A stretch of DNA of 64,000 nt from Desulfomonilia bacterium (GCA_050014195.1 JBEKDT010000001.1:32001-96000); one strand, 5' to 3'. Counted from the first letter of the stretch, positions 1 to 64,000 are shown. Translations and numbers: made by a program. Notes: generated by a model not told the origin, from the letters alone.

Positions 1-14
1 GGAGGTAAGATTTT

Positions 15-287
15 ATGCGTGTCTGTTACGTACTGATGGCATCATTCATCGCTCTACTGACAGCAATGGTGATCCTGCTCGGAGGTCTTGGTGATATTCA
101 AGGGAACCATTGGGCAATGTCCTCTCAAATAAATAGTGCTTACGGCACTCAAGAGGCATCTCGCACGGGAACCTCGGCGTATCCCTGGCAGCTTGATTAT
201 ATAACCCTTGGGACCAAGGTGGAAATAGCCGATGCTTCCATGCCTAATTATTTATTGCCATACAAAGAAGAACACAGGGCAAGATAG
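15..287 (+). CDS. Hypothetical small protein with N-terminal hydrophobic segment
   Basis: GGAGGT RBS at 1-6; hydrophobic N-terminus; no recognised domain. Confidence 0.45.
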   Translation: MRVCYVLMASFIALLTAMVILLGGLGDIQGNHWAMSSQINSAYGTQEASRTGTSAYPWQLDYITLGTKVEIADASMPNYLLPYKEEHRAR

Positions 288-304
288 AAGTTAGTACGGT
301 ACTT

Positions 305-613
305 GTGGAATTTTTGAAAGAATTGAATAGTCGAAAAACGGACACGTGGAAAAAGGTGGGTACGACCTCACAGAATGGAAGGGGTATCGTATCTAGAGCA
401 GAAAGAGAGGAAATCATGGAACGTATTGTCGAACAACGGGTTAATATCAAGCGCACGCAGAAGAGGATCTTCACTCTGCTTACCCAGTGTATCGCGGACA
501 TCCGAAAGACTGTCACAGCATCGGGGCTTGAACTGCTGGATGTTGGTGTCGGGTTCGAGAGGCACCAGACAACCGCGGATTCATACATCGTTGATTTGAA
601 GTTGTGCGTATAA
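305..613 (+). CDS. Hypothetical protein
   Basis: 102-aa ORF (GTG start) followed by a terminator-like hairpin. Confidence 0.45.
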   Translation: MEFLKELNSRKTDTWKKVGTTSQNGRGIVSRAEREEIMERIVEQRVNIKRTQKRIFTLLTQCIADIRKTVTASGLELLDVGVGFERHQTTADSYIVDLKLCV

Positions 614-639
614 AATCTTTTTAAGAAAAATCCATACAG

Positions 640-662
640 GGAGCCCAAGAGGCTCCTTTTTT
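640..662 (+). terminator. Rho-independent terminator
   Basis: GGAGCC-caaga-GGCTCC stem followed by T6. Confidence 0.65.
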
Positions 663-716
663 CTAGTACATGACAACTTTCAAAACTATCTCTTAATCTT
701 GTGACCTCACGGTGTT

Positions 717-779
717 GATTACTTCGATAGATCATCGTTTTCAGTGTAACCTGAAAAGTAAATGTTCCTGGAGGTAATC
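717..779. repeat. 63-bp imperfect palindromic site, copy A
   Basis: GATTAC...TTTTCA-N8-TGAAAA...GTAATC; its reverse complement aligns without gaps to 45491-45553. Confidence 0.65.
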
Positions 780-830
780 TTTAAGCGTTGAGTTTTTGAG
801 GGAGTAATCTAAATTTAATACGTGCCGGCC

Positions 831-1493
831 TCAGTACGGCCGTTGTCCGAAGATCCTCGTGCCGATGCGGACCATGGTTGCCCCTTCCTCGATGGCAATA
901 TGATAGGAATCGCTCATGCCCATGGAGAGCACCTCCATGCTCACGTTCGGAATATCCAGTGCCTTTATCTCATCGAAGAGAGTCTTGGCCTGACGGAAAT
1001 ACGGCCTGAGTTCCTCGGGGTCTTCCACAAAGGGGCCCATGGTCATGAGCCCTTTCACAGAGATGTTCGGTAGGCCGCTTATCTGCCGGATCAGTCCGGG
1101 GACGGCTTCAGGCATGGCGCCGTGCTTCTGTGCTTCGCGCCCGATATTCACTTCGATGAGCACGGGCATGATCTTGCCGTGCTTGGCTGAATGCTGGTCG
1201 ATCAGGCCCGAGAGCTCCAAAGAGTCAACGGTCTCGATCATATCGAACAGCGGCACGATGTGCTTGACCTTGTTCTTCTGGATATGGCCGATAAAATGCC
1301 ATGCAGCCTTCTTGCCGATGGCTTCTATCATTTCCTTCGATTCCTGGAGATAGTTTTCACCCACGGCCGTGATGCCTGCGTCGATGGCCTCAAGGATCTC
1401 CTGGGCGTTCCGTGACTTGGCAGCCGCTACTATATTGATACCCTGGGGTATCTCCGAGCGCAATTCCAAGACATTGTCTCTGATCTGGCCCAT
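831..1493 (-). CDS. yggS: PLP homeostasis protein, YggS family
   Basis: AAAKS, GENYLQE, WHFIGHIQKNK, LSMGMS, VRIGT motifs. Confidence 0.95.
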   Translation of the reverse strand: MGQIRDNVLELRSEIPQGINIVAAAKSRNAQEILEAIDAGITAVGENYLQESKEMIEAIGKKAAWHFIGHIQKNKVKHIVPLFDMIETVDSLELSGLIDQHSAKHGKIMPVLIEVNIGREAQKHGAMPEAVPGLIRQISGLPNISVKGLMTMGPFVEDPEELRPYFRQAKTLFDEIKALDIPNVSMEVLSMGMSDSYHIAIEEGATMVRIGTRIFGQRPY

Positions 1494-1558
1494 GATTTTT
1501 TCCTATGCTTTGGGGGCAGTCGTTGTCAACGTGCAAAAACTTACTCAGTGATTGAGAG

Positions 1559-1587
1559 TTGACAGGCCTATAGTGCGATGTTACCTT
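1559..1587 (+). promoter_or_regulatory. Putative sigma-70 promoter of the nrpR-like gene
   Basis: TTGACA-N17-TACCTT with an extended TG. Confidence 0.4.
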
Positions 1588-1626
1588 AAACGGCAATAGG
1601 TTACCGATATTCCTTAGGAGATCATT

Positions 1627-2637
1627 ATGTTCGCCTATGATGAGATGGAACGGAAGAGCATCCTGATTTTGCGCATCCTCAACCAGGCCCAGCAGCCCCT
1701 CGGTGCGCGCATCATCGCCCGGAGGATGAAGGATTACGGGATCAACCTGAGCGAGCGGGCGGTGCGATACCACCTGCAGTTCATGGACCAGCGGGAGCTC
1801 ACCCGGTTCGTCGGCAGGAGGGACGGCAGGGTGATCACACCGAAGGGTGTCGAGGAGCTCCGCAATGCACGGGTACAGGATAAGGTGGGATACTGTATCT
1901 CCCGCATGGAAATCCTTGCCTACAAAACAACCTTCGACCCTACAGCCGGTAATGGCGTGCTCCCCATCAATGTCTCATTCTTCCCTGCCGAGAGCTTTAA
2001 AGAGGCGTTGAAGGGTATGAAGCCTGCATTTGAAAAGAACTTGTGCGTAAGCGAGCTTGTGGCGGTAGCCCCTGAGGACGCCTTCCTCGGGGATGTGCAT
2101 GTGCCCCAGGGGTGCATAGGCTTTGCCACGATATGCAGCATTGTACTATCCGGCGTTCTCCTAAAACGCGGCATCCCCCTGGAGTCCAAGTTCGGGGGTA
2201 TCCTCCAGGTCAGCGAACACAAGCCCATGCGTTTTGTGGACCTCATCCATTATTCCGGGACATCCCTGGATCCATCCGAAGCCTTCATCAGCGCCAGGAT
2301 GACCGCCGTGCGGGATGTTTTGAGACGGGGGGAAGGCAAGATCCTTGCGAACTTCTGTGAGGTTGCCGGTGTCTGCAGGGATGGTGTCGAAGAGGTCATG
2401 GAGCTCTTAAAGGGTGTGGGGATAAATGCCGTGATCATAAAGGGCAAGATGGGTGAGCCGGTCTGCCAGGTGAGCGTCGATGTGAACAAGATGGGCATGA
2501 TCCTGCTGGGCGGACTCAACCCGGTTGCAGCAGCAAGGGAGGCCGGAGCGGAAGAGACGAACCTCCCTATGTCCACGGTCATGGAATACAACGATCTCAG
2601 AAGATTCTCATCCGTGTATCGCGAGTATCTTGGGTGA
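1627..2637 (+). CDS. NrpR-family transcriptional regulator (wHTH plus a single NRD domain)
   Basis: N-terminal LGARIIA...SERAVRYHL HTH; TICSI, LDPSEAF and GGLNP motifs of NRD/DUF128. Confidence 0.85.
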   Translation: MFAYDEMERKSILILRILNQAQQPLGARIIARRMKDYGINLSERAVRYHLQFMDQRELTRFVGRRDGRVITPKGVEELRNARVQDKVGYCISRMEILAYKTTFDPTAGNGVLPINVSFFPAESFKEALKGMKPAFEKNLCVSELVAVAPEDAFLGDVHVPQGCIGFATICSIVLSGVLLKRGIPLESKFGGILQVSEHKPMRFVDLIHYSGTSLDPSEAFISARMTAVRDVLRRGEGKILANFCEVAGVCRDGVEEVMELLKGVGINAVIIKGKMGEPVCQVSVDVNKMGMILLGGLNPVAAAREAGAEETNLPMSTVMEYNDLRRFSSVYREYLG

Positions 2638-2682
2638 AGAACTGTTGCCCCGCGCAGCAAGCTTAGGCGGGATCATTAAAAG

Positions 2683-5061
2683 CTAACCCAGCTCTATCCT
2701 GGTCCTGCTGATGATCTCGTCCTTCACGGTGTCGGGCAACTCATCGAAATAGGCGCAGTAACCCGCCACCCTCACTACAATGCCCGGATACCTACCCGGG
2801 TGCGACCGGGCGTCCATGAGGACCTCGGGGTCCAGCACATTGAGCTGCATTTCCATGCCACCCTGGGCGAAGAATCCTTTTGTGAGTGCGGTTATGGTGT
2901 CCAGGGCCTTTTCCCCTTTCAGTGAGGGCATATCAAAGCGCATGTTCAGGGCATAGCCATTGGGAGATAGCCTCGAATCCACGGCGGCCACCGAGTTGAG
3001 CAGGGCCGTGGGGCCGTTTAAGTCCCGCCCGTTGCAGCACCCCATGCTTGCCGCAAAGGGCTCTCCCGCCTTTCTTCCGCTCGGCAGGGATGGTGTCCTT
3101 CTCCCGAACGCTACATGGGTCGTGGAGGAATAGAACCCCGGCACATAGGGGCCTCCCCTGGTGTTACGATATCGGGAAAGGGCATCATGGAAGATATGTA
3201 CCACGAGGTCGGCGTAGCGTTCAGGCTCGCCGAGGTCATTGCCGAATTTCCCGGCGGAAAGCAGCTCGGCCCTCAATTTCGCGTTGTCCTTGAAGTCTTG
3301 CCTCATGGCCTCGATCACCTGCGCCAGGGTGTATGACTTTTTTCTGAACACCACCTCTTCGATGGCGGCAAGCGAATCCGCCACATCCGCCACACCCACG
3401 CCCTGGATGCCGCTTGAATTGTACCTGGCGCCTCCTGCAGTCACATCCTTACCGCTCTTCAGGCATCCCTCCACAAGCATGGAAGAAAACGGGGTGGGGT
3501 GGAAGTCGCAATTGGCCTTCTCGATGATCCGGATGTCCCTGACCAGGCGTTTCACCATGAATTCCACCTGGGCCTTGAAGGCATCGATGATACCGTCCAT
3601 GGTCGTGAAGGTGGATGGATCGGCAGTTCTGGCCCCGGCCCTGAACCTATGATTCGGCCTCTTACCTTTGTTCAGTGCCAGGACCAGGCACAGGGGGAGG
3701 TTGAAGAGAGCGGCATCGGTCGAGCAGAAGCTCCTGCCGGGTATGGTCGGCTCCACGCAGCCCACCACGCCATAGTCGCGGGCATCTTCAAGGGGATAGC
3801 CATGGGAGATGAGCGATGCGATGGTAGCCTCATCGTTGAACAGGCCCGGCACACTGTTTCCTTTTCGGGCCACATCCAGGGTGCGCCGCACATATTTCTC
3901 GGGTGATGCGGCATGGATCCTGGCCATGTAGTTGGGGTCGCGCAGGCCCGCAAGCTCCATGACATCGAGGAAGAGGTAGGTCAGGTCGTTGACTGCATCC
4001 CTGCCGTCCCGGTCCATGCCTCCCACGGTGGCTGCCTGGGCCACCAGGTATCCGCCGTGGTATTCGCTCGTCCTGCTGGAGAGCAGGAACATGTGTTCGG
4101 TTGTCTTGGCAGAGAAGCACAGCAGCAGCTCCAGGGCCTTGTCCTTGTCTATCCTGCCTGTCTCGATGTCATTCTGGTAAAAAGGATAGAGGTACTGGTC
4201 GATACGACCGAAGGATACTGCAGAGTTGATTCCTTCAAGGCAGACAGCCATGTGGGTGAGCCACAGCGCCTGCAGGGCCTCATGGAGTGTCTCGGCGGGC
4301 TCCAGGGGCACCTTGTCGCAGATGTGTGCGATATCGAGCAGCTCCTGCCTTCTCGCTTGCAAGGGCTCCGTGGATGCGAGCCTATATGCCTCAAGGGAGA
4401 GCCTTTTTGCATATTCGGCCAGACCCTCGCAGGCGATCAGCGCCGCTGCATGGAGGTCGGACCTGGACTCCTCTAAAGTTTCCATGAAGCCCTTGATGCC
4501 GAGCCTTATCATGCTGCCGTAATCGGGCAGGAAATGGCCGATGCCCCCGCTCTCATTGATGAGGTAGAAGGTGGCGTTAAGCTGCTCCAGTACAAAACGC
4601 ATAAGCTTCGGGCTGTACCACTTGAATGCCCGTGAATTCATATTCCTGAAGTACCAATAGGGGATGACCTTAAAGAGGAGTTCCAGGCGCTCCTTCCAGG
4701 AAACCGGGTAAGGGTTTGTCTTTCTCCTGTTCATCCAGAGAAGCTCTTCGCTCATGACGACCCCGGACAGCTCCGGTTGAATGATAACCGATTTCCGGTG
4801 GCTGCCCACATTGCCGACGATGAGCTCGTCGTCGAATATCTTCACCGACTTATTCCGGAGCAGGTAACGCAGTGCCTTGGCCTTGCGCACCATCATAGAT
4901 TCTGTTGGATCGTCGTGCCTCTTGAAAAATTCCGTGATGAGCAGCGCTCGCTCGGTACAGAGGCGTACCGGCTGTGAGAGCAGGGCTTCCTTGATACGAG
5001 TGAAACGCCCGGCAGGGCTTTTATTGTCGTCGGGCCTCTTTTGTGCGGATTTGGCTCTCAT
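2683..5061 (-). CDS. Glycyl radical enzyme (PFL-like family), substrate unknown
   Basis: SFGRIDQYLYP, Cys loop GCVEP, Gly loop VRVAGY. Confidence 0.93.
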   Translation of the reverse strand: MRAKSAQKRPDDNKSPAGRFTRIKEALLSQPVRLCTERALLITEFFKRHDDPTESMMVRKAKALRYLLRNKSVKIFDDELIVGNVGSHRKSVIIQPELSGVVMSEELLWMNRRKTNPYPVSWKERLELLFKVIPYWYFRNMNSRAFKWYSPKLMRFVLEQLNATFYLINESGGIGHFLPDYGSMIRLGIKGFMETLEESRSDLHAAALIACEGLAEYAKRLSLEAYRLASTEPLQARRQELLDIAHICDKVPLEPAETLHEALQALWLTHMAVCLEGINSAVSFGRIDQYLYPFYQNDIETGRIDKDKALELLLCFSAKTTEHMFLLSSRTSEYHGGYLVAQAATVGGMDRDGRDAVNDLTYLFLDVMELAGLRDPNYMARIHAASPEKYVRRTLDVARKGNSVPGLFNDEATIASLISHGYPLEDARDYGVVGCVEPTIPGRSFCSTDAALFNLPLCLVLALNKGKRPNHRFRAGARTADPSTFTTMDGIIDAFKAQVEFMVKRLVRDIRIIEKANCDFHPTPFSSMLVEGCLKSGKDVTAGGARYNSSGIQGVGVADVADSLAAIEEVVFRKKSYTLAQVIEAMRQDFKDNAKLRAELLSAGKFGNDLGEPERYADLVVHIFHDALSRYRNTRGGPYVPGFYSSTTHVAFGRRTPSLPSGRKAGEPFAASMGCCNGRDLNGPTALLNSVAAVDSRLSPNGYALNMRFDMPSLKGEKALDTITALTKGFFAQGGMEMQLNVLDPEVLMDARSHPGRYPGIVVRVAGYCAYFDELPDTVKDEIISRTRIELG

Positions 5062-5096
5062 GCGGACTTCTCCTCCTTCATGGGGTCTTCTTTTAA

Positions 5097-5153
5097 GTAG
5101 GAGCGGCTTCAGCCGCGACCATTACATACCGATCGCGCCTGAAGGCGCTCCTA
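5097..5153. repeat. GTAG-family REP doublet
   Basis: GTAGGAGCGGCTTCAGCCGCGA ... TCGCGCCTGAAGGCGCTCCTAG; same units as the 30.2-kb array. Confidence 0.8.
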
Positions 5154-5164
5154 GAAAACCTGAC

Positions 5165-6013
5165 TCAATAATTCACTACGGGTTTAAACTCCTGTTCGGG
5201 GTAGATCTGGCCCGGCTTGGGCGGCATGGAATTGTATACCCAGTCGATGTCCACACATCCGAGTGTGATCCCCCGGTGCTTCTCAAACCCGGTGAACACA
5301 CCCCTTACCAGCACATCCTCCATGTCCATGGTCAGGCCGAACACGGCTACAACAGAGCCCTTATGTATCGCGTTCAATTCTTCCTTATATGCCAGCGGCG
5401 AAAATGCGAGTCGCGTACTGCCTGCTGCCTGGCAGCCGATCAAAGGGATGATCACCGGGTATGAGTCCTCACCGGCGTACGAGATAAACTTGATGGTGTC
5501 GAGCCTCTTGAACAGGCCCTCGGCCCAGGGCTTCAGGATGCGCTTTGAAAGCATCGGCCTGACGGCCGACCTTCCCGCCAGGGCCAGGACCGAACCGAGC
5601 CCGATCCGTACAAGCGGCAGGGATTCCTTGCCGTAAGTCTCAACGAGGTCCATATAGTGCACGGTATGGATGCCGAAGTAGGCATTGTAGCGGAACATGG
5701 GCTTCAAGTTGAACATCTCGTAGTCTTCGCCGTGGGCGGCCTTATGGGTATAGAGCGCCTTGCCGCGCCACAGGCTCTTGTCCATGGTCATGATGGCAAA
5801 GCCTGTCTTGGGATTGGTCTTCACGTGCTCCTTGCTCATGCCTTCTGAGAACTGGCCCCAGATGAGCTTGGTGGGGGTCTTTGCCTGCAGCGCCGTGATG
5901 AGGGTGACGTGGGGCAGGCCTTCGGGGTTTATCGTGGCGATCAATCCAACCTTTGCCTCGGGCTCAAACTGCTTCAGGTCTTCATCATCAAAACGCGTAT
6001 AGGTCTTTTTCAT
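5165..6013 (-). CDS. Pyridoxamine 5'-phosphate oxidase-like FMN-binding protein (probably two split-barrel domains)
   Basis: KVGLIATINPEGLPHVT N-terminal motif; second similar KFISY...YPVIIP segment. Confidence 0.75.
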   Translation of the reverse strand: MKKTYTRFDDEDLKQFEPEAKVGLIATINPEGLPHVTLITALQAKTPTKLIWGQFSEGMSKEHVKTNPKTGFAIMTMDKSLWRGKALYTHKAAHGEDYEMFNLKPMFRYNAYFGIHTVHYMDLVETYGKESLPLVRIGLGSVLALAGRSAVRPMLSKRILKPWAEGLFKRLDTIKFISYAGEDSYPVIIPLIGCQAAGSTRLAFSPLAYKEELNAIHKGSVVAVFGLTMDMEDVLVRGVFTGFEKHRGITLGCVDIDWVYNSMPPKPGQIYPEQEFKPVVNY

Positions 6014-6059
6014 GCATGCCCTCCCCTTTTATTCTCGGTGACTCTTCCTCTATCCACCG

Positions 6060-6129
6060 TGTCATTCCTACGAAAGCTTCGAATCCAGGAATATCAAAGC
6101 ATTCTGAGCCCATGCTCCCGGGGATGACA
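6060..6129. repeat. Degenerate GTCATTCC...GAATCC palindromic intergenic repeat
   Basis: TGTCATTCC...GAATCCAG ... GGGATGACA inverted ends. Confidence 0.4.
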
Positions 6130-6145
6130 GTCCTTTGCTCCTTGA

Positions 6146-7189
6146 TCATCCGATCACCCCTTGCTTGGTGACGCCCAATGAGGCTTTTTCATCTGCATAC
6201 TCATACGGATGGACCTTGCTCATGGGCCCGCTCAGATGGACAATTTCAGGGTCAACACCCGAACTCCTTGCACTCTTTGCAAGGCGCTCGGCCTCATCCT
6301 GGTCAAGGAGCGCCGTCTTCCTGAACTGCCAGTCAATCCCAAGCCCGTCATACTTATTGATGCACAGGTTGTTGAAGGTGCACAGCTCCCACCTGCTCAC
6401 GGCCGGACTCAAGTTTTTCTTGATAAATGCACCGATCCCCTTGAGGTTGTCCGGTGTGGCGGTGTATCCCGGAATCAAAGGAGTGCGCACCCAGAGATCC
6501 CCGGGCATGGAGCTGTCCTCCATGGATTTGCCGATCTTGACAAGGTTTTCGAGGATCTTCTCAGGGGAGACCCCGGTGAATTCTTTATGCCTCTTGGGGT
6601 CAATCTCCTTGAGATCGTAGAGGACCAGGTCCGTATACGGCAGGAGCGACTTGATGGTCTCCCACGAACACTGCCCGCAGGTATCAAGGGCGGTATAGAC
6701 GCCCTTGAGCTTGAAGGCCGCGAGGAGCTCTTGTGTGAATTCGCCCTGCAGGGTGGGCTCGCCGCCCGAGAGGGTCACCCCGCCGCCTGACTTCTGAAAA
6801 TACACCTTATCCTTGAGCACCTCATGGAGGAGACCATCCACCTCGCAGACCTCTCCATAGACCTCCATGGCCGTAGACGGGCAGGCCTGCACGCACGCGG
6901 TGCAGGAATCGCATTTCGATCGGTCGATGGTTATACCGCTGCCCGCCAGCGCGAGAACCCCTTTCGTGCAAGCCTCGATACAGCTGCGGCAGCCGATGCA
7001 CCTGGACTTCACCCAGTGCACCTGGAGCCTCTTTGAGATGCTCTCCGGATTGTGGCACCAGACGCACTTCAACGGGCAGCCCTTGAAGAATATAGTGCTC
7101 CTGATGCCCGGCCCGTCTTCCGTGGACATGCGCTGGATCCTGAGGATGGTACCCTTGTGCTTATCTTCGTTGCCTTTCATGGTGATCAC
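6146..7189 (-). CDS. Glycyl-radical enzyme activating enzyme (radical SAM with ferredoxin insert)
   Basis: EDGPGIR, GCPLKCVWCHNPE (CxxxCxxC), two CxxCxxCxxxC motifs, SGGEP. Confidence 0.95.
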   Translation of the reverse strand: MITMKGNEDKHKGTILRIQRMSTEDGPGIRSTIFFKGCPLKCVWCHNPESISKRLQVHWVKSRCIGCRSCIEACTKGVLALAGSGITIDRSKCDSCTACVQACPSTAMEVYGEVCEVDGLLHEVLKDKVYFQKSGGGVTLSGGEPTLQGEFTQELLAAFKLKGVYTALDTCGQCSWETIKSLLPYTDLVLYDLKEIDPKRHKEFTGVSPEKILENLVKIGKSMEDSSMPGDLWVRTPLIPGYTATPDNLKGIGAFIKKNLSPAVSRWELCTFNNLCINKYDGLGIDWQFRKTALLDQDEAERLAKSARSSGVDPEIVHLSGPMSKVHPYEYADEKASLGVTKQGVIG

Positions 7190-7203
7190 TTCTCCTTGTG
7201 CCC

Positions 7204-9717
7204 CTATATCGACTCATGGCTTATCCTTGCTATGACCTCGTCCTGCAACTCTCTCCCGATACTCGTGAAATAGGCGTTGTACCCCGTGATCCGCACCAGC
7301 AGCGAGCGGTAGTCCTCGGGCCTCTTCTGCGCGTCGCGCAGCATGTCGGCATCCAGCATGTTGATCTGCAGCGCGCTGCCTCCGTTTTCCACATAGCCCC
7401 TTAAGAATGCCTTGAACTTGGAGCGGTGCTCGGGGTTCTGCAGCAGCGACGGGTTGATGGTGATGGTGTGGCTCGCGCCGTTGGGCAGGCAGTTGTAATA
7501 CCCCTTATAGTCGCCCTGGCCCTGGGGGTCTTTGCCGCCCATGGCCTTGCCTACGGAGTTCGCATTGGCTGTGGGGCCGTTGATGTCCGCCCCGTTGCTC
7601 GGGCAGATGGCGTTTGACAGGAACCTCCCCTTGGGCCTGCCGTCCGGACTCGCCGGCAGGATGAAGCCGTCGCCCACCCAGTAGTTCCAACTCAGCATGC
7701 CCGGCCGGAACCGGCGGTTTGTGGAGACGGTCTTGTACTTCCATGTCTCCTCGCTCCACAGCGCCATGACCGCATGTGCCAGGGCGTCGGCCTTGTCGTC
7801 GTCGCAGCCGTATTTCGGGGCCTTGAACCTGGCCTTGGCCTGCAGCTTTTCATGGCCTCCCCAGTTTGCCTTCAGGGCCCCGATGAGCTCGGCCATGGTG
7901 CATTCCTTGTTGTCGAACACCAGGTTCTTGACTGCCAGCAGCGAGTCCACCGTGGTGGCGAACGTTACCGCCTCCAGCGTGGTGAAGCCCAGCTCAGAGC
8001 CGCCCTCGGTGATGTCGAGCCCCTTTTCCGCACATCCCCTTACCAGGCACGAGAGGTACGGCGTGGGACAGAACCGGGCCCTGATGGATTCGGACTGCTC
8101 ATAGAGCTCGGCACATTTCTTCACGATGAAGCGGGTCTGCTCGGCATACGCCCCCCAGAACTGCTCCCAGGATGCAAATGTCGCTGCATCGCCTGTCCTG
8201 GGTCCGGCCTGCGACACCTTCTCCTTCTTGCCCGTAATGGGGTCGATGAAATCGAAGAAGTCCTTCCCGTTATTCAGGGCCAGCTCAACGGCCTTCAAGA
8301 GGTTGAGGTTGTTGTCCACCGTGCCCGAGCGGTCGTTGCCCTGCATGGTGTTCTCCAGGCAGCCCACGGGAGCATAGTCGTGCACGTTGTTCTCGTTGAT
8401 CAGGTGCGTAACGTTTCCCCTCTTTGCCTCGCGCAGCATCCCGGCCATGGACCGCTCGTCGAAATTCAGCAGAAAAGGCGCGCCCTGGCTCACCGAGATC
8501 ATGTCCACCACCTTGTCCAGCAGCTCATCCGGGGTCCCCCGGTGCAGGCGCACATTGGGCTTGGGCTCTAAAATGGGCGTCATCTCGTCGATGACCTCCA
8601 GCATGGCGAAGGTAAGGTCATTGGTCATATCCTTGCCGCCCGCACCCACGCCGGAGAGCGTGATGAGCTGGCCGTAACCGGCGGTGATGCCGTTGAAGCC
8701 CACGCGGATCATGGCGTCGTACACCGTGTTGGCATGCACCCAGAAGCATTTCAGGATCTCCTTGCCGAACTCAGAGTCCATGCCCTGCTCTATCGAATAC
8801 TGCCAGTAGGGCAGCAAATACTGATCGATGCGTCCGAAGGACACTCCCGGTCCGGGGTAATTCTCGTCGCTCATGATGAGCATGTGCGTGAGCCACAGGG
8901 CCTGCACGGCTTCCCAGAAGGTTGTTGCAGGCTCCCAGGGGACCTTCTTCAGGTTTGCGGCCATCTGGTTAAGCTCTGCCTTTCGGCCCGCATCCTTTTC
9001 CGATGCGGCAAGCTTCCCGCACAGGTCGGCATACTTTGCAGCCAGGTCCCTTGCCATGGTGGAGGCGGTCATCATGGCCTTCAGCTGGGCGCCTTTTCTG
9101 CCCTTCTTGTCATTCCCGGCTAGGGCCTTGTATTTCTTTTCCAGGTCTTCATGGAGGCCCTTCCAGCCGATCTTGAGCGCACGCTCGTATCCGGGGATGA
9201 GGTGGCCGCTCGTGGCACCCGAGTTGCCGTATCCGTGGTCGTGGAACCACTTCATGGATGCGCGGGCCCCCTTCTTGCCGTATATGAGCCTGTCGCGCTC
9301 TTTTGCCTCTTTCTTTGTCCAACACTTGGACGTCTGCAGGTTGAAGCGGCCGCCCGCAATCAGGTCTCCGGGCAGGATCTCCTGGGGCACATAGTTCACC
9401 ATCACCTCCTTGATGAACCAGGCCTTTCGTTCAACCAGGCTCCAGGTCCAGAAGTCCGGGTGCAGCTTAACGGGCCTGGCAGCCTGCTGCATGGATGAGC
9501 GGAAGGTCTGCATGAACGGGTACGTCTCGGGCACGATGTAGAAGGTCATCTCGTCGAACTGCACGTCCCAGGGCGTGCCTGTCGTCCAGGCGGTGAACTC
9601 GTTGTTCCAGGCGCGCTCCACGCCCTTGTAGTAGTAGTCCCGCAGCCAGGTTATACGCGGTGAGAGGTTCTTCGGTTCCTTGATCTTCGAAACGCTAAGT
9701 GCCGCCTGTGCGCTCAT
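7204..9717 (-). CDS. Glycyl radical enzyme (PFL-like family), substrate unknown
   Basis: SFGRIDQYL, Cys loop GCLE, Gly loop VRITGY. Confidence 0.93.
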   Translation of the reverse strand: MSAQAALSVSKIKEPKNLSPRITWLRDYYYKGVERAWNNEFTAWTTGTPWDVQFDEMTFYIVPETYPFMQTFRSSMQQAARPVKLHPDFWTWSLVERKAWFIKEVMVNYVPQEILPGDLIAGGRFNLQTSKCWTKKEAKERDRLIYGKKGARASMKWFHDHGYGNSGATSGHLIPGYERALKIGWKGLHEDLEKKYKALAGNDKKGRKGAQLKAMMTASTMARDLAAKYADLCGKLAASEKDAGRKAELNQMAANLKKVPWEPATTFWEAVQALWLTHMLIMSDENYPGPGVSFGRIDQYLLPYWQYSIEQGMDSEFGKEILKCFWVHANTVYDAMIRVGFNGITAGYGQLITLSGVGAGGKDMTNDLTFAMLEVIDEMTPILEPKPNVRLHRGTPDELLDKVVDMISVSQGAPFLLNFDERSMAGMLREAKRGNVTHLINENNVHDYAPVGCLENTMQGNDRSGTVDNNLNLLKAVELALNNGKDFFDFIDPITGKKEKVSQAGPRTGDAATFASWEQFWGAYAEQTRFIVKKCAELYEQSESIRARFCPTPYLSCLVRGCAEKGLDITEGGSELGFTTLEAVTFATTVDSLLAVKNLVFDNKECTMAELIGALKANWGGHEKLQAKARFKAPKYGCDDDKADALAHAVMALWSEETWKYKTVSTNRRFRPGMLSWNYWVGDGFILPASPDGRPKGRFLSNAICPSNGADINGPTANANSVGKAMGGKDPQGQGDYKGYYNCLPNGASHTITINPSLLQNPEHRSKFKAFLRGYVENGGSALQINMLDADMLRDAQKRPEDYRSLLVRITGYNAYFTSIGRELQDEVIARISHESI

Positions 9718-10454
9718 GGCTCCCTCCTTTTGGGCTGGTTGAGGATTGTGCGCAAATGCTCTTCGCCGTGGTTCAATGTCTCTATCATGACGTTCACCGC
9801 CCGCACGGTGTTCTTCTTTGCAATGGCATCCACAAGCCTGCCATGGAAGGCTGCTGTGGCCGGCACATTGGCAGGGTCTGAAAAGAACACGCCGGTGAAG
9901 TTCATGTACACCGGCTTGAACGAGTTGATGAGCAGCGGGTAGATGACGTTTGCGGATGCCATGCCGATGGTATGGTGGAACCTGAAGTCGAGTGCGGTGA
10001 TCTTCTTTACATTCCCGGGGTCAACGGACTCTTCCTTTTCGAGGATCTCGCGGAGCTCGGTTAGGTGATCCTCGGTCCGGTTGGCTGCTGCAAGCCTGGA
10101 GGTCTCGCTTTCCACCAGGAGCCTTATCTGCAGCAGGCTTTCCAACAGGCCTTCGTCGATCGCACCCTGCTGGTAGTTGATGATGGAGTTCAGGATGGCC
10201 AGCGACCCCTCCTTGCGGTAGTCGTTCACAACCGTGCCGATCCTCGGCTTCATGGTAACCAGGCCCTTGGCCGCGAGGTCAACGAGCCCCTCGTGCACCA
10301 CGGGCCTGCTCACGCCCAGCTGCAGGGCCAGCTCTCTTTCCGAGGGCAGCTTCTGCCCGATGGCGATCTTGCCGGTCAGGATCAGGTCTTCGAACCGCGA
10401 GATGAACACGTCTACCAAGCTGTCCGAATGGAGCGGCTTCAGCATGTCCTTCAT
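9714..10454 (-). CDS. GntR/FadR-family transcriptional regulator
   Basis: LPSERELALQLGVSRPVV HTH and FCD (DFRFH); start moved to MKDMLKP after an AGGGGG RBS; 4-nt overlap with the GRE gene. Confidence 0.92.
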   Translation of the reverse strand: MKDMLKPLHSDSLVDVFISRFEDLILTGKIAIGQKLPSERELALQLGVSRPVVHEGLVDLAAKGLVTMKPRIGTVVNDYRKEGSLAILNSIINYQQGAIDEGLLESLLQIRLLVESETSRLAAANRTEDHLTELREILEKEESVDPGNVKKITALDFRFHHTIGMASANVIYPLLINSFKPVYMNFTGVFFSDPANVPATAAFHGRLVDAIAKKNTVRAVNVMIETLNHGEEHLRTILNQPKRREP

Positions 10455-10471
10455 TGAACCCCCTTTTATGT

Positions 10472-10492
10472 GGCTGGTGGTAAGGCCAGCTG
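10472..10492. promoter_or_regulatory. Candidate FadR-type operator
   Basis: GCTGG-tggtaagg-CCAGC inverted repeat just upstream of gntR. Confidence 0.35.
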
Positions 10493-10600
10493 ACAATATA
10501 CACCTGAAATGAGGGGGAGGCAAGGAGGAAAAGTACCTTTGATTCTTTATTATGATGTTTAAGTATCGAGCGGAGACTGGAATCAGGCGCTATCCAGTCT

Positions 10601-10664
10601 GATCTCTTATTTCGAGATCATTGGTTTGGGAGCCTTCCGAACGTGCCAATTTATTGAAGGAATC
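10601..10664. repeat. ~63-bp imperfect palindromic site, copy B
   Basis: TTCGAGATCAT...N8...GCCAATTTATTGAAGGAATC; closely resembles 11342-11403. Confidence 0.5.
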
Positions 10665-10760
10665 TACAGAAATGTATATGGTTAAGATAGTATATATTCA
10701 GAATAAATCAATGTATATAAGGTGGTAATTAATAATTCCACACGTTAAAGGGGGAACAAA

Positions 10761-11339
10761 ATGAAACATCTCATCGTCTATTCACACCCGAACCCAAAGA
10801 GCTTTTGTCATGCAATACTGGAAGAAGTTATAAAGACCTTAAAATTAAGGAATCATGATCTTGTGGTAAGAGATCTCTACGACCTTAAGTTCAATCCCGT
10901 TTTGAGCACATCGGACTTTGTGGCTATTCAGTCCGGAAACATTCCACATGACGTCAAGGAAGAACAAAATTTCATTATCTGGTCTGATATTATTACCGTG
11001 ATACATCCTGTATGGTGGACAGGTATTCCGGCTATGTTCAAGGGCTACATTGATCGTGTGTTTTCACATGGCTTTGCCTATGCCATAGGCGATAAGGGTC
11101 TCGAACAGCTTCTCAAAGGCAAGAAAGTTATCATCTTTAACAGCCAGGGGACACCCAAAGAGATCTATGATGCCTCAGGGATGTCAAATGCTATGCACAT
11201 GACATCAGACACTGGCATATACCAGTTTTGTGGCATCGAAGTACTCGAGCATATATTCTTTTCTGCTGTCCCTTATGTGGATGATAAAACACGGAAGGAT
11301 TATATTGAACAGGTTGGCAATGTTATGGGTCGATATTGA
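10761..11339 (+). CDS. NAD(P)H dehydrogenase (quinone), flavodoxin-like fold
   Basis: YSHPNPKSF, PVWWTGIPAMFKGYIDRVF. Confidence 0.92.
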   Translation: MKHLIVYSHPNPKSFCHAILEEVIKTLKLRNHDLVVRDLYDLKFNPVLSTSDFVAIQSGNIPHDVKEEQNFIIWSDIITVIHPVWWTGIPAMFKGYIDRVFSHGFAYAIGDKGLEQLLKGKKVIIFNSQGTPKEIYDASGMSNAMHMTSDTGIYQFCGIEVLEHIFFSAVPYVDDKTRKDYIEQVGNVMGRY

Positions 11340-11341
11340 TT

Positions 11342-11403
11342 GATTGATGTTCGAGATCATCAGTTTTAAGACATTGCAAAGGCGCCAATCTATCGAAGAG
11401 ATC
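11342..11403. repeat. ~63-bp imperfect palindromic site, copy C
   Basis: GATTGATGTTCGAGATCATCAGTTTTA-N8-CAAAGGCGCCAATCTATCGAAGAGATC. Confidence 0.55.
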
Positions 11404-11582
11404 TTCAATCCAGGCTCATTGTGATGAATGGCATGAAATATTTAGTTTAACCTGGCTATGTTTTATGATGGAATATTATGGTATAAAAAGACAAGAATAT
11501 GTATTTTGTGTCAATAGGTAAGAAATGCATCGCTGAATAACATGCACGCACATTTATTGCATTTATGTTGTGAAAGAAGCAT

Positions 11583-13418
11583 ATGTACATCAAACATTTA
11601 CTTTTCGAGAACGTTGGACCCATTCAGTACATCGACTACACTTTTCCTTTTGACGACGAAGGAAAACCAAAGCCTGTGGTGCTGGTTGGGATGAATGGTT
11701 CTGGAAAAAGTATCTTGCTATCACACATCGTGAATTCACTGATTAGTGCCAAACAAGAAATATTTGAAAACACTGAGGTTGAGAAAGGGAAAGTATATAA
11801 ATACAGATCCCCCAGTTATATCACGACAGGATATGAATACTACTTCGCTAGGCTTCAGTTCGAATCTGATCTTGAGTCTGGAGAGTGGCAGATAAGCATG
11901 TCACGCAACGATTTCGAAAGCAAGTTTAACTACACGCCGAACCACAAGGAATGGTCACTGGTGCCGGAGAAGGAAACATCAATGATATGGTCAAACTTTA
12001 ACAACAAGATAAATGATGTTAAAACTCTCCTGAATAACAACTGTGTCCTCTACTTTCCCCCCAATCGATTTGAAGAACCGGCATGGCTCAATTATGACAA
12101 TTTGGTCGCTCGTGCGGAGTTTTCGGATATCAAACATATTCAGGGCATCTCCAACCGTAGTATCATCCAATACTCCCCCCTTACACAAAATAAGAATTGG
12201 CTACTGGATGTTCTCTTTGATAGACAGGCCTTTGAGATTCAGACGCAAAATTTTCCTGTGCAACTGGATCCAACCAAAAACATTCCATTACCGTTATTTG
12301 CCGGATACTCTGGTCCCTCGACCAACCTGTACTTGGGGATTTTAGACGTGCTCCGTTTAATAGTCGGATCAATAGACAACCCCCGTTTCGGAGTGGGGCC
12401 ACGCAAAAATCGCCAGCTAACCGTGATGCGTAACGAGAGACCATGGATCCCAAATGTATTTCAACTCTCTACCGGAGAGACTTTGGTTCTGAATCTTTTC
12501 CTTTCTCTACTCCGCGATTTCGATCTGACCGATGGCGGATTCCATAGTTTGGACCAAGTAAGAGGAATAATGCTGGTAGACGAGATTGACTCACATCTCC
12601 ACTGTGACCTACAAAGCAACGTAATTCCTTCTCTAATGAAACGATTCCCCAGAGTGCAGTTCATTGTAACATCGCACTCGCCCTTGTTCTTAATGGGTCT
12701 CCAAAGAGAGTTGTCTGATGACGGCTTTCGAATTCTGTCTCTCCCGGAAGGTAATGAAATAGGTATTGAACGATTCTCGGAGTTTCAGAACGCATATCAA
12801 GTTTTCAAGCAATCATCTGCTTATGAAAACGATCTTAAACTGATACTCGAACGGGCAGGACAAGATGTTGTCATTGTCGAGGGCAATTACGATGTTCTCT
12901 ATCTTCGGAAAGCTGCCTCGTTGCTTGGCCACGAAGAAACCATTAAGGGTGTGGAGTTACTTGATGCTGACGGTTTTGGCAATCTGGACAAGATATGGAA
13001 ACACTTTGATTCACGATTGGCTCAGCTCTCCCCCCGTAAAACCCTTCTCGTCTATGACTGCGACACGACCAAGCAAAATGCTGATCGGGGGCGGATTATT
13101 AAACGGGTTGTCCCTTCAGTATCCGGCAACCCAATAACCAAAGGTATAGAAAACCTTTTCCCTCAAAGCACAATCGATGCCGCACGCAAAGCAAACCCCC
13201 GTTTCATAGATGTGACGCCGGCTGTTAAAAGGATAATTCGTGGAAATGAGATCATTCAACCCGAAGTTTTAGAAGTCAATAAAGATGAGAAAGCTAATCT
13301 GTGCAATTGGCTGTGCCAGAATGGTACCGTCGATGATTTTATTGGCTTTCAGTCAGTTTTTCACCTCATAAGGAATGCATTGGAAGAAGGATCAGGCACA
13401 CGCGAGGATGAGGCGTAA
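11583..13418 (+). CDS. ABC-type ATPase fused to a TOPRIM-like domain (OLD-like nuclease), putative defence protein
   Basis: Walker A GMNGSGKS, signature LSTGE, Walker B LVDEID, H-loop TSHS; TOPRIM VEGNYD and YDCD. Confidence 0.8.
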   Translation: MYIKHLLFENVGPIQYIDYTFPFDDEGKPKPVVLVGMNGSGKSILLSHIVNSLISAKQEIFENTEVEKGKVYKYRSPSYITTGYEYYFARLQFESDLESGEWQISMSRNDFESKFNYTPNHKEWSLVPEKETSMIWSNFNNKINDVKTLLNNNCVLYFPPNRFEEPAWLNYDNLVARAEFSDIKHIQGISNRSIIQYSPLTQNKNWLLDVLFDRQAFEIQTQNFPVQLDPTKNIPLPLFAGYSGPSTNLYLGILDVLRLIVGSIDNPRFGVGPRKNRQLTVMRNERPWIPNVFQLSTGETLVLNLFLSLLRDFDLTDGGFHSLDQVRGIMLVDEIDSHLHCDLQSNVIPSLMKRFPRVQFIVTSHSPLFLMGLQRELSDDGFRILSLPEGNEIGIERFSEFQNAYQVFKQSSAYENDLKLILERAGQDVVIVEGNYDVLYLRKAASLLGHEETIKGVELLDADGFGNLDKIWKHFDSRLAQLSPRKTLLVYDCDTTKQNADRGRIIKRVVPSVSGNPITKGIENLFPQSTIDAARKANPRFIDVTPAVKRIIRGNEIIQPEVLEVNKDEKANLCNWLCQNGTVDDFIGFQSVFHLIRNALEEGSGTREDEA

Positions 13419-13462
13419 GAAAATATTCCGCTTTAGCTAATCCGGGTGTTACCCAATATGAT

Positions 13463-13524
13463 GATTCCTGCGATAAATGATCGGGTTCAAACGTTCTAAG
13501 AAACTGATGATCTTCTGCCAGATT
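13463..13524. repeat. ~63-bp imperfect palindromic site, copy D (inverted relative to C)
   Basis: Reverse strand AGATCATCAGTTTCTT-N8-TGAACCCGATCATTTATCGCAGGAATC. Confidence 0.55.
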
Positions 13525-13840
13525 GGCGCTCTGAGTCTTAGCCTGAATACCATAGATTTGGAAACATGATGTCCTGTTTTCAGCCTTCTCAAAACCGCGA
13601 TGAAACCGAGGAGATCTCTCGGATAAAGGGGGCAGATTTATTTTCTGAAGGGAAGCAGGCTTCAGATGGTAGGCATGAGAATCGAAATCCAGGAGGTTCG
13701 AAATGCCATTGCAGCTTATGAGGCTCGATGATTGGGACTTGACTTCTCGTGCAAAGGCGCAATGAAGATGATCGTATGAAATCATTGCCGGAGAACAGAC
13801 CCGATAAACATGTATCTATTATCATCCATAAAAGGAGTTC

Positions 13841-14347
13841 ATGATGAAAAATTGCGATCCCCTTGCCATTTCCGAAACCCTGACAACCCGGATTAAAAAA
13901 GGCGCCTTCCTGACCGTCAAGGCAGGAGACTCCATGAACACCATGACCGTAGGCTGGGGCCTGGTCGGGTTCATCTGGCAGCGGAGCGTCTTCATGGTGG
14001 CCGTGCGCGACTCGCGCCATACCTTCTCCATCATGGAAAAGGCTTCTGATTTCACGGTCACCTTTCCGACGAAGGACATGCAAGACACCCTCATGTTCTG
14101 CGGCTCCAAATCCGGCCGGGATCTGGACAAGTTCAAGGCCTGCAAGCTGATCCCTGTGGCGGCGCAGCAGACTCTCTCCCCGGTCCTCCAGGTGCCGGGC
14201 ATCCACCTCGAATGCCGGATCTGTTTCAAGGCGCCCATGGACCCCGCTTATCTCGATGGGGCCCTTCATGACCTCTATCCGGCAAAGGACTACCACACCC
14301 TCTATTTTGGTGAGATCGTGGCCTGTTACGAAACCGATACACCGTGA
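13841..14347 (+). CDS. Flavin reductase-like protein
   Basis: NTMTVGWG, VRDSRHT, CGSKSGRDLDK, HTLYFGEI. Confidence 0.9.
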   Translation: MMKNCDPLAISETLTTRIKKGAFLTVKAGDSMNTMTVGWGLVGFIWQRSVFMVAVRDSRHTFSIMEKASDFTVTFPTKDMQDTLMFCGSKSGRDLDKFKACKLIPVAAQQTLSPVLQVPGIHLECRICFKAPMDPAYLDGALHDLYPAKDYHTLYFGEIVACYETDTP

Positions 14348-14413
14348 GCGGTTGCATGGCAATTCACCAGGCAATGGGACCGGTAAAGGACCTGGGACAT
14401 TCATAAAAATGGA

Positions 14414-14712
14414 TCTTCTCTGTGAAGCATATTTTATGGTTTGCATCCTTTTCCCAGCCCATTGTTCTCACCACGAAGGACACGAAGAGCACAAAAAAGA
14501 TCTAAAAAATGCAAACAGACACTCTTAGACCTTTTGAACTGGTCCATAATTTCTAAAAATCCTTTCTTCGTGTCCTTCGTGCTCTTCGTGGTGAAGCACC
14601 TCTATGTCTGCTCAAATGCTATGCTCCATTTTGGTTGCGGCTATGCTGCGCTAAGCTCTTCGTGGTGAAATATCCCTTTTGTGTGCTCTTCAATGATCCG
14701 AGTATGCTTTAC
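14414..14712 (+). repeat. Dispersed MITE-like element (CCACGAAGGACACGAAGAGCAC family), copy 1
   Basis: Highly similar to 35931-36154; internal inverted repeats; extra internal segment. Confidence 0.8.
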
Positions 14713-14806
14713 CTAAAAATGCGGCTACCTGGGCAAGGCCTTCTGCCTTGACCCGTGCCACCCGATGATTTCTTTTTATCTTAGCTACCCGTCCGAGTGA
14801 CCCTGT

Positions 14807-15307
14807 TCATCTCTTGAAGATCTTTGCAATGAGCGGGTTCTTGCCGGGCGATGCTTCGTAGACTGTTCCCAGCTCTTTCTGATAACCAGCGACAATGGAA
14901 TGGATGATCCGGTCAAAAAACAGGTTCACGTAGAAATTGATCTCCATGAGCTGATTGAGGTCGAATCCGCTGTCCACCGAGATCTGAGCCTTTATTACAT
15001 CCCAGATCCCCCTCTTGATCAGCAGGAACACCATGACCACCTCATCGAGGGGAATGCCTTCCCGGCACCTCTGGGCACCGAGATCCGAATAGTAGGCGAA
15101 CAAAGTGTTCTTCGGTTTGTTCTTGTTGAGCCAGTTCCCGAGCCTCTGGTATACATTGCGGATCACCTGGGAGATGCGCTCCGAAGTGACATCTTCCGAG
15201 ATTTCCCGGTAATGTCTGGTTTCTTCCCTCTTCCGGATATCCTGCAGGAGTTTATTGGTAATCTTCTCTGCATTTTTCTCGATGAGATCCATGAATCGCT
15301 CGTACAT
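14807..15307 (-). CDS. RsbRD N-terminal-like helical protein
   Basis: YSDLGAQRCREGIPLDEVV motif. Confidence 0.6.
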   Translation of the reverse strand: MYERFMDLIEKNAEKITNKLLQDIRKREETRHYREISEDVTSERISQVIRNVYQRLGNWLNKNKPKNTLFAYYSDLGAQRCREGIPLDEVVMVFLLIKRGIWDVIKAQISVDSGFDLNQLMEINFYVNLFFDRIIHSIVAGYQKELGTVYEASPGKNPLIAKIFKR

Positions 15308-15496
15308 GACTCTTTCCTCCCTTGTATGGTGAACAATAGAATAAGAATTATATCAATATTGTCAATGGAAGCAGCCTCCCTTCACGGTTCGCACCGGGTG
15401 TAATGAAGACGGTGATGTCCCGACCGTATTGACATGTAAACCGTGGTTCTTAATCTAAGGAATATCTCGAAAGGCTAAAATGCATGGAGGGAAGAG

Positions 15497-15886
15497 ATGA
15501 AAATCCTGATGTACTATGACGGTACGGAATATACGAAAGAAGCCCTGCCCCTGGTAAAATCACATGCAAAGGCCTTCAATGCCAGTGTCGATGTGGTTTC
15601 CTCTCTTCCCAGAGGGGGGGAGCCGCAGCTCAAGGAGGTTGAGTCGAGGGAAGATGAGCTTGCATACATAAAGAGCACCTTTGACAAGGAAAAGATCCCC
15701 TGCGAGACCCACCTCCTGATCAAGGGTCATGATGCGGGAGTAGACATTGTCCAATTTGCCGGGGAGCACAAGGTCGACGAGATCATTATCGGGACCGAAA
15801 AGAAAACGAGGGTCGAAAAGTTCATTATAGGCTCGGTCGCCCAGTACGTGATCATCAACGCGAAGTGCCCGGTGGTCGTCGTCTGA
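15497..15886 (+). CDS. Universal stress protein
   Basis: MKILMYYDG, IIIG, IGSVAQYVIINAKCPVVVV. Confidence 0.92.
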   Translation: MKILMYYDGTEYTKEALPLVKSHAKAFNASVDVVSSLPRGGEPQLKEVESREDELAYIKSTFDKEKIPCETHLLIKGHDAGVDIVQFAGEHKVDEIIIGTEKKTRVEKFIIGSVAQYVIINAKCPVVVV

Positions 15887-15971
15887 TCGAAGTCCTATTG
15901 CAATAAGGCCCTGCCTCAAAGGTTTGAACAGCAAGGAGGGAGAGTTTCCTGAAAGGAAACCGGGAGAGAAT

Positions 15972-16391
15972 ATGAAAATAATAAAGACGTTTGGTTGTGT
16001 CTACGCGGCAGTTTTCATGATGGGCATTTTCATCTGTATTCTTCCTCATACGCTCAATGCCGCAGATGCCCCGCGAATGGGGAAGGATGAATTAAAAAAA
16101 CTGCTGGACAACACGGATGTCATCATTCTCGATGTGCGCACCCAGGTTGATTGGGAACAAAGTGAATATAAGATAAAGGGAGCCAAGCGCCTGGAGGATG
16201 TCGACGCAGTGGACAGCATTGTTGCTAACCCGAAGGACAAAACCATTGTACTCTACTGTGCCTGACCGCATGAGGCGACGAGTGCCAGGCTGGCACCCAG
16301 ATTGATGTCAAAGGGCTACACGAAGGTCTATGTACTGAAGGGAGGCTGGAACGAGTGGTATGATTCCGGCTATCCTGTTGAAAAGAAATGA
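15972..16391 (+). CDS. Exported rhodanese-related selenoprotein (CxU); UGA at 16263-16265 read as Sec
   Basis: ILDVR...VLYCA-UGA-PHEATSARLA...VYVLKGGWNEW continues in frame; GTGCCA-ggc-TGGCAC hairpin at 16282-16296. Confidence 0.85.
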
Positions 16392-16450
16392 ACGGTTTAC
16401 ATTACGAGAACGAAAACCCCGGTTTACCCCTGTTGACGGACAGGGAGAAT

Positions 16451-17407
16451 TTATCTGGCGGAGCCGAGCAGCATAATGAATGCCCTGAACAGATCGGGAT
16501 CAAAATCATGCGCCATCTCAACTTGCATGATCTTGAGGGCCTCAAACGGACTCTTGGGCGCTTTGAAAGGCCTCCCTGCAGTCAATGACTCAAAGGTGTC
16601 TGCAATGGCGCATATCTTTGCATAGACAGGGATCTCACTGCCTGATTTTCCAAAGGGGTATCCATTCCCATTGCATCTCTCGTGGTGATACAGAATAATC
16701 GCGGTCGACTCATCACTGTGATAGTTGGCCTTCTTGAGCCTGTCCTGTCCCCAGAGGGGGTGTTTCCTTATGGTTTCCCATTCGCTGTCGGATAAAGGTT
16801 CTTCTTTATCCAGGATAGTGCTCGGGACCTTGGTCATCCCGATGTCATGGAGAAAAAATGCCATGCTCAGTTCATCGATATTGTGATCATCGATCTTATC
16901 CTGAAAAAGGTTGATCGTCATGGCAGTGCCATAGACCCCCACCTTTACCGAATGCTTAATGGTGTAGTGGTCGCTGCTGGTGATTTTTATAAAATCCTCC
17001 ATAACCCTGCCGTCTGAGAGAATCATCTTTACGATTTTTTTGGATATCTTTTTCAGCTCTGACAATGTCTTCAAGTTTGTTCCCTGAAATACCTCCCGGA
17101 TGGATTTCATGGACGCTGAATATGCAATATCCGCCTTTGCCTGCGGGCTCACCTCGGGATCGGTCAGTATATCCATAAGGTAGGCATCCAGACGCTCCTG
17201 TGCATCGGTGGAATCCTGCGCGATGAAAAAGAGCTTCAGCTTCTCCTTTTTGAACTGATGGAATTGTTCCTCGGGTAAAAGCGCCCCCTTGGCTGCAAAC
17301 AAGCGATAGTCACCCCTGATCTTGGTATAAAGATCCATAGTACATTTCTGATCTATGAAGGCTATCTGAAGGGGAATCTCTTTATAAATCAATGCATGTC
17401 TCCTCAA
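16451..17407 (-). CDS. HD-GYP domain phosphodiesterase
   Basis: LHDIG, HHERCNGNGYP, IADTFE. Confidence 0.92.
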   Translation of the reverse strand: MRRHALIYKEIPLQIAFIDQKCTMDLYTKIRGDYRLFAAKGALLPEEQFHQFKKEKLKLFFIAQDSTDAQERLDAYLMDILTDPEVSPQAKADIAYSASMKSIREVFQGTNLKTLSELKKISKKIVKMILSDGRVMEDFIKITSSDHYTIKHSVKVGVYGTAMTINLFQDKIDDHNIDELSMAFFLHDIGMTKVPSTILDKEEPLSDSEWETIRKHPLWGQDRLKKANYHSDESTAIILYHHERCNGNGYPFGKSGSEIPVYAKICAIADTFESLTAGRPFKAPKSPFEALKIMQVEMAHDFDPDLFRAFIMLLGSAR

Positions 17408-17625
17408 TAACGATCTCTAGGATTTTTACGGAGTTTTGGATCACTCAACAACGGCATATAACTCTTTATCGTCAAAGAGATGATTAGTATTAATACATTG
17501 ATGAGAAAAGAACAGGCAAATCTAAGGCATTTCCAAGAACACCCTCCTTTCTGCTGTCATAAGGCGAATACTCAACCAGGTCTTCCCTATCAGGGGCAGG
17601 CGTTTAATATATATGGTTCATTACC

Positions 17626-17804
17626 GTAAGGCATACTCGGATCATTGAGGAGCACACAGAGGGATATCTAACCACGAAGAGCACTTTAGGACACGAAAAA
17701 AAATCCTCTTGAAATCACTGACCGGGGGAAAGGAATCCAAGAATGTTCGTTTACGCATTTCTTAGGTCTTTTTCGTGCTCTTCGTGTCCTTCGTGGTGAG
17801 AACA
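17626..17804 (-). repeat. Dispersed MITE-like element, copy 2
   Basis: Reverse complement of about 35978-36154. Confidence 0.8.
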
Positions 17805-17868
17805 GAGAGATATACTATCTAAGGGGATATCCTTGGATAGCATCATTCATACTATTGGAGGTGAAGGA

Positions 17869-18348
17869 ATGGACAGACGGACGTTTCTGAAAACTGCAGC
17901 AGCCGGTTCCGCGGCGGTTATGTTTGCCCGCACTGCTGCAGCTGCCGATCGTTATTTCCCTACGCAGGTGAACCAGTCACTCTTCGAAGGTGTCAACCGG
18001 GTAAAGGACCCTGCCATGGAAACAGGGCTTGAAAAAAGCCATGCCCCTGTGCTTAAGGCCCCGGCATCGGTCAAGGCCGGCGAGCCGTTTATGGTTGAAG
18101 TGTCTGTCGGCGAAACACTCCACCCCATGGGGCCTAGCCATTGGATTGAATTCATCGAACTCAGAATCGGTAATGAACCGGCCGGAAAGGCCGATCTCCA
18201 AGCAAACGGATACCTGAAGCCCAGAGTCGCCTTTACCGTGGTGATCCCCAAGGAAGCTGCCCAGGCAGGGAAGATGACCCTGGTGGCCAGACAACAGTGC
18301 AATCTCCACGGCCTGTGGGAGAGGAGTCTCGATATCGCAGTGAGTTAA
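17869..18348 (+). CDS. Tat-exported 1Fe superoxide reductase (neelaredoxin-like)
   Basis: DRRTFLK Tat motif; EKSHAP, HPM...HWIEFI, CNLHG. Confidence 0.85.
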   Translation: MDRRTFLKTAAAGSAAVMFARTAAAADRYFPTQVNQSLFEGVNRVKDPAMETGLEKSHAPVLKAPASVKAGEPFMVEVSVGETLHPMGPSHWIEFIELRIGNEPAGKADLQANGYLKPRVAFTVVIPKEAAQAGKMTLVARQQCNLHGLWERSLDIAVS

Positions 18349-18471
18349 GCCGGACAGGCTCTGCTCCTGCCCTCAATCACACAACGGCCTTGAGGTTTAT
18401 TATGAAAAACGCCTTCGTCTTGCTGGGCAAGGAACGCTTATTCTCCAAGAGCGCTAGTGGAAGCAAACGCC

Positions 18472-19359
18472 TTACTTGTTGATCTGCTTGAAGAGTAGTG
18501 CGGAAAAGGTTTGTGCAAACTTGTGCACATCACCCGGCCATCGTGCCGATATGTAGGATCCATCCTGCACCACCCAGGAAGGTCGATCGTCAGAGGCTGT
18601 ATCACGGAACAGGCCGCTGGTCTTGCGGAAGTAAAAGGGGTCGTGTCTCGGAACATCCAGGAAGTCTTCGGGTTTCTCAAGGATGCGCGTCACCTCCGCC
18701 TGTACACTCCGGTAACCCTGCGGTTCTCCGGGTTCTTCAACATATGTACGGTAATAATCGGCATCCCAGATCCGACCGGCAAAACGCATCATCGACCATG
18801 CAGCCTTTTCCAACTGCCACGTCAGTGCCGTGGTCTTTCGGCCATAAAGAACCGATCTGCCGGTCTTTGGTGAAACGCTCCGTGCAGCAACCACAACACC
18901 ATGGCAAATAGCCCCTACGGGTTTTCCACTGTCAAAGAATGCACCAACGAAAGACTGTAGGGTGCGGTCTTCCAGATAGCGCCGCATGCCCCGGGCATAG
19001 TGCCCTCCCGGCAAAATAAGTCCATCGAAATTCCCGGCAGAAAGTTCCTGATACAACAACGGTTTCAAAAAGGCCGGATCGGATTCCATCGTTTGGTAGG
19101 CGTGACGTGCTTCGGTATTCGCACGCAGCAGGAGACCAAGCATCTTGATTTTCTTCAGTCCCGGGATGAAACCCCAAATGTCGAGCCCTTCGCCTGTCAG
19201 CATGCGAGGATCTCCGTAGGCCCTTGTTCCATCAGGCGTGGCAAATTTCACGCTATGGCCGGCCTCTTTAAGTATCCGCCAGCTCAAGGCTGCTTCCGAT
19301 GGATCAAAGTCTTGATTGGGGAGCGGAATCACGATGGTGGCACTACGGTGATCTTGCAT
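18472..19359 (-). CDS. DJ-1/PfpI-family (class I glutamine amidotransferase-like) protein
   Basis: FDPSE, LPGGH, AICHG, ISARWPGD. Confidence 0.88.
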   Translation of the reverse strand: MQDHRSATIVIPLPNQDFDPSEAALSWRILKEAGHSVKFATPDGTRAYGDPRMLTGEGLDIWGFIPGLKKIKMLGLLLRANTEARHAYQTMESDPAFLKPLLYQELSAGNFDGLILPGGHYARGMRRYLEDRTLQSFVGAFFDSGKPVGAICHGVVVAARSVSPKTGRSVLYGRKTTALTWQLEKAAWSMMRFAGRIWDADYYRTYVEEPGEPQGYRSVQAEVTRILEKPEDFLDVPRHDPFYFRKTSGLFRDTASDDRPSWVVQDGSYISARWPGDVHKFAQTFSALLFKQINK

Positions 19360-19485
19360 GATCAAGTCTCCTAGAGAGGGGTTTGCATGATTCTTAAAAA
19401 ACACCCAATTAAAATAAATCCCGGCTGGATATTGTCAAGTTATGCGGCACCTAAAGAAAAAGGGGAGAGATTTATTTATTATGCA

Positions 19486-20112
19486 TCACATCAATGGTAC
19501 TACGGCAAAGATACATGCGCTCCAGAGAGAATGGCATATAATGAGGGTATCCAGGCGCTTCAGCTTCATGTAGAGAAGCCCCCAGAAGGCACCTGCAACA
19601 GCTGCAGCCCCGATAAGCATGAAGTTGAAGGACCAGATATGCACACCGGTATAGATCATGGTGGCCAGCAGCCAACCCGTGAATTCGCCGTAACGGCTCA
19701 TCAGGTTCCGCTGCAGGAAGCCCCGCCAGTAGATTTCTTCACACGGCCCTGTGACGAGCAGCAGGAGGAAAAAGATGGTCAGCGTTGAAAACCCTGTCCC
19801 CTTGCCGTAAATAGCGCCGATCTGGTGCGAGGCAAAAGGGAAAATGCATGACGATACCACCTTCCCGACCCAGAATACGAGATAGAGGACAACGGCAGCA
19901 ATAACCCCCTGGAAAATGGCGGTCCTGTCGAAAGACAGCCTGTTATCCCTTATGGTGTGCGCCCATACGGACAATGCTGCAAGCGTGGCTGCGGAAAAGG
20001 CAATCTTGATCCAGAAATTGAGCCATGTAAGGTAAAAGGTAACGAACCACAGCACGAAGGCCAGTATGACCATCGGCCATACAAGCCTCGGCCGGAACCC
20101 TTTTTGATTCAC
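19486..20112 (-). CDS. CPBP/CAAX-family intramembrane metalloprotease
   Basis: EEIYWRG, IICHSLW; GTG start overlapping the upstream stop. Confidence 0.85.
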   Translation of the reverse strand: MNQKGFRPRLVWPMVILAFVLWFVTFYLTWLNFWIKIAFSAATLAALSVWAHTIRDNRLSFDRTAIFQGVIAAVVLYLVFWVGKVVSSCIFPFASHQIGAIYGKGTGFSTLTIFFLLLLVTGPCEEIYWRGFLQRNLMSRYGEFTGWLLATMIYTGVHIWSFNFMLIGAAAVAGAFWGLLYMKLKRLDTLIICHSLWSACIFAVVPLM

Positions 20113-20999
20113 CCCATGAACCCCTGGATGACCAGCGCCGCTACAAGGAGAACCCCAAAGGCCGTGTCGAGTTTGGCAGTCTGGGCATCGGCATCTGCAG
20201 GGATACTCGTCTCCATCTGCCTCAGAAGCTTTATGGCCAGCGGCAGGGAGAGGAATACCAGGAGCCCCCACGGGGTGAGCACACCGGATAAGGTGATGAT
20301 GAGCGTGCTTATGTAGGCAAGGACCATGATCACCAGGTAGGCATGTATCCCGGCACGGGGGCCTAAGAATATGGCAATGGTCTTGATATGGCGGCTGCTG
20401 TCATGCTCTATGTCCCGGATGTTGTTTGCAAAGATCACCAATGCGACCAGTACGCCGAAGGGGATGGATATCAGCAGTGCATTCAGGCTTAAGATATGCC
20501 TTTGAACATAGTAGGCGCCTTCGACCATGAGAGGCCCCCACATGAGAAATACCGAGACCTCGCCCAATGCGATATATTTATATTTCACCGGCGGGGCGGT
20601 ATAACCTATTCCGGCCAGGACCCCGATCAGACCGAAGCATAATACCACCCAGCCGCTGACAAAAGCGAGATAGAGCCCGATGGCTGAGGCAAGACCAAAA
20701 AGGCCATAAGCCGCAAGGCGCACCTGCCAAGCAGGCAATAGACCATGGACGATCGGGTGAGGCCGGTACTGGGCCGTTGCCGCTGCTTCGGTATCCAGGC
20801 CATGCCTCACATCGTAATAATCGTTCAAGAGGTTCGTACCCGCATGCATGAATACGACACCTGTTACCGTAAGAAGGTAGAGTAACCAGGAAAAGCGACC
20901 TTCGATGGCACCTAATGCACTGCCCACACTCACTGATATCACTGTCATGGAAAATGACCAGGGGCGCGTAGCAATAAACCAATTCTGCACAAGCTTCAT
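20109..20999 (-). CDS. menA: MenA-like UbiA prenyltransferase
   Basis: TRPWSF, NLLNDYYD, ANNIRDIEHD. Confidence 0.8.
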   Translation of the reverse strand: MKLVQNWFIATRPWSFSMTVISVSVGSALGAIEGRFSWLLYLLTVTGVVFMHAGTNLLNDYYDVRHGLDTEAAATAQYRPHPIVHGLLPAWQVRLAAYGLFGLASAIGLYLAFVSGWVVLCFGLIGVLAGIGYTAPPVKYKYIALGEVSVFLMWGPLMVEGAYYVQRHILSLNALLISIPFGVLVALVIFANNIRDIEHDSSRHIKTIAIFLGPRAGIHAYLVIMVLAYISTLIITLSGVLTPWGLLVFLSLPLAIKLLRQMETSIPADADAQTAKLDTAFGVLLVAALVIQGFMG

Positions 21000-21199
21000 G
21001 GATACCATCCTCTTACGTTGAATTTCAGGGTTAGAGTCCACATTGGAACTCAATACAGATAATGGAAGGCATGCATACTGTCAAGAAGCCTGTATCTCAT
21101 ATCCCAAGTGACTTGAATTTATGCACAATACTGTGCATAGGGATATCTTGAGAGATGGGTGGTGGCGATTTCGTATCTGATGATCGTAAAGGAGGTGTT

Positions 21200-21646
21200 A
21201 TGGACCCTGAGGAACTCAAGACGGCCATTACCGATACCATTGCATGGGTGAAGATGAGCAGGCTCAGGGTGGAGACCTTTGAGGAAGGCCATGTGAAGCT
21301 CTTCGTACCGGCCACGATCCACATGAACCATGTCGGTATCGTCTATGCAGGCACACACTTCATGCTTATGGAGGTATCCGGTGCAGCCCTGTTTCTTGCT
21401 ACCTACGGCATAAAGCAATTCTTACCTATAAACAAGGGAATGAACATCCGCTTTCTGAAGCCCGCTACGACCGACATCTCCTGCGAGCTCAGGATGGATA
21501 AGGATCAGGCTGAAGAAAAGCTCAAGCCCATAAAGGAGAGGGGCAAGGGGGAATGGGTGCTCGATATGACCGTCACCGATGCTCACAGTACCATTGTCTC
21601 CACTTCGACCTGCACATACTATCTTATTCCATCCCCCATGGCATAA
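21200..21646 (+). CDS. Hotdog-fold thioesterase (YiiD C-terminal/PaaI-like)
   Basis: NHVGIVYAG, IRFLKPA. Confidence 0.8.
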   Translation: MDPEELKTAITDTIAWVKMSRLRVETFEEGHVKLFVPATIHMNHVGIVYAGTHFMLMEVSGAALFLATYGIKQFLPINKGMNIRFLKPATTDISCELRMDKDQAEEKLKPIKERGKGEWVLDMTVTDAHSTIVSTSTCTYYLIPSPMA

Positions 21647-21759
21647 CCCGCATGCCCTGATTCCTGCGGATGGAACGCAGGCGGTCTTGGAATCACGAGA
21701 GCCGCAAGAGAGCGCCCCCCATCAGGTTCGCCCTCTTCGGCTTTATTCAGACATTTACT

Positions 21760-22188
21760 TTAGTGGACTCGTAATTGTTTTGCATAGTCGACCATGCCCT
21801 GGAAGTCCACGACCACGACAGGTTCATCACCGACTACCCAGGCATCATGACCTACCGGCAGCAGGGACACGTCTCCTGCCTTGCATTCTAATTCTGTCCC
21901 GTCATCCATGACGATCCTGATGGTCCCGGAGACATGATACTGAAAATGTGGTGCTTCACAGCTCTTGGTTTTCGCCAATGGCTGCACGGAGGTAGACCAC
22001 CGCCATCCCGGTTCGAAGATGGCCCGTCCGATGGTGGCACCGCCTATTTTTATCAATTCGAGTCTCCCTTTGGGGAACGTCCTCACCTCATCCGGTTTGT
22101 CAAAGCTTTTCGCTTCCGCCTTTTCCAAAACCTTGCCTCTTGACCTCCCGATCGTCCTTTCCTTTATCCGCTCTATTGTCTTATTCAT
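21760..22188 (-). CDS. Cupin domain protein
   Basis: PGWRWS, CEAPH, GHDAWVVG. Confidence 0.85.
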   Translation of the reverse strand: MNKTIERIKERTIGRSRGKVLEKAEAKSFDKPDEVRTFPKGRLELIKIGGATIGRAIFEPGWRWSTSVQPLAKTKSCEAPHFQYHVSGTIRIVMDDGTELECKAGDVSLLPVGHDAWVVGDEPVVVVDFQGMVDYAKQLRVH

Positions 22189-22342
22189 AATCTTCTCCCT
22201 CCTTGAGGATGGTTTCTCTCCTTCCTGCATCAAGAAACCCTGTCATCTCTATGTTTTCAGATGCTCAAAGAAATTTTAGGATGCAGATATGCAATTTTAT
22301 GGGTAACAAGCTAATATCATGGATATATACTTTTTACCCGGG

Positions 22343-22783
22343 CTAAAGCACGGTTATCTCGCCGGTGTCCCCATTGACTTCGACTTGAGCGCCGGTCTTT
22401 ATTTTATCGAAGATATCCTCATTCGGGTACTCGACGATGGGTATTCCTTTATCGAACCAGACGTCTGCAAGTATGGAGCCTGCCGCCAGCAGCGGATCTG
22501 CGTTCTGAACGATGATCGCAGCAGGCGCCGTGCCTCTGTACATCAGCTCGAGCAGCACCATCCCGGTGTAAGTGGAGCCTATGGTCGCAGGGTATATGAA
22601 GACCGTTTTCCTGATGTTCTTGTTGAACAGGTCGTGGTTGCTGTCCTGCACGAGCGACCTCCAGGCCGGGATGAGATTCTTCGGCTTGGTGAACGAGGCG
22701 GTGAAATTCATGGGCATCTTCGTAACCAGGGCAGGCCCCGAAGCCCTGCCTTTTATCACCGGATTTCCCTTAAGAACCGTCAT
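22343..22783 (-). CDS. Aconitase X swivel subunit (DUF126)
   Basis: IGST, APAAII, VEVNGDTG. Confidence 0.85.
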   Translation of the reverse strand: MTVLKGNPVIKGRASGPALVTKMPMNFTASFTKPKNLIPAWRSLVQDSNHDLFNKNIRKTVFIYPATIGSTYTGMVLLELMYRGTAPAAIIVQNADPLLAAGSILADVWFDKGIPIVEYPNEDIFDKIKTGAQVEVNGDTGEITVL

Positions 22784-23940
22784 TGCATCACCCCGCATGC
22801 CTTCAGGCAGTCATCTTCAGTGCCGTATTCAGCGCCTTTAAGGTAATATAACAGCTTTCCGGAGGGAGTCAGGATGTGCTTCTTGCCCAGACGCAGGGAA
22901 AATGCCGCCAGCGGGCAATATTCAAAGATCGTGATCCCGGCGTCCAGCGTCTTTGAAAACTGATCGTGCTTTTTGAATTCGGTGAGCTCATCGGGAACCA
23001 TACAGAACCAAGTCGGGACCTTCACCTTTTTGCCAACGAATTTCTCTGCGACCGCGAGTGCCTCCGTGCAGGTCATCTGCGGGCATCCGAACACGACCAT
23101 ATCCGCAATTTGGGGTTTGCGCAGGCGCAGGGAATCCAGGTCCTCCTGGGTGACGGTGATGGTGACCTTGGGGGGTCCGTCGAAGACCGTTTTCATGTCG
23201 GGTGCCTCCGGGGTGAGTCCCTCGACATGGAACAGCGCCACACCGCCGGAGGCCGCCATGGAACCACCCATGTTCTTCAGCTCGATGCGGCTGAACGGGT
23301 AGTGCTCGATGACCGGGACCTTGTCCACGACCTTTTTCCCGAGGAGGTAGCCGAGTGCAGGGGCGTCCATTTTTCTGATGTTCAGCCTTACCAGCATCTG
23401 GCCGCGCCTGTGCTCATCAAGCAGATAGCCGAATTCAGGGGTGAAGCCGGTGAGAGAACAGCAGACGTCCATTAATATCGAATTCCGGTTGGTGCGTGCC
23501 CCCAGCACCGAATTGGCGAACTGCACGGCCGACGACTCCGCCCAGGCAAGGCGGTCTCCAAATGAGGGCACGTTGGCCTTCTCATAGCAGACGCATGAAT
23601 AATTGGGGGTGACGCCGATGGCGGAGAGAAGCCCCTCCAGAGCTTCCTGCTTGGTGAATACGATGTGACGGTTGATGAAATTAAGGTCATACCCCGGCCT
23701 GGGATTGACCGTGGTGGGCACCCTTACCCGTAATCCTTCCGATGCGATCCGGCGCAGGATGTGTATGTACGCCCCGTAGGGACCTATGCCGAACGTCCCT
23801 GCAAGGTGGCCTGACTTGATGGGCACGAGCCTTTTCGCCCCGAAGGCCTCTCCGTACTTGACGACGGTCTCCATGGCCTTGGCCATGATCGGACCGTTTC
23901 CACCTTTGAGCATGCCTTCCTGTTCGCCTTCGAGCTTCAT
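22780..23940 (-). CDS. Aconitase X catalytic subunit (DUF521)
   Basis: PTTVNP, AWAESSAVQFANSVLGARTNR, GCPQ. Confidence 0.88.
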   Translation of the reverse strand: MKLEGEQEGMLKGGNGPIMAKAMETVVKYGEAFGAKRLVPIKSGHLAGTFGIGPYGAYIHILRRIASEGLRVRVPTTVNPRPGYDLNFINRHIVFTKQEALEGLLSAIGVTPNYSCVCYEKANVPSFGDRLAWAESSAVQFANSVLGARTNRNSILMDVCCSLTGFTPEFGYLLDEHRRGQMLVRLNIRKMDAPALGYLLGKKVVDKVPVIEHYPFSRIELKNMGGSMAASGGVALFHVEGLTPEAPDMKTVFDGPPKVTITVTQEDLDSLRLRKPQIADMVVFGCPQMTCTEALAVAEKFVGKKVKVPTWFCMVPDELTEFKKHDQFSKTLDAGITIFEYCPLAAFSLRLGKKHILTPSGKLLYYLKGAEYGTEDDCLKACGVMQ

Positions 23941-24143
23941 CGGCCCTCCATAACCATCAATAATTAGTTTCCGGCATTATGTCAATTCTAAGGGCATGTT
24001 GCTTCTCGCCTTAAGTCCAAGGGCATGGATGACGATGATCAAAGGAGGTGATGTCGTGAGGAAGATACATACTACCTTGCACCAGGACCAAACGGGTTGA
24101 CAAGTAAAGGGTCTGTTCTGTATCTTGCCCGGAAAGAGGATCG

Positions 24144-24728
24144 ATGAAAAGCCCTCACTCACATATCCTTAAGACAATGGGACATAAAATCCGCCGCCGC
24201 AGTTTCCTGAAGGCAGGGGCACTGGCACTGGGCGCATGTGCCTTCCCCCAGGCCCTTCTCGGCGCCTTCCAAGCGCCGCTGTCGCCCGAACGGTCACTCT
24301 CGTTTTATAACCTGCACACCGGCGAGTCCCTTAAGGCGGCATATTGGTGCAAGGGTGAATACCTTTCAGCTCCCCTGGCACAGATCAACCACATCCTGAG
24401 GGATTTCCGCACCGGAGAGATAAAGCCAATAGACACCTCTCTCCTTGATCTTCTCTCTACGATCCGCGAAAACCTGGGGTCGCAGGAAATGTTCCACATC
24501 ATCTCCGGCTATCGTTCTCCAGCCACGAACGCCCTCCTGCACGAGAACAACTGCGGAGTAGCCGGTCACAGCCTCCACATGCAGGCAAAAGCCGCAGATA
24601 TCCGCCTGCCCGGGTGCAGTCTTTCATCCCTGCATCAGATGGCGGTGTCGCTAAAAGGCGGTGGCGTGGGTTACTACCCCGGCTCAGACTTCGTACACGT
24701 GGATGTCGGGCGGGTACGATACTGGTAG
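24144..24728 (+). CDS. mepK: YcbK/MepK peptidase M15 (DUF882), Tat signal
   Basis: RRSFLK; ISGYRSPATN, SLHM..KAADI, FVHVD. Confidence 0.9.
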   Translation: MKSPHSHILKTMGHKIRRRSFLKAGALALGACAFPQALLGAFQAPLSPERSLSFYNLHTGESLKAAYWCKGEYLSAPLAQINHILRDFRTGEIKPIDTSLLDLLSTIRENLGSQEMFHIISGYRSPATNALLHENNCGVAGHSLHMQAKAADIRLPGCSLSSLHQMAVSLKGGGVGYYPGSDFVHVDVGRVRYW

Positions 24729-24803
24729 ACTTCAGGACATACCGGCAACAAAGGATGCTTCAGATCGCCAGCCACTTTCCCTGTATTTAAGAGAGCGAAA
24801 AAC

Positions 24804-26459
24804 ATGTCACTAAGAATTCTTATTGCCCTGCTCCTGGTCTTCATGCTCATGCCGGCAGGCACAGGACGCGCCCAGCCCCCAGATGACGCCGTTGCCGGGA
24901 TAATACGGGAGAAGCTTGGGGGGGCACCGGTTGCAGGCGGGCTCAGCGTGGGCACCTGCCAGATCTCGTCTCTGAAGGTCATGCCCGAGCTCTATGAACG
25001 GCGCGGCTACCGCCCGATCTGGGTGAAGCCTCAAGCAATAGATGATCTCATTCATGTAATAGAAGAGACATACGAAGACGGCCTTGACCCGCAGGACTAT
25101 CATCTTGATGAGATCCGGCAGGCGATGATCGATGCCGGTAAATCCACTGATCCGTTGCTCGCCGCATCCCGTGACCTGCTCCTCACCGACGCCTTTATCC
25201 GGCTTGCCAACCATTCCAACTGCGGCAAGGAGGACCCTGTGTCGCATCACCCGCAGTGGAATCTCGACAGGAAGATAGATGATGCCGACCCTGTCTTGTT
25301 CATTGAGAAGGCCATCGAATCACCCTCCATTATGCAAACGATCGACAAATGGAAGATACGCCACCCGTCTTACTCCCGCCTGAAAACGGCACTTGCCGAG
25401 TATCGCGCTATAAAGGCTCGCGGCGGTTGGGAAACGGTGCCGTCAGGCCGGACACTGAGAAAAGGCATGATAGACCCGCGGGTTAAAACGCTGAGCAGTC
25501 GCCTGGCCGTAACCGGAGATCTGCAGGGGGAAGCGGCATATGACCCCATGACCTTCGATAGAGATCTCGAGCAGGCGCTCATCCACTTTCAGCACAGGCA
25601 TGGCTTGAAAGAGGATGGTGTAGCGGGGAAAGGGACCCTGGAGGCCTTGAATATCCCGGTGGAGTACCGCATCGACCAGATCCGTGTAAACCTCGAGCGC
25701 GCCAGGTGGGTGCTCCACGACCTCGGCGACACATTCGTCCTCGTCGACATAGCGGGTTTCCAGGTGTATTTCCAAAAAGACGACAAGATCATATGGTCCT
25801 GCAGGGCACAGGTGGGGCAGCCCTATCGGGACACGCCGGTGTTCAAGTCGAGCATTACATATGTTGAGCTCAATCCGCCATGGGTGGTACCGCCGACTAT
25901 CTTTGTAAAAGATATATTGCCGGCCGTCCGGAAGGACATGGGCTACCTCCAGAAAAAAAACATTATGGTCTTGGACGGCAAGGGCAGAGAGGTGAACCCG
26001 AAGACTATCAACTGGTCGCTGTACCCCGGCCGGCCGTTCCCTTACACGCTCAGACAGAACCCCGGGGAGGGGAGCGCCCTTGGCCGCCTCAAGATCTCCT
26101 TCCCTAATCGATATCTTGTGTACCTGCACGACACCCCGCATAAAGAACTGTTCGAAAAAGAGGACAGGACATTCAGCTCGGGATGCATCCGCCTGGAGAA
26201 ACCATTCGAGCTGGCGGAACTGCTGCTGAATGATCCGTCAAAGTGGAATCTTGATAATATCATGAAGGCTATTGAATCGGGAAAAACCCGGGATGTCCCC
26301 CTGTCCAAGCCTGTTGCCATACTGCTGCTGTACTGGACGGTGACGGTGGACGAAGGCGGCGTTATCTATTTCAAAAAAGACCCCTACCATGAGGACAACG
26401 CCGTACTTGAAGATCTGGGGCGTGATTCCGAGATCAAACCTTTCCGTCCTTTAAATTGA
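24804..26459 (+). CDS. ldtD: L,D-transpeptidase YcbB/LdtD family
   Basis: PG-binding domain, NLERARW, YLHDTP, FSSGCIRL. Confidence 0.9.
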   Translation: MSLRILIALLLVFMLMPAGTGRAQPPDDAVAGIIREKLGGAPVAGGLSVGTCQISSLKVMPELYERRGYRPIWVKPQAIDDLIHVIEETYEDGLDPQDYHLDEIRQAMIDAGKSTDPLLAASRDLLLTDAFIRLANHSNCGKEDPVSHHPQWNLDRKIDDADPVLFIEKAIESPSIMQTIDKWKIRHPSYSRLKTALAEYRAIKARGGWETVPSGRTLRKGMIDPRVKTLSSRLAVTGDLQGEAAYDPMTFDRDLEQALIHFQHRHGLKEDGVAGKGTLEALNIPVEYRIDQIRVNLERARWVLHDLGDTFVLVDIAGFQVYFQKDDKIIWSCRAQVGQPYRDTPVFKSSITYVELNPPWVVPPTIFVKDILPAVRKDMGYLQKKNIMVLDGKGREVNPKTINWSLYPGRPFPYTLRQNPGEGSALGRLKISFPNRYLVYLHDTPHKELFEKEDRTFSSGCIRLEKPFELAELLLNDPSKWNLDNIMKAIESGKTRDVPLSKPVAILLLYWTVTVDEGGVIYFKKDPYHEDNAVLEDLGRDSEIKPFRPLN

Positions 26460-26630
26460 AGATCGTTCTTTCACTCTTCGGAATACCTGTTGGAATAAGA
26501 TTCTGGGGCCGTGTCAGACCTATACCGCTATAGGTCTTTCCATGGAAAAAGGTTACAAGTTTTTATGATATCTTTTTACTGCGTCGCATCTTGAAATCGA
26601 AGGCAGTGACCTGACCCGTAGAGGCTCTCA

Positions 26631-26987
26631 TCACGCGAGCCATACCAACGCCATCGCCACTGCACCGGGAAGTGCTTGAACCCAGAGTATCTTGCGATCG
26701 GCAGTGGCGGCCCCAAAGATCCCGGCAACAATGACGCAACCAAGAAAGAAGATCTTGATCGGGTTTCCTGCAATGCCGAGACTCAGGCCCCAGACAAGCC
26801 CTGCTGCGAGAAAGCCGTTGTACAAACCCTGATTTGCGGCAAGTGCTTTTGAAGCAGCTGCGAATTCCGGATTCAGACCGAAGATTCGACGACCCAATGG
26901 TTTGTCCCAGAAGAACATCTCAAGGGCAAGGAAATAGAGGTGCAGAACAGCCACCAGCGCTACAACGATATTCGCGATTGTTGTCAT
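26631..26987 (-). CDS. DUF1304 membrane protein
   Basis: LEMFFW, NQGLYNGFLA. Confidence 0.88.
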   Translation of the reverse strand: MTTIANIVVALVAVLHLYFLALEMFFWDKPLGRRIFGLNPEFAAASKALAANQGLYNGFLAAGLVWGLSLGIAGNPIKIFFLGCVIVAGIFGAATADRKILWVQALPGAVAMALVWLA

Positions 26988-27184
26988 ATACGGCTCCGTC
27001 TTTTGATCACCAACGATCACCCTTATTTTTAAAATTGCCGATTATCCGGATATCATCCGGGCATGCTCACCTCGACAATAGCCGGTTATCCACTGTAGAG
27101 TAAGCGTTGCTGTTCCCTTGTCAAGGCCGGGAGGAAAGAAAGGGTTTAAGGAAATTCCGGCATTGAAGCTATGCCGACAGGGTT

Positions 27185-28321
27185 CTACAGCAGTGCCAGG
27201 CTGTCGGCAACTGCCATGCCGGAACGGGTGGGGCGGATACGGCCGCATCCGATCTCGATGAGACCTGTCCTGCTCAGCTCCTTCAGCACAGGGCCCTTTT
27301 CCTCCATGAGGTCATAGCCATATCGGCTCTGGTACTGAACAAGGTCGATCCCCTTCCTTGTCCTCAGCCCGAGAAACAAGGCCTCTAATCGCAGCTGTTC
27401 GCCGGTGAGCTCTTCCGAAGCTCCTACAGGCAGTAAAGAACCCTCGAGGTTGGAAATGTAGTCATGCAGGGATTCATGGTTCCACCAGCGCCGCTGCCTA
27501 TTGAAAGAATGGGCCGAGGGCCCGAGGCCGAGGTAGGGTGTATGGTCCCAGTATTTTTGGTTGTGCCTTGATGCCTTGTCCATGCCTCGTGCGAAGTTGG
27601 AGATTTCATAGTGGATGTAACCCGATGCCTCCAGGAGCTCTGAGGTTCTCATGAAGAAATCACGCCGGGCGTCTTCCGTGCTGAGTCGGAATTCACCCTT
27701 TTCGCTTCTGAGACCCAGCGGTGTGTGGGGTTTGAGCTCCAGTTCATAGCAGGACAGATGGGCGGGCTCAAGACTTAAGCCCTTCATGAGGGACTCCTGC
27801 CATTGCTGAAACGTTTGGCCGGGCAGGCCGTAGATCAGGTCGATGCCGATGTTGTGGAAACCGGCATCGACAGCGTCTTGGATGGTACACATGGCCTGCT
27901 GAGAGTTGTGCCGGCGGCCCAGAAATATCAGTTCCTTCTCGTTAAATGACTGGACGCCGATAGAAATCCGGTTGATGCCTATATCCCGCGCCTTGTTCAG
28001 ATCGTTTTTCCCCCAGTCGGCCGGATTCACCTCAATAGTGATTTCCGCATCGAACGGAATAGTGAAGGCATGGCGGATCTTGTCCAGGAGGGCCTTAATC
28101 TGATCGAGGGACAGCAGGGACGGGGTTCCGCCGCCGATATAGACCGTATCGAATTCTCTGAATTCTTCCCTGTACTTGTCAATCTCCTTGAACAGGGCAT
28201 CGAGAAAGCCTGTGATAAGCCTTGTATCCGTGACGGAATAAAAATCACAATATCCGCACCTTCTCTTGCAGAACGGGATGTGGATGTACAGGCCGGGAAC
28301 GGATGTCTCTTCCTTATTCAT
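27185..28321 (-). CDS. hemW: Radical SAM heme chaperone HemW
   Basis: LYIHIPFCKRRCGYCDF, GGGTPS, YEISNF, HNQKYW; ATG overlaps the lepA stop. Confidence 0.92.
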   Translation of the reverse strand: MNKEETSVPGLYIHIPFCKRRCGYCDFYSVTDTRLITGFLDALFKEIDKYREEFREFDTVYIGGGTPSLLSLDQIKALLDKIRHAFTIPFDAEITIEVNPADWGKNDLNKARDIGINRISIGVQSFNEKELIFLGRRHNSQQAMCTIQDAVDAGFHNIGIDLIYGLPGQTFQQWQESLMKGLSLEPAHLSCYELELKPHTPLGLRSEKGEFRLSTEDARRDFFMRTSELLEASGYIHYEISNFARGMDKASRHNQKYWDHTPYLGLGPSAHSFNRQRRWWNHESLHDYISNLEGSLLPVGASEELTGEQLRLEALFLGLRTRKGIDLVQYQSRYGYDLMEEKGPVLKELSRTGLIEIGCGRIRPTRSGMAVADSLALL

Positions 28322-30117
28322 CAATCCGTGTCGGATTTCAATACCGCCAGGAAGGCGCTCTGGGGGATGCTGACGGAGCCGATCATCTTCATCCGCTTCT
28401 TCCCCTTCTTCTGCTTTTCCAGCAGTTTGCGCTTCCGCGTGATGTCCCCGCCGTAGCACTTTGCCGTAACATCCTTCCGGAAGGCCGAGATGGTCGAGCG
28501 GGAGATGATCTCTCCGCCGATGGCCCCCTGGATGGCTATCTTGTACATCTGCCGGGGTATCTCATCTTTCAGGCGGTCGCATGCCAGGACGCCCCTGGCG
28601 CGGGCGCGGTCCCGGTGGACGATCTGGGAAAGGGCGTCGACCTTCTCCCCATTGACCAGAATGTCTAAGAGCACGAGATTGCTGGCCCGGTAGTCGATGA
28701 GGTCATAATCGAACGAACCATAGCCCTGGGTCATGGATTTGAAGCGGTCATAAAAGTCAAAAATCACCTCGGCGAGCGGCATCTCGAACGTCAGCTCCGC
28801 GCGTCCGGGGCTTGTGTAGTGCAGGTTTGAGTTCACCCCCCTCTTTTCGATGCACAGGCTCATGGCCGAGCCGAGGTACTTATCCGGCATCATCATGGAC
28901 GCACGGATGTACGGTTCTTCGGATGCGGCAATCGTCATGGGGTTGGGGTAATGGGCGGGGTTGTCCACAGAGAGCACCGTCCCATCCTTCAGGGTGAACC
29001 GATAGCGGACGCTCGGCACGGATAGGATGATGGAGAGGTCATACTCCCTCTCAAGGCGCTCCTGGACGATGTCCAGGTGCAACAGGCCGAGGAAGCCGCA
29101 CCGGAAACCCTGCCCCAGTGCAGCGGAGGAGTCTTTCTCATAGACAAAGGCGGCATCGTTGAGCTTGTACTTTTCCACGGCCTCGGCCACGGCCTCGTAA
29201 TCATCCGAGGCAATGGGATAGATCGAGGCAAAAACAACGGGCTTCACCTCTTTGAACCCGGGCAGAGGTTTCTTGCAAGGCCTCTCATCCAGGGTGATCG
29301 TATCACCGATGCTCACACTGGAGACGGTCTTCACACCGGCAATGATGTAACTCACCTCACCTGCGCGAAGCTGCTCCCGCCTCTCCCGGGTCAGCCGGAA
29401 GTGCCCCACCTCTTCCACGCGGTAAACAGAATTATTAAACATGAACCGGATGGTATCGCCGGCCTTTACGCTCCCGTCAAAGACCCGGCAGAAGATGAGC
29501 GTTCCCCGGAAGGAGTCGTACTGTGCATCGAATATCAGGGCGGCTAGAGGCGCCCCGGGATCACCTTTGGGTTGCGGGATCCGCTGAACGATGGCCTCCA
29601 GGATTTCATCGATGCCGGTCCCCTCTTTTGCAGAGCATTTCAGGTGCGTGCCCGGGTCGAGCCCCAGCTCTGTCTCGATCTCCTCGATGACCCTCTCCAC
29701 ATCGGCAGAGGGCAGGTCGATCTTGTTGATGACAGGGATGATCACCAGGTCATGTTCGAGGGCGAGGTAGAGATTTGCCAGGGTCTGGGCCTGAACACCC
29801 TGCGCGGCATCGATGAGCAGCAGGACTCCTTCGCAGGATGCCAGCGACCGGGACACCTCATAAGAAAAATCCACATGCCCCGGGGTATCGATGAGGTTCA
29901 GGCTGTAGTTTTTTCCATCTCTTGCCTGATAGGGAAGCGAAATGGCCTGGCTCTTGATGGTAATCCCGCGCTCCCGCTCGATATCCATGGTGTCGAGCAT
30001 CTGGTCTTTATAGGTGCGTGCGTCACAGACCCCGGTCCTAAGGATCAGGCGGTCGGCAAGGGTCGATTTCCCATGGTCGATATGGGCAATGATGCTGAAA
30101 TTACGAATCTCATCCAT
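28321..30117 (-). CDS. lepA: Elongation factor 4
   Basis: IRNFSIIAHIDHGKSTLADR, KCYGGDITRKRKLLEKQK. Confidence 0.98.
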   Translation of the reverse strand: MDEIRNFSIIAHIDHGKSTLADRLILRTGVCDARTYKDQMLDTMDIERERGITIKSQAISLPYQARDGKNYSLNLIDTPGHVDFSYEVSRSLASCEGVLLLIDAAQGVQAQTLANLYLALEHDLVIIPVINKIDLPSADVERVIEEIETELGLDPGTHLKCSAKEGTGIDEILEAIVQRIPQPKGDPGAPLAALIFDAQYDSFRGTLIFCRVFDGSVKAGDTIRFMFNNSVYRVEEVGHFRLTRERREQLRAGEVSYIIAGVKTVSSVSIGDTITLDERPCKKPLPGFKEVKPVVFASIYPIASDDYEAVAEAVEKYKLNDAAFVYEKDSSAALGQGFRCGFLGLLHLDIVQERLEREYDLSIILSVPSVRYRFTLKDGTVLSVDNPAHYPNPMTIAASEEPYIRASMMMPDKYLGSAMSLCIEKRGVNSNLHYTSPGRAELTFEMPLAEVIFDFYDRFKSMTQGYGSFDYDLIDYRASNLVLLDILVNGEKVDALSQIVHRDRARARGVLACDRLKDEIPRQMYKIAIQGAIGGEIISRSTISAFRKDVTAKCYGGDITRKRKLLEKQKKGKKRMKMIGSVSIPQSAFLAVLKSDTD

Positions 30118-30187
30118 GTAAAGGTTCCGTGTTTGGTGTCGTAGTTGATGCCGTAGGGTTTGTCAATGGATGCTTCATCCTGATCAT

Positions 30188-30464
30188 TCGTAGCCCCCAT
30201 ACCTTCCCTGTGTCGCGGCTAAAGCCGCTCCTACGATATAAATAATGAATCATCCTGTAGGAGCGCCTTCAGGAGCGACCCGATTACCCACGATCGTCCC
30301 ATCGTTACCCCCATACCTTACCCTCTGTCGCGGCTAAAGCCGCTCCTACGGTATAAATAAAGAACCATCCTGTAGGAGCGCCTTCAGGCGCGACCTGATT
30401 ACCCACGATCGTCCCATCGTAGCCCTCATACCTTACCCTCTGTCGCGGCTAAAGCCGCTCCTAC
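30188..30464. repeat. BIME-like tandem array of GTAG REPs (115-bp period, about 2.4 units)
   Basis: TCGCGGCTAAAGCCGCTCCTAC at 30213, 30328 and 30443, alternating with GTAGGAGCGCCTTCAGG; conserved linkers. Confidence 0.9.
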
Positions 30465-30621
30465 AGGTCATGATTCCTCTCAGATGCAAAATTGGAGGTT
30501 CGAGAAGACGGGGATCATGTTTTTCCCTTGTCTATCCCAACAGTCCAAAGCAGGAGACATTCATGAAAAAGGGGCCGCTTGTCCCCTACCACGATGCATA
30601 GGACTGTGTTAGATAACTTAC

Positions 30622-31425
30622 GTGATTGAAAAAAAAGTAAACAGGAGGGTTATGAGTTTCCACATCCCCACGAAGAGTAATTCCAGGCTGAAAAGGCTGC
30701 TCGAAAGGATCTATGAGAATGAAGAACTTATACAGCTGTGGAAATGCGCCAATGTGAACGCAGTCGATCGCAGCGGCATTAATGATCATGGCGAAGTCCA
30801 TATCCGTATTGTTGCCAATGCCGCGTTGAGGATACTTCGCCTCCTGGTGCATGGCGGTGTCACACCCAGTGTGGTGAAGAACTACGGTCTTGAGATGGAC
30901 GATGCCGAGGTGATCGTGGTACTTGCCGCATGTCTCCACGATCTCGGCATCTCTGTCCATCGTAACGACCATGAACACAACAGCCTCATCTTCGCATATC
31001 CGAAATGCCGGGAACTGCTTGCAGGTATTTATGAAGAGCCCAATCTGACCATTGTGACTTCAGAGATCATGCATGCCGTCATTGCACACAACGCCAAAGA
31101 AACCTGCCTGACCATAGAGGCCGGTGTCCTGAAGGTCGCCGACGCGCTGGACATGAAAGAGGGAAGGTCACGCATCCCGTTTGAATCCGGCAAGGTCAAC
31201 ATCCACTCCATCTCCGCCAAGGCCGTTGATGAGGTCGATATTGAGGCGGGCGACGATCGGCCGGTAAAGCTCGTGATAACCTTGGCTAACTCTGCAGGGA
31301 TCTTCCAGGTCGACGAACTCCTCCGCCATAAGCTCCAGAACTCCTCGATCGCCGACTATGTTGAAGTGACGGCCAGGATTGAGGGAGAGATGGAGCGCAG
31401 GATCATCGGGACCTATAAACTCTAG
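30622..31425 (+). CDS. HD-domain phosphohydrolase
   Basis: NDHG..H, LHDLG, KVADALD. Confidence 0.88.
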   Translation: MIEKKVNRRVMSFHIPTKSNSRLKRLLERIYENEELIQLWKCANVNAVDRSGINDHGEVHIRIVANAALRILRLLVHGGVTPSVVKNYGLEMDDAEVIVVLAACLHDLGISVHRNDHEHNSLIFAYPKCRELLAGIYEEPNLTIVTSEIMHAVIAHNAKETCLTIEAGVLKVADALDMKEGRSRIPFESGKVNIHSISAKAVDEVDIEAGDDRPVKLVITLANSAGIFQVDELLRHKLQNSSIADYVEVTARIEGEMERRIIGTYKL

Positions 31426-31572
31426 GACAACCGGGGTGACCTGAAGGAACGAGACAGATTATCCGATGAAGCTCCGCGCAGCACGCTTAAGGGGAATCAC
31501 CTGGTTGGATGTATCTCTTCTGGTCCCCATATTCAATGTATTACAGGAGATCCATATAAGCGATAAGCCTGT

Positions 31573-31980
31573 TCATGTCCTGTCTGCTTCTATCAAACCG
31601 AACTCCTGGAGATAGCCAAGCAATTTACTTTTATTGATGGGTTTGACCATATAGGCATCACAAAGTTCTTTGAACGATGTCAACACGTTCTCTTTGTCGC
31701 TCAGGGCTGTAGTCATTATGATTTTTACCCCGTTGCCGGGCAAAATACCTTCGGATTCTTCCATGCTACGGATTCCCTTAAGCACTACCTGGCCATCCAC
31801 ATCAGGCATTTTGATATCCAGACATATGAGGTCGTACCGGAGGCCTTCATGCCAGGCCAGCATGAAGGCCTCGATGGCTTCCTGGCCGTTTACTGCCATG
31901 TGATACTCACCATGGGGACTGAGGATCTCCTGAAGCACTACACGGCTGGTAAAATCATCATCAACAATGAGGATCTTCAT
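31573..31980 (-). CDS. Single-domain response regulator
   Basis: ILIVDDD, LDIKMP, MTTA, KP. Confidence 0.92.
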   Translation of the reverse strand: MKILIVDDDFTSRVVLQEILSPHGEYHMAVNGQEAIEAFMLAWHEGLRYDLICLDIKMPDVDGQVVLKGIRSMEESEGILPGNGVKIIMTTALSDKENVLTSFKELCDAYMVKPINKSKLLGYLQEFGLIEADRT

Positions 31981-32090
31981 CGCCGGCCCCCCCATCGAAA
32001 AAAGGTGAGTGATTTATTCTGTGCACACATCTCTTCATGTCCCTAAATCCCCTTTTAACATTTTTAACATCTTGTATACCATGGATGAAT

Positions 32091-33263
32091 CTATACCCGC
32101 TCGAAAATCGTGGCCGGGGCTTGTCCACCTCCGGTGCAGAGCGTAACCAGGGCATATTTGCCCTTACGCCTCTTAAGCTCATGGATGGCTGTGACGCTTA
32201 ATCTGCAGCCGCTGTTGCCTACCGGGTGGCCCAGGGCCAGCGCCCCCCCGTTGACATTGAGCCTGTCCATGTCGGCCTTGAGCTCTTTTGCCCAGGCCAG
32301 TGGTATGGGAGCAAAGGCCTCATTGACCTCAAAGATATCGATGTCCTTCATGGAAAGGCCAGCCTTGGCGAGCACTTTTGGTGTCACGGTTATGGGGCCG
32401 GTGAGCATGAGCATAGGGTCGGAGCCCACAACGGCGCCGGCAACCACCCTCGCCAGAGGAGTGAGACCCAGCTGTTTTACCTTCTCACTGCCCATCAGGA
32501 TCATGGCTGAAGCGCCGTCTGTGACGGTGCTGGAGAGACCTGCAGTCATCCAGTCGGTACCGGGAAGCACCTTCAGGCTATTAAGCGCCTCCCGGGTAGT
32601 GCCGGGGCGTATCGGCTCGTCATCCATACACTCCATCCTGCTGCCATCCTTGTCCAGCCCGGCAACCTTAACGATCTCGTTCCTGAAACGGCCCTCCAGC
32701 GTGGCCTTATGGGCCTTCTCGTGGCTGGCAATGGCGAAATCCTGGCACTCCTCCTTGGAGATCTTCCATCGGTTGGCAATGGCCTGGGCGGCGTTGATCT
32801 GGCTGGGGATGCCGTATTTGTCCAGATAGAATTTGCCGAACGGGTGCCCGGCGTTCTGACCGTTGGCCAGGGTGCAGTTCATGTCGGATGCGATGCCGTA
32901 TTTGGACATGACCTCGCAGCCACTGGCAATAACCACATCGTGGGTGCCCGAGGCGATCATGGAGGCGGCGATCTGTATGGCCGAGAGGCTGCTGCCGCAC
33001 TGGCGGTTCACGGTGATTCCGCCGAGGGTCTCAGGAAGCTTTGAGGCCAGCACCGCCATGCGTGCCAGGTTGAACCCCTGTTCCCCGATTTGGTAGACGC
33101 ATCCGGTGATGACGTCATCGACCTCTGTGGCGTCGAGTTTGATGCGGTCCACTGACTCGTCAAGGACACGGGCCAGGAGTTCCGGGGCCATGTATTCGCG
33201 GAAATATCCTCTCTGCCTGCCTACAGCGGTTCTGACTGCACTGACGATAAATACGTCTTTCAT
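32091..33263 (-). CDS. Acetyl-CoA acyltransferase (thiolase)
   Basis: NRQCGS, NEAF, GHPVG, LCTGGG. Confidence 0.95.
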   Translation of the reverse strand: MKDVFIVSAVRTAVGRQRGYFREYMAPELLARVLDESVDRIKLDATEVDDVITGCVYQIGEQGFNLARMAVLASKLPETLGGITVNRQCGSSLSAIQIAASMIASGTHDVVIASGCEVMSKYGIASDMNCTLANGQNAGHPFGKFYLDKYGIPSQINAAQAIANRWKISKEECQDFAIASHEKAHKATLEGRFRNEIVKVAGLDKDGSRMECMDDEPIRPGTTREALNSLKVLPGTDWMTAGLSSTVTDGASAMILMGSEKVKQLGLTPLARVVAGAVVGSDPMLMLTGPITVTPKVLAKAGLSMKDIDIFEVNEAFAPIPLAWAKELKADMDRLNVNGGALALGHPVGNSGCRLSVTAIHELKRRKGKYALVTLCTGGGQAPATIFERV

Positions 33264-33440
33264 GAGAAACCTCCTGATGGATTATGTGGCCGGCCCATGG
33301 GCGGTCTGCCGGCGGCAAACAGTCCATGAGCGGGCTCCCATACGCCTGTTGCGGCATATTGTATTACAATAAGACGTTAACCAACTCCGGGCCGTTATGT
33401 CAAATCTTTTTCGGAAAAGACCGGAAAAGAGGGGGAGAAT

Positions 33441-34991
33441 CTACTTCCCCAATTGCTCCTTCAGCTCGCGCTTCAATATCTTGCCGGACGGGTTCTTGGG
33501 GAGCTTGTCGGAAATTAAGATCTTTTTCGGACACTTGAATCCCGCCAGGTGCTCTTTGCAATAGGTGATAAGCTCCTTTTCCGTGATGGATGCATTCTTT
33601 TTCGGTACGACGACAGCCGCTACGATCTCTATCCATTTTGGATCGGGGAGCCCGATGACCGCAACCTCCTCGATTCCCGGATGCCGGTACAGCACCTCCT
33701 CGACCTCACGGGATGCGACATTCTCTCCGCCGGTCTTGATCATGTCCTTCTTGCGGTCTACAACATAGAGATACCCGTCTTCGTCGAACTTGCCGAGGTC
33801 GCCGCTGTGGAACCAGCCGAAGGCAAAGGCATCTTCCGTTTTTTCCGGATCGTTGAGATAGCCGGTCATGACATGGCCTGAACGATGTACGATCTCCCCG
33901 ACTGTTCCTCCCGGGACGAACTTTCCTTCATCATCCATCAGCCGGGTCTCGACATTCAGCACCGGTTTCCCCGCCGATCCGGGTTTCAGGAGCTGGTCTT
34001 CGGGCTTCAGGATGGTTGCGACCGGTCCCATCTCCGTCTGTCCGTAATAGTTCCACAGCTGAAGGCCGCGGAAGATTACGGAAAGCTGTTTGATGATCTC
34101 CACCGGCATGATGCTGGCGCCGTAGGCCGCCTTCTTCAGGCTGCGGTGGTTATAGCTCTTGAATTCCGGGTGATTCAGGATCCCGATCCATACGGTCGGC
34201 GGGGCGAACATGTGGGTGATCTGGTATTTCTCGATCAATCTGATCATTTCCAGGGGATCTGCCTTGTGCATGATCACATTGGTCGCCCCGACATACAGGT
34301 AAGGCATGAGAAAGCAGTGGAGCTGGGCGCAGTGAAAAAGCGGCAGGGCGTGCAGGCTTACATCATAGGTCTCATACTGTCCGTCAAAGATGCAGCTGTG
34401 GTACTGCGACATGAGGGCCCTGTGGGAGAGCATCGCACCCTTGGGTTTCGATTCCGTGCCGCTGGTGTAAGGGATCTGGACGATGTCTTCGGCGCTGACC
34501 TCCACCTGGGGTTCATCGCAAGGCATATTCTCCATTTCCGTTATCAGGTCGAAATAACCATCAGGGACCATCGACTCACCCAGCGGTATGAAGCCCCACT
34601 TTTCCACAGAGGTGAATTTCGCCTGGGACTGGGCGATGATCGGATAAAGGGCATCCTCGATGATGAAGATACGCGAACCCGAATGGTTGATGATATAGGC
34701 TATCTCCTCGGCATTCAGCATGTAGTTGATCGGGACCTGGATTGCGCCGATCTTGGCAAGGCCGAGCATGCTGATCGGATAATAATGGGAGTTATAGGCA
34801 TAGAGCGCTACACGGTCGCCCTTTTTGATACCGAAGCTTGTCATGAGATGGGCGAATCGACGCGCCTCCCGCTCGAGATCAAAAAATGAGAGCTTGACAT
34901 CGCGGAAGATGATGGCAGTCTTGTCGCCGTATTTTGTTGCCGCCCTCCTGGCCATATCGCCGATCGTATCCCTGTTGATGATATTTCCCAT
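33441..34991 (-). CDS. Fatty acyl-CoA synthetase
   Basis: YTSGTESKPKG, YGQTE, GDLG, DRKKDMI. Confidence 0.93.
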   Translation of the reverse strand: MGNIINRDTIGDMARRAATKYGDKTAIIFRDVKLSFFDLEREARRFAHLMTSFGIKKGDRVALYAYNSHYYPISMLGLAKIGAIQVPINYMLNAEEIAYIINHSGSRIFIIEDALYPIIAQSQAKFTSVEKWGFIPLGESMVPDGYFDLITEMENMPCDEPQVEVSAEDIVQIPYTSGTESKPKGAMLSHRALMSQYHSCIFDGQYETYDVSLHALPLFHCAQLHCFLMPYLYVGATNVIMHKADPLEMIRLIEKYQITHMFAPPTVWIGILNHPEFKSYNHRSLKKAAYGASIMPVEIIKQLSVIFRGLQLWNYYGQTEMGPVATILKPEDQLLKPGSAGKPVLNVETRLMDDEGKFVPGGTVGEIVHRSGHVMTGYLNDPEKTEDAFAFGWFHSGDLGKFDEDGYLYVVDRKKDMIKTGGENVASREVEEVLYRHPGIEEVAVIGLPDPKWIEIVAAVVVPKKNASITEKELITYCKEHLAGFKCPKKILISDKLPKNPSGKILKRELKEQLGK

Positions 34992-35087
34992 AGCTGCATC
35001 TCCTTTAGGTAAGGGCTCAAACTACCCGTCATTTCTTGGGCAATGAAGTATAGCGGGAACCGACCTGAGAGTCAATTTATTGGAGAG

Positions 35088-35489
35088 TCATCGCGGCTGC
35101 TGTACTGAAATATTGTGTTCTTTAAAGACTTCGCGTGCTGCATTGATACCGTTGATCGCCGCAGGGAATCCTGCATAGACCGCCATTTGAAGGATAACCT
35201 CTACAATCTCCTCGGGCCTGCATCCTACATTGAGCGCCCCTTCGATATGTACCTTTAATTGCGGTACCGCAGTACCCATGGCGGTCAAGGCCGCCACGGT
35301 GGAAAACTGTCTGGACCGCAGGTCGAGGCCCGGGCGGGACAGCACGTCTCCATAACAGAATGCGATGATCCACTCTGCAAGATCCGGGGCGATATCCTTC
35401 AAGCCCTCGACCACCGCATGGCCGGTGCCTCCCGTGATGGCCTTCAACGTTTCCTGCCCGCGTTCATACCTTTGGTCCTGGGTACTCAT
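35088..35489 (-). CDS. Carboxymuconolactone decarboxylase family protein
   Basis: YGDVLSRPGL, LKVHI..ALNVG, YAGFP. Confidence 0.9.
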   Translation of the reverse strand: MSTQDQRYERGQETLKAITGGTGHAVVEGLKDIAPDLAEWIIAFCYGDVLSRPGLDLRSRQFSTVAALTAMGTAVPQLKVHIEGALNVGCRPEEIVEVILQMAVYAGFPAAINGINAAREVFKEHNISVQQPR

Positions 35490-35671
35490 GCATGCCTCCT
35501 GCTATGCCTTATGAGAAGCGTAAACCCGCCCCTTTCTCGTCCGGTTCATCCGGCAGGTAATCTTCACGCACGGGGGAAAATACCTCGATGGCAACAGAAT
35601 CCGCTAGGATCTCTGCCCCATGTTCAATGTTACCGGGGATGCACCAACTGTCTCCAGGTTTTGCTTCGAAT

Positions 35672-35848
35672 TTATTCAAGCAGTGTTTCAGCCTTATATT
35701 TCAATTCTTTTTCATCTTTCTCGGTAAATTCCTGCCCCTTTTTTTTACACATGGCCCGCACCTTCTCGATCATTTCCCTGTACGACTCAAACACCACCGG
35801 CCCCTTGCCGTATTTTTTATCTTCCAAGATATACCGTGCCATATTCAT
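35672..35848 (-). CDS. Small hypothetical protein
   Basis: AGGGGG RBS; 58-aa charged ORF. Confidence 0.45.
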
Positions 35849-35930
35849 ACCCCCTAAGCTTGAGATGGGTACTCCCCTGGTAACTGATATAATCTGACAT
35901 TTCTCATAAGCAATATTATGAAAAAAAGGG

Positions 35931-36154
35931 TCTTCTCTGTGAAGCATACTTTTATGGTTTGCATCCTCCCAGCTCATTGTTCTCACCACGAAGGACAAGA
36001 AGAGCACGAAAAAAATAAGAACTGCAGAACGGACATTCTTGGATTCTTTCCCCCGGTCAGAGATTTCAAGAGGATTCTTTTCTTCGTGTCCTTCGTGCTC
36101 TTCGTGGTGAAATATCCCTCTGTGTGCTCCTCAATGATCTTAAGTATGCTTTAC
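35931..36154 (+). repeat. Dispersed MITE-like element, copy 3
   Basis: Matches 14414-14712 and 17626-17804. Confidence 0.8.
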
Positions 36155-36193
36155 TGTGATGAACATAAAAAACCATCTTAACCGGTCTTTAGA

Positions 36194-37549
36194 TTACTCT
36201 TTCTTATCCATCTTCCTGTACAAAGTCCGGGTGGAGATGCCCAGCAGTTTGGAGGCCAGGCCTTTGTCGCCCTTGGTTCGTTTGAGGGTCTCTTCCATGA
36301 GGATGCGCTCCACCTCCTCCATCGGTGTTCCAAGGGGGATGGTGACGGATTCCATGGCAGGTATGCTGGCCGACTGGAGCTCACTCGGGAGATCATCGGC
36401 CCCGATAATGCCGTCGCGGTCGAGCACCACGCTGCGTTCGATGACGTTCTCCAGTTCCCGCACATTACCCGGCCATTCATAACCCAGCAGGATCTCCATG
36501 GCCTTTGACTCAATGCCCTTCATTTCCTTGGCGTTCTTATGAGAGAACCGGTTGATGAAGTGCTGGACCAGGTTGGGAATGTCTTCCCTTCGATCCTTCA
36601 GTGCCGGGAGCTGCAGCGATATGACATTGAGCCTCCAGTAGAGATCCTCGCGGAACCGACCCTGCTTGACCATGGCGGACAGATCCTTGTTGGTGGCCGT
36701 AATGATGCGGACATCCACCTTGATGGTCTTATTGCTGCCAAGGCGTTCAAAGGTCTCCTCCTGAAGGATCCGCAGGAGCTTTACCTGCACCGCAGGCGGT
36801 ACCTCGCCGATTTCATCTAAAAAGATGCTCGATTTGTCTGCAACCTCAAACCGACCCTCCTTCCTGCCTGCAGCGCCGGTGAAGGCCCCCTTTTCATAGC
36901 CGAAAAGCTCTGACTCGATGAGTGTCTCGGGAATGGCTGCGCAATTGACCTTGACCATGGGCCGCTCAGCCCTGGGGGAGAGCTTGTGGATCATGTCGGC
37001 GATCACTTCCTTGCCGGTGCCCGATCCGCCCATGATGAGGATGGTTGCCTGGCTCGGGGCCACCTGATGCACGGTCTCCACCAGCTTCTTCATCTTGGGA
37101 CTTGCGGTCTCGATCAGCGGGGTCGATTCGATGGCCTCGATTCGTTCCTTCATCTTGACGTTGTCCATGGTGAGGATCTGTTTCTCGATGGCCTTCTGGA
37201 CAGCCTTTAAGATATCCGCCTTCTTGAAAGGCTTGGTGATATAATCATAGGCACCCTGCTTCATGGAGTCGACCGCGGTGTCCACCGAGGCATAGCCCGT
37301 GATCATGATGACCTCGGTGTATGGGGACACGGATTTGCATACCTTGAGCAGCTCGAGCCCGTCCATTCCCGCCATGCGGATGTCCGAGATGAGGAGGTCG
37401 ATGTCACCGCCCCTGATGACCTTGAAGGCCTCTTCCCCGTTGGAGGCGGTTACCACTTCAAACCCCTCCTTCTCCAGGATCTTCTTCAGTGACTGGCGTA
37501 TACCGATCTCATCATCAACTACCAGGATCTTTTTGCTCAGGCTGTTCAC
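36194..37549 (-). CDS. Sigma-54-dependent response regulator (NtrC/AtoC family)
   Basis: Receiver domain, GTGKE, GAFTGA, Fis HTH. Confidence 0.95.
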   Translation of the reverse strand: MNSLSKKILVVDDEIGIRQSLKKILEKEGFEVVTASNGEEAFKVIRGGDIDLLISDIRMAGMDGLELLKVCKSVSPYTEVIMITGYASVDTAVDSMKQGAYDYITKPFKKADILKAVQKAIEKQILTMDNVKMKERIEAIESTPLIETASPKMKKLVETVHQVAPSQATILIMGGSGTGKEVIADMIHKLSPRAERPMVKVNCAAIPETLIESELFGYEKGAFTGAAGRKEGRFEVADKSSIFLDEIGEVPPAVQVKLLRILQEETFERLGSNKTIKVDVRIITATNKDLSAMVKQGRFREDLYWRLNVISLQLPALKDRREDIPNLVQHFINRFSHKNAKEMKGIESKAMEILLGYEWPGNVRELENVIERSVVLDRDGIIGADDLPSELQSASIPAMESVTIPLGTPMEEVERILMEETLKRTKGDKGLASKLLGISTRTLYRKMDKKE

Positions 37550-38601
37550 GGCTCAAATGGGTCCTTTTTTAAGGTTTCTATTTTGAGTTTATTTTTACCG
37601 TCTTCAATGGTGACCTCTTCAAAGACGGCCTTAGCCCCGGGGATGGCGGCATATACATAATATTTGCCGGGTTTGATTGATTCGATGGTTGTCCTGTTCT
37701 TTTTTGGGTCTACAGGTGCCTGGTAACGGACCGATGCCTTTTTAAGATCGTTTGACCTGGAGTGGAAATCGCTGATGGTACCCTGGGTATCGCGCTCATA
37801 GAGATTCCTGGCATTTGCAAGGGCATCGGACTTTGCCTTGTATGCATCACGGGCCAGCTGAGATGCACCCTGATATGCCTTGAGCATATCGGCAAAGGCC
37901 TCCTTTACGTCCATAACCTTAGACTGCCCCTTGTATCCTTTCTGGGAAACAAAGTGTATGTCGATGACCTCAATGGAAAACCCGTTCGGCATCGAGTCCT
38001 GCATGCGCTTGATGTCCTTGTCTTTGAGTTCGCTCAGAAAAAAAGAAAGGTGCTCAGGGTCGCTGTTCTGATTTGTGAGGCTCTCACCCGGCGCAAGGCC
38101 GAAAATGAGATTCTTCGGGTTGATGAACTCGAGCACGAGCATGGAGGTGATAGGCAGCGGTATATTGCCGATAAGGGGCTTGTATGAAATGTCGCTGATG
38201 ATCTTGTCCGAGTTATTGTGTGCCGAATAGATGAAGTTGATTTCACCCAGGGCCGATTCAGTAGTAATCTGGGCCTGTGCGGAATGCATGGTGATGGGCA
38301 CCTTGGCGATGTATTGCTTCCTTAAGGCATCGACCTTTTCGTTATAGGCCTTGTCGGACTGTGTCATCTGAAGTGATGCCTCTTTCAACTCGCCACTGCG
38401 TTTATTTATCTGGTAGTGGTCATTAACGTTCTTAAGCTGTGAGTGAAACCTCTCCTTGAGATGATCAAGCACCGCCAGGGTCCCCGCTGAAAGGAGTTCC
38501 ACCTGGGAAATGCCCGGCGGTACGGTGACAACGAGCCTGGCGGAGAATGCGTATGCAGGAAGGAGGAGTAGGAAGCAAACAACGGCCGACAGTAATCTCA
38601 T
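37546..38601 (-). CDS. Exported hypothetical protein
   Basis: Signal peptide MRLLSAVVCFLLLLPAYA; lies between kinase and regulator. Confidence 0.7.
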   Translation of the reverse strand: MRLLSAVVCFLLLLPAYAFSARLVVTVPPGISQVELLSAGTLAVLDHLKERFHSQLKNVNDHYQINKRSGELKEASLQMTQSDKAYNEKVDALRKQYIAKVPITMHSAQAQITTESALGEINFIYSAHNNSDKIISDISYKPLIGNIPLPITSMLVLEFINPKNLIFGLAPGESLTNQNSDPEHLSFFLSELKDKDIKRMQDSMPNGFSIEVIDIHFVSQKGYKGQSKVMDVKEAFADMLKAYQGASQLARDAYKAKSDALANARNLYERDTQGTISDFHSRSNDLKKASVRYQAPVDPKKNRTTIESIKPGKYYVYAAIPGAKAVFEEVTIEDGKNKLKIETLKKDPFEP

Positions 38602-38602
38602 A

Positions 38603-40771
38603 TTATGCCTCCGCCTTGTCTTTCTCGGACTCTTCATGGAAAGGGACCGAAAAGATGAACGTGGACCCTGTCCCCTTCTGGCTCTCCACATCGACCCACC
38701 CGTCATGGGCATTTGCGATGTACTGGACAAGGGCGAGCCCGAGGCCGGTCCCATTGTCTTTGGTGGTGAAGTAGGGGTCGAATATCCTCCTGGTGATCTC
38801 AGGAGGGATACCGTACCCTGTATCTTTCACCAGGAGCAGGAAGTTGTCTTTGATTCCCATAAGGGATATTTCCAAACTGCCTCCAGAAGGCATTGCATCT
38901 TCCGCATTCTTAATGAGGTTTATCAAAAGCTGCTTGAATTGTCCACGGTCTATCATGATATTCGAGAGCTTTTCCGGGCAAATGATGGAAGTATCGATGT
39001 CCCTGCGCTTGAGCTCGGGCAGCAGCATGGCCAGCACTGAAGACACCTCGATATGTGGGTCAACGAGCTGCTTCTTGGGGTGCGGGAGACGGGCGTAGGA
39101 GAGGTACTCGTCGGTGATCTGTGAGAGACGGTCGATCTCCTCCTTGATGATCTTAACAAGCTCCAGGGCCTCTTCGTTCTTGTCGAACTCCTTGAGTTCG
39201 TCTTCCAGCAGCTCGGAATGGAGCAGGACCGAAGTCAGGGGGTTGCGGATTTCATGGGCCACATGGGCCGACATCTGGCCTACGGCTGCGAGCTTTTCCG
39301 CCTGGATGAGCTTTTCGGTGAGGGCCTTCTTCTCAGTGATGTCGACTGCATACTGGACGACATAGTCCACCTCGCCCTTGGACCCGAACAAGGGTATGGC
39401 GCTCATATCGAAGAAGTAAGGCTTGCCGCCTATATCCACCCGTGTGTCCCGCTCCGTGACGATCCGGCCCGTCTTAAAACACTTTTCCACGAGCTTGGTG
39501 TTGCAGATACGCTCGTTCTCGGAAAAATCCAGAGAGCAGTGCTTATCGATCACATCCTCCCTCTTCTTGCCGTAGAGGTCGCACAGGCGCTGGTTGATGT
39601 CGGCAATGGTGAATGCGGCATCGATCATGGCCAGGTAGTGCGGCACTCCGTTGAAGATGGTCTCCATCCTCTTGTGGGCCACCAGCACCCTGTCGGCCCA
39701 TTTATTCCTCTCTGAGGCCGTGGCACGGGCCCTGTTGATCCTGAGCATGGTGATGGTTGCTATAAGCACAAAGCCGATACTCACCGAGCCGAGGACCAGG
39801 GTGTTGCGGAAGGTACCCGACATGAGCGAGATGACCTCGCTGTAGGGAGAGGTGGAGATGGTAATCCACCTGCGATTGAGGAAATGCACCGATGAGAAGG
39901 CGAGCAGCTTTTTCACCGGATCCTTATCCGGGTAGCTGGGGAAGACGAACTCATACATCCCGTCGTTCTTCAGCGCCATGGCATCGCTGATGGTATCCAC
40001 ACCCGATATGCTTAAGCCATCTTTCTTCAGCCCCATAATGATGTCCTTAAGGTTGAGCCCTATCCATCTGGGGTTAGGGTGGTAGAGGATCATGCCGCTC
40101 TCATCCAGCATCCAGACATAACCGGATTTTGACGGTCTGATGGGTGCAACGTAGTGGGCGGTGATATTCGTCAGGTCAATGGCGCAGCCGATAACACCGT
40201 GGAATGTGCCGTCGGCGCCTTTCAATGGGAAGGAGATGACAAAGGTCTCAAAGCGGCCGGGTATGTCTTGGTATTGCTCTCCTCCCACCATGATGATGTC
40301 GGAGACATAGGGGACGTTAAGCTCCTTGGCCACCCGGAAATAGGTCCGGAAGCTGAAGTCCCTGCCGTCAATCCCCGGCAGGAGCTGGTGAGGATAGTGA
40401 AAGCGCATGATCCCGCTTGCATCCTCCCAGAAGACGAATGCGACCTTGCTCTTTAAAGAATTATACAAATTCTGCACCGATGTATCGATGGCCTCATGTT
40501 CACCGTTCGAGACCCCTTTGATGTGGGCGGTGAGGCTTAAGGAGTTCGTGATGTCGTGCATGTACTGCTCGATGCCCATGGCGGTCTGCTGGGCCAGCAG
40601 ACCCTGTTCGCGGTTGAACTGGGCCGCCATTTCCCCCTCGACGCCGTGGTAGGAATACAATGCGAACATGATCACGAAGCCGAGCACGATGAAGGTGCCC
40701 AACCAGATGAGAATATCCCACTTTGTTTCTTTGACTTCGATGGTATGCCGCTTCGGTATCTTCTGCCCCAT
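38603..40771 (-). CDS. Sensor histidine kinase (Cache, PAS, HisKA, HATPase)
   Basis: AHEIRNPL, NLIKNA, DTGYG, GTGLGL. Confidence 0.95.
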   Translation of the reverse strand: MGQKIPKRHTIEVKETKWDILIWLGTFIVLGFVIMFALYSYHGVEGEMAAQFNREQGLLAQQTAMGIEQYMHDITNSLSLTAHIKGVSNGEHEAIDTSVQNLYNSLKSKVAFVFWEDASGIMRFHYPHQLLPGIDGRDFSFRTYFRVAKELNVPYVSDIIMVGGEQYQDIPGRFETFVISFPLKGADGTFHGVIGCAIDLTNITAHYVAPIRPSKSGYVWMLDESGMILYHPNPRWIGLNLKDIIMGLKKDGLSISGVDTISDAMALKNDGMYEFVFPSYPDKDPVKKLLAFSSVHFLNRRWITISTSPYSEVISLMSGTFRNTLVLGSVSIGFVLIATITMLRINRARATASERNKWADRVLVAHKRMETIFNGVPHYLAMIDAAFTIADINQRLCDLYGKKREDVIDKHCSLDFSENERICNTKLVEKCFKTGRIVTERDTRVDIGGKPYFFDMSAIPLFGSKGEVDYVVQYAVDITEKKALTEKLIQAEKLAAVGQMSAHVAHEIRNPLTSVLLHSELLEDELKEFDKNEEALELVKIIKEEIDRLSQITDEYLSYARLPHPKKQLVDPHIEVSSVLAMLLPELKRRDIDTSIICPEKLSNIMIDRGQFKQLLINLIKNAEDAMPSGGSLEISLMGIKDNFLLLVKDTGYGIPPEITRRIFDPYFTTKDNGTGLGLALVQYIANAHDGWVDVESQKGTGSTFIFSVPFHEESEKDKAEA

Positions 40772-40777
40772 ATGTTA

Positions 40778-42136
40778 TCACCCGAGAAAGTAGTCTTCCA
40801 TGATTTGCCGCGGGAGTAAGGCGGCCTTACGCTTAAGATCTTTGAAATCCAGCGCAAATAGAGGGCTTATCTCAAGGGATATACCCGGTTTCACCTCCAC
40901 CCCGAGCCTTTTCAGCCAAGAGGCATGCAGGGCGCTCTGAAGCTGCCGGGAGCTTTCCAGTGAATCCGCACCCGTAAGGTTTTTGACCGGTGCGAACTCC
41001 TCTTCGCGCACGACCTCCAGGGTGATGCTCTTTTCTGCCAACGGCAATGCATCGAAAAGGAATGTCTCAAATTTGATGCCCTCAATCTCTTTTGTCTTGC
41101 CGTCAGGACCTTTGGCAGAGATCATTTTTCTGGCGCGATGGAACGGCAGTCTGGTGTACTGGGCGGTGATCTCTTCGGCGAATGCACGTTCAATCACATG
41201 AATGGCAAGGTTACCCGCCCAGTGGAGCATCGTACCGTCCGGGCCATGAGCGTATCTCATGGTATCATCCAATTCACTGTACTCCACCAGCGTGGTCTTA
41301 GCGTTTATGGTGGTAATCACACCCATCTTCTCCTCATAGGCCACCTTCCTGACAACCTTGGAAGACATCCTCGCACCGGAGAGGTTATGGAGCCCGAGGA
41401 ACAGCGGGTCACATACCTTTGCCAGGGGATTATCCACCTGGAAGTAAAATATCTCATCGATGCCGAGATCTTTCATAAGGCTTAGGGCGCCACTCGATCT
41501 CAATGCCTCGAAGGTGCCTCCATGACCGTCCGGGTTCATGAAGAGCCCTCCATTCTCGGCCAAGACGAACTTCCCTTCCGGTGTGACCGATGGGAGCATA
41601 CCCTGGACGAAGATGTGCACATCACCCTGATCAAGACCGAAATATCTGTTCTCCTGAAAGTATTCCTTCGTAGTCACGTCGTTTTCCCGGGAGGTCATGA
41701 TGAACCATGGGATGGTGCACTGGAATTTTTGTTCGAGGGCGAGGATCTTTTCAGCAAAAAGGCGGAACAGACTTTTGCCCTTTACCGGCGTTACCCCCAC
41801 GACGCCCTTGGGTGCATCGATCCCCAGACGCGAGCCCTGACCCCCTGCAACAACGAGTGCAGCGACCTTGCCGGCCTTCAGAAGCTCCTGGCCGCGATCG
41901 ATATATGGTTGCGCCTTTTTTGATGAGGCGAATGTCCTAAGGATGATATCCGCCGGCTCCACATCGCCCCGGGGCGGCGTGTACAGGGCCTCTCCCCTGA
42001 TGAGCCTGCCGACCAGATCGAGATCGACCCCCTGAAGGTCCTTCATGATCCTCTCCTTTATCAGGGGGTTGCCATCACTGTTTAGAAGGCTTGCGATATG
42101 TTCCTGTCCCAGTTCCCTTAGCCTTTTGACGAGCAT
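40778..42136 (-). CDS. UDPGP type 1 family nucleotidyltransferase (UDP-GlcNAc pyrophosphorylase-like)
   Basis: AGGQGSRLG..PKG, PDGHGG, QVDN, KFETFLFD, EFAPVKN. Confidence 0.9.
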   Translation of the reverse strand: MLVKRLRELGQEHIASLLNSDGNPLIKERIMKDLQGVDLDLVGRLIRGEALYTPPRGDVEPADIILRTFASSKKAQPYIDRGQELLKAGKVAALVVAGGQGSRLGIDAPKGVVGVTPVKGKSLFRLFAEKILALEQKFQCTIPWFIMTSRENDVTTKEYFQENRYFGLDQGDVHIFVQGMLPSVTPEGKFVLAENGGLFMNPDGHGGTFEALRSSGALSLMKDLGIDEIFYFQVDNPLAKVCDPLFLGLHNLSGARMSSKVVRKVAYEEKMGVITTINAKTTLVEYSELDDTMRYAHGPDGTMLHWAGNLAIHVIERAFAEEITAQYTRLPFHRARKMISAKGPDGKTKEIEGIKFETFLFDALPLAEKSITLEVVREEEFAPVKNLTGADSLESSRQLQSALHASWLKRLGVEVKPGISLEISPLFALDFKDLKRKAALLPRQIMEDYFLG

Positions 42137-43361
42137 CCATAATCTCCCGTATTCGTTTTTCAACACCCGTATCCCTGGGGGTGTACAACTCAAGGTGTGG
42201 CAGGTTTTCCGGCAAATAGTCAAGGGTCAGCGCCCCTTTCGGGTCGTCATGCGCATAGATATATCCCTTGGAGTAGCCTATCTCCTTCATGAGCCGTGTA
42301 GGGGCGTTCCTTAAATAGAGCGGGATCTGCGGCGATCCGGTCTTCCTGATCAGGTCCTCCACCTTTTTCTCCGCCAGGTACACGGCATTGCTCTTGGGGG
42401 CGCAGGCGAGATAGATGGCCGTCTCGTACAAGGCGATCTCGCCCTCGGGACTTCCCACAAAGGTGAAGGCCTCCTTGGCGGCCACGGCCATGCGCAGGGC
42501 ATTGGGGTCGGCCATGCCTATGTCCTCTGATGCGATGCGGATCATCCTGCGTATGAGGAAGAGCCTGTCCTCACCGGCTTCCAGCATCCTGCCGAGCCAG
42601 TAGATGCTTGCATCAACATCGCTTGCCCGCACGCTCTTGTGAAAGGCCGAGATGAGGTCATAGTGGTTCTCACCCGACCTGTCATGGTACAGCGGCCGCT
42701 CCATGAGCCCCTTGAGGTCGTCGAGGTCGATGTATTCCTTATCAATATTCGTAAGTGCAAGTTCCAACAGGTTCAGGGCGGCACGTGCATCACCGTCGGC
42801 CGCTTTTGCCATGGCCGATATGCATGCATCGGAAATGGTCTTCTTCAGAGATATGATGGGCCCATCCCGCAAGACCGCATGCCTGAGAATCTCCTCTATG
42901 ACCTCTGCACTCAAGGCCTTCAGGATGATCACCTGTGTCCTGGACATGAGGGGGGAAGTGATGGCGAACGAGGGGTTTTCCGTTGTGGCGCCTATGAGGA
43001 TGATATCTCCGTTTTCCACAAAGGGCAGCAGCGCGTCCTGCTGTACCCGGTTGAACCGGTGGATCTCATCGATAAAGACAATGGGTTTCTTTTCGCTCTG
43101 CGCCGCTTTGCCCGTTACACGCCGGATCTCCTGGACACCGCCTGTCACGGCACTGATGGTGGAGAAAGAATCCGGATACATGCGCTCGATGATGCTTGCC
43201 ACACTGGTCTTCCCGGAACCGGGGGGACCCCACAGCATGGCAGAGCGCAGGTTGCCCCGGGCAAAGTCCTTCAGGAGTACGAGGGCGTCATCCTGTCCCA
43301 GGAGGTCATCCAGGCTCAGTGGCCTTACCCTGAATGCAAGGGGTGGCAGCTGCTTTTGCAT
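42075..43361 (-). CDS. rarA: Replication-associated recombination protein A
   Basis: WGPPGSGKT, DEIHRF, GATTENP, SAFHKS, SEDIG. Confidence 0.95.
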   Translation of the reverse strand: MQKQLPPLAFRVRPLSLDDLLGQDDALVLLKDFARGNLRSAMLWGPPGSGKTSVASIIERMYPDSFSTISAVTGGVQEIRRVTGKAAQSEKKPIVFIDEIHRFNRVQQDALLPFVENGDIILIGATTENPSFAITSPLMSRTQVIILKALSAEVIEEILRHAVLRDGPIISLKKTISDACISAMAKAADGDARAALNLLELALTNIDKEYIDLDDLKGLMERPLYHDRSGENHYDLISAFHKSVRASDVDASIYWLGRMLEAGEDRLFLIRRMIRIASEDIGMADPNALRMAVAAKEAFTFVGSPEGEIALYETAIYLACAPKSNAVYLAEKKVEDLIRKTGSPQIPLYLRNAPTRLMKEIGYSKGYIYAHDDPKGALTLDYLPENLPHLELYTPRDTGVEKRIREIMDARQKAKGTGTGTYRKPSKQ

Positions 43362-43539
43362 ATGATGATATATAGCATAAAATCACGCATGAAAGTAGAA
43401 AGAGAAAACCTTTATTTTTGTCCTTATGTGATTCCGAAACCTGACGATAGATATTAATAGGTTCTTCAAGATTCATTCCCCGTAGAACCTCCTCATATTA
43501 TGCAGGTCAAAAGCTGACCTGCTTTTTTTTTTGCAAAAC

Positions 43540-43569
43540 TTGACAAACCTTCTTCATTGATTGTAGAAG
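43540..43569 (+). promoter_or_regulatory. Putative sigma-70 promoter of the tRNA
   Basis: TTGACA-N18-TAGAAG just upstream of the tRNA. Confidence 0.5.
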
Positions 43570-43580
43570 ACTCGTTGTGG

Positions 43581-43657
<77 letters not shown>

Positions 43658-43689
43658 GCCTTTTCTTGTTAATCTGAATAGTTAGAATT

Positions 43690-44901
43690 TTACTTACCCT
43701 GTGAAACGGTGGTGCCCTCGTGGTGCCCCTTCTTGAGAGGTATCACTTTACCGGTCATCTTTTTGCGGATCTTCGATACCACTTGGAATGCACCATCATT
43801 GATCGCTTGGTTATATCGCTCGAAAGCCTTGTTCGTTCTATGCCCCGTGGCCTTCTTTGCCTCATCTGGTCCAAGCATGCGGGATGTTTCCGTGGTGGTG
43901 GTATGCCGGGTACCTGGATACAACGAGACACCTTCGAGCCCTATCTCCTTCGTAGCCCTGTTCCACCACCGAGCAAGATACTTATCGCTGAAAACAGAAC
44001 CCGGCTTGGCCCTGGCGCGCCCTTTGTGGTGACGAAAGAAAGGCATCTCCTGATTGATCGCAGGGAACTTATTCCGTATCTCCTCCCAGGCCTCCTGGTG
44101 CTCATCGAGGAGCTTGATTGTGATCCACGGCTGATTCTTTCGCTCGGACTTAGTAGGCTCGAATATCGTGATAAACCCATCCTGATAATCTCCCTCTCGA
44201 ATCCTTCTCAGATCATCAGGCCGCAACTCGGTATATGTTGCCAGCATGTCGATGCCGAGCCAGATCCTTGGATTAATCGAATAGGACATTTCTTTAACCT
44301 TATCGATCACTTGTCGTTGGATTTCCCAAGTAGTGATCTTCCGATAGCCGAGCTTATACTTGATAGGCTCAAAATCGGGCATCTCATTCTTAAGAATCGC
44401 CTTTCTCTTGCAGGCAAACTTCCAGAAACCACGCAGATGAACCTGGTAATTACTTCTCGTTTTTGCGCCTATATCGGGGATGGAGTTGAGAAAATCTTCT
44501 ATGGCTGGATCATCTATATCTCTAAAATTGGTAGCGCCCCAATAGTCAACAGCTAAATTAATGGTATGCTCGATTTTATCTATTGTTTTTAAATTCTCTT
44601 TGCGCTTTTCTTCGAGATATGAGGGGGCCAGTGCTTTGACAGACTTGGGGCGTTTCGCTCCATAGTCCTCAATGTCGAAATTCTCTTCACGCTCATCCTT
44701 CTCATAGCGGAGATGATTCAGCCACTTGGAGGCCACGCTATAAACGGTGAATTTTCTGGCGTGTTCTCTCCCGAACCTGACAAACATTCTCCGGGCTCGG
44801 ATCTCAGGATGAGCTGTACAGCACACGGCATTTCTAAGATTATCCTTCAGTCGCTTTCCACAGATCGGGCAATCTTCTCTAGTATAGATACCCCCTTGCA
44901 T
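43690..44901 (-). CDS. Tyrosine recombinase / integrase
   Basis: LRPDDL (R), GTRH, TGH, ERY (Y); start at MQGGIY after a GGAGG RBS. Confidence 0.88.
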   Translation of the reverse strand: MQGGIYTREDCPICGKRLKDNLRNAVCCTAHPEIRARRMFVRFGREHARKFTVYSVASKWLNHLRYEKDEREENFDIEDYGAKRPKSVKALAPSYLEEKRKENLKTIDKIEHTINLAVDYWGATNFRDIDDPAIEDFLNSIPDIGAKTRSNYQVHLRGFWKFACKRKAILKNEMPDFEPIKYKLGYRKITTWEIQRQVIDKVKEMSYSINPRIWLGIDMLATYTELRPDDLRRIREGDYQDGFITIFEPTKSERKNQPWITIKLLDEHQEAWEEIRNKFPAINQEMPFFRHHKGRARAKPGSVFSDKYLARWWNRATKEIGLEGVSLYPGTRHTTTTETSRMLGPDEAKKATGHRTNKAFERYNQAINDGAFQVVSKIRKKMTGKVIPLKKGHHEGTTVSQGK

Positions 44902-45025
44902 ACAACCGTCCTCCCCCCTGAACTGAGAAAGGCGATTATAACTCTGCATGGTCCGGTGGGCAAGCATCTTCATGGCCTCGCTATAGTGATGATCCAAGTG
45001 TCCTTCCTCCAATGCAGTAAAAATA

Positions 45026-45227
45026 AAAACCAATTTTCCTGCCTTCCCCCTTTCACAAACGACTGAAGGGGAAGGGAGGAACGACCGGAGAAAGGAAAGC
45101 CTGAAAGGCTCACCATATAAGAAAGTGGTCAAAGAATTTGACCATAGAAGACACCCGGAGCGTTGCAAGCAGCATGACAACATGGTCACATGTTGGCGTG
45201 CTGCTTTTTAAGCTAGCGGAGGGGGAC
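45026..45227 (-). repeat. Structured conserved-upstream element, copy 1 (before the integrase)
   Basis: AAGCAGCA...TTGTCATGCTGCTTGCAACGCT...GTGAAAGGGG...GGAAAA. Confidence 0.8.
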
Positions 45228-45341
45228 TTTTATTTTTTGTTGTTTCCTGTTTCAGTTAGATGAGAATCGATCTTCAGGTGAGAGTATTTTAATTATGGGT
45301 TCTTATTAGCTCATTACAGGGAGAGAGTATAACGATCGTGC

Positions 45342-45449
45342 GAGACTGTTGAAAAAGTCCGAATCACAAGATCTTGGCATATTTATGTGTATGAAAATCA
45401 ATCAGTTAAAAATCTATAAATGTGAATTTTGAGGTTTTTCAACAGTCTC
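45342..45449. mobile_element. 108-bp MITE with 15-bp TIRs
   Basis: GAGACTGTTGAAAAA ... TTTTTCAACAGTCTC flanked by TGC direct repeats. Confidence 0.8.
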
Positions 45450-45490
45450 TGCCATACTATGGATTTTGATATGGGATGTCCCAGAGTATA

Positions 45491-45553
45491 GATTACATCC
45501 GAGAACAGCTACTTTTCATGCCGTCTTGAAAGCGATCATTTATCGAAGATATC
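45491..45553. repeat. 63-bp imperfect palindromic site, copy E
   Basis: GATTACATCCGAGAACAGCTACTTTTCA-N8-TGAAAGCGATCATTTATCGAAGATATC. Confidence 0.65.
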
Positions 45554-45734
45554 AACAGTTTGATTGAATAAAGAAAAGAAAATCAATGTGATCTTTATCA
45601 AAAAATAATATCAATCAGTCTCTGCTTTTATCTTTTTGTCTAATATTGGTATTAACCACCCCAAGAAAAACTGCGGGGTTCCTAGCTATGGTCATCTCAG
45701 GAACTAGACAAAATAATTCCTTTTGTCTAGAGTT

Positions 45735-46523
45735 CTACAATTTTGGGATGATTACTAACTGGTTGGGTTCGCACCTTGCAGATTCTATTTGATCTTTCAT
45801 TTTTTTCAAGGTGTCTTGCCCAAAAAAACCTTCCTCGTAATGATTATGATATTGAATCAACTCAAGAGGTGTCCGTAGTCTGACTTTTTTGGTTTCTGTA
45901 CCTTTCCTCAAGCGCTTAAAATACTCATATGCCATCAGGTCGGCTACCTGCAATCCTACATGTTCTTCGGCCTTAGCAGAAGTGCAAGTGCCGAGGCGGT
46001 GTCGATATGAAAATGTCGGGTTATTTGCCAACCACTTGAAAAACTCGGGCGCTTGCTTATCAAATTTAGACCCTCCATCCAGGACAACGTCAAAATGCCA
46101 ATCGGCGGGAAAATCACTTTCATCTTCCATGTGCCTTGCAATCATGGCGATACAACTCTTAAAACACGCATACCAAGGATGTCCGAGCTTTTCACGGCCA
46201 ACTTCATTTATAATCCCTCGATATTCATCGGCACGCATTCCGCAATTGTAGGCGACCATTCTCTTCTTCTGACAATTGATAGCCTCTAGAAGGGCAGCGC
46301 TGTAGCAAACCTTCTTCTCTTCATCCCATCCGCTATATTCACCCCTTGTACCATTCAGCGGTTGCGCGTGGAAACGAGAAACACCAAAGCGACAATTGAT
46401 CGAATTCCAGTCCTTTTCTACCTCATTCCACGTCGGCTGATCTGAGAAAAAACCGCTTATGGCAAGAGCGTTTGGTGGTTCTCTACCATCGTAACTCTCA
46501 TCACAATAAAAAAGAAATTTCAT
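45735..46523 (-). CDS. DUF3800 family protein
   Basis: N-terminal YCDES and C-terminal LQVADLMAY. Confidence 0.8.
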   Translation of the reverse strand: MKFLFYCDESYDGREPPNALAISGFFSDQPTWNEVEKDWNSINCRFGVSRFHAQPLNGTRGEYSGWDEEKKVCYSAALLEAINCQKKRMVAYNCGMRADEYRGIINEVGREKLGHPWYACFKSCIAMIARHMEDESDFPADWHFDVVLDGGSKFDKQAPEFFKWLANNPTFSYRHRLGTCTSAKAEEHVGLQVADLMAYEYFKRLRKGTETKKVRLRTPLELIQYHNHYEEGFFGQDTLKKMKDQIESARCEPNQLVIIPKL

Positions 46524-46688
46524 ACATCCATTATGCTTGTGAAGCAGTTGATAAGTCATCAAATAATTGTTAAAGCACCAGAAGAACCGCATTGCATTCA
46601 TATCACCCCGGCGCGCAAGCTCCCGAAACACCTCCGTAAAGGTGTGTGTGTCATGCGTGGTTTGGTGTCTGCCTCGAACCGCTTGTTA

Positions 46689-47846
46689 TCAATCCTCTTT
46701 GACATTCAATTTAATATTCTCGGCTACAGTAAATGGTTGATCAAGGCCCAACAGAGTTAAGACCATTGTGCTTCCTGCGCCAAATGTTCCTTCTAATGCC
46801 CACATATAACTTCCAATAAGGAGATCTTCGATTCCATCATCATTCAGGTCAGCCCTAAGGATTTCATACAAATAAAGTCCCATGTAGCCATAATGAAGTG
46901 TCAATGTCAGAGGCGAAGAAGAAATAATTTTTATTTCCCCTTGAGTAATCAAATCAGAAATACCTACACCCTCAGCTTGCAAACGCTTCAATTCCCTATC
47001 GCCGCTTAGATCAGGTAACAGTGTAACCGGTAGGAGGTTAAAATTCGAGATACTTGCATTTAAATCCGAAATAAACCTTTTTCTAGGAACCTTCGCCTGG
47101 GCCAGAGCAACGACAAGAGAATAGACGTTCTTGAAGAATGTCTCCTCTTTAATATCATAAGTAGAACGTGCATGGTAGCCATCACGAATAGCTTCGACCC
47201 ATTCACGACAAGTATAAACTTTAATGCTTTCTTCATCAGACCAGGTTCCTCTTGCCATAGTCAAATAATCAAGCCCTTGAAACCTTGGTAAAATCGGTCG
47301 GTCATATAAGGAGTCAATATCAGTCGATGAAATAAATCCTTTTAGTTCGGAATCAACAAATGGAAGGGCTGTAAGGACTTCGAACATGTTCTGAGATCCA
47401 GAATAACCAACAATTAGCGAGTTAAGCTCATCACGTGAAATACGACCTTCATCCAAGGCAACTTGTAAAAGGATCATAAATTTATCTTTTTGTATTTGTT
47501 CCTTAATTTCAAGTTCAATTTTACATGCCTTGTTGAATTTACTCTCAGCGATAGACAAAAAGTGAATAGCCCTGCTTTTCGGTAGAATCTGACTTTTCTT
47601 TTGGAGATTACAGTGCCGGTGAGATGGAACAAGGTTAAGCAGGCTATCTACATCAAATTCGTTATCAAGCCCATATTCATCCAACAATTTTGCCAATTCC
47701 TCTGGTTGTTCCTTCAGGTAAGAGGGGATAACATGATCTATATCAAGGTCAGCAAAAGTAACAAACTCTGTACAATAGATACATCGATGGTCGTGTGCAT
47801 GCCAAATAGCAGCTCTTCTGGACGTTGGTAATGCTTTCCGGGCCAT
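46689..47846 (-). CDS. HNH endonuclease domain protein (integron cassette)
   Basis: CIYC...IDHVIP...NLVPSHRHCN. Confidence 0.85.
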   Translation of the reverse strand: MARKALPTSRRAAIWHAHDHRCIYCTEFVTFADLDIDHVIPSYLKEQPEELAKLLDEYGLDNEFDVDSLLNLVPSHRHCNLQKKSQILPKSRAIHFLSIAESKFNKACKIELEIKEQIQKDKFMILLQVALDEGRISRDELNSLIVGYSGSQNMFEVLTALPFVDSELKGFISSTDIDSLYDRPILPRFQGLDYLTMARGTWSDEESIKVYTCREWVEAIRDGYHARSTYDIKEETFFKNVYSLVVALAQAKVPRKRFISDLNASISNFNLLPVTLLPDLSGDRELKRLQAEGVGISDLITQGEIKIISSSPLTLTLHYGYMGLYLYEILRADLNDDGIEDLLIGSYMWALEGTFGAGSTMVLTLLGLDQPFTVAENIKLNVKED

Positions 47847-47865
47847 GCTACTCACCTGACTGGCT

Positions 47866-47927
47866 CGATAACATGAAGGCACAGGAAGCCGGATTTATCG
47901 ACGATTCGGTGCACCGCTTGGTTCTGC
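47866..47927 (-). other. Integron attC site
   Basis: Minus strand GCAGAAC-caagcggtgcaccg...ctgtgccttcat-GTTATCG, 62 bp, directly after the upstream gene's stop. Confidence 0.75.
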
Positions 47928-47937
47928 AGTTCCATGT

Positions 47938-49428
47938 TCACGTAGAGTTCTGGCCTTTATCCGAAAGGCGATCCTTGATCCAAAAGTAATGCATGAAAAC
48001 ATAGTCCCATACAACCCCCACTAATTCCCTAACAGGCTCACCGCACCCCAGCTCCATCGGAACAGATTTGGTCTCAAGAATACTGTGGAGTCTCTGCAAT
48101 GCATCAAGTTCTGGGAAATGATCGATCGTTCGCTCTGATGTGGAAAATCGCCTAAGTTGTTTTATGAGTTCCTGCGAGGCCAACTCTTTTTCCTCCAGAA
48201 GAGCTTTTGCCGCCAAGCGGGTGGCACCGATCATCGTCTCGACTTGCAGGCTACTCTCTGGAACATACTTGTATTGCTTAATAGCTGCCACGATTGGCCC
48301 AATAAGCTCTAAACGTTCACTCGTTCCAGTCTTCTCGTCCGATAGTATTATACAAATCTTCTGAAAACGCTCTTGATTTGTAATCAGTTTATCCTCTAGG
48401 CCAGCATTCTCGGCCAATTCCGCACCAGTCAGAAGCGTGCCAAGGCAAAGCTGAAATATCTGGCGACCGTATGAAAGGAGTGACTGATATAATGGACCTT
48501 CGCTTTTCTTTTGTGAATCCGTGGCGACAAAGCGCAACTGCCGGGCATGGCCTTCGTGCACGATTCGGGATCGGGCGTCATAGAATTGCCGTGCCCAGAT
48601 GGCTAATCGTGGAATTCTTCCCAATAGCAACGAAATAGCATCGGTCAAACGATCAGTCTTTTCATCTATGGGCAAGCTTAACAACGCTTCAAAAGCAATA
48701 GAAAGATTTACAATTGCCGCGGGCTGATCATTTGCTTCGTTGTTGGCTTCATTGAACCAGCGGAGCGCAGTAAAGATGCGCAAAGATGATGATGTTTCAG
48801 GTTTTTCAAGTAATTTTCTCAGTAATCTGTAGTCTATCCTTCCATCGGCAAGACAAGCGAGGTCAAAGCTCAAGTCCTGTGAATGATTAAGAGTCAGCTG
48901 GGGCTTTGGGCCATAAAGGCGTGAACCCTTAGCCACCCAAAAATGATGCTTAAAATTGTATAATCCCGCATAACCCTCGACTTGATCATGTTTGTCAGCT
49001 TCCAGATTAGATTCAGAATCAATCATATCTACATGAAAATCAGGACGAACGAGAGATGCTGGCACCTTGCATGGCGTGAGGATTGCTATGCTGGCGTGCT
49101 CCGATGAAAGAAAGAGATCGCCGAACTCGTGACGTGGCAAAGCATAGCAGTATGCAATGACGGCTTGAACCTTTGTGAGATGCTGCACATCAACAGGCGA
49201 ATGGCTTAGATCCACAAAGGGTATAACCGCATAGGACGCAGATTTTATGCGGAGGTTGTCCTGCAAGAAAAGCATTTCCGAAATTTCGCGCACACATGCG
49301 GCTTGCACGAGGGAAAGACCGTCTACATCGTCAGTCGAACGAAATGACACCCCCCCGATAGTCACCTTGTCTCTTGTTTTGAGAAATGGAAAGACAGCGA
49401 AGCTGTAAATTTTGTCAAGTGTTTCCAT
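47938..49428 (-). CDS. HEPN/ApeA-like domain protein (integron cassette)
   Basis: IAFEALL ... FYDARSRIVHEG (RxxxxH). Confidence 0.7.
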   Translation of the reverse strand: METLDKIYSFAVFPFLKTRDKVTIGGVSFRSTDDVDGLSLVQAACVREISEMLFLQDNLRIKSASYAVIPFVDLSHSPVDVQHLTKVQAVIAYCYALPRHEFGDLFLSSEHASIAILTPCKVPASLVRPDFHVDMIDSESNLEADKHDQVEGYAGLYNFKHHFWVAKGSRLYGPKPQLTLNHSQDLSFDLACLADGRIDYRLLRKLLEKPETSSSLRIFTALRWFNEANNEANDQPAAIVNLSIAFEALLSLPIDEKTDRLTDAISLLLGRIPRLAIWARQFYDARSRIVHEGHARQLRFVATDSQKKSEGPLYQSLLSYGRQIFQLCLGTLLTGAELAENAGLEDKLITNQERFQKICIILSDEKTGTSERLELIGPIVAAIKQYKYVPESSLQVETMIGATRLAAKALLEEKELASQELIKQLRRFSTSERTIDHFPELDALQRLHSILETKSVPMELGCGEPVRELVGVVWDYVFMHYFWIKDRLSDKGQNST

Positions 49429-49441
49429 CCCTCTCCTTACC

Positions 49442-49545
49442 GCCGAACGTACTATATTGCACGTTTGCTTCACATACTAATTAGCCGAAGCAATTTTGCA
49501 CTATATCCGGATATGAAATGTAAGGCAATATGCTGTTAAATTACT
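49442..49545 (-). promoter_or_regulatory. Pc/attI-like leader of the cassette array
   Basis: TTGCCT-N17-TATAGT then GTTCGGC core site; homologous to 53490-53595. Confidence 0.5.
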
Positions 49546-49602
49546 TGAACCATATCTTTCGTGCCATTATCGCTACTCCAAGCATGGGGCCTGAAAAGTA
49601 AA

Positions 49603-49665
49603 GATATCTTTAGCAGATCATCGGTTTTTGGATATACTCAAACACGATCATTTATCGAAGAAATC
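49603..49665. repeat. 63-bp imperfect palindromic site, copy F
   Basis: GATATCTTTAGCAGATCATCGGTTTTTG-N8-CAAACACGATCATTTATCGAAGAAATC. Confidence 0.65.
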
Positions 49666-49884
49666 TCTGTTTCTGCATGTGAGCGAATTGATCTTATAGA
49701 TCTATGGAATCATACTTGTTTAGTGTTCGGGTTATGATGATTAAAAATAATTCAACAACCATTAAAAAATAACAAAAATATTAGAAACTTATACATGATT
49801 CATACATGTTCCTGTTCTTTATTTTTAGAATATGAATATTATTTTTTATTTAAATTTTATTTAAATTTAATATAAGTACTTACT

Positions 49885-51339
49885 ATGCCAATCCTTGAAC
49901 ATATCGATATACTGAGAAAAGGGGTTGATGTTTGGAATCAGTGGAGGAAAGATAATCCAACGATAATACCTGATCTTAGTGGGGCGGATCTCACTACAAA
50001 TATTGTCTGTAATGCTGAACGAGAAGAATTAATTAACTATCTTATCGGTGGCTCACGATTTTATAAACATGGAATGGAAGAATTATCAAAAGACGTCAAT
50101 AAGTTATTTTCGAAGCCCAGACTTTATATTAAAATTCATCTGTTATTCATCCATATTGCTGATTGGCGCTTACGCTTTTTCCGTAGAATTAAGGGGAAGC
50201 TATTCCCGTTTTTAACCGAGAAAGAACCAAGTGTAATTAAATACTCTTCATATTTGCGGGGTATTAATCTAAGCCATTGTAACCTTAATAATGCAAATCT
50301 TGAAGCGGTATATATGCCTGAAGCTAACCTAGAAAAAGCCAAGTGTGAAAAAGCAAATTTTAACAATACCGATCTGAGATATTCGAACTTTAGCAACGCC
50401 AGTCTTTATCAAGCCTGCTTTACTAACTCTGATCTAGAGAATGCACAACTTATTCGCTCAAATCTATCCGAAGCAAATTTTCATAGAGCTATACTTAGGG
50501 GATCAATCCTGAATGATATAATAGCCTATGGAGTTGATTTCTCCGGAGCGGATCTTGGTTATTCAAATTGCCATCCGATTGATTTTCAAAAAATAGACCC
50601 TTACACCTTCCGTTCCCAAATAACTCGTATGAATCATGCTTATGTTAATGGCGCTAACTTCAACTATACGAATATGCGAGATATCGAAATGAATCGAGCT
50701 AGTCTGAACGGCGCTAAGTTTGTTAAAGCGGATCTTTCAAATGCTCAATTATCAGGCTCATTTCTCGCAAAGACTGATCTTTCAGGAGCGATTTTAGAAG
50801 GAGCAAATCTGGAAAAAACAAATGTCTTTGATGTGAAGTTTAATCGTTTAGGTAAATTTCGTGGAATTCGTTTAGACAGATGTTATGGAAGTGCTCGGTT
50901 TGAAAGATTTGCTAAAGATCAAAATTATTTAGAAGAGCTTAGGAATGAAGGTCACATAGGTAGAATATCATATAATATATGGTTAATCCTTGCTGATTGT
51001 GGCAGGACTCCTTGGCGTTGGATCATGTGGTCTACTCTAGCAATATTGTTTTTTGGTTCTCTATATGCCAACTACGAACTTCCTACCTGGTTAGCTTGGA
51101 TTCCAGATTACGGGAAAAAAGTCATTGCTGACATGTGTCCTCATCTCAAATATGTCAACCGAACCCCATTTACACCTTATTATTTTAGTATAGTCACTTT
51201 TACGACTCTAGGGTTTGGAGATGTTGTTCCGATTAATATGGCTGGGGAAATATGTGTATCACTTGAAGTAATTATTGGATATGTGATGTTGGGCGGTCTT
51301 ATATCTATTTTGGCATCAATTATTGCGCGGCGAAGTTAA
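49885..51339 (+). CDS. Pentapeptide-repeat protein with C-terminal 2TM potassium-channel-like domain
   Basis: GVDVWNQWR, many A-N/D-L/F repeats, YFSIVTFTTLGFGD. Confidence 0.88.
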   Translation: MPILEHIDILRKGVDVWNQWRKDNPTIIPDLSGADLTTNIVCNAEREELINYLIGGSRFYKHGMEELSKDVNKLFSKPRLYIKIHLLFIHIADWRLRFFRRIKGKLFPFLTEKEPSVIKYSSYLRGINLSHCNLNNANLEAVYMPEANLEKAKCEKANFNNTDLRYSNFSNASLYQACFTNSDLENAQLIRSNLSEANFHRAILRGSILNDIIAYGVDFSGADLGYSNCHPIDFQKIDPYTFRSQITRMNHAYVNGANFNYTNMRDIEMNRASLNGAKFVKADLSNAQLSGSFLAKTDLSGAILEGANLEKTNVFDVKFNRLGKFRGIRLDRCYGSARFERFAKDQNYLEELRNEGHIGRISYNIWLILADCGRTPWRWIMWSTLAILFFGSLYANYELPTWLAWIPDYGKKVIADMCPHLKYVNRTPFTPYYFSIVTFTTLGFGDVVPINMAGEICVSLEVIIGYVMLGGLISILASIIARRS

Positions 51340-51687
51340 TTTATAGAGTTGTCATTCACATCATAATATTCTTCTTAAGTTGGGTTATTATACAACGCTC
51401 TATTTCAACCACTTAGACAGAACATTATTGATTCTTTCTAGCTGAGTAGAACCTTAAAATATATCCAAAAACAATGATCTCCTAATGAGATTACTATACA
51501 AAAATTCTTCTCCATAAGAAGTCCATATCCAGGCATCCGATATGTATACAAACCTTATCGATAGAAACCGTTTGTGCCATAGTAGGCGAGATGATCACCT
51601 TGGCTGATTATCATATGATTTAAAACAAGATGTTCAATTTTCGGCTTTTCTCAAAACCGTGACGAATATCGAAGTGATCATCATAGT

Positions 51688-51768
51688 GGATAACGTATGC
51701 TATGATGCGCAAGAAAAGACCGTGCGAAGCGCGGCTATTTCTCATCGCTGTCGATGGCTTTGTTGAGG
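51688..51768 (-). other. Integron attC site
   Basis: Minus strand CCTCAAC-aaagccatcgacagcg...hairpin...cgcatcatagcatac-GTTATCC, 81 bp. Confidence 0.7.
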
Positions 51769-52238
51769 TTGGATGTAGAGAGGACAGCTTTGATACACTC
51801 GATGAGACTTTGCGGCCCCACGAGTGGACCAATACCTCCGAGTCTATGAATATCCTTACAATGTGCCTTTGCGAGTGGACTATCGGAGTATATGATTACG
51901 GGCATGTGAAGTTCAGATTTCTGCAGATACTTGAGGACTTCGATTCCTGCGAGTTGGTTATCTCCACGACTCATATCCGAAATCACAAGGGCAATCGCAC
52001 ACTCTGATCTTTCGAGAATTGATGTGGCCTCCTCTGTAGACAACGCAATAACGATTGAAGCTCCGCTATCATCCAGCAATCTGTGTGGGAGTTGGTTGTT
52101 AGCCGGTTGATCATCAATCCAAAGGATTCTCTTTCCTGCCGGTGAAGTGCCAAGTGATCGTCTCAAGTCCGAGAGCATTGCCATAGCCTCGCGAATCGCA
52201 GTGAGACTTGTCTTTTGTGGTCTTTCATCCGTCTCCAT
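51735..52238 (-). CDS. Atypical receiver-domain protein
   Basis: ILWIDD, ISD, IIYS; the conserved Lys is not evident. Confidence 0.75.
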   Translation of the reverse strand: METDERPQKTSLTAIREAMAMLSDLRRSLGTSPAGKRILWIDDQPANNQLPHRLLDDSGASIVIALSTEEATSILERSECAIALVISDMSRGDNQLAGIEVLKYLQKSELHMPVIIYSDSPLAKAHCKDIHRLGGIGPLVGPQSLIECIKAVLSTSNLNKAIDSDEK

Positions 52239-52247
52239 AGCCCGGCG

Positions 52248-53429
52248 CTAGTCCCCCTTGTTGGCTTGATTCAGTGGTGAATCCACCACTTCACTAAGCA
52301 TATAGAACCACTGATGCTTCTGCTTCATCTTATGCGCAACTGGAATGCCAATGGTTTCCTCCACAGCCTTCTGTGCGGGCGTGCCAATCAATGGAACGAA
52401 TCCTATAGGTAGTGTAACATAGCCAAGGACATTACGAAATCGTGTAACCTTCCTTTCAGTTTGGAGCACTTCCGCCAGTACTGATCGAGCGAAGTGTTCA
52501 TCGAACTGAACTCTTCCAGCCACTGCATCGCTGATGAGTTGGCGAAGGTCCTGTATTCGTTTGTCATTGAGAACTTTCAGAAGAGCATGTGTATCATTTA
52601 TAGCCAGTTCAGGGAATGCCACTGTAAACAGCTTTTCGACCTGCTTCCTTCCCTCTTCTGTTGGGTTTTCAGCTTTACCTATAGAAAGGAACTTGGTGTA
52701 GTAGAATGGGGTGAAGTCAAGCCAGTCATGGAATGGGATCTGAAATTCATTCGAAAGGACAAGGTTGGCATTGACATACCCCAGATATGCACGGAGAACT
52801 TCCCGCAACGCGCTGCGATAGTCTTTTTGTTTTCGCTTTTCAGAAGAGGAGAGAGCGGTGTCAACCATGTCAGACAGGTAATGTGCATTTCCCATCACCC
52901 CATGCACCATGTGACCGATCTCATGCATCAACACTGCCCTGTGGTGGTGAAGTGCATGCATATCGTGGCCCGAGAGGTGATCATCGTGCAGAGAAAGGAA
53001 TTCACATTGATCACGCCAGACCTGTATAGACATATCGGCAAAATGCCGCCACGTGGTCAATGATTCCCTTAAGGGTATGACCCACTGATCGAGAACATCC
53101 ATGTCGTGTTCTAACATTTTTTCGAGCAGATCAGACTTGCCTCGGAGGATTGACGCGAAATCGACGAGTTCAATGCGGCCTTCGATCATCAATTCACGGA
53201 AGGTATCTGCCACGCCTGAGTAAGCACGTGCAGGATTCTCGACCAAACGCGCAAAGGACATCTCATCCATTACAATTTGATCGCAGAGGACAAGGAGTTC
53301 GTAATCGGGCATGAACTCCTCATTAATTAAACGAAACGAGACAGGTGGCATCCTGTGAAATACAGAGTTCCCCCTTGAACCGCTGCCTTGGGGATCCTCA
53401 ATGCCGAATGATGTGAGCATGAGTTTCAT
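52248..53429 (-). CDS. Hypothetical protein with His-rich insert
   Basis: GGAGG RBS; HDDH...HHH...HEIGH segment; 9 bp from the receiver gene. Confidence 0.75.
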   Translation of the reverse strand: MKLMLTSFGIEDPQGSGSRGNSVFHRMPPVSFRLINEEFMPDYELLVLCDQIVMDEMSFARLVENPARAYSGVADTFRELMIEGRIELVDFASILRGKSDLLEKMLEHDMDVLDQWVIPLRESLTTWRHFADMSIQVWRDQCEFLSLHDDHLSGHDMHALHHHRAVLMHEIGHMVHGVMGNAHYLSDMVDTALSSSEKRKQKDYRSALREVLRAYLGYVNANLVLSNEFQIPFHDWLDFTPFYYTKFLSIGKAENPTEEGRKQVEKLFTVAFPELAINDTHALLKVLNDKRIQDLRQLISDAVAGRVQFDEHFARSVLAEVLQTERKVTRFRNVLGYVTLPIGFVPLIGTPAQKAVEETIGIPVAHKMKQKHQWFYMLSEVVDSPLNQANKGD

Positions 53430-53776
53430 TAGAGATTCCTCCGATTTCTTTAATCCTCTGCTTCTGCTATCGCTGCCCTTCTGAGTGACCAATTGCTATG
53501 CTGCAATATTACTGTTTATAACCATTGTTATCCATAGTACGATTACAGTATATCCTGATATCTATTAAGTGCAAGGAATTATACTGTTAAGTTATAGATT
53601 TTGTGCCAGACTAAACGGATTACCCAGATTGAATATATCTTTTGATAATTATCACCACCATGCAATCAGATATGTGTGTATAGAGCTATAAGCACTTTAC
53701 ACTCAGATAAATCATAAGTTTTTCAGAGTACGGGTATGTATAGCTCACACTTTGAATTCTACACTTAATATTTTGC

Positions 53777-56700
53777 TTATGATGATGATATAAATTTATT
53801 ATCACCTTTACCATCTATTTTTATGTATCCATCAATGTACAAAACCCTTAGAGAGGCTGAATAACTGCCGCTGTCACGATAACCATATTTGTCTGTAAGA
53901 ACATCCTTCAAGTCAGTCCAAGTTATTTTTCTTGCCTCTCTCACATGATAAAGCATTCGAGATGGTAACGAGTTAGGGTTATTAAGCTCTTCCCTATAAC
54001 TTTTTAAGTATGCTGGCTCCTTCGTTAACACTATTGGCGGGTTGGTAGCATCATCATTAATATATTTTTTATAAGCAGAAAGTTGTTCTTGAGTAATAAG
54101 ATTGTCAGCTATGAGTACGGATAATTTATATTCTTCTAGTTCATCAAATAGTGATTTTTTTAATGTCATTTCCTCACCAGAAGGAAGTATCATTGTTGCT
54201 TTATTGTTATTTATATCCTTCTTAACAATAAAATATTTCTCTGATGATTTATTTTTACATACTTCAACATAGATATTAAGTGATTCATCTTTTAGATAAG
54301 GTTTGTGTAGTTCATCGGACTTTGGTTCTGTTTTTGTTTTGATTGGTTCAGCAGAAACGCTGACTAAATCTGATTTATCTAAATGGGTACTTCTATCCTC
54401 AACCGTTTGTACTTTATTATAATTTTTCGTTCCCCTACAACGAGGGAACTGACTGCAACCATAGAATTGGCCAAATTTGCCACGACGGAGCACCATATTT
54501 GATCCACATTTGGGACACTTGGTTTTTGTGGGCTGGGCGGACAGACCCGAAGCCTTCTGGAGAGTCTCTTTTTTCATCCCCTTACAGGTGATACAAATTC
54601 TTCCGATTCCCTTTATCAGAGATGGATCTCTAAATTCGTCTATATCCCTAAGTTCCTTGCATTTTGGGCATTCTTTTACCTCATTGGTGCGAAGACCGTC
54701 TATTGTTTCGAGTACTCCGCTAAGAACCCAATTGGTCTCATCTCTCTCTTCGATCTGAGCCCGAAGTCGTTTTTCAAGCGTCACAACAGGGTCCTTCCCA
54801 ATGTTGAACCTATTTATACGCAGGAACTTATAGCCATATCCCTCGATTGTCTTCTGTCGGTATACATCTTCTTCGCTGTAGTACTGATTGTAGTTATGAG
54901 CTAGAACCCACTCATGGTTGATGAAGTGCTCTTTGAAGCCGTCGTACTCGATGATAATACGATGCTTCGAACCGGCAGGATCTCTGTAAGTCAGCAAAAA
55001 ATCGACTTTGTATTCCGGATGCTTGTAAGTATGCGTCCGGTCGAGTTGGTTCAGATATCTGCCGATGTTGAACTGAGGGATCAGTGAAATGGAGCCACTG
55101 GCACGGTTCTCCTGCCAGAGAGGCGTGTTGAGAATCCAACCGAGGACTTCCCGTTCCATTGGAGACTTCGGATCTACATCCTCGCTGGTAGGTTCCTGCT
55201 GGGCTACCCGACGCTCTTCCCAGTAATGGCGAAGCGCTATGCCAATCGAACCGCTGTATTGGTCAAGTGGCTTACTAAGGACGAAATGCATTGTCTCCTT
55301 GGCCCGACTGAAGCCAACATTGAGACGCTGTGCCTTGATTTTACCGTTCTCTTCGACATCGACCTTTTCAAGGTCCTTGACGAAAATGCCCCAAAGACGG
55401 TCAATAGCCGGATTTGCTACCATAGAGTAGTAAATGATATCCCGTTCCTCGCCCTGACATGTATCGAAGGTCATAATCTTGAGCCGCAGATTGTCATAGA
55501 GCCAGTCCCGTTCGGAAAGCCTGTTTATGGCTTCCATAATTAATTTCTGCTGGTTGGTATGCGGAGTGATAATCCCGGCGGTTCCTTTAAACCCTACTGC
55601 CTTCAGACGTAGCAGCTCAGTAGTAATGAAGTCGATTTCTGGGCGGTTAGTGTTCGCAACAGGCTCATTTTTCCCGTCATGGTCGATGAAACTGAAGGCA
55701 AGCACATCGTCGATGATGTTCCCGCGTATCTTCATCACTTGCAGGCTGTTCTTATAAAAGTAACGGTTGGAGTAGGAAATAATCTCTCGGTAGCCTCTGA
55801 AATACTTGTTCAGTTGTATAGTAAAATTGTTAATGAATTCGAAAAATTCAAGAATTGAAGTGCGGATGTTGAAATTCTCTATACGTATCAATTTGCCTTC
55901 ATCACTCGACACGCAGGCAATAAAGCTTGCTCGCAGGTGGTTCAAATACTCGTTATTGGTTTCAGATCTGGCATGAGCAGCCTTTACATTGGAGAACTGT
56001 TTCTTGTCGCCGAGAACCAGCACCTTGCGTGCACGTAGCAACGCCGGGAAAGCTTGGGAAATGCTTACCTGTGATGCCTCGTCAATGATGACCAGATCAA
56101 AAATATCTGCCTGAAGCGGGATGTATTCCGCATAGTCCCTTATGCCGGAAAGTATGCAGGGAAATGCATTCTTGAGCTTCTCGAATTCGTCCTTCGGAAA
56201 ACGGCGTTTTTTCTGAATGATGGTCCTCAGGGACTTTGCTGTCGCCTGATTATTCTGATAGAAGTCGATAACCCGTCCGTCAAGACGATATGTCATCTCC
56301 ATGGTAATTAGTTTTTCGATTTGGCGTTTTCTTGCGGCATAACCAACAGTGCCTAGTCCTCGGAATTTCTGTTCAAGTCGTTGCCTCAATGCAATGTATC
56401 CCACCAGTTCGTCAAACTCTGCTTGTGGCATTGCTGCGAGCTTGCTTCGGCATAGCGAAGTGATTGAAACTTCCTGGATGCCAAGCTTTTTCAGTGTTAC
56501 CGGGTAGATTTTGATTCGCTCCTCAATGTAGTGCAGGTCGTCGGTAAGCCGAGCAAACCGCTCCATTTCACCATGAAACTCTGAGTCATGCACAACGCTC
56601 CAAAGAGTTGCCGCAAAATCATATGGTTTATCAGTTGCGGGAATCGCCGCTTTGATAAGGAAGGCTTTATTAAGCATTTCAAGCGTCCGTGCTATGATCG

Positions 56701-58960
56701 GCAGCGATCCATGTGCCTTAGTCAAAGTAGAGTTGGGGAACAGTGTCCGAAACCGAGCATTGATAGTATTTTTCCGCCACCACTTCAGGCTGCCGAGGAA
56801 TTCTGCTTTCAGTGCTACAAAGTCGGTATGGATTCCCTTGAGTGGTTCAATCTTGTTATCTTCCATGCCCCCAAACTGCTCAAGAAGTTTATCTGTGTCG
56901 TAGTGATCATTTAACTTTGCAACTCCTACCAACAACATGCCACAGTGTTGACCGAACCGGGACAGTACACGGACGTCACCGGTAGGTTTCAGTCCCATGT
57001 CAAAACAGAGTCTCGGAAATGAGTTCGGAATGTTACCCCCATCTGCGCCTAATGTCTCACAGAGGTCGATTACAATCCGCCGTAGTTCATCGAGATCGCC
57101 AGGTGCAGCAACATGGCGGGACAACTCTTCTGTATCCCATAGGAGAGGCTTGTCAGACATGCACACTTCACTGTCGAGTAGTTCACTAATCTCATCAAGA
57201 CTGATATCGCCACCGCTGAGTATCTCTGCTTCGATCTCTTCCTTAAGAGATGCAATTGAACTGGTTATGTTCTTCTCTAGTTCTCCGTGCTTGCTTTTAA
57301 GGGCTCGATAGGCATCATTGATACTTGTGATTGCAGCGCTCGAAAGAATCTGGGCATAGGTGCTTCCTGTCTTGCCAAGACGTAGGATCGGGTTTTGGAA
57401 GTTCTTGTCATGCCGTACCCGATTCAGCGTTTCTGTAATCTTGTCCTCGACTACATCCAGGGCTTCCTTCTTGTCAGAAAGCACTAGAACAGACTTATTG
57501 TTCAGAACTGCATCACAGACGATAGCGGTAATGGTATGACTTTTACCGGTGCCTGGTGGCCCCTGGACAGTGATATAGTTGCACCCGTCCCTCTTTACCG
57601 CTATGAGTATCTGGCGTTGTTCCTCATTCAAGGCTATCGGCGAAGAAGCCACCAGTTTGTCATCAGTGCTTGTTGCATCCCACTCGTCATGAACATTCGA
57701 CATGAAGGAAACAGGTTCCTTTTCAAGGAAGTCCTGGATGATCCGCTCGAAAGCACCCCCTAGTTCACTCTCGTCAAGGGCTAACTGACGGAGGATCTCT
57801 TCATAGTCGTTAATTACGGCTTCGTCAGATTTTTCAAAAAGAGCGAAACTGGTGGCATTACTGATATTGATAAACTTACTTTTTGCAATCTGCGATTTGG
57901 CTGACCCAATGTCTATTTTAGCATCGGCGGCAAAGTAACTGATCAGTTCATTGAAGACTTCTTGTACGAGAATCTGGAAACCATCTCCCTGGTTAGATAG
58001 ATAAATGATTCGTTCGGTAACGCTTGAGAGACTTCCTTTTTTCTCCGTCTCCCTGCAGTACTCCTGGACAATGAAATCGAGTGCCTTCTTGTTGATAAAT
58101 ACATGGGGATCAAACTCTACAACGAGTGTCTCTCTCTCTCGGAGCAAGTCGATAGGGATATAAAAAAGCGGAAACCTAGTATTACTGTAGCTTATCTCTC
58201 CGAAGTAAAGATAGACATCCTGACCTTCAAGCATTCCCTTGTTACGGACAAGCTCGAATAGTTCCAGATACAGATCGGCAGCCTGATAGGTTTCGAAGAA
58301 ACCTTTGATGGTGCCCCTGACCTCTTCAAGCTGAAGTTGTGTTGCAAAGCGGGCTTCTGCATCGGCCTCCTCACCGGCAATTATTTCACGTACAATGATG
58401 GCAATAATCTCATCGAGTGGCCGGACAAGGACGGCTGTTAACTCCTCTTCCAACAGATAGGTAAGGTTTTCATCGCTGACCGCCAAGTTTGCAAGCGGCT
58501 TGGCAAGGCTGCTTACAAGAGGTTTGACGACCTGTGCATTAACAAGGGTTCCAGCAATGGAAAGGAGCGCTTCAACAGCCCTGTCATATTCTTCCTTATG
58601 TGCTTTACCGAGGCGTCTGGCCTCCTTAGCAAGGGTTGTGGCGATTGAATCAAGAGTTTCAGAGCTAACTCTCTTAAGTTGGGCTTCAACCAATGCAACT
58701 AGGGAGGCAGGTATCAATGCCCGGTAACTTCCCTTTGAAATCTGCTTTAGGATGGATCGGCTAAATCCTCCACGAATAAGCTTCCAGACTATCTCAACAA
58801 ATGCGGGATATTTGTCGAGTTTGATGCCGACCAATAGATTGTCCTGATTCCGGAGTTGAACGGATCGTTTCGGTAAACGTCGCTTGTGGAAGTCAGTTTC
58901 CAGAAAGTCGCGGAAGTAGATTGCGACGTCGCGTAAAAAACCCTTACATCCTGCGTCCAT
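53777..58960 (-). CDS. Large SF1 (DNA2/NAM7-like) helicase fused to Vsr/REase-like nuclease and topoisomerase Zn ribbon; putative defence protein
   Basis: GPPGTGKS, IIDEASQ, GDKKQ, QGEERD, RLNVGFSRA; SPME...KVDF...IEYDG; CPKCGS..GQFYGCSQFPRC. Confidence 0.85.
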   Translation of the reverse strand: MDAGCKGFLRDVAIYFRDFLETDFHKRRLPKRSVQLRNQDNLLVGIKLDKYPAFVEIVWKLIRGGFSRSILKQISKGSYRALIPASLVALVEAQLKRVSSETLDSIATTLAKEARRLGKAHKEEYDRAVEALLSIAGTLVNAQVVKPLVSSLAKPLANLAVSDENLTYLLEEELTAVLVRPLDEIIAIIVREIIAGEEADAEARFATQLQLEEVRGTIKGFFETYQAADLYLELFELVRNKGMLEGQDVYLYFGEISYSNTRFPLFYIPIDLLRERETLVVEFDPHVFINKKALDFIVQEYCRETEKKGSLSSVTERIIYLSNQGDGFQILVQEVFNELISYFAADAKIDIGSAKSQIAKSKFINISNATSFALFEKSDEAVINDYEEILRQLALDESELGGAFERIIQDFLEKEPVSFMSNVHDEWDATSTDDKLVASSPIALNEEQRQILIAVKRDGCNYITVQGPPGTGKSHTITAIVCDAVLNNKSVLVLSDKKEALDVVEDKITETLNRVRHDKNFQNPILRLGKTGSTYAQILSSAAITSINDAYRALKSKHGELEKNITSSIASLKEEIEAEILSGGDISLDEISELLDSEVCMSDKPLLWDTEELSRHVAAPGDLDELRRIVIDLCETLGADGGNIPNSFPRLCFDMGLKPTGDVRVLSRFGQHCGMLLVGVAKLNDHYDTDKLLEQFGGMEDNKIEPLKGIHTDFVALKAEFLGSLKWWRKNTINARFRTLFPNSTLTKAHGSLPIIARTLEMLNKAFLIKAAIPATDKPYDFAATLWSVVHDSEFHGEMERFARLTDDLHYIEERIKIYPVTLKKLGIQEVSITSLCRSKLAAMPQAEFDELVGYIALRQRLEQKFRGLGTVGYAARKRQIEKLITMEMTYRLDGRVIDFYQNNQATAKSLRTIIQKKRRFPKDEFEKLKNAFPCILSGIRDYAEYIPLQADIFDLVIIDEASQVSISQAFPALLRARKVLVLGDKKQFSNVKAAHARSETNNEYLNHLRASFIACVSSDEGKLIRIENFNIRTSILEFFEFINNFTIQLNKYFRGYREIISYSNRYFYKNSLQVMKIRGNIIDDVLAFSFIDHDGKNEPVANTNRPEIDFITTELLRLKAVGFKGTAGIITPHTNQQKLIMEAINRLSERDWLYDNLRLKIMTFDTCQGEERDIIYYSMVANPAIDRLWGIFVKDLEKVDVEENGKIKAQRLNVGFSRAKETMHFVLSKPLDQYSGSIGIALRHYWEERRVAQQEPTSEDVDPKSPMEREVLGWILNTPLWQENRASGSISLIPQFNIGRYLNQLDRTHTYKHPEYKVDFLLTYRDPAGSKHRIIIEYDGFKEHFINHEWVLAHNYNQYYSEEDVYRQKTIEGYGYKFLRINRFNIGKDPVVTLEKRLRAQIEERDETNWVLSGVLETIDGLRTNEVKECPKCKELRDIDEFRDPSLIKGIGRICITCKGMKKETLQKASGLSAQPTKTKCPKCGSNMVLRRGKFGQFYGCSQFPRCRGTKNYNKVQTVEDRSTHLDKSDLVSVSAEPIKTKTEPKSDELHKPYLKDESLNIYVEVCKNKSSEKYFIVKKDINNNKATMILPSGEEMTLKKSLFDELEEYKLSVLIADNLITQEQLSAYKKYINDDATNPPIVLTKEPAYLKSYREELNNPNSLPSRMLYHVREARKITWTDLKDVLTDKYGYRDSGSYSASLRVLYIDGYIKIDGKGDNKFISSS

Positions 58961-59189
58961 GACTATCCCTTTGGAAAATAATAGGGGCACCCTATCTTGA
59001 TTGAGTCAAGAAGAAAAATACGAATGAAGTACAAGAGACAGTGTTTTGTTAATTTTGCAGGTTTTATTCGAAAATCTCTATGTGTGGGGCAGAGACCACT
59101 TGCACAGACCACTATGAGCTATTTGATTATATGGTCAATCTTGGCTGTATACATAATAATGCTAAAATAATCCTGAAATGGATTGTAAC

Positions 59190-59357
59190 GCCTTCTCCGC
59201 TCGCCTTCTAAGCGTCCCGCCAGGCTGATAAACCTGTCATGCCGCTTGCAGCGCTTCGATGGCTTCTTTAAGGAAGGAAACAAAGCCTTTCTTTCGGTCG
59301 TTCCTCCCTCTCCCTTCAATCTCAGGTGAAAGGGGGAGGGAGGAAAAATGTTGTTTT
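59190..59357 (+). repeat. Structured conserved-upstream element, copy 2
   Basis: Same core as copy 1. Confidence 0.8.
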
Positions 59358-59388
59358 CGCGCATTAGACCAAATCAAAGGAGGGCTTT

Positions 59389-59706
59389 ATGAAGCTTTTA
59401 ACAGTTGAGTTGATCAATCAGTTTCCGAGGCTTTACGAGACCGATGGGAAACCGAAGGACCAGGTGAAAATAATCGCCAAGTTCTTTCACCCTATGTCCG
59501 CTGCCACTTGGTATGCAACCGAGTACGATCCGGAGGAAAGGATGTTCTTTGGCTTCGTGAATCTAGGTAATCCCTTATACGCTGAACTGGGATATTTCTC
59601 TCTTGATGAACTTGAAAGTGTAAAGGTGATGGGACTCGGCATCGAGAGAGATCTGCATTTCGGAGAGCATTACTTATCCGAGGTTCTTGAAAGCAAAAAT
59701 ATTTGA
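59389..59706 (+). CDS. DUF2958 family protein
   Basis: [30 protein letters not shown]. Confidence 0.85.
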
Positions 59707-59806
59707 CAACGCCGCGTCCGCCGGGTAACCGGCGGATGCGGGCATAAAAGCATAAAGGATGTATACAGAACAATTTAGGCTCAAAGATCTTTCATAAGCA
59801 ATTCGC

Positions 59807-59960
59807 GCCCCTTTCTCTCGCTTTATAAGCACCGCGCCAACAAGAATACGTTGTCACGCTGCTTGCAACGTTTCAGGGGCTTTCTACAAGGAGGCTTCGC
59901 GGTCTTTTATCTCCGATTTTTATCAACCCATGAATCAGGGGTGAACGGGTTGAAAAAAAT
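59807..59960 (+). repeat. Structured conserved-upstream element, copy 3
   Basis: TTGTCACGCTGCTTGCAACG core; 3' end abuts IS200. Confidence 0.8.
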
Positions 59961-60592
59961 CATGACCTCCGGCAAAGCCGGAGGTTTGTGTAAATCATGA
60001 ACCGCTCAAAGCGGTTTTACCCGATTGCCTTTGTCTCTAGCTGAACATGTTCATCTGCTCAAGTCGCTGGTCTTCTTGCTCCTGCTTCTGGATGTATGAC
60101 CGGACTACTTCCTCGTCCAACCCTACTGTACTCACATAGTAGCCCCTGGCCCAAAATTGCTGACCCGTAAAATTCTTCCTTCGCCCCATGTATGCCCGAG
60201 CTATATGTATCGCACTCTTCCCTTTGATATACCCGATCACCTGGGATACCGAATACTTCGGCGGGATCGATATCAGCATGTGTATATGGTCCTGCTTCAG
60301 ATGTCCCTCGATAACCATGCTCTCCCTCTGTATGGCAAGTTTCCTCATCACCTCACCAAGATACTTCCTCAACTGCCCATACAGCGTCTTCCTTCGATAT
60401 TTCGGTATCCATACAACATGATACTTGCATTCCCACCTGGTGTGCCTTAGACTCTGCTCATCTTCCATGTTTTGCCTCCACTTCTGTAAACTTTGAGCGG
60501 TTCACAGTTAGGAGGCTCTTCAATATTCCCGGAATTGTCAAACTCCGGCGAGTCACCCCGGCAGAGCCGGGGGTTTACCTAAAGTAAATTAA
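59961..60592 (-). mobile_element. IS200-type insertion sequence (approximate ends)
   Basis: tnpA only; subterminal hairpins ACCTCCGGC-aaa-GCCGGAGGT and CCCCGGC-aga-GCCGGGG. Confidence 0.85.
60037..60468 (-). CDS. tnpA: IS200/IS605 Y1 transposase
   Basis: YHVVWIPKYRR, DHIH (HUH), FWARGYY, YIQKQ. Confidence 0.95.
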   Translation of the reverse strand: MEDEQSLRHTRWECKYHVVWIPKYRRKTLYGQLRKYLGEVMRKLAIQRESMVIEGHLKQDHIHMLISIPPKYSVSQVIGYIKGKSAIHIARAYMGRRKNFTGQQFWARGYYVSTVGLDEEVVRSYIQKQEQEDQRLEQMNMFS

Positions 60593-60614
60593 TTTATTAG
60601 AGGAGGAAAGACCA

Positions 60615-61496
60615 ATGGCAAACGTATTCGAGATCGTGACCGAGCAGATTCTAAAACATTTATGTGCTGGTGTTATCCCCTGGAGAAAACCCTGGACTAG
60701 CAAGATCCGGCTTCCCCTTAACCTGGTGACCGGCAAGAAGTATCGAGGGATCAATGTATGGTTGCTCCTTGCTTCCAGCTATGCCTCTCCTTACTGGCTC
60801 ACCTTCAACCAGGCCAAGACCCTCGGAGGGACCATTAAGAAGGGAGAGAAAAGCTCCATCGTGGTTTTCTGGAACTTCAAAGAAGTGGATGAAGTAAACA
60901 AGGACACCAGCCAACTGGAAAAGAAGAACATCCCCTTCTTAAAGTATTACCGGGTATTCAATGCCCTGCAGTGTGAAGGGATCACCTATCCTGAGCAAGA
61001 GGAAGAGACACACACGGACCCCATAGCCGAAGCTGAGGCTATTATAGAAGGATATAAGGGAAGGCCTGAGATAAAGCACGGATTCACAAAGGCCTGCTAT
61101 AACTCTGTAGAGGATCTGATAAAGATGCCCAATAGGTCTGCATTCGTGAACCAGGAGGAATATTTTAGTGTACTATTCCATGAGGCAACCCACAGCACAG
61201 GCTTAGAAACTCGACTCAACCGGGAGACCTTGACCACACCAGCACCTTTCGGATCGAAGAACTACGCACGGGAAGAGCTTATAGCCGAGATGGGGGCTGC
61301 CTACCTGTGCGCAATCACCGGTATTGCCCATGCCACCATTGAGAACTCAGCGGCATATATCCAAGGGTGGAGGGACTCTATCAGCAAGGATTCAAAGCTC
61401 GTTGTCCTGGCCGCTGCCCAGGCCCAGAAAGCAGTCAACTACATCATGGGTAGGCAAGAAGAAGAGAACCACGAGGATGAAGTAGGGCATGGGTAA
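60615..61496 (+). CDS. ardC: ArdC antirestriction / ssDNA-binding protein with zincin domain
   Basis: PWRKPW, YRGIN, WLTFNQ, HEATH, YAREELIAE, AAYIQGW. Confidence 0.92.
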   Translation: MANVFEIVTEQILKHLCAGVIPWRKPWTSKIRLPLNLVTGKKYRGINVWLLLASSYASPYWLTFNQAKTLGGTIKKGEKSSIVVFWNFKEVDEVNKDTSQLEKKNIPFLKYYRVFNALQCEGITYPEQEEETHTDPIAEAEAIIEGYKGRPEIKHGFTKACYNSVEDLIKMPNRSAFVNQEEYFSVLFHEATHSTGLETRLNRETLTTPAPFGSKNYAREELIAEMGAAYLCAITGIAHATIENSAAYIQGWRDSISKDSKLVVLAAAQAQKAVNYIMGRQEEENHEDEVGHG

Positions 61497-61574
61497 TTCC
61501 CCTGCTCCCGGACGCGGCGCATGCGCCGCGTCCGCTTTATGCTGTTAGCTTTAATTCCGGGAAAACAGTGCCTA

Positions 61575-61748
61575 GCCTCTTTCACTTGCTATCAAAGCGT
61601 CCTGCCAACGGAGTTGTCATGCTGCTTGCAACGCTTCAGAGGCATCCAGGATGCCAAGGATTATTCAAGGTGGCTTCGCGACCTTATCATCCTTTTTTCC
61701 TAACCCCTTAAGGGTTTTGTGAAAGGGGTCAGGGAAAAATTGGTTTTT
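61575..61748 (+). repeat. Structured conserved-upstream element, copy 4
   Basis: TTGTCATGCTGCTTGCAACGCT core. Confidence 0.8.
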
Positions 61749-61795
61749 TGGGGAGGAACTCCCTGGAGGCCAATAATTTAAAGGGAGGAATATCC

Positions 61796-62572
61796 ATGAA
61801 TGATCTTTTGACTGAAATGAAAACCAGTGATCTCGTTACCGCCTATCAGCAAATGTTGGCCGATCTGGATGAGGCTTATGCAAGGCTCGTCAGGATAAAA
61901 GGACTCTATGAGAAGATCATAGGGGGACGGTTCTTCCCATGCAAGATAGGCCGTTATGATATGGATTTATACGACCCTGAAAGGGATAAAGAGGACTCAA
62001 GGAAGGGTGTACGGATTAACTGCTGGAAGGTCCTCTTTTCACGGATCAAGAACCTTCTTCCGGCCAGAGAAATTTCGAGTATCGAGAAGCAGCTTTCTGA
62101 TGGAAACGTACCCGAATTTACAGAGGAGAATATACACAAGCTGATGTTTTCCTTTATTACCCGGGGGGATGAGTTTAAAAAGCAGATGATTGAAGACGTA
62201 TTCAACTTCTTGAGGCCGCAAAGGACCGGACTCAAGACCAACCAGAGAACTGCCCTGAAAGAAAAAGCCATCATCCCGGGAATAATCGACCATAACAAGT
62301 ATTGGACAACCCTCTCAAGCTACAGAGAAGACAGTTTATGGGACATGGACAAGATATTTCATCTGCTGGATGGTGCAGGTATGCCAAAGTACCCGGGTAA
62401 TCTTCTCACAAGAATCAGAGACGCCATGAGGGAAATGAAATGGCAAACAGAAACAGAATACTTTGAATGCACATGGCATAAAAACGGAAACATGCATATC
62501 CGGTTCAAACGCATGGATTTAGTTTGCGAGATTAACAAGATTGCCGGATGTGACAAGCTGCAGTCAGTATAA
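61796..62572 (+). CDS. DUF4942-like protein
   Basis: PEFTEENI, VFNFL, KTN, KIFHLLDG, KNGNMHIRF...IN. Confidence 0.7.
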   Translation: MNDLLTEMKTSDLVTAYQQMLADLDEAYARLVRIKGLYEKIIGGRFFPCKIGRYDMDLYDPERDKEDSRKGVRINCWKVLFSRIKNLLPAREISSIEKQLSDGNVPEFTEENIHKLMFSFITRGDEFKKQMIEDVFNFLRPQRTGLKTNQRTALKEKAIIPGIIDHNKYWTTLSSYREDSLWDMDKIFHLLDGAGMPKYPGNLLTRIRDAMREMKWQTETEYFECTWHKNGNMHIRFKRMDLVCEINKIAGCDKLQSV

Positions 62573-62697
62573 AATCAAAGTTGCCCCCGGGTCTCCATGG
62601 AGACCCGGGGGCAAGGTCGCCTGAGATCTTATCTCGATTTGTGTTTGAGACAACAGTAGGAAGGACCACTTTGTGGCCCTGATTTCTTTAAATTATC

Positions 62698-62875
62698 GCC
62701 CCCTTCACTCGCTTCGATAAGCCTCACGCCAATGGAAAAATCCATTGTCATGAGGCTTGCAGCGCTCCAGGGGCTCATGAAATCTCAAGTTTATCAATGG
62801 ATGGCTCCGCAGTCTTTTGAATCATTTTTCTGAAACCCCTCAGGGCTTTGTGAAGGGGTTCAGGAAAAATGTTTT
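62698..62875 (+). repeat. Structured conserved-upstream element, copy 5
   Basis: AAGCCTCA...TTGTCATGAGGCTTGCAGCGCT core. Confidence 0.8.
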
Positions 62876-62904
62876 GGGAAAGCTTAAGTTTGAGGAGTTA
62901 TTCA

Positions 62905-63420
62905 ATGGGAGCTATCATTCAGAAGAAGGAACAGAACGATGAGAGTTGCACAAGCAGATCAAAACGTTCACGGGACCCTTTCTCCGAGTTTTACCATCAG
63001 ATTGAAGAAAAATATAAAGACATCCTTTCCATTTCAACGGAGGATGAACCCTATGAATATGTTTCCGGTATCGGTGACCTCTATGAAAAGATATTCAATT
63101 ATGAGATTCCTTCCCAGAAGCTCAATGACTTCCTAAGCAAAGTGAGTTGTGATCTAAAGCCATTGGCCATTCTGGATATCAAGGCAGCGATAGCCGATTG
63201 TCTTGGCGATATGATAGAAACGTATCGCTATGAATCGACAGAAGAGGGACATGTCATCGAAGACTACCTCGACGGTCTTCTCGAAATCGTCAGGAAGTAC
63301 GAAATATCAGCAGCAGATATGCAAAATACGATTGCCTCAACCCACAAAATAAAGGTCAAGAAAAAGGAAATACCCGGAGCTGGAAGAATAAGGCCGAAAC
63401 AGGCTGTATTATTCGACTAG
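62905..63420 (+). CDS. Hypothetical acidic protein
   Basis: GAGGAG RBS; preceded by repeat copy 5. Confidence 0.7.
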   Translation: MGAIIQKKEQNDESCTSRSKRSRDPFSEFYHQIEEKYKDILSISTEDEPYEYVSGIGDLYEKIFNYEIPSQKLNDFLSKVSCDLKPLAILDIKAAIADCLGDMIETYRYESTEEGHVIEDYLDGLLEIVRKYEISAADMQNTIASTHKIKVKKKEIPGAGRIRPKQAVLFD

Positions 63421-63438
63421 CTAACTTTTAGAGAATCA

Positions 63439-63693
63439 TTACCCCTTTGGCGGAAGGCCGAAGAGAGCCCGGTCATTATCACGGACCAGGAAGCCATCCA
63501 TGATCTTGATGAGCTCTTCCTCTTTGCCCTTGTATTTGACTTCGAGAAAGTAAGCTCCGATGAGGATCTTCTTCCGCGTGTCTGCGGCCCGTTCCACTTT
63601 CTTCAGGCGGGTCTTGGCATTGGAAATCTGTTGTTCGATCTTCTGTTTTTTCTGCAGAAGTTTTGTGAGTGAATCTGTCTTTTTTGGTTGCAT
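63439..63693 (-). CDS. MobS/TraD-like relaxosome accessory protein
   Basis: Coiled coil then ERAADTRKKILIGA...DRALFGL; divergent from the relaxase. Confidence 0.75.
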   Translation of the reverse strand: MQPKKTDSLTKLLQKKQKIEQQISNAKTRLKKVERAADTRKKILIGAYFLEVKYKGKEEELIKIMDGFLVRDNDRALFGLPPKG

Positions 63694-63874
63694 TCTGCCC
63701 TCTCAAAGTAATATAAATACAAATGTTGTTATGTTTTAATTTATGTGAGGTTAGATGTCAAGCGAGAGCACACCAAGGTTTTTCATGAGCCCGGTAGCGT
63801 ATCGGGATTTATCGTAACGTACGAGGCAATCCCCATGCATGAGCAGACCGAAGGGCCAAAAACTTTACGAAGGA

Positions 63875-63911
63875 AAGGCGCACATACATGTCGCAAGCGA
63901 CATATGCGCTC
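63875..63911 (-). other. MOB_Q-type oriT
   Basis: Minus strand IR ATGTCGC-tt-GCGACAT followed by TATGTG/CGCCTT, similar to RSF1010 TAAGTG/CGCCCT. Confidence 0.75.
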
Positions 63912-63939
63912 GGTGCTAAAGCTGAGGAAGAGGCATTAA

Positions 63940-64000
63940 ATGGCGTGTTATCATATCCAAGTTAAAATAATCAGCAGAGGTGGAGGCAAATGCGCCGTTT
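63940..64000 (+). CDS. MobA/MobL (MOB_Q) relaxase, N-terminus only (runs off the window)
   Basis: MACYHIQVKIISRGGGKCAV matches the MAIYHLxVKxISR motif. Confidence 0.8.
   Translation, partial: MACYHIQVKIISRGGGKCAV

Follow-up and report, generated by a model that had tools for sequence, protein, structure and literature searches.

An oriented, modular repeat, present in roughly 100-130 copies in the 4.2-Mb genome studied here, lies strictly between genes and forms same-direction arrays with accessory genes between the copies. Array ends coincide with the points at which related genomes part, one filled locus has an empty counterpart in relatives, and cargo found beside one copy recurs beside others. 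We tentatively propose that the repeat is the junction site of a process of cassette accretion, served by a candidate enzyme acting in trans (probability roughly 0.45). The repeat marks where related genomes differ, and thereby points to a stacking and swapping of genes outside integrons. The host is an uncultured peat bacterium of the Syntrophales type, and the repeat is specific to its genus. The window, i.e. the whole stretch of 64,000 nucleotides that was analysed, holds seven loci of the repeat, compared to about 1.5 predicted from 102 copies in 4.216 Mb.

The repeat family

A sequence-only reading of the window had proposed six palindromic sites and a weak seventh, and these have proven to be real. 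All six sites align, and a profile made from them gave 54 matches at E<=0.01 in a first nhmmer pass over the whole genome (G000). Iterated searches gave 102-104 matches at E<=0.01, merging to 102 distinct loci, whereas the reversed (not complemented) genome, used as a control, gave 0 matches at E<=0.01 and 1 at E<=10. An extended profile reached 132 matches at E<=1e-3, leaving 122 after overlaps were removed. Copy number within the genus ranges from 0 to at least 76, the latter figure being that of G000.

All 102 loci are intergenic, in a genome of which 81% is covered by gene calls. The repeat is concentrated in AT-rich accessory DNA, with a GC content near copies of 45.6% compared to 51% in random windows. 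Orientation shows no link to the genes on either side (42, 32, 22 and 22 of 118 copies in the four classes), and convergent gene pairs are enriched: they flank 42 of the 118 copies, compared to about 15% of intergenic regions overall. One copy sits between a response-regulator gene and the kinase gene of the same two-component pair, much as BIMEs are found inside operons.

The sites had been described as palindromes of about 63 bp. The arms are indeed inverted repeats (pair I8, 37 nt, 78% complementary), of about 27 bp each around a variable centre of 8-10 nt, but the unit of 63-66 bp is only the 3' module of an oriented mosaic repeat, 63 to about 215 bp long, that forms no stable hairpin. The left arm is often degenerate, and the element continues far upstream of it. 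Short, medium and long forms occur, the short and long ones differing in internal length, and in the long form boxes recur at a spacing of roughly 50-60 nt. Pairwise identity between copies is about 70-90% over 60-150 bp. Single copies showed no stable fold (median z-score -0.45 and mean dG -5 kcal/mol for 102 copies, with DNA parameters), and RNAalifold returned no consensus pair from 61 near-full copies on either strand or from 23 longer copies on the plus strand only. The repeat showed no covariation in support of pairing. Because there is no stable fold and no covariation, double-stranded DNA is the most likely form in which the repeat acts, presumably with protein bound to it.

Copies in the window

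The copies in the window (Table 1) were checked independently by scanning with a sequence-only covariance model, R1, with filters off. The three medium-form copies are rows of the R1 seed alignment, so that their match to R1 is built in; two also served as nhmmer seeds, and the third was recovered by nhmmer. The weak site reported at about 51551-51609 belongs to the element at 51561-51690, of which it covers only the upstream module, the best-conserved module lying farther downstream. The earlier observation that the stretch from 14 to 43 kb lacks sites was borne out, in that from 13620 to 45438 R1 gave no match at E<=0.1 and a single one at E 0.81. The placement of the sites at junctions of accessory modules, in a layout unlike that of attC or dif, was likewise upheld.

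Table 1. Repeat copies and neighbouring features in the window
Feature	Position	Strand	Evidence or remark	Site in the sequence-only reading
Part of inserted variable segment	1..708	.	G000 C1:29382-32830, beginning 2.6 kb before the window	
Repeat copy, short form	709-782	-	R1 E 1e-5	717-779
GntR/FCD regulator gene	9714..10523	-	Conserved core flank of the array beginning at 10602	
Repeat copy, short form, flank-proximal	10602-10672	+	R1 E 5e-6	10601-10664
Variable region	10666..14382	.	Same flanks enclose about 11 kb of other DNA in G003	
Cargo, flavodoxin-like-fold (Flavodoxin_2 / FMN_red) reductase gene	10761..11339	+	Family match	
Repeat copy, short form	11343-11410	+	R1 E 2e-9	11342-11403
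Cargo, AAA_21/AAA_15 ATPase gene	11583..13418	+	Family match; PtuA-type match weak	
Repeat copy	13452-13516	-	R1 E 7e-8	13463-13524
Repeat copy	13497-13619	+	R1 E 4e-14	
Repeat copy, medium form	45439-45566	+	nhmmer	45491-45553 (its 3' module)
Cargo, DUF3800, HNH and 511-aa gene without family match	45735..49473	-		
Repeat copy, medium form	49538-49675	+	nhmmer	49603-49665 (its 3' module)
Cargo, pentapeptide-repeat / ion-channel gene	49885..51339	+	Family match	
Repeat copy, medium form	51561-51690	+	nhmmer; best-conserved 3' module 51620-51682	

The first copy turns its 5' side toward a conserved YggS-type gene at 831-1493. The copy at 11343 starts 4 nt past the stop codon of the gene before it, and the next two copies lie back to back (13452..13619), with their 5' sides overlapping. 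The ATPase gene that precedes this pair is a candidate defence gene.

Same-direction arrays

Neighbouring copies in G000 nearly always share one direction: this holds for 28 of 29 pairs up to 3 kb apart, for 34 of 36 up to 5 kb and for 43 of 48 up to 10 kb; the opposite pairs among these 48 are 2 convergent and 3 divergent. A neighbour within 10 kb was found for 76 of the 96 copies that carry the 3' module (the other 20 are solitary), whereas 200 random placements gave 34 on average and 48 at most. The median gap, 1.9 kb, is a spacing of cassette size. Arrays reach eight copies with single genes in between, and are located at 25 or more loci, beside unrelated core genes. Their genes lie in both orientations and encode products of up to 1206 aa. 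The relatives show the same bias: a hand count of pairs within 10 kb, among the 150 of 441 matches that were listed, gave 29 in the same direction versus 5 in opposite directions, and one contig (G002:C9) carries nine same-direction copies in 16 kb.

Random insertion would give the two orientations at a ratio of 1:1, and homologous recombination deletes direct repeats and does not create them. We infer from this that the excess of direct over inverted neighbours must stem from array building. Some cargo is bracketed by convergent copies, namely that between 11343(+) and 13452(-) in the window and that between C3:50976(+) and 52284(-), and a 3.4-kb insert is closed by a half copy and a full copy that face inward. 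The distal ends of the arrays on contigs C12 and C5 carry no significant copy.

Breakpoints, an empty site and re-used cargo

Five arrays were compared with those of relatives that are 90-95% identical (G003 and G004), and matches to the profile coincided with breakpoints of synteny at these arrays. In four of the five (window 709-782, window 10602-10672, C12:92199-92282 and C5:41450-41545) the flank-proximal copy is common to G000 and G003 or G004, and the DNA 3' of the copy differs. Homology to G003 and G004 ends at 714-717 of the window, which is the 3' end of the first, minus-strand copy. The copy at 10602 is 93% identical to the G003 copy at the same locus, homology ending at 10665, and the G003 copy has about 175 bp more of the upstream module. 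The C12 locus measures 14.3 kb in G000 versus 1.1 kb in G003. At the fifth array, on C21, homology to G003 ends 19 nt short of the element, and a copy is absent from this place in G003.

The element is missing from orthologous sites in more distant relatives. Three of these, G007, G002 and G008, carry an empty allele in which the YggS-type gene adjoins the orthologue of C1:28650-29381 and the 3.4-kb insert of G000 is absent. The sequence-only reading had asked whether empty alleles keep one hybrid site; the empty allele exists, but no hybrid site is left in it, the two genes being 10 nt apart in G007 and G002. This sole pair of empty and filled alleles comes from genomes about 77% identical; the 10-nt intergenic spacer is unrecognisable in the filled allele, and a target duplication could not be defined.

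Cargo units recur in other arrays beside different repeat copies. The unit at C12:92289-92930 is found in three other contexts in G003 at 91-95% identity, that at C19:32270-32915 recurs in G003:C17 at 92%, and a 4.1-kb histidine-kinase unit from C5 recurs in G004:C12 at 96.8% with different neighbours. At every junction read at base level, homology breaks either within the final 20-25 bp or so of the right arm or else at the terminal box on the 5' side. Upstream of the C5 kinase unit, for example, identity is perfect from a 7-nt block about 22 nt before the 3' end of the element and is lost just before it, and the C12 and C19 units are also bounded at this position. With a second class of junction at the 5' box, no one crossover point accounts for every case. 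Alignments run through the terminal boxes, which are family consensus, so that the crossover is not placed to the base. The breaks do contradict the earlier proposal that crossing-over occurs in the central 8 bp, since the arms and centre stay together.

Recombinases, integrons and IS elements

The recombinase that had been expected to co-occur with the sites was not found. No recombinase was found next to arrays in G000 and no integrase-bearing element at the proximal ends of arrays; the single integrase that does lie beside an array has no orthologue in other repeat-rich genomes. The genome contains 16 matches to the Phage_integrase domain (14 above the curated cut-off), two to the Y1 transposase family PF01797 (C1:92082-92438 and C5:220358-220681), and none to an rve-type transposase. 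The profile search detected no repeat copy next to either Y1 gene, and the inverted repeat on the flanks of the C5 gene is a different one.

An integron integrase was not found in G000, where the best match to TIGR02249 scored 82.7 bits against a cut-off of 265; the same model exceeds its cut-off in 8 of 15 genomes of the genus. Presence of IntI does not track copy number, as IntI occurs in G012 (0 copies) and in G009 (1 copy) and is missing from G000 (at least 76 copies). R1 gave 0 repeat matches over six IntI loci (G007, G002, G009, G012, G003 and G008; 84.6 kb), and all 5 matches of the IntI-locus scan fell at a seventh locus, beside an IntI fragment of 49 residues. The G007 integron locus has GC-rich attC-like repeats about 0.6-1.3 kb apart after the integrase, and no comparable GC-rich array stands out at the G002 locus. 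Relatives carry canonical integrons, and their attC sites are unrelated to the repeat.

The repeat is also an insertion target of two IS families, at a single fixed position. An IS1182-like element inside copies has its own, unrelated ends, and so represents an insertion into the repeat. An IS110-family DEDD recombinase, which also inserts at a fixed position, is present in 5 of 5 repeat-rich and 1 of 10 repeat-poor genomes, and is a candidate for the enzyme of the cassette system. Variable copy number together with targeting by IS elements is typical of selfish REP-like repeats.

Proposed mechanism and alternative explanations

According to the cassette accretion model, a resident copy would stay joined to a core gene by its 5' side, and accessory units, mostly of one gene each, would be added on its 3' side. 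Every addition would leave one further copy in the same direction, and the array would grow. Units could also be exchanged between arrays and between genomes. The exchange point would lie in or next to the terminal 20-25 bp or so of the right arm, with a second, less sharp one at the 5' terminal box. We infer that the joints would be made by a dedicated trans-acting enzyme, distinct from integron integrase and encoded elsewhere than beside the arrays. Several observations do not sit easily with this model: no enzyme was identified, some junctions lie at the 5' box instead, and the crossover is placed only approximately; the C21 array breaks short of the element with no copy in G003, the distal ends on C12 and C5 lack a significant copy, and one array is closed by an inward-facing half copy. 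The 20 solitary copies of 96, the copy within a two-component pair, the range of copy number in the genus and the targeting of the repeat by two IS families also weigh against it.

The main rival is a passive mosaic repeat of the BIME/REP or neisserial NIME type that would be selfish or structural and would accumulate where insertions are tolerated, in AT-rich accessory DNA and at the 3' ends of genes. Its copies would do no more than supply general recombination with portable homology and IS elements with landing pads, and no dedicated cassette machinery would be involved. The strictly intergenic placement, the enrichment between convergent genes, the mosaic and modular build, the low local GC, the variable copy number, the IS target position, the copy inside a two-component pair and the lack of an enzyme are all as this explanation would have it. 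Nevertheless, we consider it rather doubtful. Neighbours agree in direction in 34 of the 36 pairs up to 5 kb apart, and in 29 of 34 among the listed pairs in relatives, where random placement gives equal numbers and homologous recombination removes direct repeats. Good RecA substrates need a higher identity than about 70-90% over 60-150 bp, and by that threshold the copies would be too divergent. Furthermore, single copies lack the stable hairpin of REPs, neither Y1 transposase gene is flanked by the repeat, and REPs alternate in orientation within BIMEs (PMC2817692).

It is improbable that the family consists of MITEs or transposon ends, with the arms serving as terminal inverted repeats and cargo between inverted copies moving as a composite transposon. 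Such a family would explain the inverted arms, the difference in internal length between short and long forms, the three cases of bracketed cargo and the absence of the element at orthologous sites of more distant relatives. However, 43 of 48 neighbour pairs within 10 kb are direct and just 2 have the convergent, bracketing arrangement, and the arm tips face the bracketed cargo, opposite to what a composite transposon requires. A parent element that carries these arms did not turn up, the ends of the IS1182-like element are unrelated, and G000 has no rve-type transposase. A role as an operator or nucleoid-protein site, at which a regulator or a silencer of foreign genes would bind and which would take no part in rearrangement, would suit the double-stranded behaviour, the spaced boxes of the long form and the proximity of AT-rich foreign genes. 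It is very improbable, since neither the position nor the orientation of copies is constant with respect to promoters or gene starts, and the arrays, breakpoints and re-use of cargo would be left unexplained. Least credible is the view taken in the sequence-only reading, that of a loxP/dif-like core site at which a tyrosine recombinase exchanges strands in the central 8 bases. The two inverted arms around a variable centre and the Phage_integrase-domain matches in the genome fit that view. Against it, arms and centre are kept with the core flank at both junctions in the window and at the ends of the C12 and C5 arrays, the 93% identity at 10605-10665 breaks off at the outer end, and the element is oriented, extends far upstream and often has a degenerate left arm. 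Overall, the interpretation given in that reading is partly supported.

Relation to known systems

If cassette accretion does occur, the repeat could belong to a second, non-integron gene-cassette system, in which a putative trans enzyme would insert, excise and shuffle single-gene units at the 25 or more loci; we hold this stronger claim to be possible, if on the unlikely side. It would be a second cassette system, working on an oriented double-stranded site of 63-215 bp, in a genus that also carries canonical integrons. The likeness to integron arrays and CALINs lies in the same-direction series of imperfect inverted-repeat sites, mostly separated by single genes, in cargo re-used in other arrays, and in exchange near one end of the site, such that the tail of the site travels with the next unit. 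CALIN-type clusters, i.e. attC clusters lacking an integrase, occur with no integrase nearby (PMC4889954). Unlike attC sites, the repeat has no folded hairpin or pairing covariation, G000 lacks IntI, and 0 copies lie beside six IntI genes; the arrays here also hold genes in both orientations, some of them large, at 25 or more loci. When identity with attC or CALIN was considered, spacing and direction agreed, and the hairpin with paired R and L boxes, the IntI and the IntI-side sites were all absent.

Two further systems combine accretion or modularity with different sites. Tycheposon-type islands grow by tandem accretion at an attachment site, but the seed there is a tRNA, whereas here it is a dispersed repeat next to many core genes, with no integrase-bearing element at proximal ends. 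The pdif modules resemble the present arrays in having inverted-arm sites that border single-gene modules and, as proposed here, a recombinase acting in trans. The pdif sites are 28 bp long, have a centre of 6 bp and alternate in direction around modules; the sites here are longer, mosaic and same-direction.

Membership in a MITE family is improbable: terminal inverted repeats are present, but no autonomous parent with the same ends was found in this genus. REP/BIME elements resemble the repeat in being extragenic, mosaic, present in more than 100 copies, found inside operons and at the 3' ends of genes, and used as IS targets. They differ in that REPs are GC-rich stem-loops that alternate in BIMEs, whereas the copies here are unfolded, same-direction and associated with no RAYT. 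Assignment to REP/BIME with RAYT is not supported, as the repeat is an extragenic, high-copy mosaic that lacks the stable palindrome, the alternation and a repeat-flanked Y1 gene. The abundance of REPs and BIMEs and the mosaic structure and alternating orientation of BIMEs have been described (PMC2817692).

The neisserial NIMEs (dRS3 plus RS modules), together with minimal mobile elements, share short inverted repeats, a variable centre and flanking module families of 50-150 bp. They too occur in intergenic clusters with variable neighbouring genes, they accompany gene units that differ between strains at syntenic sites, and both they and the present repeat serve as integration targets for mobile elements. 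The sequence families and hosts are unrelated (the hosts belong to different phyla), the arms are about 27 bp here versus 6 bp in NIMEs, and whole genes lie between same-direction copies here, whereas NIME repeats stand back to back. The likeness that we claim is one of analogy: the two families, while not members of one group, may work alike.

A family of oriented intergenic repeats

The seven stretches that the sequence-only reading had grouped as related sites align with one another, and several of them pair as direct or inverted repeats in a repeat search. Its suggestion that a profile of the six good copies be run against the whole genome of the source organism (G000; 4,215,580 bases in 29 contigs, with the window at C1:32001-96000) was borne out by many further copies, since nhmmer detected 54 places at E<=0.01. 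Iteration raised this number to 102-104 places, which merge to 102 distinct loci at the same threshold, and the profile gave no match at E<=0.01 in the reversed genome. The window holds seven of the 102 loci, against about 1.5 expected. R1, a sequence-only covariance model of the repeat, recovered the same places as nhmmer when the window was searched without filters, and with filters off it found no match at E<=0.1 in 13620-45438, in agreement with the earlier statement that the core stretch is free of copies. The repeat family is real, and it punctuates arrays of accessory genes.

The description of the sites as palindromes of about 63 bp was correct as to inverted arms around a variable core (here ~27 nt and 8-10 bases), but this unit proved to be part of a longer, oriented element that occurs in three forms (see table). 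Conservation runs on upstream of the 63-66-bp unit, and an extended profile of 181 positions gave 132 matches in G000 at E<=1e-3, or 122 after removal of overlaps. This profile matches on one strand only, and the element is thus oriented. The same box of ~9 nt opens each upstream module and an inverted version of it closes the element, and certain "head-to-head pairs" of short units are the two ends of a single long form. A few copies carry an extra module of ~155 nt on their 3' side, and the cores of these copies are quite different.

Single copies do not adopt a stable fold (mean dG -5 kcal/mol and median z-score -0.45 for 102 copies, with DNA parameters). RNAalifold detected no consensus pairs on either strand, nor on the plus strand of 23 longer copies, and an Rfam search of the window at the gathering threshold found only the tRNA and nothing at the repeat. 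A hairpin or structured RNA was dropped as an explanation after these analyses; with no folding, no consensus pairing and no Rfam match, the element is most likely read, and most likely acts, as double-stranded DNA.

Forms of the repeat, and integron and insertion-sequence loci in the genomes compared
Feature	Location or length	Remarks
Short form	63-66 bp	two ~27-nt inverted arms, 8-10 variable bases between
Medium form	~135 bp	short unit is its 3' module
Long form	~170-215 bp	short unit is its 3' module
Genomes with integron integrase	G007, G002, G009, G012, G008, G004, G013, G003	
G007 integron integrase	G007:C12:115401-116339	array to ~126 kb (L160)
IS1182/IS5-type elements	G003:C17:43781-45608, 55.3-57.2 kb, 67.9-69.9 kb	loci L079, L080
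IS110-family element in repeat copy	G002:C9:83.7-85.4 kb	L077
IS110-family loci in G000	C5:35859-36127; C3:5530-6183; C7:139276-139527	

Placement and arrays

Crude gene calls, which span 81% of the genome, place all 102 copies between genes, and under a more permissive ORF set the midpoint falls inside an ORF for four of 122. Gaps between convergent genes hold 42 of the 118 copies with two neighbours, compared to ~15% of all intergenic regions; the two co-directional classes hold 32 and 22, and divergent gaps hold 22. The orientation of the element is independent of that of the adjacent genes. Median GC content within 2 kb on either side of the copies is 45.6%, versus 51.0% in random windows.

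The copies are clustered: 76 of 96 3'-module copies lie no more than 10 kb from another copy, whereas 200 random placements gave 34 on average and 48 at most. They fall into 20 singles, 12 pairs, six triples, five quadruples, one group of six and one of eight, with a median gap of 1.9 kb. The most striking property of the copies is the shared direction of neighbours: 28 of 29, 34 of 36 and 43 of 48 pairs point the same way at distances of up to 3, 5 and 10 kb, respectively. A hand count in the relatives, covering the 150 matches listed of 441, gave 29 same-direction and five opposite pairs within 10 kb, and nine copies in 16 kb of one relative's contig (G002:C9) all share one direction.

The cargo between copies consists of ordinary genes, mostly single and in either orientation. 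These encode, among others, Usp, several PEP-CTERM proteins, HIT, PilZ, an ice-binding-like protein, MCP, a hydrolase, RNase II, a nucleotidyltransferase, a lipid A acyltransferase, a response regulator together with its kinase, and a 1206-aa PAS kinase. The ATPase between two copies at 11583-13418 of the window has a weak match to retron-associated PtuA (71.5 bits, where the cut-off is 500) and is possibly a defence gene. Where arrays end distally, a search for arms facing inward gave a significant result for the control half copy only.

Array boundaries in related genomes

Five arrays were compared with two relatives, G003 and G004, which are 90-95% identical to G000 in common DNA. In four of the five, the flank-proximal copy, which adjoins a core gene, is retained together with its 5' flank, and its 3' side is where the variable DNA starts. 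At window 709-782 (minus strand), homology to both relatives spans the YggS-type gene (831-1493) and the entire element and ends at 714-717; the DNA to the left is found elsewhere in G003 and G004. Segments 1-343 and 376-662 are each multi-copy in G000 and relatives (81-95% identity), so that the DNA left of 709-782 is a patchwork of other repeats. At window 10602-10672 (plus strand), G003 is collinear to the GntR gene (9714-10523) and shares the copy (93% identical), which there has ~175 bp more of upstream module. Beyond it lie ~11 kb of other DNA in G003 versus 3.7 kb in G000, and the genomes are collinear again from 14383. On contig C12 the G003 match reaches the 3' part of the first copy (92199-92282) and restarts 14.3 kb on, and G003 has one copy plus 1.1 kb at this locus versus an array of eight in G000. 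On C5, G003 has the right flank and the terminal copy (41450-41545, minus strand) in common with G000, and the array past the 3' end of that copy is not shared. On C21, G003 has other DNA in place of a 3.85-kb stretch with three copies; homology ends 19 nt ahead of the first of these, a spot at which G003 carries no copy.

More distant relatives have no copy at the YggS and GntR loci (seven and eight loci scanned, respectively). In three of them (G007, G002 and G008) the YggS-type gene directly adjoins the orthologue of C1:28650-29381, and in G007 and G002 the stop codons of the two genes are 10 nt apart. The intervening 3.4 kb of G000, in which cargo lies between a half copy and a full copy, is thus an insertion. 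Of the 21 joints in contigs of four public runs aligned to window 1-20000, the 15 listed include none at a copy; because contigs cannot show rare circles, this result says nothing either way. One contig, from a strain of ~94.5% identity, fits the window from 720 on and is unlike it beyond.

Re-use of cargo and the position of joints

Units of cargo recur in different surroundings. An ORF with its long-form copy (C12:92289-92930) is found in three other contexts in G003 at 91-95% identity, and the unit at C19:32270-32915 is also in G003:C17 at 92%, where the copies around it differ from those of G000. The 4.1-kb kinase unit of C5 is present in G004:C12 at 96.8%, preceded there by a unit located on C4 in G000, and this G004 array is attached to core DNA that G000 has on C18. 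Ahead of the kinase unit, sequence identity between the two genomes begins at a 7-nt block ~22 nt before the 3' end of the element and is perfect from there on; just before the block they are dissimilar. The position ~22 nt from the 3' end also borders the C12 unit, the end of the C12 array and the C19 unit, and the two window junctions are compatible with a joint there. On the other side, homology stops at the next copy, at its 5' box or shortly past it. Because the terminal boxes belong to the family consensus, alignments pass through them and the crossover is not placeable to the base; a single exchange point does not fit all cases. The eight central bases are clearly not where exchange takes place. 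Pairs of terminal boxes without a core occur 46 times at a gap of 0-6 nt (11 in mononucleotide shuffles), 73 times at 7-14 nt (15) and 50 times at 15-22 nt (18); they were rejected as "empty" junctions since this excess is unspecific.

Candidate enzymes and insertion sequences

The sequence-only reading called for a co-occurring recombinase. None was found among the genes between copies, and the integrase just past the C7 array occurs only in G000. That gene was rejected as a candidate because it is a duplicated 1.2-kb unit restricted to G000. The two units (C7:69927-71142 and C7:130613-131839) are 97.5% identical and consist essentially of one tyrosine-recombinase gene; a broken third copy lies at C1:121982-122284, and the 14 other genomes of the genus contain no orthologue. 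G000 has 16 Phage_integrase-domain matches, with no integron integrase among them. A Tn7-like or rve-type parent was rejected because G000 has no rve-type transposase or other such gene, and a link to RAYT proteins because the repeat flanks neither of the two Y1 transposase genes of G000.

Canonical integron integrases exceed the TIGR02249 (NCBIfam) cut-off in eight of the 15 genus genomes, and none does so in G000. The 84.6 kb around six IntI genes of relatives contain no copy of the repeat, and IntI presence does not track repeat copy number across the genus; a link to integrons was rejected on these grounds. The G007 integron locus has attC-like GC-rich repeats after its integrase, at a spacing of ~0.6-1.3 kb.

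Two IS families target the repeat. Three identical 1,828-bp IS1182-like elements on G003:C17 occupy the same position in three different copies, with the same 3-nt flanking repeat at each insertion. They encode a 502-aa DDE transposase and have their own 17-nt inverted ends, and so were rejected as parent of the repeat and taken as insertions into it. An IS110-family (DEDD) element lies at about the same position in a copy on G002:C9, and on C5 of G000 a solo end of this family abuts a copy. The ~270-nt IS110-family end matches at least 10 loci in relatives, nine of them within ~0.7 kb of a Transposase_20 match. IS110-family genes occur in five of five genomes with at least 54 repeat copies and in one of 10 with 25 or fewer; for IS1182-like genes the corresponding values are four of five and two of 10. 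Such co-occurrence is expected if the repeat is the landing site of these families, and the same pattern makes the 347-aa DEDD recombinase of the IS110 family a candidate enzyme. The orphan tyrosine recombinases are further candidates.

Distribution

R1 detected the repeat in 12 of 14 other genus genomes, with counts of 0, 0, 1, 1, 6, 8, 8, 12, 12, 25, 54, 72, 74 and 76, the highest being lower bounds as 76 candidates were scored per genome. The repeat-rich members are of the G000, G002, G003, G007 and G011 types. Three of 10 genomes from other genera of the family have 2-9 copies, and none of 16 from the next family has a match; the 41 genomes searched are a sample, and the zero counts hold for those sampled. 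The lineage is an uncultured clade of Syntrophales-type ("Deltaproteobacteria") MAGs, with a best LepA identity of 91% to a named record. Near-identical DNA occurs in 24 public runs from 23 studies, and 16 of these may be its source; the host is an abundant uncultured anaerobe of peat and wetland.

Other repeats and islands in the window

An unrelated repeat family of ~200-400 bp, with at least 20 copies in G000, is found at 14383-14795, 17615-17809 and 35918-36140. Two inverted copies enclose 3.2 kb. In contigs from three of four public runs, 14498 is linked to 17751 on the opposite strand, and so are similar places, which may mean that the segment can invert or that the assemblies are ambiguous at the repeat. 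Neither G003 nor a contig of run X24 has the 87-bp stretch with a GC-rich hairpin repeat (5072-5158), one arm of which (5097-5119) recurs in 115-nt tandem repeats at 30191-30467; this is an indel polymorphism of a REP-like element. The island at 43581-63500, after a tRNA-Met gene (43581-43657), encodes a 499-aa ORF without family match, DUF3800, HNH, ArdC and DUF4942 proteins, a 1737-aa AAA_11/AAA_12 helicase with a topoisomerase zinc ribbon, and an IS200-type Y1 transposase (60037-60468). Another repeat family connects 45033-45181 with 59233-62774 in this island.

Interpretation and comparison with known systems

The reading that we favor, with a probability of roughly 0.45, is that the repeat is a junction site for cassette accretion, served by an enzyme acting in trans. 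Flank-proximal copies behave as seeds for arrays, the same units turn up in other arrays, and joints recur near the right-arm end. Array formation would itself generate the direct repeats, and must do so because general recombination would remove them. The main rival, a passive repeat of the BIME/NIME kind shuffled by general recombination, is somewhat less probable. The intergenic, AT-rich habitat, the variable copy number, the use of the repeat as an IS target and the missing enzyme all favor it, but the single direction shared within arrays argues against it.

Other explanations fit less well. That the copies derive from a MITE or composite transposon seems improbable, and that they are operators still more so. 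Least probable by far is the crossover within the central eight bases that the sequence-only reading had proposed, as the joints lie instead near the right-arm end or at the 5' box.

If a dedicated enzyme builds the arrays, they would represent a gene-capture platform distinct from integrons, with a double-stranded DNA site, many platforms per genome and ordinary full-size genes as cargo. They would also provide a concrete, testable case for the old NIME hypothesis, in which arrays of intergenic repeats are recombinase sites that promote exchange of neighbouring genes. Even if the repeat is passive, the family usefully marks accessory-gene junctions in this clade and offers two IS families a natural landing site in many copies.

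Literature searches returned analogues (NIME, CALIN, tycheposons and REP/BIME), with no paper on Syntrophales and a repeat among those listed and none on same-direction arrays of intergenic repeats. The closest known systems are neisserial NIME arrays with minimal mobile elements (PMC1797815), CALIN/attC arrays (PMC4889954), tandem accretion beside a tRNA seed (bioRxiv 10.1101/2020.12.28.424599) and REP/BIME (PMC2817692). The repeat lacks the defining properties of attC, of REP with RAYT and of a lox/dif-type core. By analogy, it would work most like a NIME and like an integron, yet it is neither.
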